Shown here: piece by piece, positions 1 to 64,000 of the stretch | How the letters are laid out: each line of letters starts with the position of its first letter | Position numbering within the stretch: the first letter of the stretch is position 1 | Virus record (IMG/VR): IMGVR_UViG_3300036770_003738 | Location: 20,593-84,592 of that record | Strand: one strand, 5' to 3' | Length of the DNA stretch: 64,000 nt | Origin: a virus | Translations under genes and position numbers: made by a program | Notes under the pieces: model-generated | The model's database searches: none | Seen by the model: only the letters and a program-made list of their open reading frames with translations | What the model was told of the DNA's origin: nothing

Positions 1-2
1 CA

Positions 3-302
3 ATGGGCAACCTGATTAAAACTCTGTTGCAAAGCGGTGTTAAATTAGGCGTTTCAAGCCGTGGCTCTGGTAATGTAGACGACAGAACAGGACATGTAAG
101 TGACTTCGAAATAGTCACTATAGATGTGGTTGCCCAACCCAGCGCACCCAATGCCTATCCTACAGCTATCTATGAAGGTTTGCTCAACATGAAGCATGGT
201 CATAGAGTGTTGGAAATGGCTCGAGAGACTGGACAAAGCGACAAAGTGCAAAGATATCTGAAGGACGAAGTAAAACGTCTTATCAGAGATCTTAAAATCT
301 AA
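3..302 (+). CDS. gp21: Prohead core protease, T4 gp21-like (5'-truncated by window edge)
   Basis: KLGVSSRGSG catalytic-Ser motif and DVVAQPSAPNAYP motif; lies immediately upstream of the scaffold and major capsid genes. Confidence 0.93.
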   Translation: MGNLIKTLLQSGVKLGVSSRGSGNVDDRTGHVSDFEIVTIDVVAQPSAPNAYPTAIYEGLLNMKHGHRVLEMARETGQSDKVQRYLKDEVKRLIRDLKI

Positions 303-314
303 GGAGAACCAGGC

Positions 315-1403
315 ATGTTTGATGCTATTAAACCATTGCTAGATAGCGGCCTGATTAACGAAGACGTTAGCCGAGAACTCAACGAAGCTTGGGATCAAAA
401 GTTAAACGAAGCTCGTGAATCAGTTCGTGCAGAACTACGTGAGGAGTTTGCACAACGCTATGAGCATGATAAGTCAGTCATGGTCGAAGCCCTAGATAAG
501 ATGGTAACAGATGGTCTTGCAAGTGAGATTCAAGCTGTGGCTGCTGAAAAGCGTGCCTTGGCTGAAGATCGTGTTAAGTTCCAAAGCAAAATGAAAGAGT
601 CAGCACAGAAGTTTAACGGCTTCCTAGTGACCAAGCTTGCTGAAGAAATTAGCGAACTGCGCAAAGATCGTAAAATGCACGCCGAAGGCCTCGAAAAGCT
701 TGAGGGTTTCGTTGTGCATGCTCTAGCTAAAGAAATTCAAGAATTTGCTCAAGACAAGCGTGAAGTAGTTGAAACTAAGGTTAAATTAGTTCGCGAAGCA
801 CGTAGCAAGCTTGAAACTCTAAAAGCACGTTTCGTAAAAGAATCTGCAGAGAAAATGAGCAGAGCTGTTAGCCAACATCTAAAGGCAGAACTTACACAAT
901 TGCACGAAGACGTCAAGATTGCTCGTGAGAACAATTTTGGTCGTCGTATCTTTGAAGCATACGCAGCTGAATTTGGTGCAACTCATCTCAATGAGAAAGC
1001 CGAAGTCAAGAAGCTGTATAGTTTGCTAGATAACAAAGATCGTCAGTTGGCAGAAGCAATTGAACTCACTGAGAAGGCAAAAGTTCTCATTGAGAACAAA
1101 GAGCGCGAAATGCGTATGATCAAGGAATCCAATGCTCGTCAAACAGCTATGGATGAATTGCTTGCACCTCTAAACAAGGAAAAAGCAGAAGTCATGCGTA
1201 ATTTGCTAGAAAGCGTCCAGACTCCTCGTCTGAAAAACGCATTTGAGAAATATCTACCAGCAGTGCTGGAAGATCGTTCAGCGAAAGCTACAAAAGTGAT
1301 CGCAGAATCGGTAACCGCAGTTACTGGAGATAAAACTGTTCCAAGTAGTCCACAGGAAGAACGCAGCAATGTGATCGACCTCAAGCGCCTGGCAGGGTTA
1401 TAA
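315..1403 (+). CDS. gp22: Prohead core scaffolding protein, T4 gp22-like
   Basis: Glu/Lys-rich coiled-coil protein between gp21 and gp23; AAGGAG SD. Confidence 0.85.
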   Translation: MFDAIKPLLDSGLINEDVSRELNEAWDQKLNEARESVRAELREEFAQRYEHDKSVMVEALDKMVTDGLASEIQAVAAEKRALAEDRVKFQSKMKESAQKFNGFLVTKLAEEISELRKDRKMHAEGLEKLEGFVVHALAKEIQEFAQDKREVVETKVKLVREARSKLETLKARFVKESAEKMSRAVSQHLKAELTQLHEDVKIARENNFGRRIFEAYAAEFGATHLNEKAEVKKLYSLLDNKDRQLAEAIELTEKAKVLIENKEREMRMIKESNARQTAMDELLAPLNKEKAEVMRNLLESVQTPRLKNAFEKYLPAVLEDRSAKATKVIAESVTAVTGDKTVPSSPQEERSNVIDLKRLAGL

Positions 1404-1423
1404 AATTTTTATAGGAGACTTAA

Positions 1424-2620
1424 ATGTCACAAGAACTATTAGAAAGCCGCTGGGGCGAGACCAAAGAAGCTCTGCTTGAAGGTCTGAATGGCACCAAGCG
1501 CAACAGCATGGGTGTTATCCTTGAAAACACTCGTAAGTACTTGAAGGAAAACGCTTCCGCAGGTAGCACAGCAGCTGGCAACATTGCCACTCTGAACCGT
1601 GTGATTCTGCCAGTTATCCGACGTGTAATGCCAACCGTTATTGCTAACGAGTTGGTTGGTGTTCAGCCAATGACTGGACCAGTTGGTCAAATCCACACTC
1701 TGCGTGTGCGTTATGCCCAAAACTTGACAGACTCTTCTGCTGCTGCAACTAGCGTTTCAGCTGGCGAAGAAGCTTTGAGCCCATTCAAGATTGCTACTGC
1801 TTATTCTACAGTGCCTCAGGCAACTGCTACAGCTAGCAGCTATACTGGCGGTTCTACTGCTAGCATGGAAGGTACTGGCGGTAAGCAAATTTCCGTTCAG
1901 ATCTTGAAGCAAGCTGTTGAAGCTAAGACTCGTAAGTTACAAGCTCGTTGGACTTTTGAATCTGCTCAAGACGCTCAAGCTATGCACGGTATTGACGTAG
2001 AAGCTGAAATCATGGCCGCTCTGGCACAAGAAATTACAGCTGAAATTGACCAGGAGATTCTCCTGTCCCTACGTTCTTTAGCTGCTACTGAGTTCACATA
2101 CAACCAAGCTACCGTTTCTGGTACTGCTACATTCGTTGGTGACGAACACGCTGCTCTAGCTGTTCTGATCAACCGTGTTGCTAACTTGATCGCCCAACGT
2201 ACTCGTCGTGGCGCTGGTAACTACGCTGTTGTTTCTTCAGCTGCTTTGACTGTTCTACAGTCTGCAACTACTTCTGCTTTTGCTCGTACCACAGAAGGTA
2301 CTTTCGAAGCTCCTACAAACACCAAGTTCGTTGGTACCCTAAACGGTTCTATGCGTGTGTTTGTTGACTCTTACGCCAGCGACACAACTCCTGTGTTGGT
2401 TGGTTATAAAGGTTCTAGCGAAGCTGACGCTCCAGCATTCTACTGCCCATACATCCCATTGATGAGCAGCGGTGTTGTTCTGGATCCGTCTACTTTCGAA
2501 CCAGTCGTGAGCTTCATGACTCGTTATGGTTACATCGAATTGACCAACACTGCTAGCAGCTTCGGCAACGCTGGCGACTATGTTGGTGAGATCGCTGTGT
2601 CTAACCTGTCTTTCAGCTAA
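1424..2620 (+). CDS. gp23: Major capsid protein, T4 gp23-like
   Basis: LVGVQPMTGPVGQIHTLR, VEAKTRKLQARWT, AQDAQAMHGID, FYCPYIPL, FMTRYG motifs; AGGAGA SD. Confidence 0.98.
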   Translation: MSQELLESRWGETKEALLEGLNGTKRNSMGVILENTRKYLKENASAGSTAAGNIATLNRVILPVIRRVMPTVIANELVGVQPMTGPVGQIHTLRVRYAQNLTDSSAAATSVSAGEEALSPFKIATAYSTVPQATATASSYTGGSTASMEGTGGKQISVQILKQAVEAKTRKLQARWTFESAQDAQAMHGIDVEAEIMAALAQEITAEIDQEILLSLRSLAATEFTYNQATVSGTATFVGDEHAALAVLINRVANLIAQRTRRGAGNYAVVSSAALTVLQSATTSAFARTTEGTFEAPTNTKFVGTLNGSMRVFVDSYASDTTPVLVGYKGSSEADAPAFYCPYIPLMSSGVVLDPSTFEPVVSFMTRYGYIELTNTASSFGNAGDYVGEIAVSNLSFS

Positions 2621-2644
2621 TCAACCAGCTGGATCACAAAATCC

Positions 2645-2668
2645 AAAAGGCCCTTCGGGGCCTTTTTT
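2645..2668 (+). terminator. Rho-independent terminator after gp23 with cUUCGg tetraloop
   Basis: AAAAGGCCC-TTCG-GGGCCTTTTTT. Confidence 0.93.
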
Positions 2669-2674
2669 ACTGGC

Positions 2675-2680
2675 TAAGTA
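2675..2680 (+). promoter_or_regulatory. Late promoter variant TAAGTA
   Basis: TAAGTA just after the terminator and 5 nt before the ATG at 2686; same geometry as the TAAATA sites elsewhere. Confidence 0.55.
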
Positions 2681-2685
2681 TTTTA

Positions 2686-3618
2686 ATGATAGAATTTTTA
2701 GATCCTAGTCGCTTTTATACTAACAGACAGTATCTGACACAGTGGTTTTCTGAAGATACATTGTGTATTACAGATAACGATTTTGAAAACATAGAGCACA
2801 CAAAAACTCTGTTGAACAAACACGCTAACCCCAATCGCATACTTGACATCACACACAATCCGTGGGTAGATAGCAGAGTGCCATTGTCTATTACACCGGT
2901 GTTGACTAACAACTATGAGTTCTTTTATCGGCCACAATCTGGGGTCCGTTTCTTTCCGCTATTCTTGTGGATGTACAGTTTGAGAAATTCCTTGTGGTGG
3001 AACACATTTTGCTTTGATCAATCTGCTGACAAAACACAAGGCCTCATGTGTTTGAACAACAGACCAAGACCACACAGAACTCAAGTATGGGCAGAGTTCA
3101 ATCGCCGAGGTATCATTGATCAGTGTATATTCAGTTTTACTGAACCAGAGCATCATGAAAAAGATCAGTACTCATATCCTTATCCTTTGAATATTACTGG
3201 TGAACATTTTGATCCCACTAGAAACGACATAGGTGTCGGACACTCAGTTTATAGAGATTGTGCTGTGAACTTGACGACAGAAACAGCAACAGACTTGGCC
3301 TACATCAGTGAAAAAACCTGCAAGACATTTGTGGCCAGACAAATCCCTGTGTTGATTGGCAGTGCGGGAATCAACCAGTTCTTGTCTGATATAGGGCTTG
3401 ACATGTTTTCTGATCTTGTGCCTTGGACCACTTGGGACAACGAAACTGATGATCGTGTTCGAGTGCTGAAGATTGTGGATTTTGTGGAGTCATGGTTGCG
3501 TTCAGGGACCATGCTAGCAGACTATCGCCGTGTACTGCCCAGGGTGGAAGCTAACAAACGCTACTTTCACAGCGAAGCATTTAGAAATCGCATCATGACG
3601 CAGATGGATTCAATCTAA
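2686..3618 (+). CDS. Putative glycosyltransferase-like protein (GT10/GT-B-like C-terminus); paralog of 28715..29785
   Basis: NLTTET...YISEKT...P...GLDMF segment resembles the GT10 'EN...YITEK' motif. Confidence 0.45.
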   Translation: MIEFLDPSRFYTNRQYLTQWFSEDTLCITDNDFENIEHTKTLLNKHANPNRILDITHNPWVDSRVPLSITPVLTNNYEFFYRPQSGVRFFPLFLWMYSLRNSLWWNTFCFDQSADKTQGLMCLNNRPRPHRTQVWAEFNRRGIIDQCIFSFTEPEHHEKDQYSYPYPLNITGEHFDPTRNDIGVGHSVYRDCAVNLTTETATDLAYISEKTCKTFVARQIPVLIGSAGINQFLSDIGLDMFSDLVPWTTWDNETDDRVRVLKIVDFVESWLRSGTMLADYRRVLPRVEANKRYFHSEAFRNRIMTQMDSI

Positions 3619-3737
3619 GTCAGATGAAAGCCCTAACATCCAGGCAGGTCAGTCCAGGAGTAGTTAGGGCCAATAATATAGTTTAACGACCTTGCTAATA
3701 TAGTATCTTATATTGGATACATAGTTATTATAGCAAG

Positions 3738-4886
3738 TTATACCTTGTACCACGAGAGATATTGGGTGATTTTTTCAGTCACACTTGTCCAGTCTCCTCT
3801 AACAGGTTGTCTGAACAATCGTGCGCTCACATACCAAGGGCTAGAATCCCGACCCAACAACCAGCGCCAGTCTGTAGCATAGGCATTGAGCATGAGCCAA
3901 GCAGGACGGCCTAGCGCACCTGCGAGATGCGTAATAGCAGTGTCCACGCTGATCACCACATCTAGGTTCATCATGAGTGCAGCAGTGTCAGCAAAGCTTT
4001 GCACAGCACCAGGATAACGACTTACACCGGCGTCAGCTAGTGCTTGTTCTTCTTCAGGCTCGGCATCTATTTGTAGGTTGATCCACTCGTATTGCGGATT
4101 CTTCCGGATCATGTCTAGCATGGTTTTAAAAGGCACACTCTTGTGTTGATTCAACCATGAATCACGACGCCCGCTCCAGCTAAAGCCTACACGCATGCGA
4201 GTTTTTGGGCCTAGCTTTTGTTGCCATACCCGTACTTGATTAGCATCTGCGTTCAAATAGCTTTGTACCTGAGGCAAGTTTTCTACGGTAACACCTAGTA
4301 TGCCCGGGATGCTCATAATAGGAACCCAGGTATCAAACTCCCCAGGATCGTCTAAGTAAGTGCCAGTCCAGGCAATTATATCACTACGTCCTAGCAACGG
4401 TACTAGCCCGTCTGTGACTTGTAGTTTGATACGAGCACCCATCTGATGCAAGTTGTAGATGAATCTTGAAAACTGAATGTTGTCTCCATGACCTTGTTCA
4501 CCTACAACCAAGATTGTTTGGCCTTGCAAGCTTTCTCCGCGCCAACGAGGTTGCGAGTGCCGAGGTTCAGTACCAGCTAAGTGTTCGTACTCCCAACGAG
4601 TTTCGTAAGCTGGCCACCCTTGTTTGTAATCTCCTAACAACAAATGACACACAGCTAGATTGAAACGTGCAGTGATGTTTTTTGGATCTAGTACAGCAGC
4701 ATGTTGCAAAAACGGAACGGCTCTGTTTGGATAGCCTAGTTCGCGCATGACATTGCCGTAGTTGTTGAATGCTGCAGCCGAATCGGGATCTTGCACAAAT
4801 GCCATTGCATAGCATTGCAGTGCCTTTTCGGGTTGTTGTGCAGCACGAAGCTGATTGCCTTGTTCGATTAGTTCGTTGGAATTCAT
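3738..4886 (-). CDS. TPR-repeat glycosyltransferase (GT9/heptosyltransferase-like C-terminal domain)
   Basis: N-terminal TPRs (AFNNYGNVMRELG, ARFNLAVCHLLLGDY); EQGHGDNIQF, VDTAITHLAGALG, DWRW, WY-S-RLFRQ motifs; start reassigned to the ATG at 4886, 4 nt after a minus-strand TAAATA. Confidence 0.85.
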   Translation of the reverse strand: MNSNELIEQGNQLRAAQQPEKALQCYAMAFVQDPDSAAAFNNYGNVMRELGYPNRAVPFLQHAAVLDPKNITARFNLAVCHLLLGDYKQGWPAYETRWEYEHLAGTEPRHSQPRWRGESLQGQTILVVGEQGHGDNIQFSRFIYNLHQMGARIKLQVTDGLVPLLGRSDIIAWTGTYLDDPGEFDTWVPIMSIPGILGVTVENLPQVQSYLNADANQVRVWQQKLGPKTRMRVGFSWSGRRDSWLNQHKSVPFKTMLDMIRKNPQYEWINLQIDAEPEEEQALADAGVSRYPGAVQSFADTAALMMNLDVVISVDTAITHLAGALGRPAWLMLNAYATDWRWLLGRDSSPWYVSARLFRQPVRGDWTSVTEKITQYLSWYKV

Positions 4887-4890
4887 CAAG

Positions 4891-4934
4891 TATTTAAGGG
4901 GTGCAAAACACAGTCTAGACATTTTTGCTAAATA
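4891..4934. promoter_or_regulatory. Divergent late promoters: TAAATA (-) 4891-4896 and TAAATA (+) 4929-4934
   Basis: Core of the T4-type late promoter upstream of both divergent genes. Confidence 0.7.
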
Positions 4935-4998
4935 TCTAGTCCGCAATACTGCGGCTTATGCTGAGATTAATACCCACAGCGTAGCGACTAGAACTCGC
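4935..4998 (+). ncRNA. Candidate structured cis-regulatory RNA in the 5' leader of 5024..5728
   Basis: Helices CCGCA/TGCGG, TTATGCTG/CAGCGTAG, and the alternatives TCTAGTC/GACTAGA versus GCGA/TCGC. Confidence 0.45.
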
Positions 4999-5023
4999 AG
5001 ACTTATTACAAGGAAACAAACAA

Positions 5024-5728
5024 ATGGGTCGTCCTCTAAAAATCAAAAAATCTACTACCAGTGACATTGGTTTCAATCCGTTTAGCGCATTAACTAACCC
5101 GGTGTATCCATCTGATCCTACTGTGTTCGATGGTACAGAATATCTTGGCGTGGTTGGCGGTGCAAATGCCAACGTAGCGTCTGCTGCGTATCCAGTGGTC
5201 AAGTGTCGTGCTTTTATCACCGGTACAGGGGCAGAAGATGATGCTTACATCATTACACAAAAAGGTACTATTAAGTATCAAGTGGCTACAGTGACCGCAG
5301 TGGCTGACGAAGATCTTGTAGCAGGCCAAGCTTATCGAATTTTAACAGTAGGCACAACCGACTGGGTAGCGTGTGGTGCAAGCGATTCCAACGCTGCAAT
5401 CGGTGATATCTTTACTGCAACAGCAGCAGGTTCAGGCACAGGTACTGCTCAAGCAGTCGGCACATGCATTTTGGCCAATGAAGCTGATTCTGCACTAACC
5501 GAAGGCAACATGAACATTACTTTCAGCACTGGCGACAGTACTGCTCAGTTGATCAGCCGTCTGACCAACAAGTTTGCACTAGACTACAGCACACCGCCAG
5601 TTCGCTATGCTGTAAACTTCTTCAGTGACGAAGGTTACGAAATCAAGAGCGGAACCACTGGTGCAACCAACGTTTCGGGACAGCAAAACCAAGTCAGCTT
5701 GGCGATTGTAGAGAACTTTACATCGTAA
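5024..5728 (+). CDS. Hypothetical virion structural protein
   Basis: Late promoter, AAGGA SD, Thr/Ala/Gly-rich beta-type composition. Confidence 0.6.
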   Translation: MGRPLKIKKSTTSDIGFNPFSALTNPVYPSDPTVFDGTEYLGVVGGANANVASAAYPVVKCRAFITGTGAEDDAYIITQKGTIKYQVATVTAVADEDLVAGQAYRILTVGTTDWVACGASDSNAAIGDIFTATAAGSGTGTAQAVGTCILANEADSALTEGNMNITFSTGDSTAQLISRLTNKFALDYSTPPVRYAVNFFSDEGYEIKSGTTGATNVSGQQNQVSLAIVENFTS

Positions 5729-5742
5729 TATCTCAAACCCTC

Positions 5743-5777
5743 AAATCCTCTCAGCTACATACTGGGAGGATTTTTTT
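5743..5777 (+). terminator. Rho-independent terminator; the loop carries a late-promoter-like TACATA
   Basis: AAATCCTCTCAG-CTACATA-CTGGGAGGATTT followed by a T-run. Confidence 0.75.
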
Positions 5778-6365
5778 ATGAGCAGAGCATTTGTATTGGG
5801 CAACGGAATCAGCCGTCAAGGTCTGGACTTAGAACTACTAAAACAGTTAGGGCAAGTTTACGGTTGCAACGCAATCTGTAGAGAGTTTGTGCCAAATGTG
5901 TTGGTCAGCACAGACACTCCGATTAGCAAAAGCATACAAGAATCAGGGTATTCTCAGCAGCACATGATGTATACTAGAAAACCATTGCCTGCATTGGGTG
6001 CTCGCAGAATACCACAAGAATATTATGGGTATAGTTCGGGACCTGCAGCAGTTGGGATAGCAGCAATTGACCGTAATGCTGCAATATATCTAATAGGTTT
6101 TGATATGGGCCCAACTACTACTGGTAAATTTAATAACGTCTATGCGGACTCGGAGTTTTATAAAGCTAGTTCAGCTCCTCCTACCTTTACAGGCAATTGG
6201 GCTACTCAAATAGTAAAAATTTGTCGAGATTTTCCCAAAATAAAATTCATTAGGGTCGTAGGGAAAACTACTGCAGAAATTGCTGCACTAACTAACATAC
6301 CCAATTTGTATCATATGCCAATTGAAGACTTCCTAAACAGAATAAATAACACAAAGGAACTCTAA
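5778..6365 (+). CDS. Maf/DUF115 (MptE-like) putative glycosyltransferase
   Basis: AFVLGNGIS, YGCNA, SSG, IYLIGFD motifs typical of the Maf/sialyltransferase-like fold. Confidence 0.6.
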   Translation: MSRAFVLGNGISRQGLDLELLKQLGQVYGCNAICREFVPNVLVSTDTPISKSIQESGYSQQHMMYTRKPLPALGARRIPQEYYGYSSGPAAVGIAAIDRNAAIYLIGFDMGPTTTGKFNNVYADSEFYKASSAPPTFTGNWATQIVKICRDFPKIKFIRVVGKTTAEIAALTNIPNLYHMPIEDFLNRINNTKEL

Positions 6366-9332
6366 ATGTCTATCTATAAGCGTGTCAGTGGGAATCTTGT
6401 TGTTCAAACCATAGGTAATACAGATTCAATCACTTTTCAAGGCGCAAGCGCCAACACTGCCACGGTGGTTATCGATGGCAACTTAACCGTAACTGGCAAT
6501 GCATCGCTGACAGGCAACATTGCAGGCGACAAAATCTTTAACGGCACTACTAGTATTGAAATACCTACGTCAAATGGCAACGCAAATATTAGCGTAGGTG
6601 GTGTGTCTAATGTCTTTGTAACTACTTCAACAGGTGTTGAAGTAGCCGGTACTGCAAGTGCAACCGGCAACGTTACAGGTGGCAATATTGTCACATCAGG
6701 ACAAGTTACAGCAACTGATACAGTCACTGGCGGCAACATTACTACGCCGGGTAACATTAATCTAATTAGAGCTTCGACCGCTACAACAACTCCAATCCTT
6801 CGATTTACAGATTCTAATACTGCAGTTACTAGTTTAGGTTCAAACATTGGTGCAGTCGAATGGTATGTATCTGACCCAACTGGTGCAGGTGCCCGCGTTA
6901 CTGCTGCCGTTAAAGCAGTGTACGCCGATGGCTCAGGCAATGCAAATATTCTAATACAAACTGCTAGTGGTGCTAGTCTAACTAATCGAATAGTAGTATT
7001 AGGAGACACCGGCAACGTTGGTGTTGCTAACAGTGCTCCTTTGCATGGGTTTGCAGTGTCAGGGACTATGTATGGATCTAGTACACTTGACGTAGTAGGC
7101 AACGTAGCAGGCGGTAATATATCTACAGCTGGTCTAGTAACTGCTGGCGGCAATGTAACTGGCGCCAACGTGTTCACTGCAGGGGTGGTTAGTGCAGGTG
7201 GCAATATTACTGGCGCTAACATTAGCGTAGCTGGCGGCGTAATAGGTGGCGCTGGCGGAGTAAGTGTAACTGGTAACGTCACCGGCGGTAACTTAATCAT
7301 TAACGGCACTATGAGTGCGTCAGGTAACTTAGCCACAACAGATATCACTGCAACCACCCTGAATGCTACTGGCAATATCACCGGCGGAAATATAAAAACA
7401 CTAGGCATTAGCAATGTTGGTACTAGCATCGTTACAGGAACACAAACAGTAATTGGTAATATCACTGGTGCAAACGTTAACGCTGGCATTGTATCAGCCA
7501 CGGGCAACGTTGACAGCTTGAACGTTAATACCGGTCTAGTATCAGCAACAGGTAACATTATATCTGCACCTGGCGGCTACTTTGTTGGCGACGGCGGCTA
7601 CCTAAGCAACATCACGGTAGTATCAAACGTGTCTGTAACACAGTTGGCCAGCGGAACCACAAACTGGACCATTCGCGGTTCAGGCGGCAATATTACTGCA
7701 GATATTGGCGGCGCATCAAACACAGTTGTGTTTTACGGTGGCGGCGTTGACATTACTGGTGCGTTTAGTGCAGTAGGCAACGTCACAGGCGGAAACATCA
7801 ACACAGGTGGGTTAGTATCAGCAACCGGAAACATTATAGGCGGCAATATTAGCGGCGCAACTGGTACCTTTACTACAGTTATTGGTGCAGCAAACGCTAC
7901 TAATTTAACGTCTGGCATTGTACCAAGTGATCGATTAATCGGCCAATATACTATTGATATTAATGGTAACTCAGTGATTGCTAATACTGTGGCTACAGCA
8001 GCACAGCCCAACATCACTAGCGTTGGTATATTAACAAGTTTGAGCGTTTCAGGAAACGTAGTTGGCGGAAACATCAACACCGCCGGTTTGGTTAGTGCAA
8101 CCGGTAACGTACGAGGTGGAAACATTACTACCGCTGGTGCAGTTAGTGCAACTGGTGCAATTACCGGCGCTGCAATTTCTGGTACAACCATCTCTGGTTC
8201 AGGCAATGTAACAGGCGCCAATATCAATACAGCTGGATTGGTGTCGGCTACCGGCAACGTCAATGGTGGTAATGTTAATACTACAGCACTAAGTTTGAGC
8301 GGCAACGTTATTTCGGCGCTAAATGCATCGAGTTCGATAACAGCTGGAACAACTGTAAGTGCCATTGGTAACGTCAGAGGCGGAAACGTTACTACTGGTG
8401 GCCAAATGTCAGCAACTGGCAATATTACAGGTAGTTACTTTATTGGTAACGGTAGTCAATTGTCAGGGATTGACGCTACAAGTATTCAAAACGGAACAAG
8501 CAATGTTCGTGTTGTAAGCTCTGGCGGCAATGTAGCAGTTGGAATCGGCGGAACATCCAATGTGGCTGTTTATGCAACCACCGGTCAATATGTTACAGGA
8601 TTGATTTCTGCAAGCGGCAACGTTACAGGTGCATATATCATTGGTAATGGTAGTCTGTTGTCAAGTATTACTGGTGCCAACGTTACAGGTACAGTAAGTA
8701 GTGCTACTACCGCAACCAGTGCAACATCAGCAACCACAGCAGGTACAGTAACCACAGCGGCACAGGGTAACATTACTAGTGTTGGCACCTTAACTAGTCT
8801 AGCAGTATCTGGTAATACCACTAGCGGTAATCTTAGTGTAAGCACTGGTACAGTTACTGTTGGCAATATTGTTAATGCAAACGGCAACGGAGTTGGTAAC
8901 GTTGGTAGTTCAACTACATATTTTAACACAGTATTTGCTAAAGCAACCAGCGCACAATATGCTGACTTGGCTGAAAAATTCCTAGCAGACCAGCCTTATC
9001 AGCCTGGTACAGTTCTAATATTTGGTGGCGAGTTAGAAGTTACAGAGTCAATGACCTATGCTGACCACAGAGTTGCTGGTGTAGTTTCTACAGATCCTAG
9101 TTACTTGATGAACGCCGGATTAGAAGGACAATACGCTGTGGAGCTAGCTTTGCAAGGTCGTGTGCCTTGTGCAGTCGAAGGCCCTGTAGAAAAAGGCGAC
9201 TTACTAGTATCTGCACCAAATGGTCGAGCAAGAGCAGCAAAATCTGCACAAGCTGGTACAATCATTGGTAAGAGTTTAGAAAACTTCAACGGTGCAGTTG
9301 GTACAATTGAAATCGTTGTAGGCCGCGATTAA
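6366..9332 (+). CDS. Tail fibre-like repeat protein (988 aa) with C-terminal YADLAE chaperone-like domain
   Basis: SATGN(V/I)xGGN(I/V) repeats; C-terminal YADLAE...GVVST-P...LQGRVPC...KGDLLVS...IIGKSLE; TAAATA at 6343-6348 and AAGGA SD. Confidence 0.8.
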   Translation: MSIYKRVSGNLVVQTIGNTDSITFQGASANTATVVIDGNLTVTGNASLTGNIAGDKIFNGTTSIEIPTSNGNANISVGGVSNVFVTTSTGVEVAGTASATGNVTGGNIVTSGQVTATDTVTGGNITTPGNINLIRASTATTTPILRFTDSNTAVTSLGSNIGAVEWYVSDPTGAGARVTAAVKAVYADGSGNANILIQTASGASLTNRIVVLGDTGNVGVANSAPLHGFAVSGTMYGSSTLDVVGNVAGGNISTAGLVTAGGNVTGANVFTAGVVSAGGNITGANISVAGGVIGGAGGVSVTGNVTGGNLIINGTMSASGNLATTDITATTLNATGNITGGNIKTLGISNVGTSIVTGTQTVIGNITGANVNAGIVSATGNVDSLNVNTGLVSATGNIISAPGGYFVGDGGYLSNITVVSNVSVTQLASGTTNWTIRGSGGNITADIGGASNTVVFYGGGVDITGAFSAVGNVTGGNINTGGLVSATGNIIGGNISGATGTFTTVIGAANATNLTSGIVPSDRLIGQYTIDINGNSVIANTVATAAQPNITSVGILTSLSVSGNVVGGNINTAGLVSATGNVRGGNITTAGAVSATGAITGAAISGTTISGSGNVTGANINTAGLVSATGNVNGGNVNTTALSLSGNVISALNASSSITAGTTVSAIGNVRGGNVTTGGQMSATGNITGSYFIGNGSQLSGIDATSIQNGTSNVRVVSSGGNVAVGIGGTSNVAVYATTGQYVTGLISASGNVTGAYIIGNGSLLSSITGANVTGTVSSATTATSATSATTAGTVTTAAQGNITSVGTLTSLAVSGNTTSGNLSVSTGTVTVGNIVNANGNGVGNVGSSTTYFNTVFAKATSAQYADLAEKFLADQPYQPGTVLIFGGELEVTESMTYADHRVAGVVSTDPSYLMNAGLEGQYAVELALQGRVPCAVEGPVEKGDLLVSAPNGRARAAKSAQAGTIIGKSLENFNGAVGTIEIVVGRD

Positions 9333-9343
9333 TAGCTAAAACC

Positions 9344-9389
9344 TAAATAGGCAACTCCTGGTAAATACACTAGATGACCAGGATTACCT
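9344..9389 (+). promoter_or_regulatory. Tandem late promoters (TAAATA 9344-9349 and 9362-9367) with an SD-sequestering hairpin
   Basis: TCCTGGT (9356-9362) pairs with ACCAGGA (9377-9383), which contains the AGGA SD. Confidence 0.65.
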
Positions 9390-12300
9390 ATGACACAACA
9401 GATAATTGACACCGGAGCCCAAGCCAACGATGGAACTGGTGAACCGTTACGCGATGCTTTTACCGCTGTAAACGAAAACTTTACAGAAATATATACTGCT
9501 GGCCCTGTGGGCAGCAATGTTGTAATCAGCGGCAATACTATTGCAGTTACTGGTGTAAACAACAATCTAGTTCTCAAAGCCAACGGCATTGGCAATATTC
9601 AAGCTAACAGCAGCATTGTGCCCAGTATTGATTCTGCATACAATATTGGTAGCCCAGCTTCTAAATTTGATACTGTATATGCTGGTTATTTTTCAGGTAA
9701 CGGTAGTCAGTTAACAGGAGTTGTTTCTTCTGCTGGTTCTTTTATTGCTAACGGTATTAGTAATGTTTCTATTGCTGATGCTAGCGGTCCTGTTACTGTT
9801 AAGATTGGCGCAACTTCAAATCTTGCTGTATTCAGTAGCACTGGGGTAACAGTTGCAGGTAACGTTAGTGGAACTTATATTCTTGGTAACGGTGCATTAC
9901 TAACCGGCATCACTACTTCATATGGCAATTCTAATGTTGCTGCTTACTTACCGACTTATTCAGGAAACCTAAATCCAGACATTATTAGTGCGGCCGGAAA
10001 CATAACCGGTGCAAACATTAACACAAACGGAAATGTTCGCGCACAATACTATATCGGTGACGGTGGTTTTCTAAGTAACATTACAGTAAGCTCTAACGTT
10101 GCTGCTACTCAGTTAGCAAACGGTTCTACTGTTTTAAGTATTGATGGCGCTGATGGTAATATTGTTGCAACTGTTAATGGCACAAGCAATATAGCAGTAA
10201 TAAGTGATCAGGCGTTGACATTAAGTGCAAACTTATTACCAGCAGCAAACGCAACATATAATCTTGGCAGTCCAGCAGCAGCATTTAACGATTTATATCT
10301 ATCCAACAGCACAATTTATCTCGGCAATGCAACAATCAGTGCTAATTCTACTGCGGTTATCTTAACAAACGAAAGTGGTCAACAAACAGTCATCGAAGGT
10401 GCTGGTACGATTGAACCATATGGCGATTCTAATGTGTCTGCTTATCTTGCTAGCGGGACTGATGCTGCTAATATTATTACAATTGGTAATATTAGCGGCG
10501 GCAACTTTATAGGCTCAGGCTCGGCACTTACTTCAATCACTGGTGCCAATGTTACAGGTACAGTAGCTAACGCTACGTATGCTGCAACTGCTGGATTAGC
10601 AACCTCTGCTAGTACTGTAACCACCGCAGCGCAGCCTAACATTACATCGGTTGGTACACTAACTGCACTAAGCATAACTGGTAACGTTACTGCAGACACA
10701 TACTTCATTGGTAACGGTGCGTTACTGACTGGCCTGCCTGCTAGTTACGGGGATTCAAACGTAGTCACATTATTGGATGCGTTTGGATCCAATACTATTG
10801 TTACAACCGGCAATATCAATGGTGGCGCGTTTAATGGACGAGGGTTGTTTAATGGTACCAGCAGTGTAGAAATACCCACTGTTAATAGTAGCATTTTGGT
10901 CGGTGTCAATGGCGTCGGAAGTGTAGAATTCACAGAAGGTGGTATCAATGCTCTGGGCATCACGGCACTAAGCAATATCACTGGTGGAAACCTAACAACA
11001 CAAGGCACTATAAGTGCATTGGGCAACGTTGTTACAGATGGGTATTTTGTTGGTAACTTTGCTGGTAACATCTCTGGTAACTTAACAGTTCCGGGATCAA
11101 ACACACAGGTGCTGTTCAACGTTAACGGCAGCGCTGGCGCAGTAGCAGGTTTCACTTATAACACAGATTCCAACACTATGGCTGTATTGGGTGTTATGTC
11201 TGCTCAAGGCAACGTAATTGCTGCCAATGCTGTGATATCTGGCCTTGCTACCGTAACCGGTAATGTAATTGGTGGCAATCTTGTCACTGCTGGACAAGTT
11301 AGCGCATTTGGCAATATTATTGGTGACTATGTTATTGGTAACGGTGCTTTTTTAACTGGACTACCGGCAACATATGGAAATACCGAAGTTGCTGCTTACT
11401 TGCCAACCTATACTGGTGCATTAGCCGCGCTTGCTGGCGACGTTGTAACTACTGCAAACGTTCAAGGTGCATACATATTAGGAAATGGGTCAGGATTAAG
11501 TGCTATTACTGGCGCTAATGTAACCGGTACCGTGGCCAATGCCACATATGCCGATACTGCCGGTTCTGCAACTAGTGCTACTTCGGCTACAACTGCTGGA
11601 ACAGTTACAACTGCCTCTCAACCGAATATTACATCAGTTGGTACTTTAAGTAGTCTAGAAGTAACCGGCAACACAACATCAGGTAATTTATATTCAAACG
11701 GTAGTTTGACTGCGGTAACCTTTGCTTACCTTAATACAATTGTTCCTCGAACAAATAGCACAGTTCTTATTGCAGCAGGCAATATTGCGTTAACTGGCGA
11801 GATTAATCATACTGGTGCCAATTTAAACACAACTGTTATTGTAGCAAGTGGTAATATTAATGGCGGTAACTTAGTTACAGGCGGAGTAGTTGATGCTGAA
11901 TCAGTTGACGCTAACTCAGCAATCATTGGGGGCAACTTAACTGTAAATGGAAATGTTACTTCTACTACTAATCTAACATTACGTCCAGGAATTGGCAGTA
12001 ACATTAACTTCCCTGTACTCGGTGGTAACATTACTTTTGAATCTGCAACCGGTAATGCTGGATTTCCTGGCGCAGTCTACACCGGAGACCAAGTTGTCAC
12101 TGGTAACATTGGTGCAACAGGATTTGTTAGTGTAGGCGGTAATGTAACTGCAGGCACAGGTAGTTTCTTCATTGGTGACGGTGGACTATTAAGCAATATT
12201 AGTGTAGCTGCCGGATCAACAATTCTTAACGGTAATAGCAACGTTAGTGTTGCAGCAGCAGGCAACGTTACAGTATCAGTTGGTGGAGTTAATAGTGTAC

Positions 12301-15300
12301 TAACCGTTACTGAAACTGGTGCAAACATTGCTGGAACAATTAGTGCCAGTGGTAACATTGATGGTAGCAACATCAATGGCAATGGCTCAGGACTGAGTTC
12401 TATAACTGGTGCCAATGTCACAGGTACTGTGGCCAATGCCACATATGCAGACACTGCTGGATCAGCAACAACTGCTGGCACAGTGACCACTGCAGCTCAA
12501 CCCAATATCACAAGTGTTGGCACTTTGAGTTCGGTGACAGTAACAGGCAACATCGATGGCGCAAACATCAACGGTAATGGTTCTGGATTAACCAGTATCA
12601 CTGGTGCTAATGTCATAGGTATTGTGGCCAATGCCACATATGCTGATAGCGCAGGATCAGCAACAACAGCTACCACAGCTACCACAGCAGGTACAGTGAC
12701 CACTGCAGCACAACCAAATATTACTTCAGTTGGTACCTTGAGTTCGGTGACAGTAACTGGCAATATCTCAGGTGGTAATCTTGACACCACTGGAATTATT
12801 AATGCAGCATCATTGAGTACCAGCGGCAACGCAGTAATCGGTGGCGACCTAGTAGTGAACGGTAACCTTGCGTACCTCAATATCAACGCACTTAGCGTTG
12901 AAGATCCGATTATCAGTATTGGTAGAGGTCCAAACAATGCTCCATTGATTGCCAACGATGGCAAAGATCGTGGCGAACTACTGTACTATTATTCAGGTTC
13001 TGAAAAATCTGCATTTATTGGTTTTGATGACACTACTAATAAATTGTTTGCTGCCTCTGATGTTAGCGTTGCTAACGAGATTGTGTCTGTAAACAGCTAC
13101 GGCACATTTGTAGTTGGTGCACTTGAAGGTACTAGTGTAAGCGTAACAGGTAACATTGATGGTGGCAACATCAATGGCAATGGCTCAGGACTGAGTTCTA
13201 TAACTGGTGCCAATGTCACAGGTACTGTGGCCAATGCCACATATGCAACCAGTGCTGGATCAGCAACAACAGCTACCACAGCTACCACAGCAACCACAGC
13301 AGGTACAGTGACCACTGCAGCACAACCTAATATTACCTCAGTTGGCACACTAACATCTGTTACTGTAACAGGTAACATTGATGGTGGCAACATCAATGGC
13401 AATGGCTCAGGACTGAGTTCTATAACTGGTGCCAATGTCACAGGTACTGTGGCCAATGCCACATATGCAACCAGTGCTGGATCAGCCACTTCGGCAACTA
13501 CAGCTACTTCAGCAACAACCGCTGGCACTGTAACTACAGCAGCACAACCCAATATCACAAGTGTTGGCACACTAACATCTGTTACTGTAACAGGTAACAT
13601 TGATGGTGGCAACATCAATGGCAATGGCTCAGGACTGAGTTCTATAACTGGTGCCAATGTCACAGGTACTGTGGCCAATGCCACATATGCAACCAGTGCT
13701 GGATCAGCAACCACAGCAGGTACAGTGACCACTGCAGCACAACCCAATATCACAAGTGTTGGCACACTAACATCTGTTACTGTAACAGGTAACATTGATG
13801 GTGGCAACTTGACCACAGGCGGACAAGTTAGCGCTGCAGGTAACATCACTGGTGGTAATGTTAATACAGCCGGATTAGTACAAAGTGCGTTGTTGTCAGC
13901 AACTGGCAACGTTATTGGTGGTAACATCGTCAGTCAAGATCAAATACAAGGTGTATCACTAAATGCTAGCAGTAACATAACTGGCGGCAATCTTGTTACC
14001 AGTGGTTTGATTACTGCTACAGGTAGCATTGCTACTAGCAGCAGTTTAACAGTAGCAACAACTGTATCTGCTACCGGTAACATAACTGGCGGCAACATTA
14101 ACACCAGCGGTTCTATCACTGCCACAGGCGGTATAAACGTTGCTAATGTGGTAACGGGCGGGCTGATCACTGCAACTGGTAACGTAAACGGCGGCAATAT
14201 CAACACCGGAGGTTTAGTAAGCTCAACTGGTGACGTAATTGGTGGCAACTTAGTCACCGCTGGCCTGGTTGTAGCAACAGGTAACGTGAGTGGTGCTAAT
14301 ATTTTTGCCACAGGCACAGTTAGTGCCACTGGCAACTTAGATGCAACTGGCAACGTCAATGCCACAAACTTTGTAGGTACGCTAGTAGGTGACATTGCGC
14401 TAACAGGGAGCAACAGTCAGGTATTGTTTAACCTTGACGGAGTGATTGGCAGCGATACTGGATTTGTTTACGACTATGCGGCAAATGCTTTAACAGTTGG
14501 TGGTAACATTGCTACTGCTAACGGTGGTAGTTTGGTAGTATCAGGCATTGTTACTGCAACCGGAAACATCATTAGCGTAGCCAACATAGCAGGCGGCAAT
14601 ATCAGTTCAAGCGGTCAGATTTCTGCTGCTGGTAACGTTACTGGCGGCAACATTATTACTTCTGCCTTAGTACAAGGTGCCATAGTTAGCGCAACTGGTA
14701 ACGTAACTGGCGGAAACATTACTACTGCTGGTCTTGCAACAGTAACCGGTAACGTATCTGGCGGCAACATTAACACTGGCGGTTTGGTTAGTGCAACTGG
14801 TAATGTAATTGGTGGTAATATTGTCACTGCTGGCTCAATTAGTGCAGCAGGCAACATCGATGGCGGCAATATCAATACTGCAGGCCTGATTAGTGTAACT
14901 GGTGATGTCACTGGTGCTAACGTAGTATCAGCTACTACATTTAGCGGAACCACAGTAACCGTGACTGGTAACGTCACAGGCGGTAATATCAACACCGGTG
15001 GATTGATAAGTTCAACTGGTAATGTAATTGGTGGTAACATCAACACTGCTGGTTTAGTAAGCTCGTCTGGTAACGTAATTGGTGGTAATATTGTCACTGC
15101 AGCCCTAGTACAAGGTGCTACTGTTAGTGCAACTGGTAACGTAATTGGCGGTAATGTTAACACAGCTGGTTTGGTTAGTGCAACTGGCAATATAAATGGC
15201 GGCAACGTTAACGCAGCAGGATTGAGCTTGAGCGGCAACGTGCTGAGCGTGATCAACTCTACTTCAAACATTAATACTACTGGCAACATAACTGCCAATA

Positions 15301-15389
15301 ATATCGTCGGCACAACCAGCATAAGTATTAACGGACAGACATTGGCCACAGTGGATGACGCAACAGCTTTAGCAATAGCATTAGGATAA
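9390..15389 (+). CDS. Long tail fibre/baseplate-attached repeat protein (1999 aa) with T4 gp9/gp10-like N-terminus
   Basis: N-terminal DTGAQANDGTGEPLRDAFTAVNENFTEIY motif; GNxTGGN and AAQPNITSVGTL repeats. Confidence 0.82.
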   Translation: MTQQIIDTGAQANDGTGEPLRDAFTAVNENFTEIYTAGPVGSNVVISGNTIAVTGVNNNLVLKANGIGNIQANSSIVPSIDSAYNIGSPASKFDTVYAGYFSGNGSQLTGVVSSAGSFIANGISNVSIADASGPVTVKIGATSNLAVFSSTGVTVAGNVSGTYILGNGALLTGITTSYGNSNVAAYLPTYSGNLNPDIISAAGNITGANINTNGNVRAQYYIGDGGFLSNITVSSNVAATQLANGSTVLSIDGADGNIVATVNGTSNIAVISDQALTLSANLLPAANATYNLGSPAAAFNDLYLSNSTIYLGNATISANSTAVILTNESGQQTVIEGAGTIEPYGDSNVSAYLASGTDAANIITIGNISGGNFIGSGSALTSITGANVTGTVANATYAATAGLATSASTVTTAAQPNITSVGTLTALSITGNVTADTYFIGNGALLTGLPASYGDSNVVTLLDAFGSNTIVTTGNINGGAFNGRGLFNGTSSVEIPTVNSSILVGVNGVGSVEFTEGGINALGITALSNITGGNLTTQGTISALGNVVTDGYFVGNFAGNISGNLTVPGSNTQVLFNVNGSAGAVAGFTYNTDSNTMAVLGVMSAQGNVIAANAVISGLATVTGNVIGGNLVTAGQVSAFGNIIGDYVIGNGAFLTGLPATYGNTEVAAYLPTYTGALAALAGDVVTTANVQGAYILGNGSGLSAITGANVTGTVANATYADTAGSATSATSATTAGTVTTASQPNITSVGTLSSLEVTGNTTSGNLYSNGSLTAVTFAYLNTIVPRTNSTVLIAAGNIALTGEINHTGANLNTTVIVASGNINGGNLVTGGVVDAESVDANSAIIGGNLTVNGNVTSTTNLTLRPGIGSNINFPVLGGNITFESATGNAGFPGAVYTGDQVVTGNIGATGFVSVGGNVTAGTGSFFIGDGGLLSNISVAAGSTILNGNSNVSVAAAGNVTVSVGGVNSVLTVTETGANIAGTISASGNIDGSNINGNGSGLSSITGANVTGTVANATYADTAGSATTAGTVTTAAQPNITSVGTLSSVTVTGNIDGANINGNGSGLTSITGANVIGIVANATYADSAGSATTATTATTAGTVTTAAQPNITSVGTLSSVTVTGNISGGNLDTTGIINAASLSTSGNAVIGGDLVVNGNLAYLNINALSVEDPIISIGRGPNNAPLIANDGKDRGELLYYYSGSEKSAFIGFDDTTNKLFAASDVSVANEIVSVNSYGTFVVGALEGTSVSVTGNIDGGNINGNGSGLSSITGANVTGTVANATYATSAGSATTATTATTATTAGTVTTAAQPNITSVGTLTSVTVTGNIDGGNINGNGSGLSSITGANVTGTVANATYATSAGSATSATTATSATTAGTVTTAAQPNITSVGTLTSVTVTGNIDGGNINGNGSGLSSITGANVTGTVANATYATSAGSATTAGTVTTAAQPNITSVGTLTSVTVTGNIDGGNLTTGGQVSAAGNITGGNVNTAGLVQSALLSATGNVIGGNIVSQDQIQGVSLNASSNITGGNLVTSGLITATGSIATSSSLTVATTVSATGNITGGNINTSGSITATGGINVANVVTGGLITATGNVNGGNINTGGLVSSTGDVIGGNLVTAGLVVATGNVSGANIFATGTVSATGNLDATGNVNATNFVGTLVGDIALTGSNSQVLFNLDGVIGSDTGFVYDYAANALTVGGNIATANGGSLVVSGIVTATGNIISVANIAGGNISSSGQISAAGNVTGGNIITSALVQGAIVSATGNVTGGNITTAGLATVTGNVSGGNINTGGLVSATGNVIGGNIVTAGSISAAGNIDGGNINTAGLISVTGDVTGANVVSATTFSGTTVTVTGNVTGGNINTGGLISSTGNVIGGNINTAGLVSSSGNVIGGNIVTAALVQGATVSATGNVIGGNVNTAGLVSATGNINGGNVNAAGLSLSGNVLSVINSTSNINTTGNITANNIVGTTSISINGQTLATVDDATALAIALG
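13143..13808 (+). repeat. Near-identical intragenic tandem repeat (units start at 13143, 13365, 13587, 13782)
   Basis: gtaacaggtaacattgatggtggcaac... recurs with periods of 222, 222 and 195 bp; a further close copy lies near 12351. Confidence 0.9.
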
Positions 15390-15392
15390 AAA

Positions 15393-15725
15393 ATGGCAAA
15401 TACATTTACAAGAAAACTCAGCAGAGGGGTTGGAACCACAGCAGCAGCAATAGGTAGCTATACTGTGGCTGCTAACACAACTGTTGTGATTGTTGGACTT
15501 ACTGTGACCAATACTAGTGGCAGTGCAATTACTGCTAACGTATTCATCAATGACGGTGCTGCTAACACTTCTGTTGTGACTAACGCCCCTATTAGTTCAG
15601 GAGCAAGTTTGATCCCAGTAGGCGGAGATCAAAAGATAGTACTTTTAACAGGAGATTCAGTTTACGTTCAGAGCAGCGCAGCTTCAAGTGTTGATGCAAT
15701 TCTCAGCATAATGGAAATCACCTAA
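15393..15725 (+). CDS. Small virion/tail-fibre-associated protein
   Basis: MANTF...GGDQKIVLLTGD...S(I)MEIT type of small structural protein; located within the fibre operon. Confidence 0.6.
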   Translation: MANTFTRKLSRGVGTTAAAIGSYTVAANTTVVIVGLTVTNTSGSAITANVFINDGAANTSVVTNAPISSGASLIPVGGDQKIVLLTGDSVYVQSSAASSVDAILSIMEIT

Positions 15726-18700
15726 TGAGCTATATTGGTATTAACCCTAATACCCCGTTATTGAACACTAGTTCTCAGAACTTTAGTGGCGACGGGGCAA
15801 CCACGCAGTTTACTCTGTCTAGAGCAGTTGCTTCGGCCTCAGATTTGGACGTAATTGTCAGCAATTCTGCACAACGCCCGGGTGTTGATTTTACAGCACA
15901 AAATACTACATTATTGTTTACTAGTGCTCCGGCTTCAGGTACCAACAATATCACTGTAACCTATCGCGGTGGTGCTCTAAATACCCTAGATCTTACTGCT
16001 ACAGTATTCAATGCTGGTGCCGTTGGCGACCCAAGCGTAGTCAGTTTAGCAGCAGACAACACAGGTATCTACTGGCCTGATGCTAGCACAATGGCAGTTA
16101 CGGTAGCAGGTGCCAATCGTGCGTTGTTCAATGCTACAGCAACTTCAACTAGTTCTACTACAGGTGCTATAACTACACCCGGTGGTGTCGGCGTCGGTGG
16201 CAACATTTTTACAGGTGGCCGAGTTAGCATTGGTAGTACTACAGAAAGTTCAAACATCGGCACAGGTGCTCTTACTGTAGCAGGCGGTGCAGGCATTGTT
16301 GGTAACTTGAACATTGGCGGTGACATCACTTGCGTAGGTGACTTTACTGTTAACGGAACATTTACTACAACAGGCACAGACAGCCTGGATGTAAACGATC
16401 CGTTTATTTTCTTAGCCAATGCTAACCCAGGAGACACCTATGATTCAGGTGTGGTTACTGAATATTACGACGGGGCAACCACAAGATATTCTGGTTACTT
16501 CCGTGACGTAACAGATGGCAAGTACAAACTGTTTGGTAACTTAACTGTTAAACCTAGCACCACAGTTGATACCTCTGATGCTAGCTTTGCTTACAATGAT
16601 CTAATTTTAGCCAATATTTCAGCTACTGGCAACGTAACAGGCACATATATTCTTGGTAATGGATCTTTGCTGACCGGTATTTCTACCGATCAAAGTCAGA
16701 TTTACAGCGGTAACAGCAAAGTAGGCTTTGCTGGGATCAACGGCAACGTTGTAGCCAACGTAAACAACGTGACTATTGCTGTGGTATCAAGCACTGGTGT
16801 TGCAGTAACCGGACAGGTGTCCGGAACCACAGTCAGTGCTAGTGGTAACATCACTGGCGGCAACTTGATCAGCAACGGATCGTTGAGCACAGTTGGCAAC
16901 ATCAACAGTACCGCCGGTAACCTCAGCATGGGCAACTTGATCACTGCTGGACTTGTTACTGCTATAGGTACAGTTACTGGTGGCAACCTAGCCACCAGCG
17001 GAACTGCTAGTGCAGGCGGAAACGTCACGGGTGCTAATGTTGTCACAGGCGGTGTAGTTACTGCAACAGGGAACGTCACAGGTGGTAATATCAATACCGC
17101 AGGTCAAGTAAGTGCTGCAGGCAACGTTACCGGCAGTTACTTTTTGGGCAACGGTAGTCAACTAACTGGTATTGATGCAACAAGTATTCAAAATGGAACA
17201 AGCAATGTTCGTGTTGTAAGTTCTGGTGGTAATGTAGCAGTTGGAATTGGTGGAACATCCAATGTGGCTGTTTATGCAACCACTGGCGAGTATATAACTG
17301 GATTAATCAGTGCTACTGGTAACGTTACTGGCGGCAACGTTAACACTGCTGGTTTGGTATCAGCTACTGGCGCAGTAAATGCAGGAAGTGTTGTAGCAGG
17401 CACTACAATCAGTGCTGCTGGCAACGTTACTGGCGGAAATATTAGAACAGCAGGTCAAGTAAGTGCTACAGGAGCAATTACTGGTGCTGCTATTACTGGA
17501 ACAACAATTTCAGGTTCTGGCAACGTTACTGGTGCCAATATTAACACTGGGGGCTTGATATTAGCTACAGGTTCTATTACTGGTGCTGCTATTACTGGCA
17601 CAACAGTTTCGGGCTCAGGCAACGTTACTGGTGCTAACTTTATTACTAGCGGATTGTTAACTGCCACTGGTAACATTACTGGCGGTAACTTGATTACCGC
17701 CAGTGCAACAATAGGCGCAGACGGAACGATATCTGGCACAGGCACAATCACTGGTGGCAACCTTGTAACTAACGGATACATCACCGCAGGACAATATGTG
17801 TCTGCTACCGGCAACGTAACTGGTGGTAACATCAACACTGCTGGCCTGGTATCAGCTACAGGCAATATCACAAACGGTATTGCTAACGTGCTTACTGGAA
17901 ATGCTATTGTTACTACCTTGGTCCAAGGTACAACGGTTAGTGCTACTGGCAATGTTAACGCCACTGGCAATATTTCGGGTGGTAACATTGCAGTTACAGG
18001 CAATGCATCTGCAGCTACTGCTGCAGCAGATTCTAATACTACGCAATTAGCAACCACAGCTTATGTGGTAGGACAAGCAAGCTCGACTACACCTATAGCA
18101 ATTGGTACTGGTGCAGTAGGCACTAGTGTAAAATATGCTAGAGCAGATCACACTCACACTGGTGTAACTAGTGTAAACGGATCATCTGGTGCTGTCACAG
18201 GCATTGCTACTACAGCAGGCAACTTGGCACAGTTTGCTAGCACTACAAGTTCACAACTAGCTGGGGTAATATTTGATGAAACTGGTTCAGGTAGTTTGGT
18301 ATTTGCTAATACTCCAACCCTGGTTACTCCAATACTTGGTGCAGCAACTGGCACAAGCATAAGTGTTAGCGGTAACGTTACTGCTTCGTATGTAATCGGT
18401 AATGGTAGTCTGTTGTCGAGCATTACTGGTGCCAATATCACAGGTACCGTGGCCAATGCTACATATGCTACATCAGCTGGATCAGCAACAACTGCTACTT
18501 CAGCAACCAGCGCGACCAGTGCAACGTCGGCTACCAATGCAACTAACGCAAGTTATGCATATGTTGAACAAGATCTAACAACCGCTGCAGCTAGATATCT
18601 AACATTTGTTGATTCTACTACTGCTGGTAATCAACGTTTAAATCTTGACAATACACTTAGCTATAACCCAAGTACTGGCACTTTATCTGCAACAATCTTT

Positions 18701-19099
18701 AGCGGTATTGCAACATCAGCCCGATATGCTGACTTGGCAGAAAATTATGCTGCTGATGCAGAATATTCTCCGGGTACTGTTTTGATTTTTGGTGGCACAA
18801 ACGAAGTTACGTTAGCAACACAACCTGGCGATCAACGTATAGCAGGTGTGATTACTACCAATCCTGCTCACCTGATGAATTCTGCTATTGATTGCGAATA
18901 TCCAGCGGCAATTGCGTTGCAAGGTCGTGTACCAACTTTTGTAGTAGGACCGGTGCGCAAAGGTGACATGATGGTGTCAGCTGGCAACGGTCGCGCTCAG
19001 GCATGCTCAACTCCTGCTATCGGCAGTGTGATTGGCAAAGCACTGGAAAACTTTGATGGCGAGCAAGGCGTTATCGAAATTGTTGTAGGAAGATTGTAA
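15725..19099 (+). CDS. Tail fibre-like repeat protein (1124 aa) with C-terminal YADLAE chaperone-like domain
   Basis: FSGDGATTQFTL N-terminus, SATGN repeats, QLATTAYV and ARADHTH fibre motifs; C-terminal domain paralogous to that of 6366..9332. Confidence 0.82.
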   Translation: MSYIGINPNTPLLNTSSQNFSGDGATTQFTLSRAVASASDLDVIVSNSAQRPGVDFTAQNTTLLFTSAPASGTNNITVTYRGGALNTLDLTATVFNAGAVGDPSVVSLAADNTGIYWPDASTMAVTVAGANRALFNATATSTSSTTGAITTPGGVGVGGNIFTGGRVSIGSTTESSNIGTGALTVAGGAGIVGNLNIGGDITCVGDFTVNGTFTTTGTDSLDVNDPFIFLANANPGDTYDSGVVTEYYDGATTRYSGYFRDVTDGKYKLFGNLTVKPSTTVDTSDASFAYNDLILANISATGNVTGTYILGNGSLLTGISTDQSQIYSGNSKVGFAGINGNVVANVNNVTIAVVSSTGVAVTGQVSGTTVSASGNITGGNLISNGSLSTVGNINSTAGNLSMGNLITAGLVTAIGTVTGGNLATSGTASAGGNVTGANVVTGGVVTATGNVTGGNINTAGQVSAAGNVTGSYFLGNGSQLTGIDATSIQNGTSNVRVVSSGGNVAVGIGGTSNVAVYATTGEYITGLISATGNVTGGNVNTAGLVSATGAVNAGSVVAGTTISAAGNVTGGNIRTAGQVSATGAITGAAITGTTISGSGNVTGANINTGGLILATGSITGAAITGTTVSGSGNVTGANFITSGLLTATGNITGGNLITASATIGADGTISGTGTITGGNLVTNGYITAGQYVSATGNVTGGNINTAGLVSATGNITNGIANVLTGNAIVTTLVQGTTVSATGNVNATGNISGGNIAVTGNASAATAAADSNTTQLATTAYVVGQASSTTPIAIGTGAVGTSVKYARADHTHTGVTSVNGSSGAVTGIATTAGNLAQFASTTSSQLAGVIFDETGSGSLVFANTPTLVTPILGAATGTSISVSGNVTASYVIGNGSLLSSITGANITGTVANATYATSAGSATTATSATSATSATSATNATNASYAYVEQDLTTAAARYLTFVDSTTAGNQRLNLDNTLSYNPSTGTLSATIFSGIATSARYADLAENYAADAEYSPGTVLIFGGTNEVTLATQPGDQRIAGVITTNPAHLMNSAIDCEYPAAIALQGRVPTFVVGPVRKGDMMVSAGNGRAQACSTPAIGSVIGKALENFDGEQGVIEIVVGRL

Positions 19100-19491
19100 T
19101 GGCATATTTAGGTAATACCCCTCAAACAGGACAGTATCGTAAAATGGACTCGTTGAGTTTTGACGGGACAACTAACACATTCAATATCACCGTTGACGGC
19201 GTGGCTTTTACACCACCCACAGCTTATGCTATGATGATAAGTTTGAACAATGTGATATTAAATCCTGACATAGGGTTCAGTGTTAGTGGTAGCACTATCA
19301 GTTTTGCAACCCCTCCGGCTGCACTAACTCCATTTTTTGGATTGATATTTGGAGATACACTATATACTGGCACACCTAGTGATGCAACAGTTATTGACAG
19401 CAAAATTGCAGTAGGAACAATCAGTTATAACAAGTTCTCTACAAACACGCAAGCGACCCTGACAGCAAATCAAATTATATTTGGAGTTTAA
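19099..19491 (+). CDS. Small virion structural protein
   Basis: MAYLGNTP...FDGTTNTF...ISFATPP, similar to the N-terminus of 15725; translationally coupled. Confidence 0.6.
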   Translation: MAYLGNTPQTGQYRKMDSLSFDGTTNTFNITVDGVAFTPPTAYAMMISLNNVILNPDIGFSVSGSTISFATPPAALTPFFGLIFGDTLYTGTPSDATVIDSKIAVGTISYNKFSTNTQATLTANQIIFGV

Positions 19492-19494
19492 GAG

Positions 19495-22400
19495 ATGGCA
19501 CGACAAAGAGTTTACAAATACGTTTTTACGCCTGGTACATCAGGAGTGGGTACGATACAGGTGCAAGGGCGCTATAATCTTGCTGATTTCCTAGCAATCT
19601 ATAACACAACGGACAACATCAGCATCTACAATTTTGGTGATCCAGCACAAGGCGGTACAGTGTCATGGAGTTCTAGCACTATTAGCGGCTTGCCCACATC
19701 ATATGATGGTGTTACTACACTCACACTAGATGCTGACACTAGCAGCATGTCTGCTAGCGACAAGTTGTCAATATTTGTTGAGGAACAAGCGTTGGAAGTG
19801 CAGCCCTGGGCCTTTGGAATGGATGCCATTGGTCGTAACCGAGTTAGCAATCCCGAAGCCTTAATTGACGCTGACTTCGAATATGGTTTGCAAAACACAA
19901 AATGGCAAAACGTCAGCGTCAACAACAATATTCCTGGTTTCTACGAAGACTTTGGCGCAGACCTGTTGGTCCAAACCAATGGATACATCAGTTTGCTAGC
20001 AGGCGACGACCTTATTACTAGCAATGTTGACACATCAGTTCGATTGAGTAATCCTGGCACACCTGCTTGGGTAGCTAACGACTATGCGCTATTAATAAGC
20101 CAGACACAAGGCAATACTACAGCGTTTACATCAACCTATACCACAGCCAATGTCAACAGCTCTGCTGAACGACTAGTAACAGTGTCGTCGACTAGCAGTT
20201 TTGCAGAAGACGACAATGTGTTGATTATTGGTCGCCCTACATCAGGTGGTACAACTATTTCAACCAGTATTACAAGTACAGCTACTACAACTGTTGTAGT
20301 AGCTAATGCTTCTGCAGCAGGCATTGTTGACGGCTGCTACATCATTGTGTTGACAGACACTGCTGGTGTGTACGAAGTCATGGCGGTCACAAACGTTAGT
20401 ACCAACACACTCACAGTGGTACGACAGTCCAATCGAACCAACGCTGGTGGCGCAAACATTACTACCGGCAATGCAGTTTATGTTGTGGCCAGTCTAGAAG
20501 TTTCTCAAATTGACGAAGTCACAGACGGAACCACACTGCAACTGCAACGTGGCTGGTACAACATTCCTGCACTCAACAGTTTTGCTTCAGGATCTATTGT
20601 TCAAAAGTTGTCCAGCAACGTTGAACTAGTTGAACACACAGCAGTTAGTACCGCTGTGAACGGTGCCCAAACAATCAGCCGTGGTGCTTACAGTACCACA
20701 GCACTGAGCGCAGCAGGTGTAGGATCACCTATGATCCGCATGACCGGTGCGTTCAATGCCACTGGCAATGCCAACATTCCTGAAGTTGCAGTCAACGCTC
20801 CAGATCACGGTTTAACCGCTGGTAATTATGTGAGTGCGTTGAACATGAGCAACAGCAACGCTGAAGGTGTGGATATTGTGGCATCGGCCAACACCAACAA
20901 CTTTGGTTACTATCCTCGCAGAACAACTGGCCTAGCAGTTGGTTATCCGCTGAACCAAACTGATACTGCCCTACGTCAAGCTTTCCCCTACACTGGTGCT
21001 GACCTAGACGTGGTCAGCATTGTGAGCGATGCTGGGACTCCTAGTACCATCACAGTGACTACAACATATGCTCACGGTCTAGTACCTGGAACTCCAATCT
21101 TGGTCAACTTGACTGCTGGTACTAACACTGCCTACGGCGAAGGCAGCTTTATTGTGATCAGCGTACCAAGCACAACCACATTTACATACACTGCCAAATC
21201 TGGTGCCGCAGTAAGTGGCAGCTTGGAAGGTATCATCAACGTTCGCAGCAACGCAACATTCTTGCCAAGACCATTTGATGGTGGTGTTATCTTAGGCCCT
21301 GGTACACCCACTCATGGCGCTAGCGCAATTCGTCAGACCAAGAAGTACTTCCGTTATCAATCTGGTAAGGGCATTTTGTTTACATCTGGTACCATGCTCA
21401 AACCAACATTTGATATTTCAGTGTTGAGCGCTGACGGGACCGCAGTTAACAGCATCATTACAGTCACCACAGATATTGAGCACGGACTAAACATTGGTGC
21501 AATCATTGCAATCCAGGGTGTTGACACTACTGGTTATACCAACACTGGATATGTGGTCACATCCATTGTGAGCGATGTTAGTTTCACAGTACAAGCACAA
21601 GCTGAACTAGGCAGTACCAATCCTGATCTGGCTCCTCAACCACGAGTCAATGTCACAGGTTGGCACGGTGCTAGTATCCGTGCTGGTATTTTTGATGATC
21701 AAAACGGCATGTTCTGGGAGTGCGATGGACAGAGTGTCAACGCAGTTCAGCGTTCAAGCACATTCCAGGTTGCTGGTTTGGTCAGTGTTGGAGTAGGATC
21801 CAACTTGGTCACTGGTGACGGTGTTTGTCGATTCCAAGAGCAGTTAAACAACGGCGACGTTGTGGTTATTCGTGGTATGACACATACTGTGACTAGTATC
21901 CTTGACGAAGCACGTATGACAGTAGTACCTACATTCCGTGGTGTTACTAACCAAAATCGTGTGAAAATGTGCTTGCGCCAAGAGATTCGTGTACGTCAAG
22001 CAGATTTCAACATTGATCCACTGGATGGAACAGGTCCGAGCGGTTACACACTGGATGCTAACAAAATGCAGATGTTAGGTGTTGAATACTCTTGGTACGG
22101 CGCAGGTTATGTACAGTGGATGATTCGTGGACAAAACGGCAACTTTGTTATGGCACATCGTCGTCCTAACAACAACGCCAACAACGAAGCTTACATGCGT
22201 TCGGGTAACTTGCCTGCCCGCTATGAAGCAGTAAACGAAACACCTATTAGCGAGCTTAACGGCGCAATTGATGCTAGCCAAACAACAATTACTTTATTGG
22301 ATGCAACCTACTATCCAGCAGCCAGCGTCACATACCCAGTGTATGTGATGATTGACAGTGAAATCATCAAGTACTCCGGTAAGAGTGGCAACGATCTTAC

Positions 22401-23451
22401 CGGTTGCACACGAGGTGCAACATTTACACAATGGATCGAAGGCGCAAGCCGCAGCTTTACATCTAGTGCTGCTGCAAGTCACGACAGTTCAACCGGTGTA
22501 ATATTGATTTCTAACACCTGTACTCCATTAGTTAACCACTGGGGTAGTTCAGTAATCATGGATGGCAGCTTCGATGGCGACGAAGGCTATCAGTTCACAT
22601 TCAACCGAACTAACTATGGTTTACCAGGAACAATTGGCCAGAAGCAAACTGCTTTCTGTATGCGTCTTGCACCGAGTGTAAGTAACGGTATCATTGGAAA
22701 TCTTGGCCAACGAGATTTGATCAATCGAGCACAGCTCACACTCAGCAACATGATTGTGAACATCACAGCAGGTCGTTACTTGGTTGAAGGTATTCTAAAC
22801 CCTAGCAACATTGATTCGGCTAACACTGTGTGGTCAGGACTCAACAATGCAGGTGGTGGCTACCAACCTAGCTTTACTGAGTTTTCAGTAGCGCCAATCT
22901 ACACCGATGATACCACAGGTGGTGTAACCGGTTCTTTATATGGATCCACAGGCGGTTTTGTTAAGAGTGGCACCAAGCAAACTTTTAGTAGTAATAGAAC
23001 CTATCCTAACTTAGCACCTATTAACGTTTCTAGTTCGGGCTCAGGATCTAACGTCACTGTGCAATTGACTAGGACTGGCACAACTTATACTAACAGTACA
23101 GTACAAATTACTGTGCAAAACCCTGGTTCAGGTTATGCAATCGGCGACACACTAAAGATTCTAGGTAACGCTCTTGGCGGATCAACTCCATCCAACGACT
23201 TAGCACTTACCGTAGCAGCTATTACAACTGAAATCTCAGGTGGTGAGCGCTTGTTTGCTGTACCAATTTCAACAACTAACTCAGGTACATTGGATTTGCG
23301 CTCAGTTAAACAGATTGGTACTAGTGCTATTCCTGGTACAGGAACTTTCCCCAACGGGCCAGAAATTCTAGCTGTGCAAATTACAGCACTAGCTACTGCA
23401 ACAAACCCAACAGGTGAGATACAGTTACAGTTCCAGGAAAGTCAAGCTTAA
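19495..23451 (+). CDS. Large virion structural protein (1318 aa)
   Basis: Beta-rich Thr/Gly/Ser composition; LIDADFEYGLQ, FRYQSGKG and YSWYGAG segments; repeated TTTxxHGL modules; last gene of the fibre operon. Confidence 0.7.
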   Translation: MARQRVYKYVFTPGTSGVGTIQVQGRYNLADFLAIYNTTDNISIYNFGDPAQGGTVSWSSSTISGLPTSYDGVTTLTLDADTSSMSASDKLSIFVEEQALEVQPWAFGMDAIGRNRVSNPEALIDADFEYGLQNTKWQNVSVNNNIPGFYEDFGADLLVQTNGYISLLAGDDLITSNVDTSVRLSNPGTPAWVANDYALLISQTQGNTTAFTSTYTTANVNSSAERLVTVSSTSSFAEDDNVLIIGRPTSGGTTISTSITSTATTTVVVANASAAGIVDGCYIIVLTDTAGVYEVMAVTNVSTNTLTVVRQSNRTNAGGANITTGNAVYVVASLEVSQIDEVTDGTTLQLQRGWYNIPALNSFASGSIVQKLSSNVELVEHTAVSTAVNGAQTISRGAYSTTALSAAGVGSPMIRMTGAFNATGNANIPEVAVNAPDHGLTAGNYVSALNMSNSNAEGVDIVASANTNNFGYYPRRTTGLAVGYPLNQTDTALRQAFPYTGADLDVVSIVSDAGTPSTITVTTTYAHGLVPGTPILVNLTAGTNTAYGEGSFIVISVPSTTTFTYTAKSGAAVSGSLEGIINVRSNATFLPRPFDGGVILGPGTPTHGASAIRQTKKYFRYQSGKGILFTSGTMLKPTFDISVLSADGTAVNSIITVTTDIEHGLNIGAIIAIQGVDTTGYTNTGYVVTSIVSDVSFTVQAQAELGSTNPDLAPQPRVNVTGWHGASIRAGIFDDQNGMFWECDGQSVNAVQRSSTFQVAGLVSVGVGSNLVTGDGVCRFQEQLNNGDVVVIRGMTHTVTSILDEARMTVVPTFRGVTNQNRVKMCLRQEIRVRQADFNIDPLDGTGPSGYTLDANKMQMLGVEYSWYGAGYVQWMIRGQNGNFVMAHRRPNNNANNEAYMRSGNLPARYEAVNETPISELNGAIDASQTTITLLDATYYPAASVTYPVYVMIDSEIIKYSGKSGNDLTGCTRGATFTQWIEGASRSFTSSAAASHDSSTGVILISNTCTPLVNHWGSSVIMDGSFDGDEGYQFTFNRTNYGLPGTIGQKQTAFCMRLAPSVSNGIIGNLGQRDLINRAQLTLSNMIVNITAGRYLVEGILNPSNIDSANTVWSGLNNAGGGYQPSFTEFSVAPIYTDDTTGGVTGSLYGSTGGFVKSGTKQTFSSNRTYPNLAPINVSSSGSGSNVTVQLTRTGTTYTNSTVQITVQNPGSGYAIGDTLKILGNALGGSTPSNDLALTVAAITTEISGGERLFAVPISTTNSGTLDLRSVKQIGTSAIPGTGTFPNGPEILAVQITALATATNPTGEIQLQFQESQA

Positions 23452-23885
23452 CGCGATACAAAATCCTGCTCAAGTAGCAGGATTTTGCTTTGTACAGCTT
23501 CGATATTGACTGTGCTCCACAATCCGGGATGCATAGGACGCGGCCAAGTACCAGCATCGATCCAGGCCCACCCTAGGTGCTCGTGATTGAGCACAGGAGT
23601 AAACTCATTAGCGACCACACATACCCAGGTGTGGTATTCGAATGCGCCATCAGCTGAAGTAAATTTTTCTAACGGTATTAGACGTTCGTATATAGGAAAG
23701 TTGCCTAGCTCTTCAATGCATTCGCGCTCCATGCTACCTAGCAAGGTTTCGCCAGCTTCTACCTTGCCACCAGGTAAACCCCAGACGCTGGGATTTTTGC
23801 TGTCATTGCGCAACAGGTACAGGTAACGTCCTGTGCTTTTTGAACGAAACCAAACACCGACTGCCTTCAAAGCACAATGCTCCAC
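23448..23885 (-). CDS. NUDIX hydrolase (true start may be the TTG at 23870)
   Basis: Nudix box WGLPGGKVEAGET...RECIEELG. Confidence 0.88.
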   Translation of the reverse strand: MEHCALKAVGVWFRSKSTGRYLYLLRNDSKNPSVWGLPGGKVEAGETLLGSMERECIEELGNFPIYERLIPLEKFTSADGAFEYHTWVCVVANEFTPVLNHEHLGWAWIDAGTWPRPMHPGLWSTVNIEAVQSKILLLEQDFVSR

Positions 23886-25264
23886 TCACCACCAGGGTAG
23901 ATGCCTTGATAGCTCTTGATCCACATTTCTCCAGTCCAGTAGTATTGAAGTCCTGTGGTTATATTAGTAACATACTGTCCACCAGGAATAGTATCAGCAT
24001 TAAATACCACGTGCCAGTAGTTGTTGGAGTATTCAATAATGTCGTTGGCTTCGGCTACAAGCGGCCGCCCATTTGCGCCAACCCAAGCAGTGGCATTGTA
24101 TTGATTGCTGAGGCTACCAGTTGCTTCAGTTAGCAAATAACGTTGTCCTTCGATTGCACTATCGAGCCCGTCTTGAGGAGCACTGGTCTGTGGATTGATC
24201 ACAGCGTCGATGGCTGCTAGTGTGTTCTGTGGCACAGTGTCAGTGTCGGCATCGAACAACATAAAGCGTTCGTCGTTAGGATCCAGTGTAATGGTACCAA
24301 TAACTTCGGTGCCATCAGGCTGCTCTAGTCTGATTTGGCTAATACCTGGGCGCAGCACACCATAAACACTGACCACAGCGGGCCATTGTAAGTTGCTGTT
24401 TTCAACCAAGTCAGGAGCAATTAAACTGGAGTTAGGTTGGTCTACAATAGTAGGACCTTGTAAACACTGTAGCTTGTTGCCAATCAAAACTACTTTGTAG
24501 TTGTAAGGTGTGACTTTGACTCGGGTGCCTAACAACAGATCATTGTTGGTCACAGCATCTTGCAGGTCGCCTTGTGCATCATACATGCTGGCAATTACTC
24601 GCTCAATCACACCCAGCTTCTTGACCTTGGCAGGTGAGCTGATCCAAATTGGCAAGCTGAACTTGAGAGTTGCAATATCGATAGGGTTTTCTGTTCCCAT
24701 TGGAATAGTTCTTGAAGTCCATTGGACTGAGTCTAATTCTACTATACTCAAGCTGGTCCAGTCAATATAGTTGTCAGTCGATTGCACTTCCAGGCTGGGG
24801 TTGAACAGTGTCAGCATCTGTTCCAGCAACTGCATTTTTTGATTAGTGTTGCTAGTCCAGATATCCAAGGTGATACCCAACTTGTAAGGCACAGGCATTA
24901 GTCGTTCGATGGTAAACGCATTGCCTTGGGTGGTCTCGTAAGTTTCAGAATCTTGATCGTAGGTACGTTGACGCACATTGACCTTGCTCACAAAGTACGG
25001 CTCTTGCATGCGCGGACGATCGTAGTCCAGGCTAGACACATAAAATGTCATTAGCGGAGTGCTAGGCATGCTTGATGCTGAGTTTTCCTGAATAATAGTT
25101 TGTGCGTTGCGACTAGCATCGCCGTAACGAACCGGAACACGCAGTAGTGCAGCCTGATCAGTGCCTTCTTCTCTACCGTATTCGATCTGGAAGTTGCTGC
25201 AAATCCTGGTAAACTGAAGCAGGAATCGACGAATTTGAGCGTCGTAAAAGAATTGTTGTGCCAT
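23867..25264 (-). CDS. gp15: Tail terminator/sheath stabiliser, T4 gp15-like, with C-terminal extension
   Basis: FFYDAQIRRFLLQF...VPVRYG...MPVPYKL...QLLEQMLTLFNPS pattern; downstream of the gp14-like gene. Confidence 0.7.
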   Translation of the reverse strand: MAQQFFYDAQIRRFLLQFTRICSNFQIEYGREEGTDQAALLRVPVRYGDASRNAQTIIQENSASSMPSTPLMTFYVSSLDYDRPRMQEPYFVSKVNVRQRTYDQDSETYETTQGNAFTIERLMPVPYKLGITLDIWTSNTNQKMQLLEQMLTLFNPSLEVQSTDNYIDWTSLSIVELDSVQWTSRTIPMGTENPIDIATLKFSLPIWISSPAKVKKLGVIERVIASMYDAQGDLQDAVTNNDLLLGTRVKVTPYNYKVVLIGNKLQCLQGPTIVDQPNSSLIAPDLVENSNLQWPAVVSVYGVLRPGISQIRLEQPDGTEVIGTITLDPNDERFMLFDADTDTVPQNTLAAIDAVINPQTSAPQDGLDSAIEGQRYLLTEATGSLSNQYNATAWVGANGRPLVAEANDIIEYSNNYWHVVFNADTIPGGQYVTNITTGLQYYWTGEMWIKSYQGIYPGGEWSIVL

Positions 25265-25269
25265 AATGA

Positions 25270-26592
25270 TTAACCGCCGTTGTCGGCTCTGGGTTTAAGC
25301 AACTCACTGAGACTCTGACGACTTGGAATGGCGCCGCGGTCTGTGGTGTTGACAGTTGCTGTGTTGTTGACAAAGCTAGAACGCAGTGTCTTGTTGTCTG
25401 GACCGTTGTTAAGATCAGTCCGAACACTGTCTTCAATCTTGACCCAACGAACACCGTCATATCGGAACAAACGATTGGGTCTATAATCCAGTCGCAACAC
25501 ATATTGACCAGCTACAGGATTGGGAGGAAAAGCCACTCCTTGAGTAACCGGAAGACCGTTAGGAGCAATCTCGTCGCTGCCAGTGAGATAGCCCATGGTA
25601 TAACCTTCGGCACGTGGGGTAGTACCTTGTCCACCTTGGGTACCGTCTACAGTAGTTGAACTATCTGTGGTCATACCTACTTCTTCAGCTAGTGCAGGCT
25701 GATCGTTTAGCAGAGTTGGAACAATATAAAACTTAGTGGTGTCGTAGCCACTGAGAGGAACTTCGATGTCTGCTTGTGTGAGAATAGCGTCGTTGATTTC
25801 GGTGTCTTTGGTTCTAGTACCTTGAACATCAGCAACAGTAGGCGGTGTGTACTCTTGCCAATATGTTGTATTAGAAATATCAATGTCGGCCGGAGTATTG
25901 ATCTGAGCTTGATAATAGGTATCGCCGTAGTTTACAATACTTCCAGCAGGGTAATAATTGCCATTGTCCCAGATTTGCTCACTGACAAAAGGTTTGTTAG
26001 TAATAGAGTTGTATTCCTGTGCGTCAGTGAGAGGCGTTGCCTTCACACGCCATAAGTGAGGTAACCAAGTTACAGAAAAGCCTTCGCTAGCATAAGCAGC
26101 ATCTTGTATCACATAGTACTTAGGCAGTGCAGCAGGCAGTGTTGAATTTAATGGGTTGTAGTCTTTGAGATTTGGAACTTCGATCACGTCACCACTCATG
26201 AGCTTCCGTCCAAAAGTGTCAATCATGTCGTTGTAGTGGAAGGTGATAAACAAAGTATCATTGTTCAAAAACAAACCAAACTGTGTCAAGTCAAAGTCCA
26301 CGTCTTGAGTATTGTAAACCCCCCGCATGACGTAAATGTCAGGATCGTACACTCGGTCTCTGTTTTCTAGCAACAGCAGATCTTGAATGTTGAGTGGGCT
26401 CAGTGTTTCGTAAACTGGTTGAGTTGCGTCAGCATTGCCACTAAGTGCAGAATCTTCCCCTCCGGTTTGCGGACCCATGTACTTGTGGACATAAAGGTCT
26501 AAACCGCCAACAGTGTACATTTCACTGATTGTGCGGTCCAAAAATTGATAATCTCTGGTGCGATTGGGACGATATAGACTTAAACGTGGCAT
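25270..26592 (-). CDS. gp14: Neck/head-closure protein, T4 gp14-like (start MPRLSL at 26592)
   Basis: LTQFGLF...FITF...GDVIEVP pattern; minus-strand TAAATA at 26601-26606; adjacent to the gp15-like gene. Confidence 0.6.
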   Translation of the reverse strand: MPRLSLYRPNRTRDYQFLDRTISEMYTVGGLDLYVHKYMGPQTGGEDSALSGNADATQPVYETLSPLNIQDLLLLENRDRVYDPDIYVMRGVYNTQDVDFDLTQFGLFLNNDTLFITFHYNDMIDTFGRKLMSGDVIEVPNLKDYNPLNSTLPAALPKYYVIQDAAYASEGFSVTWLPHLWRVKATPLTDAQEYNSITNKPFVSEQIWDNGNYYPAGSIVNYGDTYYQAQINTPADIDISNTTYWQEYTPPTVADVQGTRTKDTEINDAILTQADIEVPLSGYDTTKFYIVPTLLNDQPALAEEVGMTTDSSTTVDGTQGGQGTTPRAEGYTMGYLTGSDEIAPNGLPVTQGVAFPPNPVAGQYVLRLDYRPNRLFRYDGVRWVKIEDSVRTDLNNGPDNKTLRSSFVNNTATVNTTDRGAIPSRQSLSELLKPRADNGG

Positions 26593-26614
26593 AGTAATAC
26601 TATTTATGTACCGG

Positions 26615-26643
26615 TTGACCACAAATTGAGCAAGTGCTATAAT
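26615..26643 (+). promoter_or_regulatory. Early sigma70-type promoter
   Basis: TTGACC-N17-TATAAT with TG extension; AAGGAG SD downstream. Confidence 0.85.
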
Positions 26644-26668
26644 TACAGCATACAAACAAGGAGCCCAA

Positions 26669-27808
26669 ATGGTTGCTGTAGCAAAAAGTATTAAACCTTT
26701 GAATCCCCGTAGTCCTGACACCAAATACGTTGGGGACGAACCCCTGTGGCGCAGCCAACCCACAGAAAACCGTTTTGCTGAACTTACACGAGCATTTAAC
26801 TGGTACAACTACTTCTATGGCAAAAAAGAAGCCAAAGACTTTGTAGTTGCTTATCTTGAAACTCAAAACAAGGCCAAAGAAGCCAAACAAATTCGCAGTC
26901 TTAGCGATAGTCAAATGCGTCTAACTACAGGTTGGTTGTGCCGTATGACCCTTATGGGACTGCAACTTGACGAGCACGAGCAAATCAAACTGGATAACTT
27001 GATTGCCGATCTGCTGTCTATCAAAGCAGAAGCAAAAAAAGAAGCAGAAACCGCAGAAGACACTCAACCCAAAGTTACGATCCAGGATCGCCTGCGTGAA
27101 AAAGTAAGCGAGTGCGCCGGGGAGCTGGACGGTTTGTTTGATGACTTTGTGGTCGCTGGCGCCAAAATGTCTGCAGACTGGAAGCCTATTGCTACTATCC
27201 GCGGTATGAACGTAGCACCACAAATGGTGTCTACTATTGCTAGTATCTGGCAACAAAAACTTGACGAGTTTACAGCCGTACAAGAAGGCAAGGATGCCCA
27301 ATTGGTCGAAGCATACAGCAACTACAACAAGATTCAACTGCGTAACATCATCAAGTTTTGCGAGCAAGTTATTGCAGACTGCGGTTCTTACGTGCAGATT
27401 AAAAAGGTTGAACGCAAGCCACGCAAAGTCAAGGCAGTGCCGCCGGAGAAAAAGGCTGCTAAGTTTAAGATTTGTGCTGAATTTGCTGAACTCAAACTCA
27501 AGAGTCTCCCGGCTGCACAACTAGTGGACAAGAGCGAAGCCTGGTTGTATGACACCAAAAAGCGCAAGTTGATCCACGTGGTAGCCGACGAGTATGCCAA
27601 GGTGTTTACGGTTAAAAACAATGCCGTGATCGGGTTTAGCACCGTGGAAACACAGCAAAAGACTCTGCGCAAGCCAGCAGAGCAACTTAAACCCATACTA
27701 ACAGCAGGCAAGCCAGCAGCACGTAAAGCCTACAAGGACATCAAGGCCACTGAAACTGCCTGGAACGGGCGCGGCAGTGAGAACCTTGTGGTCATCAGAG
27801 CTTGGTAA
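26669..27808 (+). CDS. Hypothetical basic early protein (379 aa)
   Basis: Long ORF with its own sigma70 promoter and SD; Lys-rich C-terminus. Confidence 0.8.
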   Translation: MVAVAKSIKPLNPRSPDTKYVGDEPLWRSQPTENRFAELTRAFNWYNYFYGKKEAKDFVVAYLETQNKAKEAKQIRSLSDSQMRLTTGWLCRMTLMGLQLDEHEQIKLDNLIADLLSIKAEAKKEAETAEDTQPKVTIQDRLREKVSECAGELDGLFDDFVVAGAKMSADWKPIATIRGMNVAPQMVSTIASIWQQKLDEFTAVQEGKDAQLVEAYSNYNKIQLRNIIKFCEQVIADCGSYVQIKKVERKPRKVKAVPPEKKAAKFKICAEFAELKLKSLPAAQLVDKSEAWLYDTKKRKLIHVVADEYAKVFTVKNNAVIGFSTVETQQKTLRKPAEQLKPILTAGKPAARKAYKDIKATETAWNGRGSENLVVIRAW

Positions 27809-27815
27809 GTAACTG

Positions 27816-28715
27816 ATGCATGAGATTACAAACAAAGTTGATTTTTATATTACTAATGTTTGTAATCTCACCTGCGAAGGGTGCAACAGGTTCAACAATC
27901 ACGATTTTCGAGGATGGCAACGCTGGAGTGATTATCGAGCACAGTACGAACAATGGGGTGAGTTGGTTCGATTAAAATCTGCAACTATCATGGGAGGCGA
28001 GCCTTTTTTGAATCCGACATTAGTGGATTGGATACAAGGAATCAATCGTATATTCGGCATTGACGTTCAAGTTCTCACTAACGGTACTAGGTTCAGACAG
28101 TCACAGCACTTGTACGATGCAATGTTGTATCGTTCAACACGCACAAGAGCAATGAACCACATTGGAGTAAGTCTTCATAATCTTGCAGATCAAGAAGAAA
28201 TACTTGATAGTATTCGATCATTCTTTCCTGGCTCATTTAATGAGTACCCTAAAGGACATCTAGCAAACCGTTGGGGGTCAGACTGGTATTTTGTTGACAA
28301 TAACGGAGTAATGGTCAATGTGTATGTTGTTAACAAATTTGTTAATTCGTCGGTGATCCCACAATGGCAAGTCAACGGCGGAATTAAAAAACAATACACA
28401 CTACATAATAGCGATCCAGTAGAGGCGCACCAGGCTTGCGCTTTTGCAAAATTTAAATCATATCATTTCATTCGTGGAAAATTGTACAAATGCGGTCCAG
28501 TAGCTCTCTTGCCCGAGTTTGATCAACAACATCAGCTTACAATAACTGATGCTGATAGAAATTTAATGAGTTCATATCAACCATTGTCAACTGACAACTT
28601 TGATCATTACCACAAAGAATTTTTTGATCACATAGATAAGCCTATTTCACAATGTAAATTTTGCCCTACTGAGCCTAAATTCAGAATAATTGCACCGATT
28701 CGCAAAGGGCTGTAA
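27816..28715 (+). CDS. Radical SAM protein
   Basis: CNLTCEGC, GGEP and TNG motifs, C-terminal CxxC; TAAGTA at 27806-27811, 4 nt before the ATG. Confidence 0.88.
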   Translation: MHEITNKVDFYITNVCNLTCEGCNRFNNHDFRGWQRWSDYRAQYEQWGELVRLKSATIMGGEPFLNPTLVDWIQGINRIFGIDVQVLTNGTRFRQSQHLYDAMLYRSTRTRAMNHIGVSLHNLADQEEILDSIRSFFPGSFNEYPKGHLANRWGSDWYFVDNNGVMVNVYVVNKFVNSSVIPQWQVNGGIKKQYTLHNSDPVEAHQACAFAKFKSYHFIRGKLYKCGPVALLPEFDQQHQLTITDADRNLMSSYQPLSTDNFDHYHKEFFDHIDKPISQCKFCPTEPKFRIIAPIRKGL

Positions 28716-29785
28716 TGTTTCAAGATCAATTTTATCAAATACATCAAAGCGAAGCATTTAAAATTAGTCAGTGCATGCAACACGAACATGCCCTGGCTAA
28801 CTTTTTTTCGAGCCTGCTAACCAACCTAGGTTATAGCACTGTTGATCCTGTTAGAAGAATTTGGAAACGTGCTAACAAAACTGTGATCGTTTGTTTAGCA
28901 GATGACTTCAATATCTGTGGAGCAGACCTTTCAAAATCAGCTGATCAGTGGTTTGATGTTGACACCACGATAATAACAGATAACTTTATAACTGCCCCCA
29001 CGCAATATCGAGTTCTGCAATTACCAACTAGTTATTTTGGAATATTTGGCTACACACCCCATCAGCAACATTACGACCCGCAAAAAAGATTTCACTTTTC
29101 TGTAAATCGTCTCGACACTCAACGACAACTGATCTTGTTTGAATTACTAGGTCAAAGCGGTGGACTTGATCAAGTACTTGACCAAGACTACATAAATTTC
29201 AACGCTATGAATCCTGGAAGCATCAACGATACTGTTGAAGATATTCAGACCAATTTTAAAAAATCTTGGGAGCCGGTAGCAAACTTTTATAGTGATACTT
29301 ACAATCAAGACATGTCAGCAGTAGTCAGATTGCTGCCTGTACGCAATCACACACTATCTATTGAGCAAGCTAACGTCGGTGCCTATTTAAATTTAGTAGT
29401 TGAAACATATGCTGGAAATACCACAGTTACATTCAGCGAAAAAACATTTAGGTCCTTGGTAACACCGAGTCCGTGGACTTTGTTTGCTGCTCGCGGTGCA
29501 GTTGAATACATCAAAAATTTAGGATTTGATGTTATGCTGGATCTAATAGATCATAGTTATGACAGTGACATGCACGACCATTGGCCTGGTAATTCTAGAA
29601 TAAAAAAATATATTTCATCTAGCATACAGCAATATCAACATTTAACCACCTTGTCCAAGGAACATATTGCAAACAGAGCCACGATTGCTGCCAAACATAA
29701 TCAGCAACTTTTACAAAAAATGAAGATAAATTGGCCTCGTGACTTTGCTGCTTGGCTCCCTGAAGTGATAGCTCAGCTTGAATAA
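28715..29785 (+). CDS. Putative glycosyltransferase-like protein (GT10-like motif); paralog of 2686..3618
   Basis: LNLVVETY...FSEKTFRSL...P...LGFD...DHSYD. Confidence 0.45.
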   Translation: MFQDQFYQIHQSEAFKISQCMQHEHALANFFSSLLTNLGYSTVDPVRRIWKRANKTVIVCLADDFNICGADLSKSADQWFDVDTTIITDNFITAPTQYRVLQLPTSYFGIFGYTPHQQHYDPQKRFHFSVNRLDTQRQLILFELLGQSGGLDQVLDQDYINFNAMNPGSINDTVEDIQTNFKKSWEPVANFYSDTYNQDMSAVVRLLPVRNHTLSIEQANVGAYLNLVVETYAGNTTVTFSEKTFRSLVTPSPWTLFAARGAVEYIKNLGFDVMLDLIDHSYDSDMHDHWPGNSRIKKYISSSIQQYQHLTTLSKEHIANRATIAAKHNQQLLQKMKINWPRDFAAWLPEVIAQLE

Positions 29786-29806
29786 ATATAAGCAACGGAG
29801 TCCCTT

Positions 29807-30568
29807 ATGGCTGAAAATACACTACCTCAACTCAAGCAAGATCTCATTGATTATGTGGGCTTGATGTTGGGAAACCAAATTGTTGACATTGAACTTGACC
29901 CTGCGCACTTTGAAGCTGCTTATCAAAAAACAATAGGCACCTTCCGTCAACGAAGCAATGCTGCTTATGAAGAAGCGTATATTTTTATGGAGTTGATGAC
30001 AGACATCAACATCTATACTTTGCCCCAAGAAGTTACCAGTGTACGCCAAATTTTCCGTAGAACTTTTGGTGATGCCACTGGACCTTTTGCTAGTAACTTT
30101 GATCCGTTTGCACAAGCTAGTATCAACGTTTATCTCATGAACTTCAACGTAGCAGGCGGACTTGCGACCTATGACTTTTACAGTCAATATGTGGAATTGG
30201 CAGCCAAGATGTTTGGTGGATTCATGAACTACACATGGAATCCGGTTACTAAGAAGTTGCAGTTGATCCGAGATCCAAAAAACACAGGCGAAAATGTATT
30301 ATTGTGGGTGTGGCAACTCAAGCCTGAGATTCAACTGCTGAGCGACTATCAATCAGGTCAATGGATACGTGATTACATGGTTGCTTCTAGCAAAATGATC
30401 ATTGGCGAAGCTCGAGAAAAGTTTGGAACCATTGCTGGACCGCAGGGCGGCGGCAGTTTGAATGGTGCTGCTATGAAAGCCGAAGCTCAAACACAAATGG
30501 ATGCGCTAATCGAACAACTCAAAATGTACGTGGACGGGAGTCAGCCTCTGACTTGGGTAATTGGCTAA
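29807..30568 (+). CDS. gp13: Neck protein, T4 gp13-like
   Basis: LGNQIVDIELD N-terminus and KFGTIAGPQGGGSLNG C-terminus; TAAATA at 29783-29788, GGAG SD. Confidence 0.8.
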   Translation: MAENTLPQLKQDLIDYVGLMLGNQIVDIELDPAHFEAAYQKTIGTFRQRSNAAYEEAYIFMELMTDINIYTLPQEVTSVRQIFRRTFGDATGPFASNFDPFAQASINVYLMNFNVAGGLATYDFYSQYVELAAKMFGGFMNYTWNPVTKKLQLIRDPKNTGENVLLWVWQLKPEIQLLSDYQSGQWIRDYMVASSKMIIGEAREKFGTIAGPQGGGSLNGAAMKAEAQTQMDALIEQLKMYVDGSQPLTWVIG

Positions 30569-31289
30569 AGGACAGACTCTAATGGTTGGTTGCAGTTTTA
30601 TGTCAAGACTGCAGACTAGACACCCAGGCGACATGGGAATAAATGCTGCAAAGTATCATGTGTTGGCCAGCCCAGGTTCAGGCAACCAGGCTATTGCTGC
30701 AAGAACACAATACCAACTGGCACAAGAGCATTACGATCATGTGGTGGTGTTATGGTCCGGCATCAACAGAATTGATTTCCCAGTTAGTGAAGAACTGCAA
30801 CGCACACAACATAACAATCCCGAAGGCGATTGGGTAGCCAGTTGCAATATTGGACAAGCAGCTTGGTATCATTCCGGTGGCTTTTTGGGCACAGGAGTAT
30901 TTGGTGCAGTGCCAGAACCTGTGCAAATCTTCATGCGAGCACAGTACCTGGGCTCAGAACCCAACAGCAAATATCTAAGCGAACTCACGCTGTCTAGCAT
31001 AGTGAGCTTGCAGAGTCTCCTGCAAGCTCGAGGTATCACTTACCAAATGGCGTTTATATACAATACCCAACATGGTGATGTGGGACGCCAACAAGAGCAT
31101 GCTCACGGCAAATTAAATCACGATTCTCCACTAGATCGATTGGTAGATTGGGACAAATTCAATATGAGCAGCAATCCTTATGAGTGGGCCATGCGTCGAG
31201 ATCAGCTAGAAGGAGACCAATATCACCCTACCAGAAACGCCATGATTGAATGGTTCCGTGAGCAAATGCACATTGACATGACCCAGTAA
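30561..31289 (+). CDS. SGNH/GDSL-like hydrolase or acyltransferase
   Basis: GCSF (block I), PGSGN (block II), DQYHP (block V). Confidence 0.65.
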   Translation: MAKGQTLMVGCSFMSRLQTRHPGDMGINAAKYHVLASPGSGNQAIAARTQYQLAQEHYDHVVVLWSGINRIDFPVSEELQRTQHNNPEGDWVASCNIGQAAWYHSGGFLGTGVFGAVPEPVQIFMRAQYLGSEPNSKYLSELTLSSIVSLQSLLQARGITYQMAFIYNTQHGDVGRQQEHAHGKLNHDSPLDRLVDWDKFNMSSNPYEWAMRRDQLEGDQYHPTRNAMIEWFREQMHIDMTQ

Positions 31290-31301
31290 ATCTGCTATAC
31301 T
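31273..31301 (+). promoter_or_regulatory. Early sigma70-type promoter (leaderless geometry)
   Basis: TTGACA-N17-TATACT; ATG at 31308 lies only 6 nt downstream. Confidence 0.75.
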
Positions 31302-31307
31302 TGCTGC

Positions 31308-31832
31308 ATGGCTGATTTAATGATTGACTTAGAAGGACTAGCAACTGGTCCTGATACCTGTATTCTTACTATTGCTGCTCAGAGCTTTGATCCTTTTGGG
31401 CGAGGCTATTATGAGCAATCATACTATGCTCGAGTCACACTAGAGAGCCAAGAAAATCGTGCCATTGATCAAGGTACTATTGACTGGTGGGCCACCCAAC
31501 CAGCAGTTGTTCGGGAAGAAGCCTTTGCTGAGGAAGACCGCATACCGCTAGATCAAGCACTGGATGAACTAGGTCGACTGATCTGGCACTCTAACAGAGT
31601 CTGGGCACAAGGACCTACATACGATATGAACATTCTAGAGCATGCTTATAAAAGCTACCACAAACCCTTGCCCTGGAAATACTACATGGTGAGAGACAGC
31701 CGCACAGTATTCAGTCTTTGGCCAGACCAACCTATTCCTCCTACTAGCCATCATGCTCTCGAAGACTGTCGCAGACAGATTGGCATGCTACAACACACAC
31801 TCAGACATCTCAACGTAACTGCACTCAAATGA
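31308..31832 (+). CDS. DEDDh 3'-5' exonuclease (Rv2179c/RNase AS-like)
   Basis: MIDLE, YD and HHALED motifs. Confidence 0.85.
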   Translation: MADLMIDLEGLATGPDTCILTIAAQSFDPFGRGYYEQSYYARVTLESQENRAIDQGTIDWWATQPAVVREEAFAEEDRIPLDQALDELGRLIWHSNRVWAQGPTYDMNILEHAYKSYHKPLPWKYYMVRDSRTVFSLWPDQPIPPTSHHALEDCRRQIGMLQHTLRHLNVTALK

Positions 31833-32398
31833 CCTTACCAAAACTGCTTATTATTGGCAATGCTCGTCACGGCAAAGACACAGTATGCGACATTCTCAAA
31901 CAAGAATTTGGCTACAACTTTAGATCTAGCTCAGACTTTTGTGCTGAAAAGTTTATCTATGCAGCGCTCAAAGATCGGTATGGCTATGCCACTTATGAGC
32001 AGTGTTTTGAGGACAGACACAATCACCGCGCTGAATGGTATGACATGATTCATGATTACTGCCGAGATGACTATGCTAGATTGGGACGAGAAATCTTTGC
32101 CGAAAATGAAATCTATTGTGGCCTGCGCAACAAATCAGAGTTCCATGCCATGAAGAACACAGGTGTTTTTGATCATGCTATTTGGGTAGATCGTAGTGAT
32201 CACTTGCCTCAAGAAGACAAGAGCAGCATGAGCCTAGAAATTTGGATGGCCGACTATGTGATTGACAACAACGGAACGCTAGCTGATTTGCAACGCAACA
32301 CTAGAGAGCTGGTTACACGTCTGGTTGCAAATCACCAGGCCGCCATACAGAATCAGACTTTGATAAATCGACTTCGCAGTTACGGCACACAGTTTTGA
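31829..32398 (+). CDS. Deoxynucleoside monophosphate kinase-like protein
   Basis: N-terminal P-loop GNARHGKDT; C-terminal DYVIDNNGTL motif. Confidence 0.75.
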   Translation: MTLPKLLIIGNARHGKDTVCDILKQEFGYNFRSSSDFCAEKFIYAALKDRYGYATYEQCFEDRHNHRAEWYDMIHDYCRDDYARLGREIFAENEIYCGLRNKSEFHAMKNTGVFDHAIWVDRSDHLPQEDKSSMSLEIWMADYVIDNNGTLADLQRNTRELVTRLVANHQAAIQNQTLINRLRSYGTQF

Positions 32399-32660
32399 GA
32401 TTTTTAGACTCGCAATGAGCTAGATTTCCGTCTGCATGATACACCAGCATCTGTGCTGAATAGCGGGCCCTGAACCCGCAGCGATCACAGATCATCTTCT
32501 TTTTGTACCCAGCTGATTCCCAGCTGGGTTTTCTTTTGGGCAGTTTTTTTGCCTTGCGAATACAGTTTTCACATCTGCTACGATAGTGTACCACATCATC
32601 ACGGCGATAGTTTACAGCACAAGGACGTTGGTTACATACAGGACAAGTGGGTCTATTCAT
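32313..32660 (-). CDS. Zn-finger/HNH-like protein (start MNRPTC at 32660)
   Basis: CxxC pairs plus VYHADGN...NLKTVCRNC; minus-strand TAAATA at 32665-32670. Confidence 0.65.
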   Translation of the reverse strand: MNRPTCPVCNQRPCAVNYRRDDVVHYRSRCENCIRKAKKLPKRKPSWESAGYKKKMICDRCGFRARYSAQMLVYHADGNLAHCESKNLKTVCRNCEVDLSKSDSVWRPGDLQPDV

Positions 32661-32756
32661 GGGGTATTTATTGGTGGACCTTTGCAAAGGGCAGCGTAGA
32701 ACCGCCTTTTTTGAATATACCCATAAATATCTACAACTTGAAAAGGAAACCACAAG

Positions 32757-35700
32757 ATGGCTCTAATCTCTCCAGGCGTAGAAGTAACAGTAATTGATGA
32801 AAGTCAATACATCCCTTCGGCAGTCAACACAGTACCTTACTTTGTTATTGCAACAGCACAAAACAAAGTTTCTAGCGACGGTATAACCGTTGCTGCAGGC
32901 ACTACTGCTGCAAACGCCAACAAAACTTATCTCATCACCAGTCAACGTGAACTGGCAGCTACTTATGGCGTGCCATTCTTCTACAATACCACAACTGGTA
33001 CACCAATCAACGGTTACGAACTCAACGAATATGGTTTGCTTGCTGCTTACTCAGCTTTGGGTGTTACCAATCGTGCTTATGTACAACGTGTTGACATTGA
33101 TCTTACTGAGCTTACAGCCAGTTTGACTCGCCCTGTTGGTGCTGCTGCTGACGGTACCTACTGGTTAGACACTGCAAACAGCACTTGGGGCATATTTGAA
33201 TGGAACCAAACTACCGCAGCTTTTACTGCCGTAACTCCAATTGTGGTCACTAGCACAGCTGACGTCGAAGATGCAGTTGGCGGCGATTATACACCATTGA
33301 GCACCATTGGTAATATTGGTGACTATGCAGTGGTGCCAATCAGCAACTTTGTTACCGGTTACTACAAAAACAGTTCCAACGTTTGGGTACAGGTAGGTTC
33401 AGAAGCCTGGCAAACAGCTTGGCCGACCCTAACCGGTACAAACGCCCCATCTAGTTTAACAGCTGGCAACAACATGTACATCAACGGTAACTTGGTTACT
33501 GTGGGCGCTACTAACACAGTGGCTGGTTTTGCTGCTGTGATCAACGCAGCATCTATCGCTGGTGTTACTGCTGCTGCTGTGTCAGGCAAGCTGACCATTT
33601 ATGCTGACGCTAATGCTACCAATGACGGTTCTACTGCTACCAACGGTGTTGTGTCTATTGAACCTGGTCCAAGTTCAGGTTCAGCATTGCTCACAGCATT
33701 GGGTATCACTGCTGATGAATATCTAGCCCCGGTATACTTCCCTGGCTACAGCTACCAAAGCCCACGTTGGAGAAGCACAGACACTTCACCACGTCCTACA
33801 GGCAGTGTATGGAACAACGTCAGTGCCGCCAACAATGGCCTGAGCTTGTCACTGAAAAAGTACAGTACAGCGTTAGGCTTGTGGGTAGCACAGTCTGTTC
33901 CTGCTTTTGCTAATGATGCTTATGCGTTCGGTACACTTGATCCCACAGGCGGCGGCAAAAACATCCCTGTAGGAACAACTTATGTTCAATATGATGCTCA
34001 ACAGTATCTAACAGACCCAAATAGCTCGTTTGACTTCTTGATTCTTGAGCGTACAACTTTGGGTCAAGCAATTTATACAGGTACAACTACACCAACAGGC
34101 ACAGCTTTTGGTGTTGGTAACAGTTTCTCACTGTCTGCTACTACACAAAACAACCCGCAGCCGCTAAACACAGCAACTGTGACTATTGGCGGCACAGGTA
34201 CTGTGAGTGATTTTATTGCTGCTGTAAGCGCAGCTAATGTTCCACACGTTACTGCTAGTGTTAATTCAGCTGGTAATATTGTGTTGACTCATGCGCTAGG
34301 TGGATCTATCACTGTGAGTAACACCAGTGGGACCCCACTAACTGTAGCTGGATTTACGCTAAGTACACCAAACGGTCGCGAATCTAGTACAGTTGCTAAC
34401 ACCATTGTGTTTAGTAACTTTGCCACCGATCCTGAATTCACATATACTGCTAGCGATACCGAACCTGATCAAGACCCAGCAGATGGCCGCTTGTGGTTCT
34501 ACAGCACCGTTAGCGATGTGGATATCATGATCCAGGACAACGGTACCTGGCAAGGATATCAAAACGTGGCCAATGACGTTCGCGGCTTCGACTTGACATT
34601 AACCAATGCATCAGGACCTATTGTTGCTGCTACCGCTCCAACTACACAAAACGATGCCAATGAAAGTCCTCTGCAATACGGCGACTTGTGGATCGACAGT
34701 TCAGATCTTGAAAACTACCCTAAGATCTATCGTTGGGAACCTGTAAGTGGAGTAGATCAGTGGGTAGCCATTGACACCACAGATCAAGTGACAGACAACG
34801 GTGTGTTGTTTGCTGATGCTCGTTGGGCACCAAACGGTACTACAGATCCTGTAGCAGATGCTTTCCCAACTATCGAAAGTTTGTTGGTTAGTAACTATAC
34901 TGATCTAGATGCTCCGGACTCCACACTATACCCACAAGGTATGTTGTTGTGGAACACACGTCGTTCAGGCTACAACGTCAAGAGCTTCCAAAGCAACTAC
35001 TTTAATTCAACTACATTCCCGGATGACACATTGCCTACCGTGACCAGCACCTGGCTCACGGCCAGCGGTAACAAAACTGACGGAAGCATGTATTCTGGCC
35101 GCCAAGCACAGCGCAAGATGGTTGTAGCTGCAATGAAAGCAGGTATTGATACTAGCACAGCAGCACGTGAAGAACAAAATCAGTTTAATATTATTGCTAG
35201 CCCTGCTTATCCAGAACTGACTCCAAACATGATTGCACTCAGTAACGAGCGCAACAATACATTGTTTGTGGTAGCAGATACACCAATGCGTCTTGGTGCA
35301 ACTGGTACTGAACTTGTAGCCTGGGCAACCAACAACAACGGCGAAGGTCTACCAACAGAAGATGGTAACTCGGCAACTAGCAACTATGCTGGTGCTTTCT
35401 ACCCCAGCTGTTTGACCACAGACCTAGGCGGCAACACAGTTGTTGCTCCTCCAAGTCACATGATGGTACGCACTATCTTGCGCAGCGATGCTGTAAGCTA
35501 TCCATGGTTAGCACCTGCTGGTACACGTCGTGGTGTAGTTGACAATGCTACTGCGATCGGTTACATTGATGCAGCTACAGGTGAGTTCCAACAGATTGGT
35601 GTAAGCCAAGGTGTTCGTGATATTCTTTATGAACGCAATATTAACCCAATCACATTCATCCCCGGGGTTGGTATCACTAACTTTGGTAACAAGACCACAA

Positions 35701-36038
35701 CTACAACTACTACAGCGTTGGATCGTATCAACGTTGCGCGATTGGTTGCGTTCTTACGTGGACGTCTTGAAGAAATTGGTAAACTGTTCTTGTTTGAACC
35801 TAACGATGAGATCACACGTAACGAAGTCACTAACTTGTGCAATAGTTTAATGATTGACTTGATTGCTAAACGAGCAATTTACGACTACCTGGTTGTTTGT
35901 GACTTGAGCAACAACACACCAGCACGTATCGACCGCAACGAATTGTGGGTCGACATTGCAATTGAACCAGTGAAGGCTGTGGAGTTTATCTACATCCCAT
36001 TGCGTATCAAGAACACTGGCGAGATCGCAGCGGGCTGA
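32757..36038 (+). CDS. gp18: Tail sheath protein, T4 gp18-like (1093 aa)
   Basis: ISPGVEV N-terminus; PWLAPAGTRRG, INPI, DRINVARL, FEPND, EFIYI motifs; TAAATA at 32724-32729. Confidence 0.96.
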   Translation: MALISPGVEVTVIDESQYIPSAVNTVPYFVIATAQNKVSSDGITVAAGTTAANANKTYLITSQRELAATYGVPFFYNTTTGTPINGYELNEYGLLAAYSALGVTNRAYVQRVDIDLTELTASLTRPVGAAADGTYWLDTANSTWGIFEWNQTTAAFTAVTPIVVTSTADVEDAVGGDYTPLSTIGNIGDYAVVPISNFVTGYYKNSSNVWVQVGSEAWQTAWPTLTGTNAPSSLTAGNNMYINGNLVTVGATNTVAGFAAVINAASIAGVTAAAVSGKLTIYADANATNDGSTATNGVVSIEPGPSSGSALLTALGITADEYLAPVYFPGYSYQSPRWRSTDTSPRPTGSVWNNVSAANNGLSLSLKKYSTALGLWVAQSVPAFANDAYAFGTLDPTGGGKNIPVGTTYVQYDAQQYLTDPNSSFDFLILERTTLGQAIYTGTTTPTGTAFGVGNSFSLSATTQNNPQPLNTATVTIGGTGTVSDFIAAVSAANVPHVTASVNSAGNIVLTHALGGSITVSNTSGTPLTVAGFTLSTPNGRESSTVANTIVFSNFATDPEFTYTASDTEPDQDPADGRLWFYSTVSDVDIMIQDNGTWQGYQNVANDVRGFDLTLTNASGPIVAATAPTTQNDANESPLQYGDLWIDSSDLENYPKIYRWEPVSGVDQWVAIDTTDQVTDNGVLFADARWAPNGTTDPVADAFPTIESLLVSNYTDLDAPDSTLYPQGMLLWNTRRSGYNVKSFQSNYFNSTTFPDDTLPTVTSTWLTASGNKTDGSMYSGRQAQRKMVVAAMKAGIDTSTAAREEQNQFNIIASPAYPELTPNMIALSNERNNTLFVVADTPMRLGATGTELVAWATNNNGEGLPTEDGNSATSNYAGAFYPSCLTTDLGGNTVVAPPSHMMVRTILRSDAVSYPWLAPAGTRRGVVDNATAIGYIDAATGEFQQIGVSQGVRDILYERNINPITFIPGVGITNFGNKTTTTTTTALDRINVARLVAFLRGRLEEIGKLFLFEPNDEITRNEVTNLCNSLMIDLIAKRAIYDYLVVCDLSNNTPARIDRNELWVDIAIEPVKAVEFIYIPLRIKNTGEIAAG

Positions 36039-36049
36039 TGATGAAAAAT

Positions 36050-36086
36050 GGTGGGTGATTTTTCACCCACCTGATTCAGGTAAATA
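36050..36086 (+). promoter_or_regulatory. Intergenic hairpin plus late promoter upstream of the tail tube gene
   Basis: GGTGGGTGA-TTTT-TCACCCACC at 36050-36071; TAAATA at 36081-36086; AGGAGA SD. Confidence 0.7.
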
Positions 36087-36105
36087 AACACATAGGAGAT
36101 AACAA

Positions 36106-36729
36106 ATGGCAGTTTCATCATTACAACGCATGACAGTTCCATTGGCGAGCGATCAAAGTTCGTCAACACAGGGCTTGTTGATGCCCAAACTCAAATATCG
36201 CTTTAGAGTGATGTTTGAAAACTTTGGTGTGTCAAAACCCACCACTGAATTGACCAAACAGGTTATGAGCTTTAGTCGCCCCAACCTGAGCTTTGAGGAA
36301 ATCACTTTGCCTATCTACAACTCAACTTTGAAGTTGGCAGGCAAGCACACATGGGCAGATGCCACATGCGAAATTCGTGATGATGCAGGCGGCTCAGTGA
36401 GCAAGTTGATTGGCGAACAGTTACAGAAGCAAATGGACTTCTTAGAAATGGCTTCGGCAGCTTCGGGTATTGACTACAAGTTTACTACTGTGGTAGAAGT
36501 ACTCGACGGTGGCAACGGTGCATCAACACCAGTGGTTCTTGAAACATGGAATCTGTACGGATGCTACTTGAAGTCAGCTGACTACGGCGCACTCAACTAC
36601 GGTGAAAGCGCACCTGTTACAGTAAACATGACTATTGCTTATGATAACGCCAACCAAGGCGAAGGTCAAGGCGTTGGTACATTGGTTGGTAGAACTATTG
36701 GCGACGTGGTAACTGGCGCTGGAGCTTAA
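36106..36729 (+). CDS. gp19: Tail tube protein, T4 gp19-like
   Basis: Directly after the sheath gene; YRFRV, KLAGKHTW, WNLYGCY, IAYD pattern. Confidence 0.85.
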   Translation: MAVSSLQRMTVPLASDQSSSTQGLLMPKLKYRFRVMFENFGVSKPTTELTKQVMSFSRPNLSFEEITLPIYNSTLKLAGKHTWADATCEIRDDAGGSVSKLIGEQLQKQMDFLEMASAASGIDYKFTTVVEVLDGGNGASTPVVLETWNLYGCYLKSADYGALNYGESAPVTVNMTIAYDNANQGEGQGVGTLVGRTIGDVVTGAGA

Positions 36730-36734
36730 ACTCC

Positions 36735-37880
36735 ATGGGCAGTTTTGGCCAAGACTTCGCTAAAGGTTTTTTTGGCACCGACAGCTTGCGTGATTATACT
36801 CACGCAAGCCGGGTGTTTACCACCAATGCTTACGAACTTAAACCCAGGTTCAAGTTCCTTTTTCACGTGAGCTTCACAGTCAATTATCAGCAGATTCCTG
36901 CACTCAAAGGTGCTATGGACATTGATGATTTGACCAATATCAGCTACACAGTCAAAACAGTAGACCTTCCCAAGTACAATATCAGCCACGAGTACATGAA
37001 TCAGTACAATCGTAAAAGATTAGTACAGACCAAGATCAATTACGATCCAATAACTCTCACATTTCACGATGACGGCAGCGATACAGTGCGCAACATGTGG
37101 TACAACTACTACAGTTACTACTACAAAGATGCCAGCCAAAAATACGGCAGTACTCCTAATGCTAATGGCAGCATAGGCGCCAGTCAAAACCAGCAGAATG
37201 GCTTTGGTGGCTGGGAACGAGACATTTATTCAGACAATCGTCAGGTAAACGACTGGGGCTATATCGGTGAAGCCATGAACGATGGCACTAATAGCAGTTT
37301 GTCAGGAACCAGCGGTAAGCCTCCATTTTTTAGAGACATTAGAATTTATGGATTTGATACCAACCACAAATACGCTGAGTATGTGCTGATCAATCCTATC
37401 ATTACCAACTGGGCCCACGACCAGTACGACTACAGTGCTAGCAATGGCATCATGCAAAACTCCATGACTATTGCTTACGAAAGTATCAAGTACTATACTG
37501 GTGCTCCTAACAAGAGTGCAGTAGGCTTTGGCAAACCTGAACATTATGATACCACTCGCAGTCCTATCGCACGAGCAGGATCAACTAATAGCATATTTGG
37601 TCAAGGAGGTCTACTTGATGTAATTGGCGGAGTAAGCGAAGACTTGCAGTCAGGGTCAGTGCTAGGCGTGATCGGCGCTGTGCAAAAAGCAGGTACATTC
37701 TACAACACCAACAAACAAAACGGTGGCCTAAAAACTCTAGTGGCCAGTGAAGCTGCGGCCCTAGGCAAAGACGTTATCAAAGGTGCGCTGCCCACTGCTA
37801 CTCGAGCAGCAGCCAACCGCGCTGACGGCTGGATATTCCCTACACCGCAGGCCACACGATCAACTAATACAGGCAATTAA
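36735..37880 (+). CDS. Tube-fold baseplate protein (gp19/gp54-like)
   Basis: VKTVDLP...YDPITLTFHDD...INPII...MTIAYE tube-fold pattern. Confidence 0.6.
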   Translation: MGSFGQDFAKGFFGTDSLRDYTHASRVFTTNAYELKPRFKFLFHVSFTVNYQQIPALKGAMDIDDLTNISYTVKTVDLPKYNISHEYMNQYNRKRLVQTKINYDPITLTFHDDGSDTVRNMWYNYYSYYYKDASQKYGSTPNANGSIGASQNQQNGFGGWERDIYSDNRQVNDWGYIGEAMNDGTNSSLSGTSGKPPFFRDIRIYGFDTNHKYAEYVLINPIITNWAHDQYDYSASNGIMQNSMTIAYESIKYYTGAPNKSAVGFGKPEHYDTTRSPIARAGSTNSIFGQGGLLDVIGGVSEDLQSGSVLGVIGAVQKAGTFYNTNKQNGGLKTLVASEAAALGKDVIKGALPTATRAAANRADGWIFPTPQATRSTNTGN

Positions 37881-37882
37881 TA

Positions 37883-38245
37883 ATGAGCACAGTGAATGAA
37901 GTTAACACAAACCTTGGACAAACTGTGCGGGTGTTTGATTCTTTTTATGCATTTGACGTAAATGTTCCAGCAGCAGAATATGATGTGGTGTTTAGTTTCT
38001 TTCAGAAAGAAATGACCACTCGCAAAGCTGCTGGCAACTTCACTGTGAGCCTGTTTAGAGTAGCACAAGAAACTGGAATCCCTCCACTGACGCTGCTGAG
38101 CCAGTTCCAAGGAACAGGGGCGGGCGTGTCCATGGATGTGCAGTTGGCCTACTACTTGAATCAGATTCGCAACCGTGCTACCTTGTTGGGTGTAGGAGTA
38201 GCTGTACAGCCCAACTATTATCCAGCTAGAGCAGTACTAGAATGA
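37883..38245 (+). CDS. Hypothetical protein
   Basis: ORF coupled to its neighbours in the tail operon. Confidence 0.7.
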   Translation: MSTVNEVNTNLGQTVRVFDSFYAFDVNVPAAEYDVVFSFFQKEMTTRKAAGNFTVSLFRVAQETGIPPLTLLSQFQGTGAGVSMDVQLAYYLNQIRNRATLLGVGVAVQPNYYPARAVLE

Positions 38246-38673
38246 GTCACTGGGCACAAGGCAACTACGACATTGTTAACCGTGCCAAGTATGTGGGCAA
38301 AGGCACGCCCAGATATCGTTCAGGCTGGGAACTTAGCTTCATGCGCTTTTGTGACACCAACGACAACATCCTGCAATGGGCCAGCGAAAGCATTGCTATT
38401 CCCTACAAGCACCCACTCACAGGCAAGATGACTCAGTACATTCCTGACTTCTTGATCACATATCGCACCAGAAACAACACTGTGCGAGCCGAGCTGATTG
38501 AGATCAAGCCCAAGAAACAAAGTGTGATTGAATCAAAAATGAGCAGCCGAGATCGGGCTGTGGTTGCAATCAACTATGCCAAATGGGACGCTGCAACCAA
38601 ATGGGCTCAACGCAACGGCTTGAGCTTTAGAGTGATCACCGAAGATCAAATGTTCCACAACGGTCGAGGCTAA
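38242..38673 (+). CDS. gp4: Head completion nuclease, T4 gp4-like (TnsA-like PD-(D/E)xK)
   Basis: YRSGWE, WASE, YIPDF, IEIKP, AKW and ITE motifs. Confidence 0.92.
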   Translation: MSHWAQGNYDIVNRAKYVGKGTPRYRSGWELSFMRFCDTNDNILQWASESIAIPYKHPLTGKMTQYIPDFLITYRTRNNTVRAELIEIKPKKQSVIESKMSSRDRAVVAINYAKWDAATKWAQRNGLSFRVITEDQMFHNGRG

Positions 38674-38688
38674 GCCACTAAATATGGC

Positions 38689-39189
38689 ATGACACGCAAA
38701 CTCGAAGAGCTTTTTGACCTCCCTCCAACCACAGAAGAAGTAGACGCTTCCTTACCTGAACTACCTGCCAATCGTGAAACTCTTGCAGCACTAGACGCTG
38801 CTATAGACAAGATTGACGAAGCGCTGCCTGCTGTTCGTGGCCTGGAATCAACCGACACCGAAATGGATGAACTGGCGGGACTAGCAACTGGCAGCTACAA
38901 AGATCTCATGGATCTGGGCATGCAGGTTGACAGTCGTTTTGCTAGTGAAATCTTTTCAGTAGCATCAAACATGCTGGGCCATGCTATCACAGCAAAAACC
39001 GCCAAACTGGACAAAAAACTCAAGATGATTGATCTACAGTTGAAGAAAATGCGCCTGGATCAAACAGCCAAACCCGAAGGCGAAGACGGCACAGGCCCCA
39101 TGCAAACAGCACAAGGCGTGGTTTTAAGCCGCAACGATTTGTTGGATAGAATCGTGGGTCGTAAAGATCAAAACGATCAAAAAGAATAA
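38689..39189 (+). CDS. Hypothetical helical protein, possibly small terminase (gp16-like)
   Basis: 166 aa and helical; SRFASEIFSVASNML is loosely reminiscent of gp16; TAAATA at 38679-38684. Confidence 0.4.
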   Translation: MTRKLEELFDLPPTTEEVDASLPELPANRETLAALDAAIDKIDEALPAVRGLESTDTEMDELAGLATGSYKDLMDLGMQVDSRFASEIFSVASNMLGHAITAKTAKLDKKLKMIDLQLKKMRLDQTAKPEGEDGTGPMQTAQGVVLSRNDLLDRIVGRKDQNDQKE

Positions 39190-39209
39190 ATATAGCATAG
39201 GATACTGAC

Positions 39210-39818
39210 ATGAAACCATTTGCAAAATACCTAGCCGAAAGCGAACGCACATACAACTATCGAATCAAGATGGTTGGAGATGTTCCTGCTGGCTTTATCA
39301 AAGACCTAGAAGGCAAGCTGGCACAGTTTGACGTTGTAACAATGAGCAAACCTAAGACTAGTCCAGTGCGTAAAGAAATCCCAGACTTTCCTGCGTTCCC
39401 AAATCAAAGTATGACCATTGTGGATGTGGAGTTCAAGTACCCTGCTATTGAACCACAGATCAAGCAGTTGGCACAGCTCTTAGGCTTTGACCCTAACCGT
39501 ATTGTAATGAATACCACTCCTTACGAAGAAAGTCTCAATAGAGAAAGTGCTAAAATTGGCGAACAAAATCAGGACCTGTTAACCAACACAGACTATCCTG
39601 CTGACGACGCCGAGCAACGTGCTTTGATCAAAGATTATAGTGCAGAACCGCATGATCACGTGGTACTGAAAAATGCTTATCGCAGTGATTTCACTGTAGC
39701 TGGTGGCAAGACCGCCCCAGCAAAAACCACAAATGATTTGCCAATGGGTGACAAAAGTCCAATCAGCAACATCAAGCGTCCACCAAAACCAGCTACTGGT
39801 GCCCAACCCCGAGGATAA
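39210..39818 (+). CDS. Hypothetical protein with capsid-targeting-like N-terminus (MKPFAKYLAE)
   Basis: TAAATA at 39187-39192, AGGA SD; N-terminus resembles the T4 internal-protein CTS. Confidence 0.65.
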   Translation: MKPFAKYLAESERTYNYRIKMVGDVPAGFIKDLEGKLAQFDVVTMSKPKTSPVRKEIPDFPAFPNQSMTIVDVEFKYPAIEPQIKQLAQLLGFDPNRIVMNTTPYEESLNRESAKIGEQNQDLLTNTDYPADDAEQRALIKDYSAEPHDHVVLKNAYRSDFTVAGGKTAPAKTTNDLPMGDKSPISNIKRPPKPATGAQPRG

Positions 39819-39822
39819 TAAA

Positions 39823-41559
39823 ATGACATTTTTCTACGATATCAATAAAAAACTGCAACAAGTTTTAGAAACACCCAAGAGTGTACATCAGAATCTTAAC
39901 GAAGGCAATCTTAAATCAGCATCAACTGCTGCACTAAAAGCTGCTGCTAGTAAAGACGCAGAAGCCGATAAAAAATCAGGAGTATCTGCGCAATATTCAA
40001 CTAAGCAAGTTAAGGATGAACTTAAAAAGCGTGATGTCGAAGAAGGCATCGGCGACGTAGTTCGCAAAGGTGTTGATATTGCCAAGAAAGTTGGCAGCAA
40101 AGCTCTTGACACATTAGGCCATGGCAGCGACGAAGACATGCTACGTGACTTGCAAAAGAAAGCTGGTGTACCGCAAACTGGTAAGAAGCCCGAGCAAGCC
40201 AAAGAAGGTGTTGACAAAGAAGCATTTGCTGCTCTAGCTGAACCTAAAGACAAAATCACTTTTGCTGACAAGATTGCTGGCGCCAAGAAAGAAGTTGACG
40301 AAATGTTAGGTGACGTTGCTGCTGAAGCAATGAAATCTGCTGTAGCTAATCGTAAAATTGCTGGTAAACGTTATGGCGGCGCTGCACAGTCCGATGACGA
40401 GCCGCAAGCTAAACCTGAAGCACCACGCGGTCGTGGCCGCCCTAAGAAGCCCACTGACACTGAGCAAGGCGCTGATCTCAAGCCAGACTGGTCTGCCTTT
40501 GGTATTAAGAAAGTTAAGTTGCCAGCACACAAAGGTGCTGTAACCAAGCATACACTAAGTGATAAAGAACCAGGCGAAAAAGTTAAAGAAGCCGACGATA
40601 GTCAAATCAAAGCTGCTATCAAAATGCTGAAGAAAGCCGGTTACTCAGTCGAGAAAGCCGAAGAACTAGAAGAAAAAGCAGTAAGCAAGAAGCAACAAAA
40701 GTTCATGGGCATGGTCCACGCTGCACAAAAGGGTGAAAAGCCTGGCAGCAAGGAAGTTGCCAAAGTAGCCAAGAGCATGGGCAAGAAAGATGCAGAAGAT
40801 TTTGCTGCTACCAAGCACAAAGGCCTGCCAGAAAAAGCTCCTAAGAAAAAAGACGAAGCCGCTGACAAGTCTGCAGAGAAGCCAAAGAAGGCCAAGAAAG
40901 AAAAGACTGAAGAAGCCGGCGGTACTGGTACTCCTACTGCAAGCAGCGGATTCGGATTTGGTCAAGGCATCTACGACAGCCTGAATCGTGAAGTCGAAAC
41001 AATGATTTCTGAAAGCATGAACATTAGCATGAACATGACAAATGATTCAAATGGTGGCCCACAACAAAGTCTAACAGTAACTGCTACTGAGGATGATGCG
41101 ATTAAGCTGGCTTCTCTCTTAAAAATGGCCGGCGTTGGTCAAAGCAAGTTGGCCCCAGAATATGGCGAAGTTGAAGTAGTTGACGAGAATAGCCCAGACT
41201 GGCCAACAGACACAGAAACTAGTGACGATGCTTTGCAGTACGCAGGCGGTCTAAACAAGCCAAAATCAACTGGTCAAACTACTACTCCTATCATTCACAC
41301 CAGTGATGAAGAGCGCCAATACACTTATGCTGAAGCAGAAGAAGATGCTATCAAGCGCATGATGGAAATGGCTGGCATTGCTGAAGCTAAAAAAGTTGAA
41401 GAAGATGACGTTGAAGAAGGTAATAAGTTCACCGGCAACTTAGCTAAAGCTCGTGCTGCTGGTAAAAAAGAAGCTGATCTCGATGGCGATGGTGACATGG
41501 AAAAAGTGCAAGAAAGCATTTTTTCTTTAACCAACTTGTGGAAAGCATACAAAGGCTAA
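39823..41559 (+). CDS. Lys/Glu-rich putative internal head/core protein with DUF3008-like segment and AT-hook
   Basis: Start MTFFYD after GAGGA; KAVSKKQQKFMG...EDFAATKHKGLPE (DUF3008-like); RGRGRPKK. Confidence 0.65.
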   Translation: MTFFYDINKKLQQVLETPKSVHQNLNEGNLKSASTAALKAAASKDAEADKKSGVSAQYSTKQVKDELKKRDVEEGIGDVVRKGVDIAKKVGSKALDTLGHGSDEDMLRDLQKKAGVPQTGKKPEQAKEGVDKEAFAALAEPKDKITFADKIAGAKKEVDEMLGDVAAEAMKSAVANRKIAGKRYGGAAQSDDEPQAKPEAPRGRGRPKKPTDTEQGADLKPDWSAFGIKKVKLPAHKGAVTKHTLSDKEPGEKVKEADDSQIKAAIKMLKKAGYSVEKAEELEEKAVSKKQQKFMGMVHAAQKGEKPGSKEVAKVAKSMGKKDAEDFAATKHKGLPEKAPKKKDEAADKSAEKPKKAKKEKTEEAGGTGTPTASSGFGFGQGIYDSLNREVETMISESMNISMNMTNDSNGGPQQSLTVTATEDDAIKLASLLKMAGVGQSKLAPEYGEVEVVDENSPDWPTDTETSDDALQYAGGLNKPKSTGQTTTPIIHTSDEERQYTYAEAEEDAIKRMMEMAGIAEAKKVEEDDVEEGNKFTGNLAKARAAGKKEADLDGDGDMEKVQESIFSLTNLWKAYKG

Positions 41560-41561
41560 TC

Positions 41562-41729
41562 ATGACATACAAGCCGTACAATGAAAATCTAACAACACCT
41601 ACTCAGCAGAACCCACACAGTCCTGCTACCGGTGGGTTCAAGCAACAACCAGTTGAGATTCCTGGCGTACTACATCAGACACGTCAGTTGTTTCAACCAG
41701 TGGTTGCTCAGCCCAAGGATAACAAATAA
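41562..41729 (+). CDS. Small hypothetical protein
   Basis: ATG 2 nt after the upstream stop; its stop overlaps the next ATG. Confidence 0.5.
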   Translation: MTYKPYNENLTTPTQQNPHSPATGGFKQQPVEIPGVLHQTRQLFQPVVAQPKDNK

Positions 41730-42019
41730 TGGCTAACGTTTATACCTCACTAGCTAACGCAACAGTTTACACAGATAAACTGAGCATTGCCACAGGCAAC
41801 ACTGCAGTAACTTACAACGTGTATGCTGTGGCCCTAGGCACCGCTGATCCAGTAGGTAACCTGTACAGTGCTGCAGTTCAGATTCCTGCCAATAATGTAC
41901 GAGAAGTTTATACTGGAGCTGGCAACAAGGTTACAGTGACTGGATCAAACTGGACAGCTACTGAACTTGGTACTGCAAGTTCTGCTACAGCCAGCATCTA
42001 CAACGCCGCGGGCAACTGA
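41729..42019 (+). CDS. Small hypothetical (probably virion) protein
   Basis: AAGGA SD; Thr/Ala/Asn-rich. Confidence 0.65.
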   Translation: MANVYTSLANATVYTDKLSIATGNTAVTYNVYAVALGTADPVGNLYSAAVQIPANNVREVYTGAGNKVTVTGSNWTATELGTASSATASIYNAAGN

Positions 42020-42021
42020 GC

Positions 42022-42393
42022 ATGAGATCAAGAGAGTTTGTATCAGAGCAAAAAGTTGGCGACATTGGCAAACGCAAAAGTGTAGCCACAGTGGGTCTCA
42101 ACAAGTTTAGAGATCAACAGTTTGCTGACCGTGTGTACGAACTCAATCGTGTGATGATGGCAGTAGCCACAACTGACGGAACTAATCCAGCAACTATTGA
42201 CAGCGAGTCATGGGCAGGACGCAACAATATTGCTGCTCCGTATACCAAAGTTGAACAAGACATGCTGAAAAAAGCTTTTCAGGCAGTAGGTAGTCACCAT
42301 GTGGATATCAACAACGGTGACCTTGACTCAGAAGAACTACCGAGCACTAATACACAAAGTCCTGTAAAAGCATTCAAAGGTTATCCAAGATGA
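42022..42393 (+). CDS. Hypothetical protein with CTS-like N-terminus (MRSREFVSE)
   Basis: ORF in the late cluster; N-terminal motif. Confidence 0.65.
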   Translation: MRSREFVSEQKVGDIGKRKSVATVGLNKFRDQQFADRVYELNRVMMAVATTDGTNPATIDSESWAGRNNIAAPYTKVEQDMLKKAFQAVGSHHVDINNGDLDSEELPSTNTQSPVKAFKGYPR

Positions 42394-42827
42394 AAAAACT
42401 TCTAGCACTGTTGTTGCTGGCACCTGTCCTAGTCCTAGCACAACCTAAACAAAAACCTGGCGTGACTTATGACGCTGTGATCACACGAGTAATTGATGGT
42501 GACACAGTAGGTATCCAAGCCGCGTGGTTGCCGGCACCTCTCAAACCAGAACTCAGCATTCGTGTATTTGGTGTAGATACTCCTGAAAAAGGACACCGTG
42601 CACAGTGCGCCAGCGAAGATCAGCGCGGACAAGCAGCCACAGCGTTTACTAAACAAGCCGTTGCCAGCAGCCAAAAGCGACAGATCGTGCTCATGTCCTG
42701 GGACAAGTATGGCGGCCGAGTATTGGGAGACGTGATTCTAGACGGCAAGAGCCTGCGCCAAGGACTGATTGCCAACGGGTTTGCTCGTGAATATTACGGC
42801 GAAGCCAAAACATCTTGGTGCCAATAA
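42390..42827 (+). CDS. Thermonuclease (SNase-like) with signal peptide
   Basis: RVIDGDT, IRVFGVDTPE, DKYGGRVLG motifs; MKKLLALLLLAPVLVLA N-terminus. Confidence 0.92.
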   Translation: MKKLLALLLLAPVLVLAQPKQKPGVTYDAVITRVIDGDTVGIQAAWLPAPLKPELSIRVFGVDTPEKGHRAQCASEDQRGQAATAFTKQAVASSQKRQIVLMSWDKYGGRVLGDVILDGKSLRQGLIANGFAREYYGEAKTSWCQ

Positions 42828-42845
42828 CTCGCCCGTAAATACGGG

Positions 42846-43988
42846 ATGAGCAATTTTTATTGTGCGGCCCCTTGGCGCGGTCTGCATATCAATCCCCAAG
42901 GAAGTATTAAGACTTGCTGTGCTGGCAATCCGCACATGCTTGGAAACCTCAACGACCTTGATATCGAACAAGCACTTAACAGCGAAAAAGCACAAGAAAT
43001 ACGTGCAAGCTTGTCTCAAGGTAAACCGCACGAGTATTGTAGTAATTGTGTTAAGGCTGAGAGGTTTGGCGCCGAAAGCGAACGTCACTGGCACAACAGA
43101 GTAAATCCTGACTTTGACCGTGCTTCAGCTGGCTCCGATTATCATTATCCTGTAATTGTGGATGTGCGATGGAACACCACATGCAATCTCAGTTGTAATT
43201 ACTGTGACCCAGCCAACAGCTCAAAATGGGCAAGTCTAAGACATATACCTTTTAAAAGTCAGAGCCGCCCATATTATGAACAAGTGTGTGACTTCCTAGA
43301 GCAACATAACAATCACATACACGAAGTTGCACTAGTTGGTGGCGAACCATTGTTGTTACCTGAAAATGAACGACTGCTAGATGTTATACCTAATGATTGT
43401 ATTGTGACCTTGATCACTAATATGAGTCAAGATTTAGAAAGCAATCGAATATTTAAGAAGCTAGCACAGCGCAAACGAGTAGGGTGGAGCATGAGCTTTG
43501 ACAACACAGGCGCACATTATGAATATGTACGTCATGGTGGCAAATGGGACCTGTTGTTGAACAACTTGCAACAGATCAAATCATTGTTTCATACACAGGG
43601 CCACTGGGGCGGCATCCATGCTGTGTACAATCTTTACAATGCAACTAAGCTGGTTGAATTCAAACAGTTTGCACAAGAACAAGGGCTATCAATAACATGG
43701 ATGAACTTGTTTGGACCCGAAGCATTGGATCCTTTTTTACACGGGCCTGACGTAGCACAGTTAGCAGCGCAACAAATAGAGATACTACAAAATCAACATG
43801 CATTTGCGCCTTCGGAGCAAGCTTTTTTTGCACAAGCACTTGAAAAATATCGCAGAGGAGACTTGCCAAAAAATCAGATTAAAAATAAATTTTGTAACTT
43901 TACTCTTGAAATTGAAAATCGATTTCATCCAGACACTAAAGGACAATTTGATCAACTTTGGCCGGAGCTAGCACATTTATGCAAATAA
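42846..43988 (+). CDS. Radical SAM protein with N-terminal SPASM/twitch-like Fe-S domain
   Basis: CAAPW...CC...CSNC, then CNLSCNYC, GGEP, SFD...YEYVR; TAAATA at 42836-42841. Confidence 0.9.
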   Translation: MSNFYCAAPWRGLHINPQGSIKTCCAGNPHMLGNLNDLDIEQALNSEKAQEIRASLSQGKPHEYCSNCVKAERFGAESERHWHNRVNPDFDRASAGSDYHYPVIVDVRWNTTCNLSCNYCDPANSSKWASLRHIPFKSQSRPYYEQVCDFLEQHNNHIHEVALVGGEPLLLPENERLLDVIPNDCIVTLITNMSQDLESNRIFKKLAQRKRVGWSMSFDNTGAHYEYVRHGGKWDLLLNNLQQIKSLFHTQGHWGGIHAVYNLYNATKLVEFKQFAQEQGLSITWMNLFGPEALDPFLHGPDVAQLAAQQIEILQNQHAFAPSEQAFFAQALEKYRRGDLPKNQIKNKFCNFTLEIENRFHPDTKGQFDQLWPELAHLCK

Positions 43989-44524
43989 CTCCTGTCGACA
44001 ATGAACTTAATTTATTTCGTGTAGAAAATGTATTTTCTAACGAACTTGTGCAACAGGTTAAAGACACTGATTGGTTAAACTTGCCTTGGAGCAGACAACC
44101 CTATCAAGAGAATTGGAATCGTCGCCGTGTTACTGAATCCTCTATCCCGTGGATCGATCAGTGGAATTTTCAGCTCAGCACAAACTGGTCAAGACTTGAA
44201 GAACAATTAAACATAGAGATACAACCCTATTGCGGTACTGCATTTTGGATCGACGAGCCCGGGTTTGTGTGTACCATGCACACAGATGGAGAATTACCAG
44301 GTAGTTTACATTTGACTTGGCAAGGCTCAGGGACTAGTTTTTACTGGCACAATGATCCAAGTACATTGCGTTATCAGGTACCTTCGCAACCTAATGCAGG
44401 TTACATTATGATTAATTGCGAGGATTCTTCAGGATATAGAAAATTGCTATGGCACGCCATGCTAGACCCAGTGCCAGTAAATACATTTAGATTAACGTCA
44501 TACATATGGATAATACCAAAATAA
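43979..44524 (+). CDS. 2OG-Fe(II) oxygenase-like protein
   Basis: HTD...WH...R-x-S jelly-roll motif; start MQITP. Confidence 0.6.
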   Translation: MQITPVDNELNLFRVENVFSNELVQQVKDTDWLNLPWSRQPYQENWNRRRVTESSIPWIDQWNFQLSTNWSRLEEQLNIEIQPYCGTAFWIDEPGFVCTMHTDGELPGSLHLTWQGSGTSFYWHNDPSTLRYQVPSQPNAGYIMINCEDSSGYRKLLWHAMLDPVPVNTFRLTSYIWIIPK

Positions 44525-45666
44525 CCGATAGTCCTACATTTTGTGCTGCTCCGTGGACTAGCCTTAACATAGATCAAACAGGTCGCGTTAGTCCTTGTAT
44601 GCATGCATACCACGAAATAGGCAATATTAAACAGAATACTATCCAAGAGATAATAGCAGGACCTAAACTAGCATCTATTAAAGAAGCTATGAAACAAGGC
44701 ACCTGGCATGATACTTGTAGGCTATGTAAACAGAGCGAAGATACAACAGGAGTAAGTGCAAGGACTCAACGCTATTGCGATTCGCACACCCGTGATGTTA
44801 TTGACAATGATATTTCTTGGTTTGACCCCCAGCACTTTGTTGTTAATTGGAGTAACTTGTGTAATCTTAGTTGTGTATACTGTAATCCTAGCACTTCAAC
44901 CGCCTGGCAAAGCATTAAAAAGATACCTATCAATCATGTGCGTAATGATCAGAACAGCATACTAGAATTAATGCAGGACCAAGGAAAAAGTGTACAAGGA
45001 TTAGTTTTAGGAGGCGGAGAGCCGTTGTTACAAAAAGGGTTATTGGATATGTTAAAATGTCTTGACCCGCAAAAAGCTCAAGTAATGGTTACTACCAATC
45101 TCACCATAGATCTTGCTAGTAACCCTATTTACAACGAACTCAAAACTTGGCCCAATGTAGATTGGCAAGTAAGCTTTGACAATTGCACCAAGGATAAATT
45201 CGAATATGTTCGGAATGGTGCTAGTTGGGATCAATTCAAGTCTAACATTGATTTAATGAAAGCAGACGGGCAACGTGTACATGCACATCCAGCATACAGC
45301 ATCTACTGTGCATTTGATCTAGTTGAGTACTACGAATTTTGTGAAGCAAATGACTTGAACTTGTTTTGGTGCGAGCTTACTAATCCCTGGGATCTTGATG
45401 TAAGACGACTAAGCTCAGAAATTCGACAAACAGCAATAAATGAAATAGATAAAGTAACACAGCGGTGGGGGCAAATTAACGAACATAATTTAGCAGTCAG
45501 CACACTGCAAAGATATCGTGCCCAACTGATAGATAACAGTTACATATTCAACGTTAACGAATATGTGCCTGATCCGTTGTCTTGGCATCGTAATATAGAA
45601 CAAGAATTAAACAAAACTCAGCGATTTGAAGATTTGTGGCCGGGCCTGGCCAGGAGATTGAAATGA
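44506..45666 (+). CDS. Radical SAM protein with N-terminal SPASM/twitch-like domain (paralog of 42846)
   Basis: CAAPW...CRLC; CNLSCVYC, GGEP, SFD...FEYVR. Confidence 0.9.
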   Translation: MDNTKITDSPTFCAAPWTSLNIDQTGRVSPCMHAYHEIGNIKQNTIQEIIAGPKLASIKEAMKQGTWHDTCRLCKQSEDTTGVSARTQRYCDSHTRDVIDNDISWFDPQHFVVNWSNLCNLSCVYCNPSTSTAWQSIKKIPINHVRNDQNSILELMQDQGKSVQGLVLGGGEPLLQKGLLDMLKCLDPQKAQVMVTTNLTIDLASNPIYNELKTWPNVDWQVSFDNCTKDKFEYVRNGASWDQFKSNIDLMKADGQRVHAHPAYSIYCAFDLVEYYEFCEANDLNLFWCELTNPWDLDVRRLSSEIRQTAINEIDKVTQRWGQINEHNLAVSTLQRYRAQLIDNSYIFNVNEYVPDPLSWHRNIEQELNKTQRFEDLWPGLARRLK

Positions 45667-46421
45667 AAGCACCTTGGCATTTTGGAACATATCATGCTAA
45701 TACTGTACAGGAATGGTTACCTACAGATACTAAAGAAAACTTTGATCAGTTGATGCAAGACCCTGGTCATCGTGCATACTTTGCACGTCTTGGATGGGAC
45801 CAACCAGGTGCAATAACTTACAATATCAACAGCGAAGGATTTCGCTGTGATGAATTTGATTATGAAACACCATGCATGATTGCCTTGGGTTGTAGTTTTA
45901 CTCTAGGAACAGGATTACCATTGGATTCTATATGGCCTACCTTGGTAGGACAAGCTGCAGGACTAAAAGTGGCCAATCTCGCCTGGGGAGGCAACAGTTC
46001 GGATACCTGCTTCAGATTGGCAGAATACTGGATACCTCGTCTCAAGCCCCGGCTAGTCACAATGTTAGCGCCTCCAAGTAGTCGCACAGAGATATTGTTG
46101 GATAACAATCAGTATCATTTGCCAGCAGAAGTAATCATGCCTGAAACCAATTCTGCAATATTCAACAAGGGCGACACATTCTTAAAGCACTGGCAATTAA
46201 ACGACGAGAACAGCAGATTAAACCAGTTGAAAAATTGCTTGGCTATAAAGCAACTGTGCGCTGAACACAATATACCTTGCGTGATAGAATTAGTGCAGGA
46301 CCACATGCAACACAGTCGTGAAGAAATAGGCTATGCACGTGACCACATGCACGGTGGTCCTATCATACATAAACGAATTGCGGAGAAAATGCTAAATGAT
46401 TGGCGCAAAAAATACACTTGA
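45663..46421 (+). CDS. SGNH-like hydrolase or acyltransferase
   Basis: INSEGFR, ALGCSFT, NLAWGG and DHMH motifs. Confidence 0.65.
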   Translation: MKAPWHFGTYHANTVQEWLPTDTKENFDQLMQDPGHRAYFARLGWDQPGAITYNINSEGFRCDEFDYETPCMIALGCSFTLGTGLPLDSIWPTLVGQAAGLKVANLAWGGNSSDTCFRLAEYWIPRLKPRLVTMLAPPSSRTEILLDNNQYHLPAEVIMPETNSAIFNKGDTFLKHWQLNDENSRLNQLKNCLAIKQLCAEHNIPCVIELVQDHMQHSREEIGYARDHMHGGPIIHKRIAEKMLNDWRKKYT

Positions 46422-47982
46422 TACAGTACTTGTAAAAGCACCGCATCGCAAAGAAACTTACTCAGAGAAAGAAATTGAAGAGTTCGCTAAGTGCGCAGAC
46501 CCAGTAAATGGGCCCATGTACTTTATGGACCACTTCTTTTATATACAGCACCCCACACGCGGCAAAATGCTGTACCATCCGTTTGAGTATCAAAAGAGGC
46601 TGATCGAAAACTATCACAACAATCGTTTCTCAATTAGCCTGATGCCTCGACAAACAGGTAAGTCAACATCGGCTGCTGGTTATTTGTTGTGGTTTGCTAT
46701 GTTTGTGCCGGATGCTACTATTCTTGTTGCTGCTCACAAATACTTGGGTGCGCAGGAAATCATGCAGCGTATTCGTTACGCATACGAACTGTGCCCAAAC
46801 CATATTCGAGCAGGCGCTACTAGCTACAACAAAGGAAGTCTGGAGTTCGATAATGGATCGCGTATCGTCAGTCAAACCACTACTGAAAACACTGGTCGTG
46901 GTATGTCTATTACACTCCTGTACCTAGACGAGTTTGCGTTCGTTAGACCTACTATTGCCAGCGAGTTCTGGACTTCTATTACACCTACACTGAGTACTGG
47001 TGGTAAAGCCATTATCACATCAACTCCAAACTCAGACGAAGATCAGTTTGCGTTGATCTGGAAAGGTGCTAATAAAGTTGAGGACGAGTACGGTAATCCT
47101 AGGCCCAACGGTGTTGGTATTAATGGATTTAAAGCATATCGTGCATTCTGGAAAGAGCATCCTGATCGCGATGAAAAATGGGCAGATGAACAACGAGCAC
47201 AACTAGGTGAAGAACGATTCCGTCGAGAAATGGATTGTGAATTTGTTCAGGACGAAGAAACCCTCATCAGTCCACTAAAGCTAGTAGAGATGACCGCAAC
47301 AGATCCAATCTACAAAACAGGTCAAGTTCGGTGGTTTAAGAGGCCTGAGAAAAATAAAATTTATGTAGTTGCATTAGATCCTAGCTTGGGCACAGGTGGC
47401 GATGCTGCGGCTATACAAGTATTTGAAGCAAACTCTGCTACTCAAGTAGCAGAGTGGCGCCACAACAAAACTATTGTACCAGAACAAATCCGAATAATGA
47501 CTGATATATGCCGTCATATCAATGAGACAGTGCAAGACACAAAAAGTATCTATTATTCAGTAGAAAACAACACGTTAGGCGAAGCAGCCCTGCTTTCTAT
47601 CGAGCACTACGGAGAAGAAAACATACAAGGTTATTTTTTAAGCGATAAGTCAGTAGTTAGTTCAAGTGGTCGCAGATACCGAAAAGGTTTTACAACTACC
47701 AATAAAAGTAAGTTGTCGGCTTGTAGCAAATTCAAAACCCTAGTAGAAACCAACAAAATGGCGATCAGTAGCTCGTCCCTACTTAGCGAACTAAAGACAT
47801 TTGTTGCCAACGGATCCAGTTATGCAGCAAAACCTGGTGAGACTGATGATCTAGTAATGGCAACTCTGTTAGTGGTTAGGATGCTACAACTGTTGCAAAC
47901 GTACCACAGTGAGCTTGATACACAAATGAAAGATTTTGCAGATGAAATGGACACTCCTTTGCCTTTTATTGTAATGTTCTAA
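46396..47982 (+). CDS. gp17: Terminase large subunit, T4 gp17-like
   Basis: PRQTGKS Walker A, YLDEFAF Walker B, TSTPN coupling motif, ALDPSLG and DDLVMA nuclease motifs. Confidence 0.97.
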   Translation: MIGAKNTLDTVLVKAPHRKETYSEKEIEEFAKCADPVNGPMYFMDHFFYIQHPTRGKMLYHPFEYQKRLIENYHNNRFSISLMPRQTGKSTSAAGYLLWFAMFVPDATILVAAHKYLGAQEIMQRIRYAYELCPNHIRAGATSYNKGSLEFDNGSRIVSQTTTENTGRGMSITLLYLDEFAFVRPTIASEFWTSITPTLSTGGKAIITSTPNSDEDQFALIWKGANKVEDEYGNPRPNGVGINGFKAYRAFWKEHPDRDEKWADEQRAQLGEERFRREMDCEFVQDEETLISPLKLVEMTATDPIYKTGQVRWFKRPEKNKIYVVALDPSLGTGGDAAAIQVFEANSATQVAEWRHNKTIVPEQIRIMTDICRHINETVQDTKSIYYSVENNTLGEAALLSIEHYGEENIQGYFLSDKSVVSSSGRRYRKGFTTTNKSKLSACSKFKTLVETNKMAISSSSLLSELKTFVANGSSYAAKPGETDDLVMATLLVVRMLQLLQTYHSELDTQMKDFADEMDTPLPFIVMF

Positions 47983-48018
47983 GCCCAATCTGTTATCTAT
48001 AACACTAAATACACAACC

Positions 48019-49734
48019 ATGGCACAAGAACAGAACATTTCAACCCAGCTCAACAACCTGTTGGTCACACGCAATTTCCACCCAGAAACGCTGGACCGAC
48101 AAGGCAAACCATCTGACGCAGCAGAAGCCAAAACATTTACTTTTGACTATGTGAGCGGCAGCGGCAAAAACTATGGAACCATGGTTGTTGTACTGGACTC
48201 CGATGATGACATGAAGGTTTTTTACGGGGACAATCTTGGTCGCGCTATGGAAGGCGATGACAAGGATGAATTCTTTGATTTCCAACAACAACTCAGCAAG
48301 TTTGCCAACGCACACCGTTGGACGTACACTGGCACAGACCTGAGCCAACTCAAGCATACCATGCAGGGCCTAGCAGCGATTCAAGAAGGTTTGTTCGAAG
48401 GTTATTACGGCACACGTAAAATCAGTTATGCTGGTAACCCCACAGAAGCTAGGCTTATGATCAAGCATAACCGCACACTAGGCGAAGCAGATGCTCGTTT
48501 TCGTTATGTAGAAAGCTTGTTCATTGAAACAGCTGAGGGCGAACGTTTCAAACTGCCTTTCAAGAATTTATCAGGCGGCAAAGCCATGCTGGAACATGTG
48601 CGACAAGGTGGTAATCCTTATGATGTTCGCGGTGTACACATTGCTGAAATGGTTATGGAAATTGCTACACTGAGTCGTTTCAATCGCGCTAGTGCTACCC
48701 GTGTGATGGAAGGCGCCACACAAGAACTGATTGCTGAAGCACAAACCTATTACAAGAGCCTGAGAGAAAACATGAAACGCATGGCCAGCTCACGTGGTTA
48801 TGCTGCATATTTTGAAACCTGGCACCCTGCTACTATAGATGAACAGCAAGAGCTGGTGGAAAACATCAAGACACTGTTTATAGAACAAACACTGGACACC
48901 CGAATTGAGGCAGCATTGCCACTGTTGGCCAGAATACAACAACAAGGAACCGCTATGAAAGAAGCTGAAATTTTTGAAAATTGGGCCAACAACTTGGTCG
49001 AAGGCACCTGGGCTGTACCAGAAACTCCTGAACAACAAAACAAGCTGAGAGAGCTACTCAGCAGTAAATTGATTGTGGGACCTGATGCTACCAACGCCAC
49101 AGAACAACTGTATGATCTAATTGGTGATGATCAGTTGTACGATGACCTGGGCTATATTGCTAAAGATAATCCCAATGCAGACATTAGAGATGTAGTGATT
49201 GATCGCCTACGAGAGTTGGGCTATGATTTTAGTACTGATAATCAGTTGAGTGAAAGCCGAATATTAGACGAATCAGGAGAAACACTGGATCACATCCTAA
49301 ATCGATTCAAACACGAAGTAAATCAATTTGAGCAAGGCGCTGACCTAGATACCGATTTGTACCATGCTTTGTTTGACTACTATTCAGATGCTGGCGAAAT
49401 GCCTTACGGTGTGGCCAAAGCTCGTGATGGCGATCCATACGAATGGGTCACACAACAGTTAGATCGAGAACTAGGCACAAATAAATTACCAGTTGACGAA
49501 ATGTTAGGTATGGCTGCGGTTGGAGAAGGTACTGGAACTTGCAATCACACTATGGAGGGCGAATACTGCCCAGAACACGGTTTAGTAGAGTGCGGTACTG
49601 TAGCAGGCGGAATGGCTCCTGTCATGGGAGAAGACTCTAAAGATTCAATGGACCACCGCGGCGCTGTTACTGACAGCTTCTACGAAAGTGAACTGGACAG
49701 ATTAAAAAAATTGTCTTTAATCAAAAGAACATAA
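48019..49734 (+). CDS. Hypothetical acidic late protein (571 aa)
   Basis: TAAATA at 48006-48011; long ORF. Confidence 0.75.
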   Translation: MAQEQNISTQLNNLLVTRNFHPETLDRQGKPSDAAEAKTFTFDYVSGSGKNYGTMVVVLDSDDDMKVFYGDNLGRAMEGDDKDEFFDFQQQLSKFANAHRWTYTGTDLSQLKHTMQGLAAIQEGLFEGYYGTRKISYAGNPTEARLMIKHNRTLGEADARFRYVESLFIETAEGERFKLPFKNLSGGKAMLEHVRQGGNPYDVRGVHIAEMVMEIATLSRFNRASATRVMEGATQELIAEAQTYYKSLRENMKRMASSRGYAAYFETWHPATIDEQQELVENIKTLFIEQTLDTRIEAALPLLARIQQQGTAMKEAEIFENWANNLVEGTWAVPETPEQQNKLRELLSSKLIVGPDATNATEQLYDLIGDDQLYDDLGYIAKDNPNADIRDVVIDRLRELGYDFSTDNQLSESRILDESGETLDHILNRFKHEVNQFEQGADLDTDLYHALFDYYSDAGEMPYGVAKARDGDPYEWVTQQLDRELGTNKLPVDEMLGMAAVGEGTGTCNHTMEGEYCPEHGLVECGTVAGGMAPVMGEDSKDSMDHRGAVTDSFYESELDRLKKLSLIKRT

Positions 49735-49873
49735 ATAACATTGACACTTGTAGCAAGACCGCATATACTACATTGGTGTATGCGGTTTGTTGTTTGTGTC
49801 ACAGGCAACATTAGAATCTAAATAATTTAGATAGGCAACATAACATAGGCAACTTTATTAGGAGAAACATACT
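49732..49873 (+). promoter_or_regulatory. gp32 leader: late promoters, sigma70 promoter, hairpins and AGGCAAC repeats
   Basis: TAAATA at 49732 and 49819; TTGACA(49741)-N17-TATACT(49764); hairpin 49756-49788; AGGCAAC at 49803, 49833 and 49847. Confidence 0.7.
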
Positions 49874-50875
49874 ATGGCATCTTTAGCAGAAATTCGAGCA
49901 AGACTACAGGCAGCAGAAAACAACAAAGGTGGGCAATCCACTGGCGGCGGGGACAAGTCGATTTATCCTCACTGGAACATGGAAGAAGGCCAATCGGCCA
50001 CACTGCGCTTCCTCCCTGACGGCAACAGCAAAAACACATTCTTCTGGATCGAACGTGCAATGATCCGACTGCCTTTCAACGGCGTCAAAGGAGAAATGGA
50101 CTCCAAGCAGGTTATGGTACAAGTACCTTGCGTGGAAATGTGGGGCGAAGCTTGTCCGATCTTGGCAGAAGTACGCACCTGGTTCAAGGACAAGAGCCTT
50201 GAAGAAATGGGTCGCAAGTACTGGAAAAAGCGTTCGTATATTTTCCAAGGATTTGTGCGTGAGAACCCAATTGGTGACGACAAGACACCAGAAAACCCAA
50301 TTCGCAAGTTTATTATTGGCCCACAGTTGTTTAGCACAATCAAGTCAGCTCTGATGGATCCTGAACTGGAAGAATTGCCAACTGACATGATGCGTGGTCT
50401 GGACTTCCGTATCAGCAAAACATCCAAAGGTGGCTATGCTGACTACTCTACATCCAAGTGGGCACGTAAAGAGTCTGCTTTAACTGAAGCTGAACAAGCA
50501 GCCGTTGATACACATGGTTTGTTTGACTTGAGCACATTCTTGCCCAAGAAGCCAACTGCTACTGAACTAGCAGTAATCAAAGAGATGTTCGAAGCGTCAG
50601 TTGATGGTCAACCATATGACACAGAGCGTTGGGGACAATACTTCCGCCCTGCTGGTGTTAATGCACCTGCTGGTGGCGCAAGCACTGACGCTGATGATGT
50701 TCCTGCAGCAGCACCAGCAGCTCGTCCTGCTCCCGTGGCAGCACCAGCAGCACAATCTGCACCTTGGGAAGAAGATGCAGCCGAAGCAGCCGCAGCACCT
50801 GTTGTTAAACCAGCTGGTGGCAATCAAAAAGCCGAAGACATTTTGGCTATGATCCGTGCACGCCAAGCCAAGTGA
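49874..50875 (+). CDS. gp32: Single-stranded DNA-binding protein, T4 gp32-like
   Basis: LRFLP, C...CP zinc segment, YWKKRSY, GLDF, YADYSTS pattern; low-complexity C-terminal tail; upstream of uvsX. Confidence 0.9.
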   Translation: MASLAEIRARLQAAENNKGGQSTGGGDKSIYPHWNMEEGQSATLRFLPDGNSKNTFFWIERAMIRLPFNGVKGEMDSKQVMVQVPCVEMWGEACPILAEVRTWFKDKSLEEMGRKYWKKRSYIFQGFVRENPIGDDKTPENPIRKFIIGPQLFSTIKSALMDPELEELPTDMMRGLDFRISKTSKGGYADYSTSKWARKESALTEAEQAAVDTHGLFDLSTFLPKKPTATELAVIKEMFEASVDGQPYDTERWGQYFRPAGVNAPAGGASTDADDVPAAAPAARPAPVAAPAAQSAPWEEDAAEAAAAPVVKPAGGNQKAEDILAMIRARQAK

Positions 50876-50878
50876 TAG

Positions 50879-51799
50879 GTGAAATACTGTATTGATTACA
50901 GAAACGGTGGCATGGGCAATACAATACTTGCTCATGCCTTGTTTGCTTGCAATCAAGTTGATTTAGATTTAAACAATTTTTTTAGTAGCACTGGTAACTC
51001 ACATGCTATAGATAAAATTAACAAATCTAATTTGATTGCGCATCACTTGATTGAATTTCCTGACAGTTCTTTGACATGCGTGGCGCAAGTGGTTTGCCAA
51101 GATTGGTGGGAAGTACTACGTCTCAAGTTGTCTTACGCAAAATGGTTCGGAACTGTGCCAATGTTAATTAACATAGATAAGTTTTTTACTTATTCTGCGG
51201 ACGTTAAAAAAGAACAAGAACAGTTATGGCATCAGTTTTACAACGTTTATAAAGACGTATCGTGGCCTATGTGCAATAGCATTGATGATATTGTAAATCT
51301 TCCAATTAAAATTCAACAAGAGATCAATCAAGTATTTGTCAAAGCAGATATATCTATTCCACGAACTGAAAAACAGTTCGTGGAATGGTTAGCAACTACA
51401 TACTACGATATGTTTTGCAAACTTGACAAAACTGTTCCTCACTCTAAGGTAATTTTGCTAGGTGATTACATTCAGGGAAATTTGACTGGTCTAATAGATC
51501 TCTGCGAATCCGTAATGGATTGGGTGTGGGATCACTCTCGTAGTCAGCAGTTTCGTAACAAGATGTTATCAGTAAATCAGAAATACTTTGATTGGCTAGA
51601 TCAGATCAAAACAGCAACAGTCTCTCGCGTGGTAAACAATTTAGAGACATGGGAACAGTCGTTGGTACTTGCCAAGTGGTGTGTTGATCATAATCAACAC
51701 CCAAGAAATTTAAATTGGGGTAGTATTGATTGCAATACAGATACAAACAATTTATACTTAAACACATTATTAAGGAAACATTATGGGAAAACCATTTGA
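50879..51799 (+). CDS. Hypothetical protein (GTG start)
   Basis: ORF between gp32 and uvsX; GGMGN near the N-terminus; YKDVSWP..C...LP..I..EI segment. Confidence 0.6.
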   Translation: MKYCIDYRNGGMGNTILAHALFACNQVDLDLNNFFSSTGNSHAIDKINKSNLIAHHLIEFPDSSLTCVAQVVCQDWWEVLRLKLSYAKWFGTVPMLINIDKFFTYSADVKKEQEQLWHQFYNVYKDVSWPMCNSIDDIVNLPIKIQQEINQVFVKADISIPRTEKQFVEWLATTYYDMFCKLDKTVPHSKVILLGDYIQGNLTGLIDLCESVMDWVWDHSRSQQFRNKMLSVNQKYFDWLDQIKTATVSRVVNNLETWEQSLVLAKWCVDHNQHPRNLNWGSIDCNTDTNNLYLNTLLRKHYGKTI

Positions 51800-52844
51800 C
51801 ATTTCAAAGTTCCGCAAGGAAATCACTAAGAGCATCGACGGCCTTAGTATCGGGTTCAATGACCCAACAGACTGGATTTCAACAGGCAACTATGCCTTGA
51901 ACTACTTGATCTCTGGTGACTTTAATAAAGGTATTCCGTTGGGCAAGGTCACAGTGTTTGCTGGTGATTCTGGCGCAGGTAAAAGTTATATTTGTTCTGG
52001 TAACATTGTCAAGCATGCACAAGAACAAGGTATCTTTGTGGTTCTGATTGACTCAGAAAACGCACTTGACGAAGATTGGCTCAAAGCACTCGGAGTTGAC
52101 ACTAGCGACAGTAAGTTACTCAAATTGAGCATGGCTATGATCGATGATGTAGCAAAAACTATTGCTACGTTCATGAGTGACTACAAGGCTCTGCCTGATG
52201 GTGATCGCCCTAAGGTACTGTTTGTGATTGACAGCTTGGGCATGTTGTTAACCCCCACTGATGTAAACCAGTTTGAATCAGGTGAAATGAAGGGCGACCT
52301 AGGTCGTAAGCCCAAAGCACTTACTGCTTTGGTTCGTAACTGCGTAAACATGTTTGGTAGCTATAACGTGGGTTTGGTATGTACCAACCACACTTATGCA
52401 AGCCAGGATATGTTTGACCCTGATGACAAGATTTCTGGTGGACAGGGCTTTATCTACGCAAGCAGTATTGTGGTTGCTATGAAAAAGATGAAGTTAAAAG
52501 AAGATGAGGACGGCAATAAGGTTTCGGATGTAAATGGTATTCGTGCTGGTTGCAAGGTCATGAAAACACGCTACGCCAAACCGTTTGAAGGGGTGCAAGT
52601 CAAGATTCCTTATACTACAGGTATGAGTCCCTATTCAGGACTAGTGGACTTGATTGAGAAAAAGAACTTGCTCAAGCGTGAAGGTAACAGCTTGGTGTTT
52701 ACCACAAGTGATGGCGAAATCATCAAGAAGTTCCGCAAGGCATGGGAAAAGAATGATGACGGGTGTCTTGACACAGTGATGAAAGACTTTGGGAATCAGA
52801 AAGAAGAGGTAAGTACCGCTGATACTGAACAGGAGGACAACTAA
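51783..52844 (+). CDS. uvsX: RecA-like recombinase UvsX
   Basis: GDSGAGKS Walker A, IDSE, VIDSLG, TNHTY and SGG motifs. Confidence 0.95.
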   Translation: MGKPFDISKFRKEITKSIDGLSIGFNDPTDWISTGNYALNYLISGDFNKGIPLGKVTVFAGDSGAGKSYICSGNIVKHAQEQGIFVVLIDSENALDEDWLKALGVDTSDSKLLKLSMAMIDDVAKTIATFMSDYKALPDGDRPKVLFVIDSLGMLLTPTDVNQFESGEMKGDLGRKPKALTALVRNCVNMFGSYNVGLVCTNHTYASQDMFDPDDKISGGQGFIYASSIVVAMKKMKLKEDEDGNKVSDVNGIRAGCKVMKTRYAKPFEGVQVKIPYTTGMSPYSGLVDLIEKKNLLKREGNSLVFTTSDGEIIKKFRKAWEKNDDGCLDTVMKDFGNQKEEVSTADTEQEDN

Positions 52845-53098
52845 TGATTGAATCAGTAGCCAGCGAACTGTGGGGAGAACTCAAGCGTTTTGTAAACACA
52901 GTTGATCGAGCTGAAGCAGCAGATACTGTGCTGAGTATTCTTATTGACAACGATTGTGACATAGATGATATCAAAGAAGCGTTTAAAGGTGATGCTGATA
53001 TCAAACGTGCATTAGCAGTTTACATTGACAACAACGAAGAAGTCGAAGAAGAAGAAGAAGATTTAGATTACGACGAAGACGAAGACTGGGAAAACTAA
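52844..53098 (+). CDS. Small acidic hypothetical protein
   Basis: Coupled to uvsX; poly-Asp/Glu tail. Confidence 0.7.
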   Translation: MIESVASELWGELKRFVNTVDRAEAADTVLSILIDNDCDIDDIKEAFKGDADIKRALAVYIDNNEEVEEEEEDLDYDEDEDWEN

Positions 53099-53551
53099 AT
53101 GTGGTACAATCGAATAGTTGCAGACTTGTCTCTAATCCCAGACTTTATTTTGCACTACGAGGCAGAACTGGTCTCGGCTAAAAAAGACTGCGCTATCGGC
53201 GGCCTGGTAGAACGAAATCTCAAAGAACTACCAGGCACTACAGAACATCGTTTTTATCAGCTTCAAGAAATTGAAGCTGTACTAAACTACCTAAACATTC
53301 AACTTCGCAAGATTCGTCGCAAACACTTTCAAAAGTATCTCGAAGGTTATGCTAGAGCATTAACCAGCAGAGATGCTGAAAAGTATGTGGACGGCGAAGA
53401 CGAAGTAATTGATTATGAAACCATTATCAACGAAGTTGCATTATTGCGAAATCGTTGGTTAGGTATCATGAAAGGTCTTGAAACCAAACAATGGCAGCTG
53501 GGGCATATCACTAGATTGCGTACTGCTGGCATGGAAGATATTACTGTTTAA
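53099..53551 (+). CDS. uvsY: Recombination mediator UvsY-like
   Basis: Helical ~150 aa protein near uvsX; YLE.Y...LT...KYVDGED...KQWQL pattern. Confidence 0.7.
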   Translation: MWYNRIVADLSLIPDFILHYEAELVSAKKDCAIGGLVERNLKELPGTTEHRFYQLQEIEAVLNYLNIQLRKIRRKHFQKYLEGYARALTSRDAEKYVDGEDEVIDYETIINEVALLRNRWLGIMKGLETKQWQLGHITRLRTAGMEDITV

Positions 53552-53558
53552 GGAAAAG

Positions 53559-54659
53559 ATGAGTTATTTGTTTACTAGTGAAAGCGTGAGCGAAGGCCAC
53601 CCAGACAAAGTGGCTGATGCCATCAGCGATGCTGTGCTAGATTTAGTAATGGCACAGCAAAACTCTGCACTGCGTTGTGCATGTGAAACGCTGGTTACTA
53701 CCAATAGAGTAGTTGTTGCTGGTGAGTACAAAGGCACATTAAGCGATCAGGAAGTCGAACAAACCGTTCGTGAAGTTGTGCGAGATGTGGGCTACGAACA
53801 ATCGGGATTTGATTGGCGCACACTAGAAGTTACCAATTTACTACACGGGCAAAGTGCTGACATTGCCTTGGGCACAGACTCATTTGGCGCAGGCGACCAA
53901 GGTCTAATGTTTGGTTATGCATGCAATGAAACTGATAGCTACATGCCCAGCGCCATTTACTGGAGTCACTGTATTGTAGAAGGCCTGGCGCAAGCCCGTA
54001 AACATGGTGTAATTTCCTGGCTCGGCCCTGATGCCAAGAGCCAAGTTACATTTGAGTACGACGAACTCAATCGTCCAGTGCGCATTGCCAAGGTTGTTTG
54101 CAGTACACAGCACAGAGAATCAGTAGATATTACAACAGTTCGAGTTACGGTTGAAGCAATGATTCGCAACATCCTACCCGGAAAGTATGTGGACAATGCT
54201 ACGGAATTTTATATTAATCCTACTGGTCGTTTTGTTATTGGTGGTCCAGATGGTGATACTGGTCTTACTGGCCGGAAGATTATCGTGGACACCTACGGCG
54301 GTTATAGCCCGCACGGTGGCGGCGCTTTTAGTGGAAAAGACCCCACCAAAGTAGACCGATCAGCAGCTTACATGATGCGTTACATTGCTAAAAACATTGT
54401 GGCCAAAGGACACGCACCTTGGGCAACTTGCCAGATTAGTTATGCTATTGGTATGAAGGATCCTATGAGTTTTTATATTGAAACTCAAGATGCAGCATTG
54501 AGTCGCAGACTTACCGCGCAGGTCCAAGATTTAGTTGATTTAACACCACAGGGTATTATCAAACGATTTGATCTGTTCCGACCTATCTATAGTCAGACTA
54601 CCAACTATGGACACTTTGGCAAGGCCGATCTTCCTTGGGAAAAGATTGACCTGTTCTGA
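53559..54659 (+). CDS. metK: S-adenosylmethionine synthetase
   Basis: FTSESVSEGHPDK, GAGDQG, GGGAFSGKD and YGHFG signatures; AAGGA SD. Confidence 0.97.
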   Translation: MSYLFTSESVSEGHPDKVADAISDAVLDLVMAQQNSALRCACETLVTTNRVVVAGEYKGTLSDQEVEQTVREVVRDVGYEQSGFDWRTLEVTNLLHGQSADIALGTDSFGAGDQGLMFGYACNETDSYMPSAIYWSHCIVEGLAQARKHGVISWLGPDAKSQVTFEYDELNRPVRIAKVVCSTQHRESVDITTVRVTVEAMIRNILPGKYVDNATEFYINPTGRFVIGGPDGDTGLTGRKIIVDTYGGYSPHGGGAFSGKDPTKVDRSAAYMMRYIAKNIVAKGHAPWATCQISYAIGMKDPMSFYIETQDAALSRRLTAQVQDLVDLTPQGIIKRFDLFRPIYSQTTNYGHFGKADLPWEKIDLF

Positions 54660-54679
54660 CGCTGCGTTTAAATAGCAAT

Positions 54680-55444
54680 ATGAAAATTGTTATCGTTACT
54701 GGCGGATTTGATCCAGTTCACAGCGGTCACCTGGCTTACTTTCAAGCAGCAAAGAAGTTAGGCGACAAACTAATAGTAGGACTCAATTCAGATGCATGGC
54801 TTGCCCGTAAAAAAGGCAAGCCTTTTATGCCTATGAGTGAACGTTTTGCATTGATTAGTGCATTGCGTATTGTAGATGAAGTAATCACCTACAACGACGA
54901 CGATGGTTCTAGTAGAGATGCTATAAGAAAAATCAGACTCAAGTATCCCAACGCTGAAATTATCTTTGCCAACGGCGGAGACCGTACAAAAGAAAACATT
55001 CCCGAAATGGATGTAGCCGACTCTGGCACTACATTTGTATTTGGAGTAGGCGGAGAAGACAAAAAGAATTCTAGTAGCTGGATTCTAGAAGACTGGAAAA
55101 AACCCAAGACTGAACGTACCTGGGGTTATTATCGTGTGCTACACGAAGTTGGCACAGAAACCAAACTCAAAGAACTTACAGTAGCTCCTAAGACTTGTTT
55201 GAGCATGCAACGACACGATCAACGAGCAGAGTTTTGGTTCGTAGCTGAGGGCACAGCCACAGTGTACACACTAGATGAATCGTCAACTGATCAAGAAGTT
55301 AAATGCCATCTTTCGGCGCATGAGCACACATTTATCACTTGTAAAGAATGGCATCAGTTGTGCAACGAAACAGACCAACCTCTTCGACTGATTGAGATTC
55401 AGTATGGTGCTAACTGTGTAGAAGAGGATATCGAACGCCGATGA
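54680..55444 (+). CDS. Cytidylyltransferase-like (TagD/HldE-II fold) fused to a mannose-6-P-isomerase-type cupin
   Basis: GGFDPVHSGH (HxGH), GLNSD, ANGGDR, SSS; then ERTWG.Y, LSMQRH..RAEFW, IEIQYG...EEDIER; TAAATA at 54669-54674. Confidence 0.88.
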   Translation: MKIVIVTGGFDPVHSGHLAYFQAAKKLGDKLIVGLNSDAWLARKKGKPFMPMSERFALISALRIVDEVITYNDDDGSSRDAIRKIRLKYPNAEIIFANGGDRTKENIPEMDVADSGTTFVFGVGGEDKKNSSSWILEDWKKPKTERTWGYYRVLHEVGTETKLKELTVAPKTCLSMQRHDQRAEFWFVAEGTATVYTLDESSTDQEVKCHLSAHEHTFITCKEWHQLCNETDQPLRLIEIQYGANCVEEDIERR

Positions 55445-56124
55445 AAGCTATTCCGGTTTATATTGGCTACGATCCTCGAGAAGCCATTGCATACCATACT
55501 TGTGCTAACAGTATTATTCGCAACAGCAGTAGACCTGTAGCAATTGTGCCTATTGCTTTGAATCTATTTAAAGAATACAACGAAACACACACCGACGGTA
55601 GCAATCATTTTATCTATACTCGATTCTTGGTTCCTTATCTCAACGACTTTACTGGACATGCTATCTTTATTGATGGTGATATGATTGTTCGTGGTGATAT
55701 TGCTGAACTATGGGACTTGCGTGATGTCAGCAAAGACGTACAAGTAGTCAAGCACGACTATCAAACACGTATGGCTGAAAAGTATCTAGGAGCAAAAAAT
55801 GAAAACTATCCTAGGAAAAATTGGTCTAGTGTGATCTTATGGAACTGTAACAGTTTCCCTAATAGACGTTTGATGCCTGACTTTGTACAACGATCAACTG
55901 GCGCCGAGTTGCACAGATTTACCTGGCTTGAAGATGAACGTATCGGCGAACTGCCGAGAGAATGGAACTGGTTGCCCGATGAATACGGGCCAAATACCGA
56001 CGCTAAGTTACTGCACTACACACTTGGTACGCCATGCTTTCAAGAGTTTGCTGATACTCCACAAGGCAACGAGTGGCATCGCGAGCGCATACTGACAGAA
56101 TACTGTCAACAAAGGAACATATGA
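55441..56124 (+). CDS. GT-A glycosyltransferase (GT8/CDI-like)
   Basis: IGYDPRE, RFLVP, FIDGD, YPRKNWSS, WNWL, HYTLG motifs. Confidence 0.85.
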   Translation: MKAIPVYIGYDPREAIAYHTCANSIIRNSSRPVAIVPIALNLFKEYNETHTDGSNHFIYTRFLVPYLNDFTGHAIFIDGDMIVRGDIAELWDLRDVSKDVQVVKHDYQTRMAEKYLGAKNENYPRKNWSSVILWNCNSFPNRRLMPDFVQRSTGAELHRFTWLEDERIGELPREWNWLPDEYGPNTDAKLLHYTLGTPCFQEFADTPQGNEWHRERILTEYCQQRNI

Positions 56125-57170
56125 CATTACCATTAGCTGTGGTCGAACGCTGGCCCATGGAGGAATACAAGAATCAACATCCAGATGATCTAGTAGCTGC
56201 GTTGAAACACATCAATCGGGATGCGTTGGCTTTGTATTATGAACTACAGGATCTGTACCAACAATTTCGTAATACCAATGATAAAGACGACAAGCGCCTG
56301 GACAAGTTGTTAGATGTAGAAATTCGCAATAAAGAAGAACGCCTGTTTAGACTGATTAAGTTTAACGATTATCCTGCTATGGTTATGGCGGCATATCCTG
56401 ATGCCCAATTTATAGACAGCTACACTTATAAACGTGCTCGTAAAACAATCACAGATGATATTCTAATACGTGGTATTAGTTCAGGAGATTATGCCAAGCA
56501 TGCTCTAGAAACCAATAGAAACTTTTACTTTATTGAAACCGGCTACTTAGGCAATTATCGCTGTGACAACAATCAAACAGGCAGAAAGATCTATCATCGC
56601 ATAGAAAAAAACTCCATGCAGCAGAGCCGCATTATGGATGTGCCCGACGATCGGTGGCGTGATCTATGTGCGTTCAACCCTAGTCTAAATTATCAAGGCT
56701 GGAAACGCCCTGGCGGCAAGATCTTGTTAATCATGAGCACAGACAAACCCTTTGAATATTACGGTACTACCAAGGATGCCTGGGTTGATTCAACCATTGC
56801 TACTCTAAAACAACACAGCGACAGAGAGATTGTGATCAGACAAAAAGCTGGTCGCGGCGAGCGCACCAATGACACAATCTACGACGCACTGGACCAAGAT
56901 ATCTACGCTGTAGTAACCTATAACAGTATTGCCGCAGTAGAAGCAATACAGTATGGTATTCCTGCTTTTTGCACAGCACCCACTGCAGCTAGCCCTGTAA
57001 CCACAGCAGACTTCTCACAGATAGAAAATCCTCCGAGACTGAGCGAAGACATCATTTACAAATGGTTGAGCAGTGTGGCCTATGGACAGTTTAGTTTGAA
57101 TGAAATATTGACAGGCAAGGCCTGGAGTTTGGTACAAGAAAATGAACAGCGCCCGACCTTTAGTTATTAA
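56121..57170 (+). CDS. KpsS/KpsC-like (capsule synthesis) GT-B protein
   Basis: ETGY...R, IVIR.K, TYNSIAAVEA...GIP pattern; start MTLPL after AAGGA. Confidence 0.55.
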   Translation: MTLPLAVVERWPMEEYKNQHPDDLVAALKHINRDALALYYELQDLYQQFRNTNDKDDKRLDKLLDVEIRNKEERLFRLIKFNDYPAMVMAAYPDAQFIDSYTYKRARKTITDDILIRGISSGDYAKHALETNRNFYFIETGYLGNYRCDNNQTGRKIYHRIEKNSMQQSRIMDVPDDRWRDLCAFNPSLNYQGWKRPGGKILLIMSTDKPFEYYGTTKDAWVDSTIATLKQHSDREIVIRQKAGRGERTNDTIYDALDQDIYAVVTYNSIAAVEAIQYGIPAFCTAPTAASPVTTADFSQIENPPRLSEDIIYKWLSSVAYGQFSLNEILTGKAWSLVQENEQRPTFSY

Positions 57171-58092
57171 AAGCTATCTCAGCAGTTTGCCCCGGCACAT
57201 CAACGGCGAAGAAAAAATCAACGCACTCACTTTCTTTGCTGAAGGTGCTGCTCGTTGCGGCGACTCGGCTACAACTACACACAGCCAGCATTATGAATCA
57301 TGTGATGTAGGGGCAATCATTGGCAACGCATTTGATGCTAATCCGGGCAAGGTTAACTTGCCGCACTACAAGGTGCGCAAGATGGTGATGGAGCAGCAAG
57401 CAGCTCGCAACAGGTATTGGCTCAGCATTGACAGCAATGTGTTCATCTACAAGGACAAGTTAAATCCGCATAGGTATCTGCGCTACAGTTTCAACGGTGT
57501 GTTTCCTGCTACTGGTATCTATTGCAACGAATCGCCTGGAGAAGAAAATTGGGCCCGCATGAGAGCTCATTATAACATGGACTTGAAACCATGGCGCACT
57601 AAAGGCAATCATATCTTGATCACACTGCAACGTCCTATGGGTTGGAGCATGCGAGGACAAGATCTGATGAATTGGCTAGAGTCTACGTTCAAACGCATTA
57701 GACAACACAGTGATCGTCCTATTGTGATACGTTGGCACCCGGGCGACTGGAAGAACTATCCTAAGTATGGCAACATCTTGGCCAAATACAATGCTGTAGT
57801 CAGTCCACAAGAGAGACATATAACAGAAGATTTAGTAAATTGTTGGGCCTTGGTGTGTCACAATTCTACGCCCAGTGCAGTTGCTCCTATAGAAGGCATT
57901 CCTGCATTTATAACAGATGACCCTAGTTACAGCCAGGGCGGTGATGTAGCTAACACAGATTTTGCTTTGTTGGAAAAACCCAATTTACCTGACCGCGAAC
58001 AATGGATCAGGCGTCTGGCGCAGTGTCACTGGAGCTTCGAAGATCTGCGTTCAGGTCGCTGCTGGGCTCACATGCGGCAGTGGGTCAAGTGA
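57142..58092 (+). CDS. KpsS/KpsC-like GT-B protein
   Basis: LITLQ, IVIRWHP, HNSTPS...EGIP motifs. Confidence 0.6.
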   Translation: MNSARPLVIKSYLSSLPRHINGEEKINALTFFAEGAARCGDSATTTHSQHYESCDVGAIIGNAFDANPGKVNLPHYKVRKMVMEQQAARNRYWLSIDSNVFIYKDKLNPHRYLRYSFNGVFPATGIYCNESPGEENWARMRAHYNMDLKPWRTKGNHILITLQRPMGWSMRGQDLMNWLESTFKRIRQHSDRPIVIRWHPGDWKNYPKYGNILAKYNAVVSPQERHITEDLVNCWALVCHNSTPSAVAPIEGIPAFITDDPSYSQGGDVANTDFALLEKPNLPDREQWIRRLAQCHWSFEDLRSGRCWAHMRQWVK

Positions 58093-58699
58093 TATGCTGA
58101 TAAATGTAGTCGTGCTTGATGTTATCAACCATCTGATAGCCCCATGACAACAACAGTGCATGAGCTTCGGCTCGTGTTTCTTGTTCAACTACCAGCACAG
58201 GATAAGACAGTTTGATATACTGTTCACCGCCTTGTAACACTTGTAGTTCAAACCCTTCTACGTCAATCTTGACAAAATCTGCCGGGGGGAGATTTAGGTC
58301 ATCTAGTCGTTGTAATGGAACCTTGACATCCCCTTGGTCACTTACTCGCGTTTTTCCATAGTTATCTGGAAAACGTTGCATCATTACTGTGCCTGCTTCT
58401 GCACCTAGTGCAGTGTGAAATATTTTTGTAGCAGGAGCATTGATCTTTAGATATTCGCAGTGCAGTTCTATTGGTTCGATAGCAAAGTTTTGTTTGAATT
58501 GTTGTTCTAGTGTGTGACTCCATAAGCCAAAGTTAGCACCTATGTCCACGCTGACCCTGAATTGTTTAACATAGCTCAGTGCTAGTCTGCGCACAGGTCC
58601 TTGATATTCTGCTGGTTCGCCTACTTTGGCATTGCGTTCAATAAACTTGCTGAAATGATCTTCGTCGTCAGGCAACCAGTAGTTGTGCAATTGTTTCAT
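58085..58699 (-). CDS. FkbM-family methyltransferase
   Basis: VDIGANFG, AIEP, RLDD, KIDVEGFE motifs. Confidence 0.92.
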   Translation of the reverse strand: MKQLHNYWLPDDEDHFSKFIERNAKVGEPAEYQGPVRRLALSYVKQFRVSVDIGANFGLWSHTLEQQFKQNFAIEPIELHCEYLKINAPATKIFHTALGAEAGTVMMQRFPDNYGKTRVSDQGDVKVPLQRLDDLNLPPADFVKIDVEGFELQVLQGGEQYIKLSYPVLVVEQETRAEAHALLLSWGYQMVDNIKHDYIYQHIT

Positions 58700-59481
58700 T
58701 GGTATTTGCCTTGCTCGTGTTTGAATATATCTAGCTCTTTGCGTTTGCCTTTGGCGCTCCAGATTGCGCTTTCGGGTCGCATAGCCCAGTCAATATAGCT
58801 CATAGGCAGCAAACCTTTACGATACAATGGAACCAATCTGTCCAGTATCACTTGGTCCAAGAACCAATAAAGATCATTCTTTTCTATGCTGGATTTCAAG
58901 TCACTAGCATAATGCTGCAAGAAATCGTGACTGCGCGGCCGTCCGTTGAACAACACAGCACCGGCTAGATGTGTGCCATCTTTGGGTTTTTCGTACAAAT
59001 AAAAATCTGACTGCCCTAGGTCATGCTCAAACGGTCCGCGCACCAAACCGTCTACATCAATGGCCAAACAACGCTGACCTAACTGTAGCACTTGAGCTAG
59101 ACGCACAAATCTGGCACAAGCATAATAGGTCTGGCGAATCAACTTTTCTGCTTCAACTGGTCCACCGACTCGTGCCTTTTTGCTCATTTGTTGTTGACGA
59201 GGGTTCTCAAATACAGTGCGGTTGATCCAGTATTGTGCAATTTCTGCCCAGTTGATCTGGTCAAGGTATTCGTATGTGCAACTTACACCGGTTTGATTGC
59301 AAAAATCAATCTGGTCTGGTCTTGGGTTGTAGATGTGGATATGGACTCCGTAATTAGGAGTGTTGTTTCGCACACTACGAATTAACGGGCGAGCATGAAC
59401 GTCAAAATAAACAGGGTCAGCAGCGGCGTACAAAAAGAATTTGTCTTGTGCTAGCTTTCCTTCTAGTGGTGGCATATGCAT
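58696..59481 (-). CDS. Putative GT-A glycosyltransferase
   Basis: CARF, IDVD (DxD), AG and WFLDQ motifs. Confidence 0.55.
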   Translation of the reverse strand: MHMPPLEGKLAQDKFFLYAAADPVYFDVHARPLIRSVRNNTPNYGVHIHIYNPRPDQIDFCNQTGVSCTYEYLDQINWAEIAQYWINRTVFENPRQQQMSKKARVGGPVEAEKLIRQTYYACARFVRLAQVLQLGQRCLAIDVDGLVRGPFEHDLGQSDFYLYEKPKDGTHLAGAVLFNGRPRSHDFLQHYASDLKSSIEKNDLYWFLDQVILDRLVPLYRKGLLPMSYIDWAMRPESAIWSAKGKRKELDIFKHEQGKYQ

Positions 59482-59482
59482 A

Positions 59483-59494
59483 TTAAATATTTAA
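59483..59494. promoter_or_regulatory. Palindromic bidirectional late promoter TTAAATATTTAA
   Basis: Perfect 12-bp palindrome with TAAATA on both strands, between divergent genes. Confidence 0.7.
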
Positions 59495-59496
59495 CT

Positions 59497-60339
59497 GTGA
59501 TCAAAACACTTGCTTATTTTCCACAACAGGTTGCACTAAATGGCAATGTTCCTTTTAATGCGCTGTTAGATTCTGCCCAAGCAGCAGGCATACAAACAAA
59601 AGAAAACTCATATACAGCAGATGCTGCAGTGATATGGAGTGTGCTATGGCACGGTCGCCTTAAAACAAATCAAGCGGTATACGAACATTATAGGCAACAA
59701 AACAAACCAGTAATCATTGTTGAAATAGGTGCATTGTATCGTGGACAAACTTGGAAAGTGTCAGTAAACAACGTCACTGCTGAAGGCTTTTATGGTCACC
59801 AAGATCAACTGGACTGGGATCGCGCTAGGAAACTAAAAATTAGCCTAGCGCAACAAACGCAAACAACTCCTCATGTGATAATTGCATTGCAGCATTCTCA
59901 CAGCTTGCAAGTGGCCAGCATTGCAGACATGACTCAATGGGTGAGTTGCACAGTCGACAAACTCAAAACAGTCACTGATCGCCCTATAGTGGTACGACCA
60001 CATCCTAGAAGCAGATGTGCATTGCCTCCGGGTGTAACAGTAGAGCAGCCACAAAAGTTGGCAGGAACTTATGACAGCTACAACATGCATTTTGATTGTC
60101 ATGCAGTAGTTAACTATAATTCGGGCCCAGGTATTCAAGCAGCTATAGCAGGTGTGCGGCCCTTGGTAGATTCAACCAGTTTGGCTGCGCCGGTTGGTGT
60201 TAACTGGACAAACATTGAACAACCTTACACAGTAGATCGAGATCGCTGGCTAACCGAAATTTGCCACACCGAATACACAGTAGAAGAAATACAAAGAGGA
60301 TTATGGCTAAACAGACTAGCACCAGCATTGACGGCGTGA
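59497..60339 (+). CDS. KpsS/KpsC-like GT-B protein (probable GTG start at 59497)
   Basis: IIALQ, IVVRPHP, YNSGPGIQAAIAGV motifs. Confidence 0.6.
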   Translation: MIKTLAYFPQQVALNGNVPFNALLDSAQAAGIQTKENSYTADAAVIWSVLWHGRLKTNQAVYEHYRQQNKPVIIVEIGALYRGQTWKVSVNNVTAEGFYGHQDQLDWDRARKLKISLAQQTQTTPHVIIALQHSHSLQVASIADMTQWVSCTVDKLKTVTDRPIVVRPHPRSRCALPPGVTVEQPQKLAGTYDSYNMHFDCHAVVNYNSGPGIQAAIAGVRPLVDSTSLAAPVGVNWTNIEQPYTVDRDRWLTEICHTEYTVEEIQRGLWLNRLAPALTA

Positions 60340-61043
60340 CCGACTGTGCATGTGTGATTCACAGCACAGGATACGACTGGACTTATGTTGACCGACTATA
60401 CAGCATGTTGAGTCGTGCACTACCTGGCGGGATTCGCATGCATGTGTACACTGAAAAATCAAGACCTGTGCCTTCACACATGATCAAACATGTACTGCAT
60501 GAATGGCCTGGACTCGGCGGCCCCAAACGCAGCTGGTGGTACAAAATGCAATTGTTTAACCCTGCACATTTTCGTGGTCAACTGTTGTACTTTGATCTGG
60601 ACTGTGTGATTTTGCGTGACCTGAGTTGGATTACTTCACTTGATCGCAATTTGTTCTGGGGCATTAGAGATTTTAAATATCTTCAGCGCCCTGGCTACGC
60701 AGGCATTAACAGCAGTACCATGTGGTTCAACACCGAACGTTATGCCTGGCTCTGGGACCGATTCAATAGTGTGCCCATTGAGCAAGCACGGTCTGGATGT
60801 CAAGGTGATCAAGACTACATCACAAAAAACGTTGACCTTAGTCAGCTGAGATTTTTTGAAGATCGTTATTTCCAAAGCTATCGCTGGCAGTGTCTAGACG
60901 GAGGATATGACTTTAGATATCGTCGATATCATAAACCTGGCACAGGCGTGCAAATAGCCGGAGATACTGCAGTGGTAGTGTTCCATGGCAGTCCCAACCC
61001 ACATCAAGTACACGACCCCGAAATAGTAAAACTTTGGTGCTAG
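60303..61043 (+). CDS. GT-A glycosyltransferase (GT8-like)
   Basis: WWYKMQLF, YFDLD, NSS, GDQDYI, FHGSPNP motifs. Confidence 0.8.
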   Translation: MAKQTSTSIDGVTDCACVIHSTGYDWTYVDRLYSMLSRALPGGIRMHVYTEKSRPVPSHMIKHVLHEWPGLGGPKRSWWYKMQLFNPAHFRGQLLYFDLDCVILRDLSWITSLDRNLFWGIRDFKYLQRPGYAGINSSTMWFNTERYAWLWDRFNSVPIEQARSGCQGDQDYITKNVDLSQLRFFEDRYFQSYRWQCLDGGYDFRYRRYHKPGTGVQIAGDTAVVVFHGSPNPHQVHDPEIVKLWC

Positions 61044-61072
61044 TTGACCAATAAATCCCAATCTGCTATAAT
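61044..61072 (+). promoter_or_regulatory. Early sigma70-type promoter
   Basis: TTGACC-N17-TATAAT with TG extension. Confidence 0.88.
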
Positions 61073-61100
61073 ACAAGAATAGTAGCAAAAAGGAGCCAAC

Positions 61101-61304
61101 ATGGGATATCAAGTTTTGCGTGAGCGTGATGCCAAATACCAACCCCGCAAGGGTCTTGAAGGCCCGTTCTTTTACCCCAATGGCGCCGTGTTGTATTACG
61201 ATCCCAAAGAAGGCAAATATTGGGATCCTACGACGGATTTCTTTGTTGAGCACGAGGACGTAGAAGAACTCAAAAATATGTTCTTGCAGGCTCTAGCAAA
61301 GTAA
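61101..61304 (+). CDS. Small early hypothetical protein
   Basis: AAGGAG SD; YYDPKEGKYWDP. Confidence 0.75.
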   Translation: MGYQVLRERDAKYQPRKGLEGPFFYPNGAVLYYDPKEGKYWDPTTDFFVEHEDVEELKNMFLQALAK

Positions 61305-61355
61305 TACTCAAGTATTACATTTCGAGTTGACTCGAAATTCACCTTTTGCTATAAT
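61301..61355 (+). promoter_or_regulatory. Early promoter with two abutting palindromes
   Basis: GTAATACT-CA-AGTATTAC (61301-61318); ATTTCGAGT-TG-ACTCGAAAT (61319-61338); TTGACT(61327)-N17-TATAAT(61350). Confidence 0.8.
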
Positions 61356-61385
61356 ATAGGTATAGTAAGAAACAAGGAGCCAGCA

Positions 61386-61544
61386 ATGACACGTATTTTG
61401 TTTTACACCAAAGACGCTCGAGAAATTCTGCGCTATACCAGCCTGGACCTCCAAAAAGCCGGTAGCATTTGGATGGAAGCCTGGGCACATCAGTCCGACA
61501 TTGAAACGTTTCGCCTTAATGGCTGGTGGTTTGAAGCGATTTGA
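61386..61544 (+). CDS. Small early hypothetical protein (52 aa, not in the ORF track)
   Basis: AAGGAG SD, then MTRILFYTKDAREIL...GWWFEAI*. Confidence 0.65.
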   Translation: MTRILFYTKDAREILRYTSLDLQKAGSIWMEAWAHQSDIETFRLNGWWFEAI

Positions 61545-61569
61545 CCAATAATTCGCATTCTGCTATAAT
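61541..61569 (+). promoter_or_regulatory. Early sigma70-type promoter
   Basis: TTGACC-N17-TATAAT with TG extension. Confidence 0.88.
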
Positions 61570-61598
61570 TGAAGAATAGTAAACAAAACGGAGCCACA

Positions 61599-62624
61599 AT
61601 GAGTACAATTCGCATCATCAACGGTAACTACCGCGGCGTTGCCATCCAAAACACCGTGTTCGAACTAGTGTCGGGATTTCAAACTGGCGCTCGCGGCGGC
61701 TATGTTACTGTTAAAAATTTGGGCAATTTTCCCAAGTGCCCCGAAACAATCCGCGTCAAAGTTGACAACATTGCAGATATTGAGTACACTAACGAAATGA
61801 CAGAAAATACAGTGCCCTTTGCTAAACCCGTTGCCGCTGTTCAAGAAACTGACGAACAGGCTATCGAGCGTATTCGTGAGCGTTTTGAAATTTTACACGA
61901 AATGACCAAGGCAGCAACTTCTGGTGACATTCGTGCTATGATTGTGTCTGGCCCCCCGGGCGTGGGCAAATCGTTTGGTGTTGAAGCAGAGATTGACAAG
62001 GCCACAATGTTTGACAAGATTGCTGGCAAGCGACTGCGAGCCGAAGTTGTCAAAGGCAGTGCCACCCCAATCGGCCTGTATCAAACACTGTACAAATACT
62101 CTGACCCCAACAGCGTGATTGTGTTTGACGACTGCGACAGCATTTTGCTGGACGATGTTGCACTGAACTTGCTGAAAGGTGCCCTGGACTCAGGCAAGAA
62201 GCGTAAGATTTCGTGGCTTGCTGACAGCCGTGTACTGCGTCAAGAAGGCATTCCCGACAGTTTTGAATTCAAGGGTTCAGTAATTTTTATTACCAACCTC
62301 AAATTTGACAAGATGAAATCGCAGAAACTGCGTGATCACTTGGATGCACTGCAAAGCCGTTGTCACTATCTGGACTTGACACTGGACACCATGCGTGACA
62401 AGATCTTGCGTATCAAACAAATTGCACAAGACGGTGCACTGTTTGCGGACTACGATTTTGATCAGCAGTGCCAAAACGACATCATTGACTTTATGAGCGA
62501 GAACAAGAATCGCTTGCGTGAAGTTAGCCTGCGTATGGCAATCAAGATTGCAGACCTGCGCAAAATGAGCGAAACCAAGTGGAAGCGACTGGCTGAAACT
62601 ACTTGTATGAAACCCGCAGAATAA
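61599..62624 (+). CDS. AAA+ ATPase (early)
   Basis: GPPGVGKS Walker A, IVFDDCD Walker B, ITN sensor, ALQSR Arg finger; GGAG SD. Confidence 0.88.
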   Translation: MSTIRIINGNYRGVAIQNTVFELVSGFQTGARGGYVTVKNLGNFPKCPETIRVKVDNIADIEYTNEMTENTVPFAKPVAAVQETDEQAIERIRERFEILHEMTKAATSGDIRAMIVSGPPGVGKSFGVEAEIDKATMFDKIAGKRLRAEVVKGSATPIGLYQTLYKYSDPNSVIVFDDCDSILLDDVALNLLKGALDSGKKRKISWLADSRVLRQEGIPDSFEFKGSVIFITNLKFDKMKSQKLRDHLDALQSRCHYLDLTLDTMRDKILRIKQIAQDGALFADYDFDQQCQNDIIDFMSENKNRLREVSLRMAIKIADLRKMSETKWKRLAETTCMKPAE

Positions 62625-62683
62625 CCCCTGCCGTGTGCGTAACGGGCAGTGCCAATAAGTCCCGTTTCGATAAGGAAATTAAA

Positions 62684-63412
62684 ATGAGCGTTATTACAGC
62701 ATTTAAGTGTGATACTACAGGTAAACTGTTTGAAGACAAAACCAAATACACTAAACACATCCGCAAGGTTGCCGCAGAGCGCCGTCGTGTTCGTAAAATC
62801 GAACAGGCACATCGTGCCGAAGAACAATGGTGGCATGATAACTTTTGGAACAAGGTGCGTAGTCTAGAGCAACTACATGCGGCTATCCTGCATCACCGTG
62901 ATGTCTTTGCCGCTCGTGGCGTTAAAGAATACTGGGGTGGCTCTAGGAAACTTCTGCCTACTCCTCTGGTTGATTTTGAACGATTCGATCTGCGTTGGAG
63001 TGATTCAGTTAGCAACAGCCACAATTGTCCACATAACGGTACAACCAATTGGGGCAACCGTACTCCTGGTGCACCACAAAGTTACCCAGGCTGGTCCGGC
63101 CGTTTTGACTATGTTGTTCAAAGCCACGCGAAACAACTGCACAGTTACCCTGGTAGCAGTGAAATGTGGAAGAAAACTCGTATTCACACTGGTACCGGTG
63201 GCGGTGGCGGACATCGAGAACAGGACAAGAACTTTCTGCAGAGTTTTGGATTCCAAGTCGAAATGTTTGCCGAAGACTGGCCTGCAATGGCAGAAGCATA
63301 CGAACAGGCACATGCTTGGATGATTCTGAAAGACATTAAACATCATCGAATTGACGATGTTGTTAATCAGATGAACCCTGCTAACATGTACTTTGAAGGA
63401 CTGGCATCGTAA
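62684..63412 (+). CDS. Hypothetical protein
   Basis: AAGGA SD before MSVITAFKCD. Confidence 0.75.
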   Translation: MSVITAFKCDTTGKLFEDKTKYTKHIRKVAAERRRVRKIEQAHRAEEQWWHDNFWNKVRSLEQLHAAILHHRDVFAARGVKEYWGGSRKLLPTPLVDFERFDLRWSDSVSNSHNCPHNGTTNWGNRTPGAPQSYPGWSGRFDYVVQSHAKQLHSYPGSSEMWKKTRIHTGTGGGGGHREQDKNFLQSFGFQVEMFAEDWPAMAEAYEQAHAWMILKDIKHHRIDDVVNQMNPANMYFEGLAS

Positions 63413-63612
63413 TGGCTGAAGAACGCAAACACATTGGATACATAGAGCGTGAAGAGGGGTATTACAAACTGTATGCTCCTCCAAAAGGATCTATTGTAAC
63501 CCATGCTTTTATACTTTGCAAATACTGTAATGGTGCTATCTATCACTGTATGGGTCCAAAGTATGATGCAGTGTGTCTTGATTGTTATGCTAAAGATCCA
63601 GAGTTGCGATGA
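63412..63612 (+). CDS. Small Zn-finger-like hypothetical protein
   Basis: CKYC...CLDC; coupled to the upstream stop. Confidence 0.65.
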   Translation: MAEERKHIGYIEREEGYYKLYAPPKGSIVTHAFILCKYCNGAIYHCMGPKYDAVCLDCYAKDPELR

Positions 63613-63785
63613 ACGACATTTTAGACAACGAATCTTATCCAGTTGGAGAACGACTGGAGATGGCAAAGGTATTGTTGGAAATGAAGGATCGTGAAATCCA
63701 GCGACTCACTTCACAATTGAATCGAGAAAAATCTACCCGTGCTTGGATTCAAGACCAAGCAAGCGACAAAAGGATGGGACTATGA
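63609..63785 (+). CDS. Small hypothetical protein (58 aa, not in the ORF track)
   Basis: ATGA overlaps on both sides; MNDILDNESY...RMGL*. Confidence 0.55.
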   Translation: MNDILDNESYPVGERLEMAKVLLEMKDREIQRLTSQLNREKSTRAWIQDQASDKRMGL

Positions 63786-64000
63786 ACGAACGAATTCAAG
63801 AACTTTTAGCGCAAGCATATAAAGAAGCAAGTGTTCCAGGACCTATTGAAGATAAGGTTACTCTACAAGAAAAATTCGCCGAGTTGATTGTTCAACGAAC
63901 ATTGGCGATTGTTGACGCACACACTGAGATTTTCCAGAGCGATGAAGCAAGGGCCATGGTTGAACATATCAAACATTCTGTGAAAACTGATTTCGGAGTT
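63782..64000 (+). CDS. Small hypothetical protein of MNERI.EL...EKFAELIV type (3'-truncated)
   Basis: ATGA overlap with the upstream stop; open to the window end. Confidence 0.6.
   Translation, partial: MNERIQELLAQAYKEASVPGPIEDKVTLQEKFAELIVQRTLAIVDAHTEIFQSDEARAMVEHIKHSVKTDFGV

Follow-up and report, generated by a model that had tools for sequence, protein, structure and literature searches.

The locus described here has its closest counterparts in flagellin glycosylation, virion glycosylation, polysaccharide synthesis and phage DNA hypermodification. In flagellin O-glycosylation, FlmG joins a glycosyltransferase (GT) domain to a TPR domain that binds flagellin (PMC7591256), and Maf enzymes are described as accepting CMP-Kdo (PMC11339370). 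Mycobacteriophage virion glycosylation involves GTs encoded beside structural genes, with glycans reported on the C-termini of particle proteins (Freeman et al., 2023, as described in PMC12619734). Clusters comprising a cytidylyltransferase and a GT are described as placing heptose, and others Kdo, on 5hmC of phage DNA (10.1101/2023.12.21.572611).

We analyzed a 64 kb window, part of an 84.6-kb fragment from an uncultured T4-like jumbo myovirus, a giant freshwater phage. An earlier note had proposed that this window encodes one late-expressed virion glycosylation or decoration system of about 20 genes. The ORFs it named are all real and lie at or near the positions it assigned, and most of its enzyme assignments held: among 19 named enzymes, the identity of 13 is supported by family or fold matches (3738, 5778, 55441, 56073, 57142, 59476, 54680, 58085, 27816, 42846, 44506, 53478, 43958), three are weak (2686, 60303, 45636) and three are recognized by motif only (28715, 58696, 30561). 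The single system was not borne out; the window contains four enzyme modules that differ in their inheritance across relatives and colinear loci. Module A (3738, g5024 and 5778) is fixed beside the fibre genes; module B (26669..29785, plus strand) is rare; module C (42846..46421, plus strand) lies ahead of the terminase gene; and module D (54680..61043) sits among replication genes. Placement in the morphogenesis region fits 2686-5778, 27816-30561 and 42846-45636, but not the largest block, 53478-61043, which is flanked by gp32/UvsX and a clamp-loader-like AAA gene. Five large related records, which are fragments or, in one case, 92% complete, served for comparison. Modules A and D co-occur in all three informative relatives, a count restricted to three because the records G001 and G004 stop short of module D.

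Gene 3738 (3738..4886, minus strand) probably starts at the ATG at 4886 (382 aa), with a TAAATA box 4 nt upstream. Its product is indeed TPR-GT9-like: it matches Pfam TPR families, the GT9 family above cut-off (25-26 bits versus 22, over residues 317-348, 32 residues only) and the heptosyltransferase I model TIGR02193 (E 4.8e-5), and orthologs are present in all five large relatives. The GT domain bears a GT9 signature. Gene g5024 follows on the plus strand (5024..5728) with a terminator-like hairpin on its 3' side. It encodes a conserved Ser/Thr/Gly/Ala-rich protein of 234 aa that matches no Pfam, PHROG or NCBIfam family and ends in a C-terminal N-[VF]-T-S motif invariant in six of six sequences. 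We consider it a candidate for an abundant particle protein or a glycan acceptor. The invariant C-terminus recalls the mycobacteriophage case, from which the window differs in host and phage type and in enzyme families that are different and far more numerous.

Directly in front of the first fibre gene lies 5778 (5778..6365, plus strand), which encodes a small protein with a Maf/CstII (GT42)/MptE-like fold. The best match of its AF2 model (pLDDT 85) in Foldseek is the Maf glycosyltransferase 5mu5 (E 9.6e-4), and a VIA comparison aligned 167 residues of the two with Z 11.9, in line with the Maf/DUF115-like GT that had been proposed at this position. With 195 aa, the protein corresponds to the central domain of Maf only, while the 5mu5 chain comprises 632 residues. 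CstII (Z 9.3) and HPPK (Z 9.1) score lower. Since HPPK and thiamin-pyrophosphokinase folds reach Z 8-9, the model would also allow that 5778 may not be a glycosyltransferase. No invariant His is present across 20 sequences of the family; in CstII, a His is catalytic. The Pfam MptE-like family is reached by only two of these 20 members (E 0.075), and a gene for nonulosonic-acid/CMP-sugar synthesis (PF02348) was found in none of the five related records.

Module A is genetically linked to virion genes. The order major capsid protein (MCP), TPR-GT (minus strand), 5024, 5778 and fibres is kept in all five large relatives. IMG/VR contains 449 relatives of 5778. We surveyed 80 IMG/VR loci with a 5778 homolog, counting for each neighbor only those loci with enough flanking sequence: 5024 lies directly upstream in 65 of 75, the TPR-GT gene is divergent in 45 of 61, and 49 of 58 have a fibre homolog on the downstream side. 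The homolog of 5778 in the pelagiphage HTVC008M sits between UvsY and a helicase gene, away from fibres. As with the Maf and FlmG genes, the two enzyme genes adjoin genes for long filamentous proteins and encode soluble, cytoplasmic enzymes; the acceptor here would be a phage protein. A virion protein is the best-supported candidate target for the TPR-GT9/Maf-like pair.

Candidate acceptors are encoded by the adjoining fibre cluster (6366, 9390, 15393, 15725 and 19099; 6366..19491, plus strand), in which 6366, 9390 and 15725 are mutual paralogs and 15725 and 19099 match tail-fibre PHROGs. The fibres contain 24-26% Ser plus Thr, their N-x-S/T sequons exceed those of shuffled sequences (z 3.6-4.2), and TAAATA is found upstream of 6366 and 9390 in five of five relatives. 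On the other side of module A, the variable gene 2686 (2686..3618, plus strand) lies behind the terminator of a capsid gene and has full-length orthologs in two of the five relatives. Of two supposed GT10-like paralogs, 2686 remains as a weak case (PF00852, 11.4 bits, E 0.008, below cut-off; nearest named Atlas clusters GT10 at 0.85 and 0.84, a lead only), while 28715 has a motif and no Pfam or PDB match.

Module D opens with a forward operon (54680..58092) of 54680, GT8 55441 and the KpsC-like genes 56073 and 57142, which is found in 10-11 of 11 colinear loci. As had been suggested, 54680 carries a cytidylyltransferase-like domain and a mannose-6-P-isomerase cupin; its nearest family is rfaE_dom_II (E 3.4e-22), and TAAATA lies 5 nt ahead of the gene. 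Three GT-A enzymes had been postulated: 55441 is a GT8 enzyme (32.3 bits versus a cut-off of 24.3), 60303 is weakly assigned through phrog_1962 (labeled 'glycosyltransferase'; E 8e-19) and a DxD motif, and 58696 is recognized by motif only; we count one or two GT-A-like proteins in module D besides GT8. The three KpsS/KpsC-like proteins stood: 56073, 57142 and 59476 are mutual paralogs (E 5e-8 to 3e-12), and in VIA the 14 best rows for the 57142 model, and also the best 16 except for one epimerase, are KpsC, KrkA and WbbB (Z 11.5-13.7, 237-258 residues aligned), with generic GT-B folds only about 2 Z units below. KpsC/KpsS (GT107), WbbB (GT99) and KrkA are retaining beta-Kdo glycosyltransferases. 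The KpsC-like profile matches WbbB at E 0.02, in an alignment that covers the HP...NS stretch; Pfam Capsule_synth gives no match to these proteins at E<=10. None of the three has the Q...KD motif, and 56073 also lacks the HP motif. Unlike their KpsC/KpsS/WbbB relatives, the window genes have no lipid or polysaccharide export context.

The centre of the module (58085..59481, minus strand) consists of the DxD protein gene 58696, headed at 6 nt by TAAATA, and the FkbM methyltransferase gene 58085, whose identity agrees with the earlier assignment (Pfam 47 bits; TIGR01444 73 bits). Among the 11 colinear loci, 58085 is present in eight and 58696 in three. The KpsC-like gene 59476, whose true start appears from an ATG in G003 and a stop codon in G005 to be the GTG at 59497, and the GT-A-like gene 60303 close the module (59497..61043, plus strand); both occur in all 11. 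Module D hence combines a conserved core and a variable centre at a site fixed in 11 of 11 colinear loci, as would be expected for a glycan under diversifying selection. The accessory MetK gene next to it (53559..54659, ORF 53478, plus strand) encodes a SAM synthetase with three S-AdoMet_synt domains (E 1e-33 to 1e-57), as previously recognized, and is found in none of three large relatives covering the site and in one of the 11 colinear loci.

What speaks against a role of module D in virion glycosylation is its setting amid genes for replication and recombination, where DNA-modifying enzymes are usually found. With its nucleotidyltransferase, its GT8 and other GTs and its methyltransferase, the module could instead decorate a base of phage DNA with a methylated oligosaccharide ahead of packaging, so as to evade host nucleases. 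We regard this as unlikely, even though its position between gp32/UvsX and the clamp loader, its high conservation (GT8 is 81-88% identical in the best 80 of at least 587 loci) and a weak dNMP-kinase-like gene at 31829 are in its favor. Known DNA-hypermodification clusters likewise combine several GTs with a nucleotidyltransferase, use heptose/Kdo chemistry and lie near replication genes (Pyle et al., preprint; Lee et al., 2026); DNA-acting GT-A enzymes are described as resembling LPS gluco-/galactosyltransferases (bioRxiv 10.1101/2023.12.21.572611), and poly-arabinosylated DNA as requiring several GTs (PMC13326640). Against a DNA target, the DNA transferases described in the available portion of that preprint (10.1101/2023.12.21.572611) include no enzyme of KpsC-like, Maf-like or TPR-GT type. 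The partner genes of such clusters, a ThyA homolog or a C5-methylase with 5mYOX, were found in none of the five related records, and the same holds for ThyA-family, TET/JBP and C5-methylase genes in general (the records being fragments or 92% complete); no ThyA-family or TET/JBP gene was found in the complete CcrColossus genome. The acceptor hydroxyl is known to come from these three enzyme groups, though some other base-activating enzyme might supply it.

GT8, GT9, RfaE-II-like and beta-Kdo-transferase-like proteins all fall into LPS or capsule families, so that the enzymes might remodel the surface of the infected cell (LPS core, O-antigen or capsule), for instance to block adsorption of progeny or competitors, and leave the particle unmodified. 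KpsC, WbbB and LPS-core enzymes work at the cytoplasmic face, and soluble enzymes would therefore fit such a role. Nevertheless, we consider it quite improbable: the scanned window genes include no flippase, polymerase, exporter, ligase or transporter, no TM-like segment was seen in any of the 19 enzymes, and module A is tied to fibre genes.

Modules A and D are connected by the cultured Caulobacter phage CcrColossus, in which their families are packed into one cassette (gp126-gp131) located directly behind the tail protein gene gp125 and followed by lysis genes; this position argues against a DNA target. The 'alpha-2,3-sialyltransferase' gp126 matches 5778 (E 0.002), gp128 the KpsC-like genes (E 1e-16) and gp129 GT8 55441 (E 1e-25), with gp127 lying between gp126 and gp128. 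A methyltransferase (gp130) and a 'family 9 glycosyl transferase' (gp131) complete this one late operon, although they have no BLAST match to 58085 and 3738 at E<0.01, and no TPR domain is reported for the GT9 protein, unlike 3738. The cassette, itself uncharacterized, is compact, whereas the modules of the window are split.

With regard to timing, the promoter sequence TATAAATA is absent from the window. TAAATA precedes 14 of 56 genes at a distance of no more than 45 nt (0.55 expected). It heads the enzyme genes 3738, 42846, 44506, 54680 and 58696, but not 2686, 5778, 27816, 28715 or MetK. The box is kept upstream of the fibre, neck, sheath and tube orthologs (5/5 each) and before those of the TPR-GT (5/5), 42846 (3/3) and 54680 (3/3), and is absent in the same comparison before gp32, UvsX, 53099 and the clamp loader; before 44506 and 59497 it is not conserved (0/1 and 0/2 orthologs examined outside G005). 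TAAATA is thus common to modules A, C and D and to fibre, neck, sheath and tube genes, which supports predicted late-type control for three of the four modules; the claim of late-type promoters probably fails for module B. A box common with structural genes would leave little time for surface export, a further point against remodeling of the host envelope. Late timing does not exclude DNA as the target, because group transfer to poly-arabinosylated DNA, and post-replicative sugar hypermodification of DNA in general, take place late (PMC13326640); together with the Kdo and heptose reported on phage DNA (10.1101/2023.12.21.572611), this weakens the former argument from late expression against DNA.

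We tentatively favor, at somewhat less than an even chance, that modules A and D form one late-expressed pathway, located entirely in the cytoplasm, for the glycosylation of virion proteins. The enzyme types of module A are found among known protein O-glycosyltransferases. The analysis shows which families and folds the enzymes belong to, that they are soluble, how their genes are linked and that the promoter box is conserved; timing, donors, step order and acceptor we infer as follows. The TPR domain would recruit a particle protein, for which the long fibres, rich in Ser, Thr and Asn, and the small, presumably abundant g5024 protein are candidates, and the initial sugars would be attached by the GT9-like and Maf-like enzymes. 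For the GT9-like enzyme, the donor might be an ADP-heptose-type sugar that g54680 helps to make; for the Maf-like enzyme, it might be a CMP-ulosonic acid such as Kdo, taken from the host. Chain extension would then fall to GT8 and the KpsC-like enzymes and methylation to FkbM, with MetK, where present, raising the SAM supply.

Module C, headed by TAAATA 4 nt ahead of 42846, is late-type without a demonstrated glycan connection. It encodes two twitch radical SAM enzymes (42846 and 44506, plus strand; NF033640 N_Twi_rSAM, 211 and 197 bits versus a cut-off of 170), a P4H-like 2OG oxygenase (43979-44524, ORF 43958, plus strand; Atlas features 0.95, structure TM 0.72-0.77, HxD motif) and the SGNH-like protein 45636 (plus strand), which matches GDSL weakly (E 0.0035 in Pfam, 0.053 in PDB); the module runs into the terminase gene. 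With 27816, a radical SAM enzyme by family match, the three radical SAM enzymes previously listed are accounted for, as is the oxygenase; of two SGNH proteins, 45636 finds weak support and 30561 is recognized by motif only. Their supposed role in tailoring a glycan is not upheld, as nothing connects these genes to a glycan.

In module B, 26669 (phrog_11903), 27816 and g28715 are preceded at 26635 by the extended -10 box TGCTATAAT, which is sigma-70-type and also found before the clamp-loader gene. This block is therefore probably not late; expression of module B is likely to be early or middle, and the module is unrelated to the glycan pathway. Orthologs of 27816, 28715 and 30561 are each found in one of five relatives only (G005 for 27816 and 30561), and the g28715 family has 2985 representative matches at E<=1e-3, with several copies per genome. 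The enzymes of the window might accordingly be unrelated accessory genes at permissive junctions with targets of their own, such as small molecules, RiPP-like peptides or nucleotides. Besides the huge g28715 family and the module B box, the patchy inheritance of 27816, 28715 and 30561 (1/5), 2686 (2/5), MetK (1/11) and 58696 (3/11) would fit such an origin, and twitch/SPASM radical SAM enzymes are, by their family names, typically peptide maturases. As modules A and D keep conserved, syntenic cores throughout the lineage and CcrColossus carries their families in a single compact cassette, we hold a lack of common function to be distinctly unlikely; it probably does apply to modules B and C. 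Gene 30561 (30561..31289, plus strand), which overlaps the stop codon of a neck gene, possibly encodes an SGNH-like protein, with GCSF and DxxH motifs only; its hhalign probability against the 45636 family is 1.2%, and a 26% match in G004 accompanies the ortholog in G005.

The 84,592-base IMG/VR virus record, of which the window represents bases 20593–84592, is 25% complete by CheckV. Its large terminase shares 54% identity with that of the Pseudomonas jumbo phage PA5oct and 50–53% with those of Phosso and Atu_ph07; since these phages provide the best terminase relatives, a cyanophage origin was rejected. Megablast of 17 kb against phage records gave no match at the DNA level, and the window contains no tRNA genes. 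PHROG and Pfam scans yielded a gene order (genes are named by their window coordinates) that starts with the end of a prohead protease gene, a scaffold-like gene and then the major head protein (1424), and continues through a fibre cluster (6366–19491), a large virion protein (19495), a minus-strand group encoding a NUDIX protein, a gp15-like sheath stabiliser and a virion protein, the neck adaptor (29807), the sheath (32757), the tube (36106, 36735), the terminase (46396) and another virion protein (48019) to a gp32-like SSB (49874), UvsX (51783) and a clamp-loader-like AAA gene (61569).

The earlier note had read about 20 enzyme genes in this region as one dispersed glycosylation system. Comparison by tblastn with five large related records (G001, 320 kb and 92% complete, and G002 to G005), together with 80 further loci around homologs of the Maf-like gene 5778 and 80 around homologs of the GT8 gene 55441, separates them instead into four modules with differing inheritance. 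Module A, in which a TPR-GT9-like gene on the minus strand (3738) is followed by the gene for protein g5024, by 5778 and then by the fibres, has this order in all five relatives. Among the 5778 loci with enough flank, g5024 is encoded directly upstream in 65/75, the TPR-GT lies divergently in 45/61 and a fibre homolog is found downstream in 49/58; in a pelagiphage, no fibre genes adjoin the 5778 homolog. Full-length orthologs of the module B genes (27816, 28715, 30561) are present in only one of the five relatives, and the module C cassette (radical SAM enzyme, oxygenase, radical SAM enzyme, SGNH-like protein) is complete only in G002 and partial in G003 and G005. Module D occurs in each of the three relatives that cover its site. 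Fifteen GT8 loci contain both flanking genes; we counted the 11 colinear ones, leaving out four that are rearranged, and found GT8, the KpsC-like genes 57142 and 59476, and gene 60261 in 11 each, the nucleotidyltransferase-cupin 54680 and the KpsC-like 56073 in 10 each, and as variable members FkbM (8), 58696 (3) and MetK (1). Module D, the largest block, is flanked by gene 53099 and the clamp loader and therefore resides in the replication region, not in the morphogenesis region to which it had been assigned. Rather than as one system, the enzymes are better viewed as a late glycosylation pathway in two parts (modules A and D) accompanied by unrelated modules.

At the level of single genes, the original observation is largely real. 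Of the 19 named enzymes, all of which were tested, 13 hold through family or fold matches; the assignments of 2686 (GT10-like), 60303 (GT-A-like) and 45636 (SGNH-like) are weak, and those of 28715, 58696 and 30561 are based on short motifs only. Within module A, the product of 3738 combines TPRs with a GT9 signature: it scores 26.3 bits against PF01075 (cut-off 22), with only the C-domain residues 188–219 aligning, and this domain carries the C-terminal GT9 signature D-T-x-x-x-H-L-A. Searching the PDB with the whole protein was swamped by TPR matches, and hence a profile of the C-domain was used, to which WaaC aligned over the same stretch (E 0.42).

The 5778 protein comprises 195 amino acids, a length approximately shared by its relatives, in contrast to the three-domain Maf proteins of about 600 residues. 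Its AF2 model (pLDDT 85) adopts the fold of the central Maf_flag10 domain and superimposes on residues 272–513 of 5mu5 with a VIA Z-score of 11.9 (rmsd 3.7, 167 residues; Foldseek E 9.6e-4). Maf is indeed the nearest fold, yet MptE-like HPPK (Z 9.1) also scores in VIA, as does CstII (Z 9.3). The GT42 sialyltransferases CstI and CstII possess a catalytic histidine. No invariant or nearly invariant His is present among 20 aligned members of the 5778 family, so that 5778 could instead be a kinase-type MptE-like enzyme; PF01973 (MptE-like) gave no match for 5778 itself and is reached by only two of the 20 members (best E 0.075). A terminator-like hairpin of 12 pairs with a T-run (5743–5777) ends exactly at the 5778 ATG, and its stem is kept, with compensatory changes, in 5/5 relatives. 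Most likely, this element acts as a leaky terminator that keeps g5024 high relative to 5778; g5024 would then be abundant, and the 5778 enzyme would be made at a low level by read-through. The last four residues of g5024 (N-[VF]-T-S; 5714–5725) are invariant in 6/6 orthologs, the preceding region being variable, and represent a possible modification site.

In module D, 56073, 57142 and 59476 (true start GTG 59497) are mutual paralogs. KpsC, KrkA and WbbB occupy the top VIA rows for the model of 57142, the representative chosen, with Z-scores of 11.5–13.7 versus 11.6 for the best unrelated GT-B fold, and KpsC is its top Foldseek match (E 9e-7). The KpsC-like profile matches WbbB at E 0.02 over the HP...NS stretch, and Pfam Capsule_synth (PF05159) has no match at E≤10 across the whole 84.6-kb record. 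Retaining beta-Kdo transferases (GT99/GT107) carry an HP motif and a QxxxKD motif with the Asp nucleophile. As judged by sequence alignment only, 57142 and 59476 contain the HP motif, 56073 lacks it at the aligned site, and a Q...[KR]D or recognisable QxxxKD motif is found in none of the three.

The remaining members of module D are enzymes of several kinds. Gene 55441 encodes a GT8 protein (PF01501, 32.3 bits versus a cut-off of 24.3) with DGD, a DxD motif, at residue 78. Its amino-acid identity (55441–56124) is 81–88% across the best 80 of at least 587 IMG/VR loci, whereas that of the fibres is only 36–69%. The nearest family of 54680 is RfaE domain II (E 3.4e-22), with glycerol-3-P cytidylyltransferase matching at E 1e-12. 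The score against TIGR02199, the equivalog model of RfaE-II (heptose-1-phosphate adenylyltransferase), falls below its cut-off (78.8 versus 181.5 bits) and that against the general cyt_tran_rel domain exceeds its own (58.2 versus 27.7 bits), so that heptose-1-phosphate is a candidate substrate only. Gene 58085 encodes an FkbM methyltransferase (PF05050, 47.1 versus 22.7 bits; TIGR01444, 73.2 versus 37.7 bits), and 53478 encodes MetK. PDB profile searches gave no usable match for the families of 60303 and 58696; a relationship of the latter to GT8 was rejected (hhalign probability 0.14%).

Searching the proteins of cultured phages with 59476 retrieved 17 records, 15 of which are Caulobacter phiCbK-like, including two Bertelyvirus records. 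In one of these phages, CcrColossus, the annotation lists directly after the tail protein gp125 an 'alpha-2,3-sialyltransferase', two hypotheticals, a 'nucleotide-diphospho-sugar transferase', a methyltransferase, a 'family 9 glycosyl transferase', an endolysin and a holin. Local tblastn connects this cassette with 5778 (E 0.002), GT8 (E 1e-25) and the KpsC-like genes (E 1e-16 to 7e-12, the adjacent gene matching less strongly); for its methyltransferase and GT9, no match at E<0.01 was obtained. Hence, an unrelated phage holds in a single late cassette the same five enzyme kinds that are split between modules A and D in the window, and it is mainly on this ground that we join A and D into a single pathway. 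That the enzymes have no common function we regard as distinctly unlikely; the co-occurrence of A and D could be followed in three informative relatives only. A literature search found no publication on the CcrColossus cassette, which makes virion glycosylation testable in a laboratory phage.

Since the T4 late box TATAAATA is absent from the window, the shorter TAAATA was analysed instead. It occurs 28 times on both strands and lies at most 45 nt upstream of 14/56 gene starts, against 0.55 expected. By analogy with the T4 late promoter, we infer that TAAATA may serve as a late −10 box. We scored its conservation upstream of orthologs, in regions that are divergent apart from it. The element is kept in 5/5 each before the fibre genes 6366 and 9390, the neck, sheath and tube genes, 38689 and 39210, as well as before the TPR-GT (5/5), the radical SAM gene 42846 (3/3 orthologs), 54680 (3/3), 48019 (2/2) and 58696 (1/1). 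It is missing upstream of the head protein gene (0/4), of 5024 within 45 nt (0/5), of 5778 (0/5), of gp32, UvsX and 53099 (0/3 each) and of the clamp loader (0/1), and the copy before the radical SAM gene 44506 is not kept in its one ortholog. A 12-nt palindrome, TTAAATATTTAA (59482–59493), between the divergent genes 58696 (minus strand) and 59476 (plus strand) places TAAATA 6–7 nt before each start; this arrangement is found in the window and G005 and is lacking in G002 and G003. Extended −10 boxes of the type TGCTATAAT are present near only two gene starts, at 26635–26643 before 26669, the head of module B, and at 61561–61569 before the clamp-loader-like gene; the former is kept in G001, G002 and G005. 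These boxes are candidates for an early/middle promoter class of this lineage, and module B, because of the box at its head, looks early or middle. The proposal that most blocks start at a late-type promoter is supported for modules A, C and D, each headed by TAAATA, and probably does not hold for module B.

Which molecule is modified can be approached from several sides. We favour a virion-protein target, a tentative choice to which we give somewhat less than an even chance; it draws support from the TPR domain, the Maf-like fold, the fibre linkage, the late-type boxes, the g5024 C-terminus, the composition of the fibres (24–26% Ser+Thr and an excess of N-x-S/T) and the solubility of the enzymes, together with the lack of export genes in the window. 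Sugar hypermodification of DNA would fit the location of module D in the replication region, and the attachment of heptose and of Kdo to phage 5hmC via a cytidylyltransferase and a GT (10.1101/2023.12.21.572611) has been described, as has late group transfer to DNA (PMC13326640). In phage clusters of that type, the acceptor hydroxyl is made by a ThyA homolog or by a C5-methylase together with TET/JBP. However, ThyA-family (PF00303), TET/JBP (PF12851) and C5-methylase (PF00145) proteins were each detected in 0/5 records (completeness 25, 92, 61, 37, and 29%), and the ThyA and TET/JBP families are also missing from the complete CcrColossus genome, so that we consider DNA an unlikely target; were it the true one, the route would operate without any known hydroxypyrimidine-forming enzyme and would also be new. 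Remodelling of the host envelope, suggested by the LPS/capsule ancestry of the enzyme families, is opposed by the predicted late timing and by the lack of membrane components, and appears improbable to us. A Gtr-type serotype-conversion system was ruled out by the lack of membrane proteins.

With regard to the donor for a virion glycan, a CMP-sugar synthetase of the KdsB/NeuA family (CMP-Kdo/NeuAc; PF02348) was found in 0/5 records, and an ulosonic-acid donor would therefore have to be host-derived; Maf enzymes are reported to be able to use CMP-Kdo (PMC11339370). It is conceivable, if rather doubtful, that the freshwater jumbo phages of this abundant lineage and the phiCbK-like Caulobacter phages independently decorate their fibres with a methylated, acidic glycan resembling an LPS core. 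Enzymes of flagellin type (Maf-like, TPR-GT) and of capsule/LPS type (beta-Kdo-transferase-like, GT8, GT9) would assemble it from host CMP-Kdo and ADP-heptose-type donors, and phages of Gram-negative bacteria would thus possess a virion glycosylation chemistry that is widespread and has gone unrecognised. The literature surveyed, in the portions available, documents virion glycosylation by phage-encoded enzymes for mycobacteriophages only, and the 'moraphage' paper (PMC12619734), which concerns a different lineage, merely lists possible GT roles in its available part. If T4-like jumbo phages of aquatic bacteria do sugar-coat their fibres, views on their host range, on the stability of their particles and on the grazing or immune recognition of phages would change. 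The Maf-like protein, minimal at 195 aa, and the GT9 targeted through its TPRs would be new soluble protein glycosyltransferases, and virome gene families of hundreds to thousands of members would gain a function.

Modules B and C contribute three radical SAM enzymes (27816, 42846, 44506), of which 42846 and 44506 score 211 and 196.7 bits against the N-terminal-twitch subfamily model NF033640 (N_Twi_rSAM; cut-off 170). Atlas assigns 43958 as a P4H-like 2OG oxygenase, despite PF13640 being found in 0/5 records. A relationship between the 30561 and 45636 families was rejected (hhalign probability 1.2%). Gene 2686 reaches 11.4 bits against GT10 (cut-off 23.9), and its Atlas score of 0.85 serves as a lead only; for 28715, no profile search returned GT10. 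The latter gene (28715–29785) belongs to a very large uncharacterised family: at E≤1e-3 it comprises 2985 representative clusters, related genomes carry several copies each, and Arg, Glu and Glu-Lys residues are invariant. This family has no Pfam or PDB match, and Pfam searches with 28 remote members returned nothing relevant; homology searches of proteins including 28715 and 58696 recovered close, unannotated viral relatives only.

Several further genes of the window deserve mention. A 306-aa ORF without an assigned family (50879–51799) lies between gp32 and UvsX; none of the five relatives has a homolog of full length, and the sole match, in G001, covers 55 residues. The TTG start listed for the minus-strand gene 25270–26808 is probably wrong: PHROG matches set in only at residue 75, the extension preceding them resembles a TM segment, and TAAATA is found 14 nt before an internal start near 26586. 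A staphylococcal-nuclease-like protein with a signal-peptide-like N-terminus (42390–42827), present in G003 and G005 only, is the sole clearly exported product in the window. Amid the tail and neck genes, a TnsA-N-like endonuclease (38242–38673), an Rv2179c-like 3'-5' exoribonuclease (31308–31832) and a NUDIX hydrolase (23448–23885) are conserved in four to five of the five relatives.
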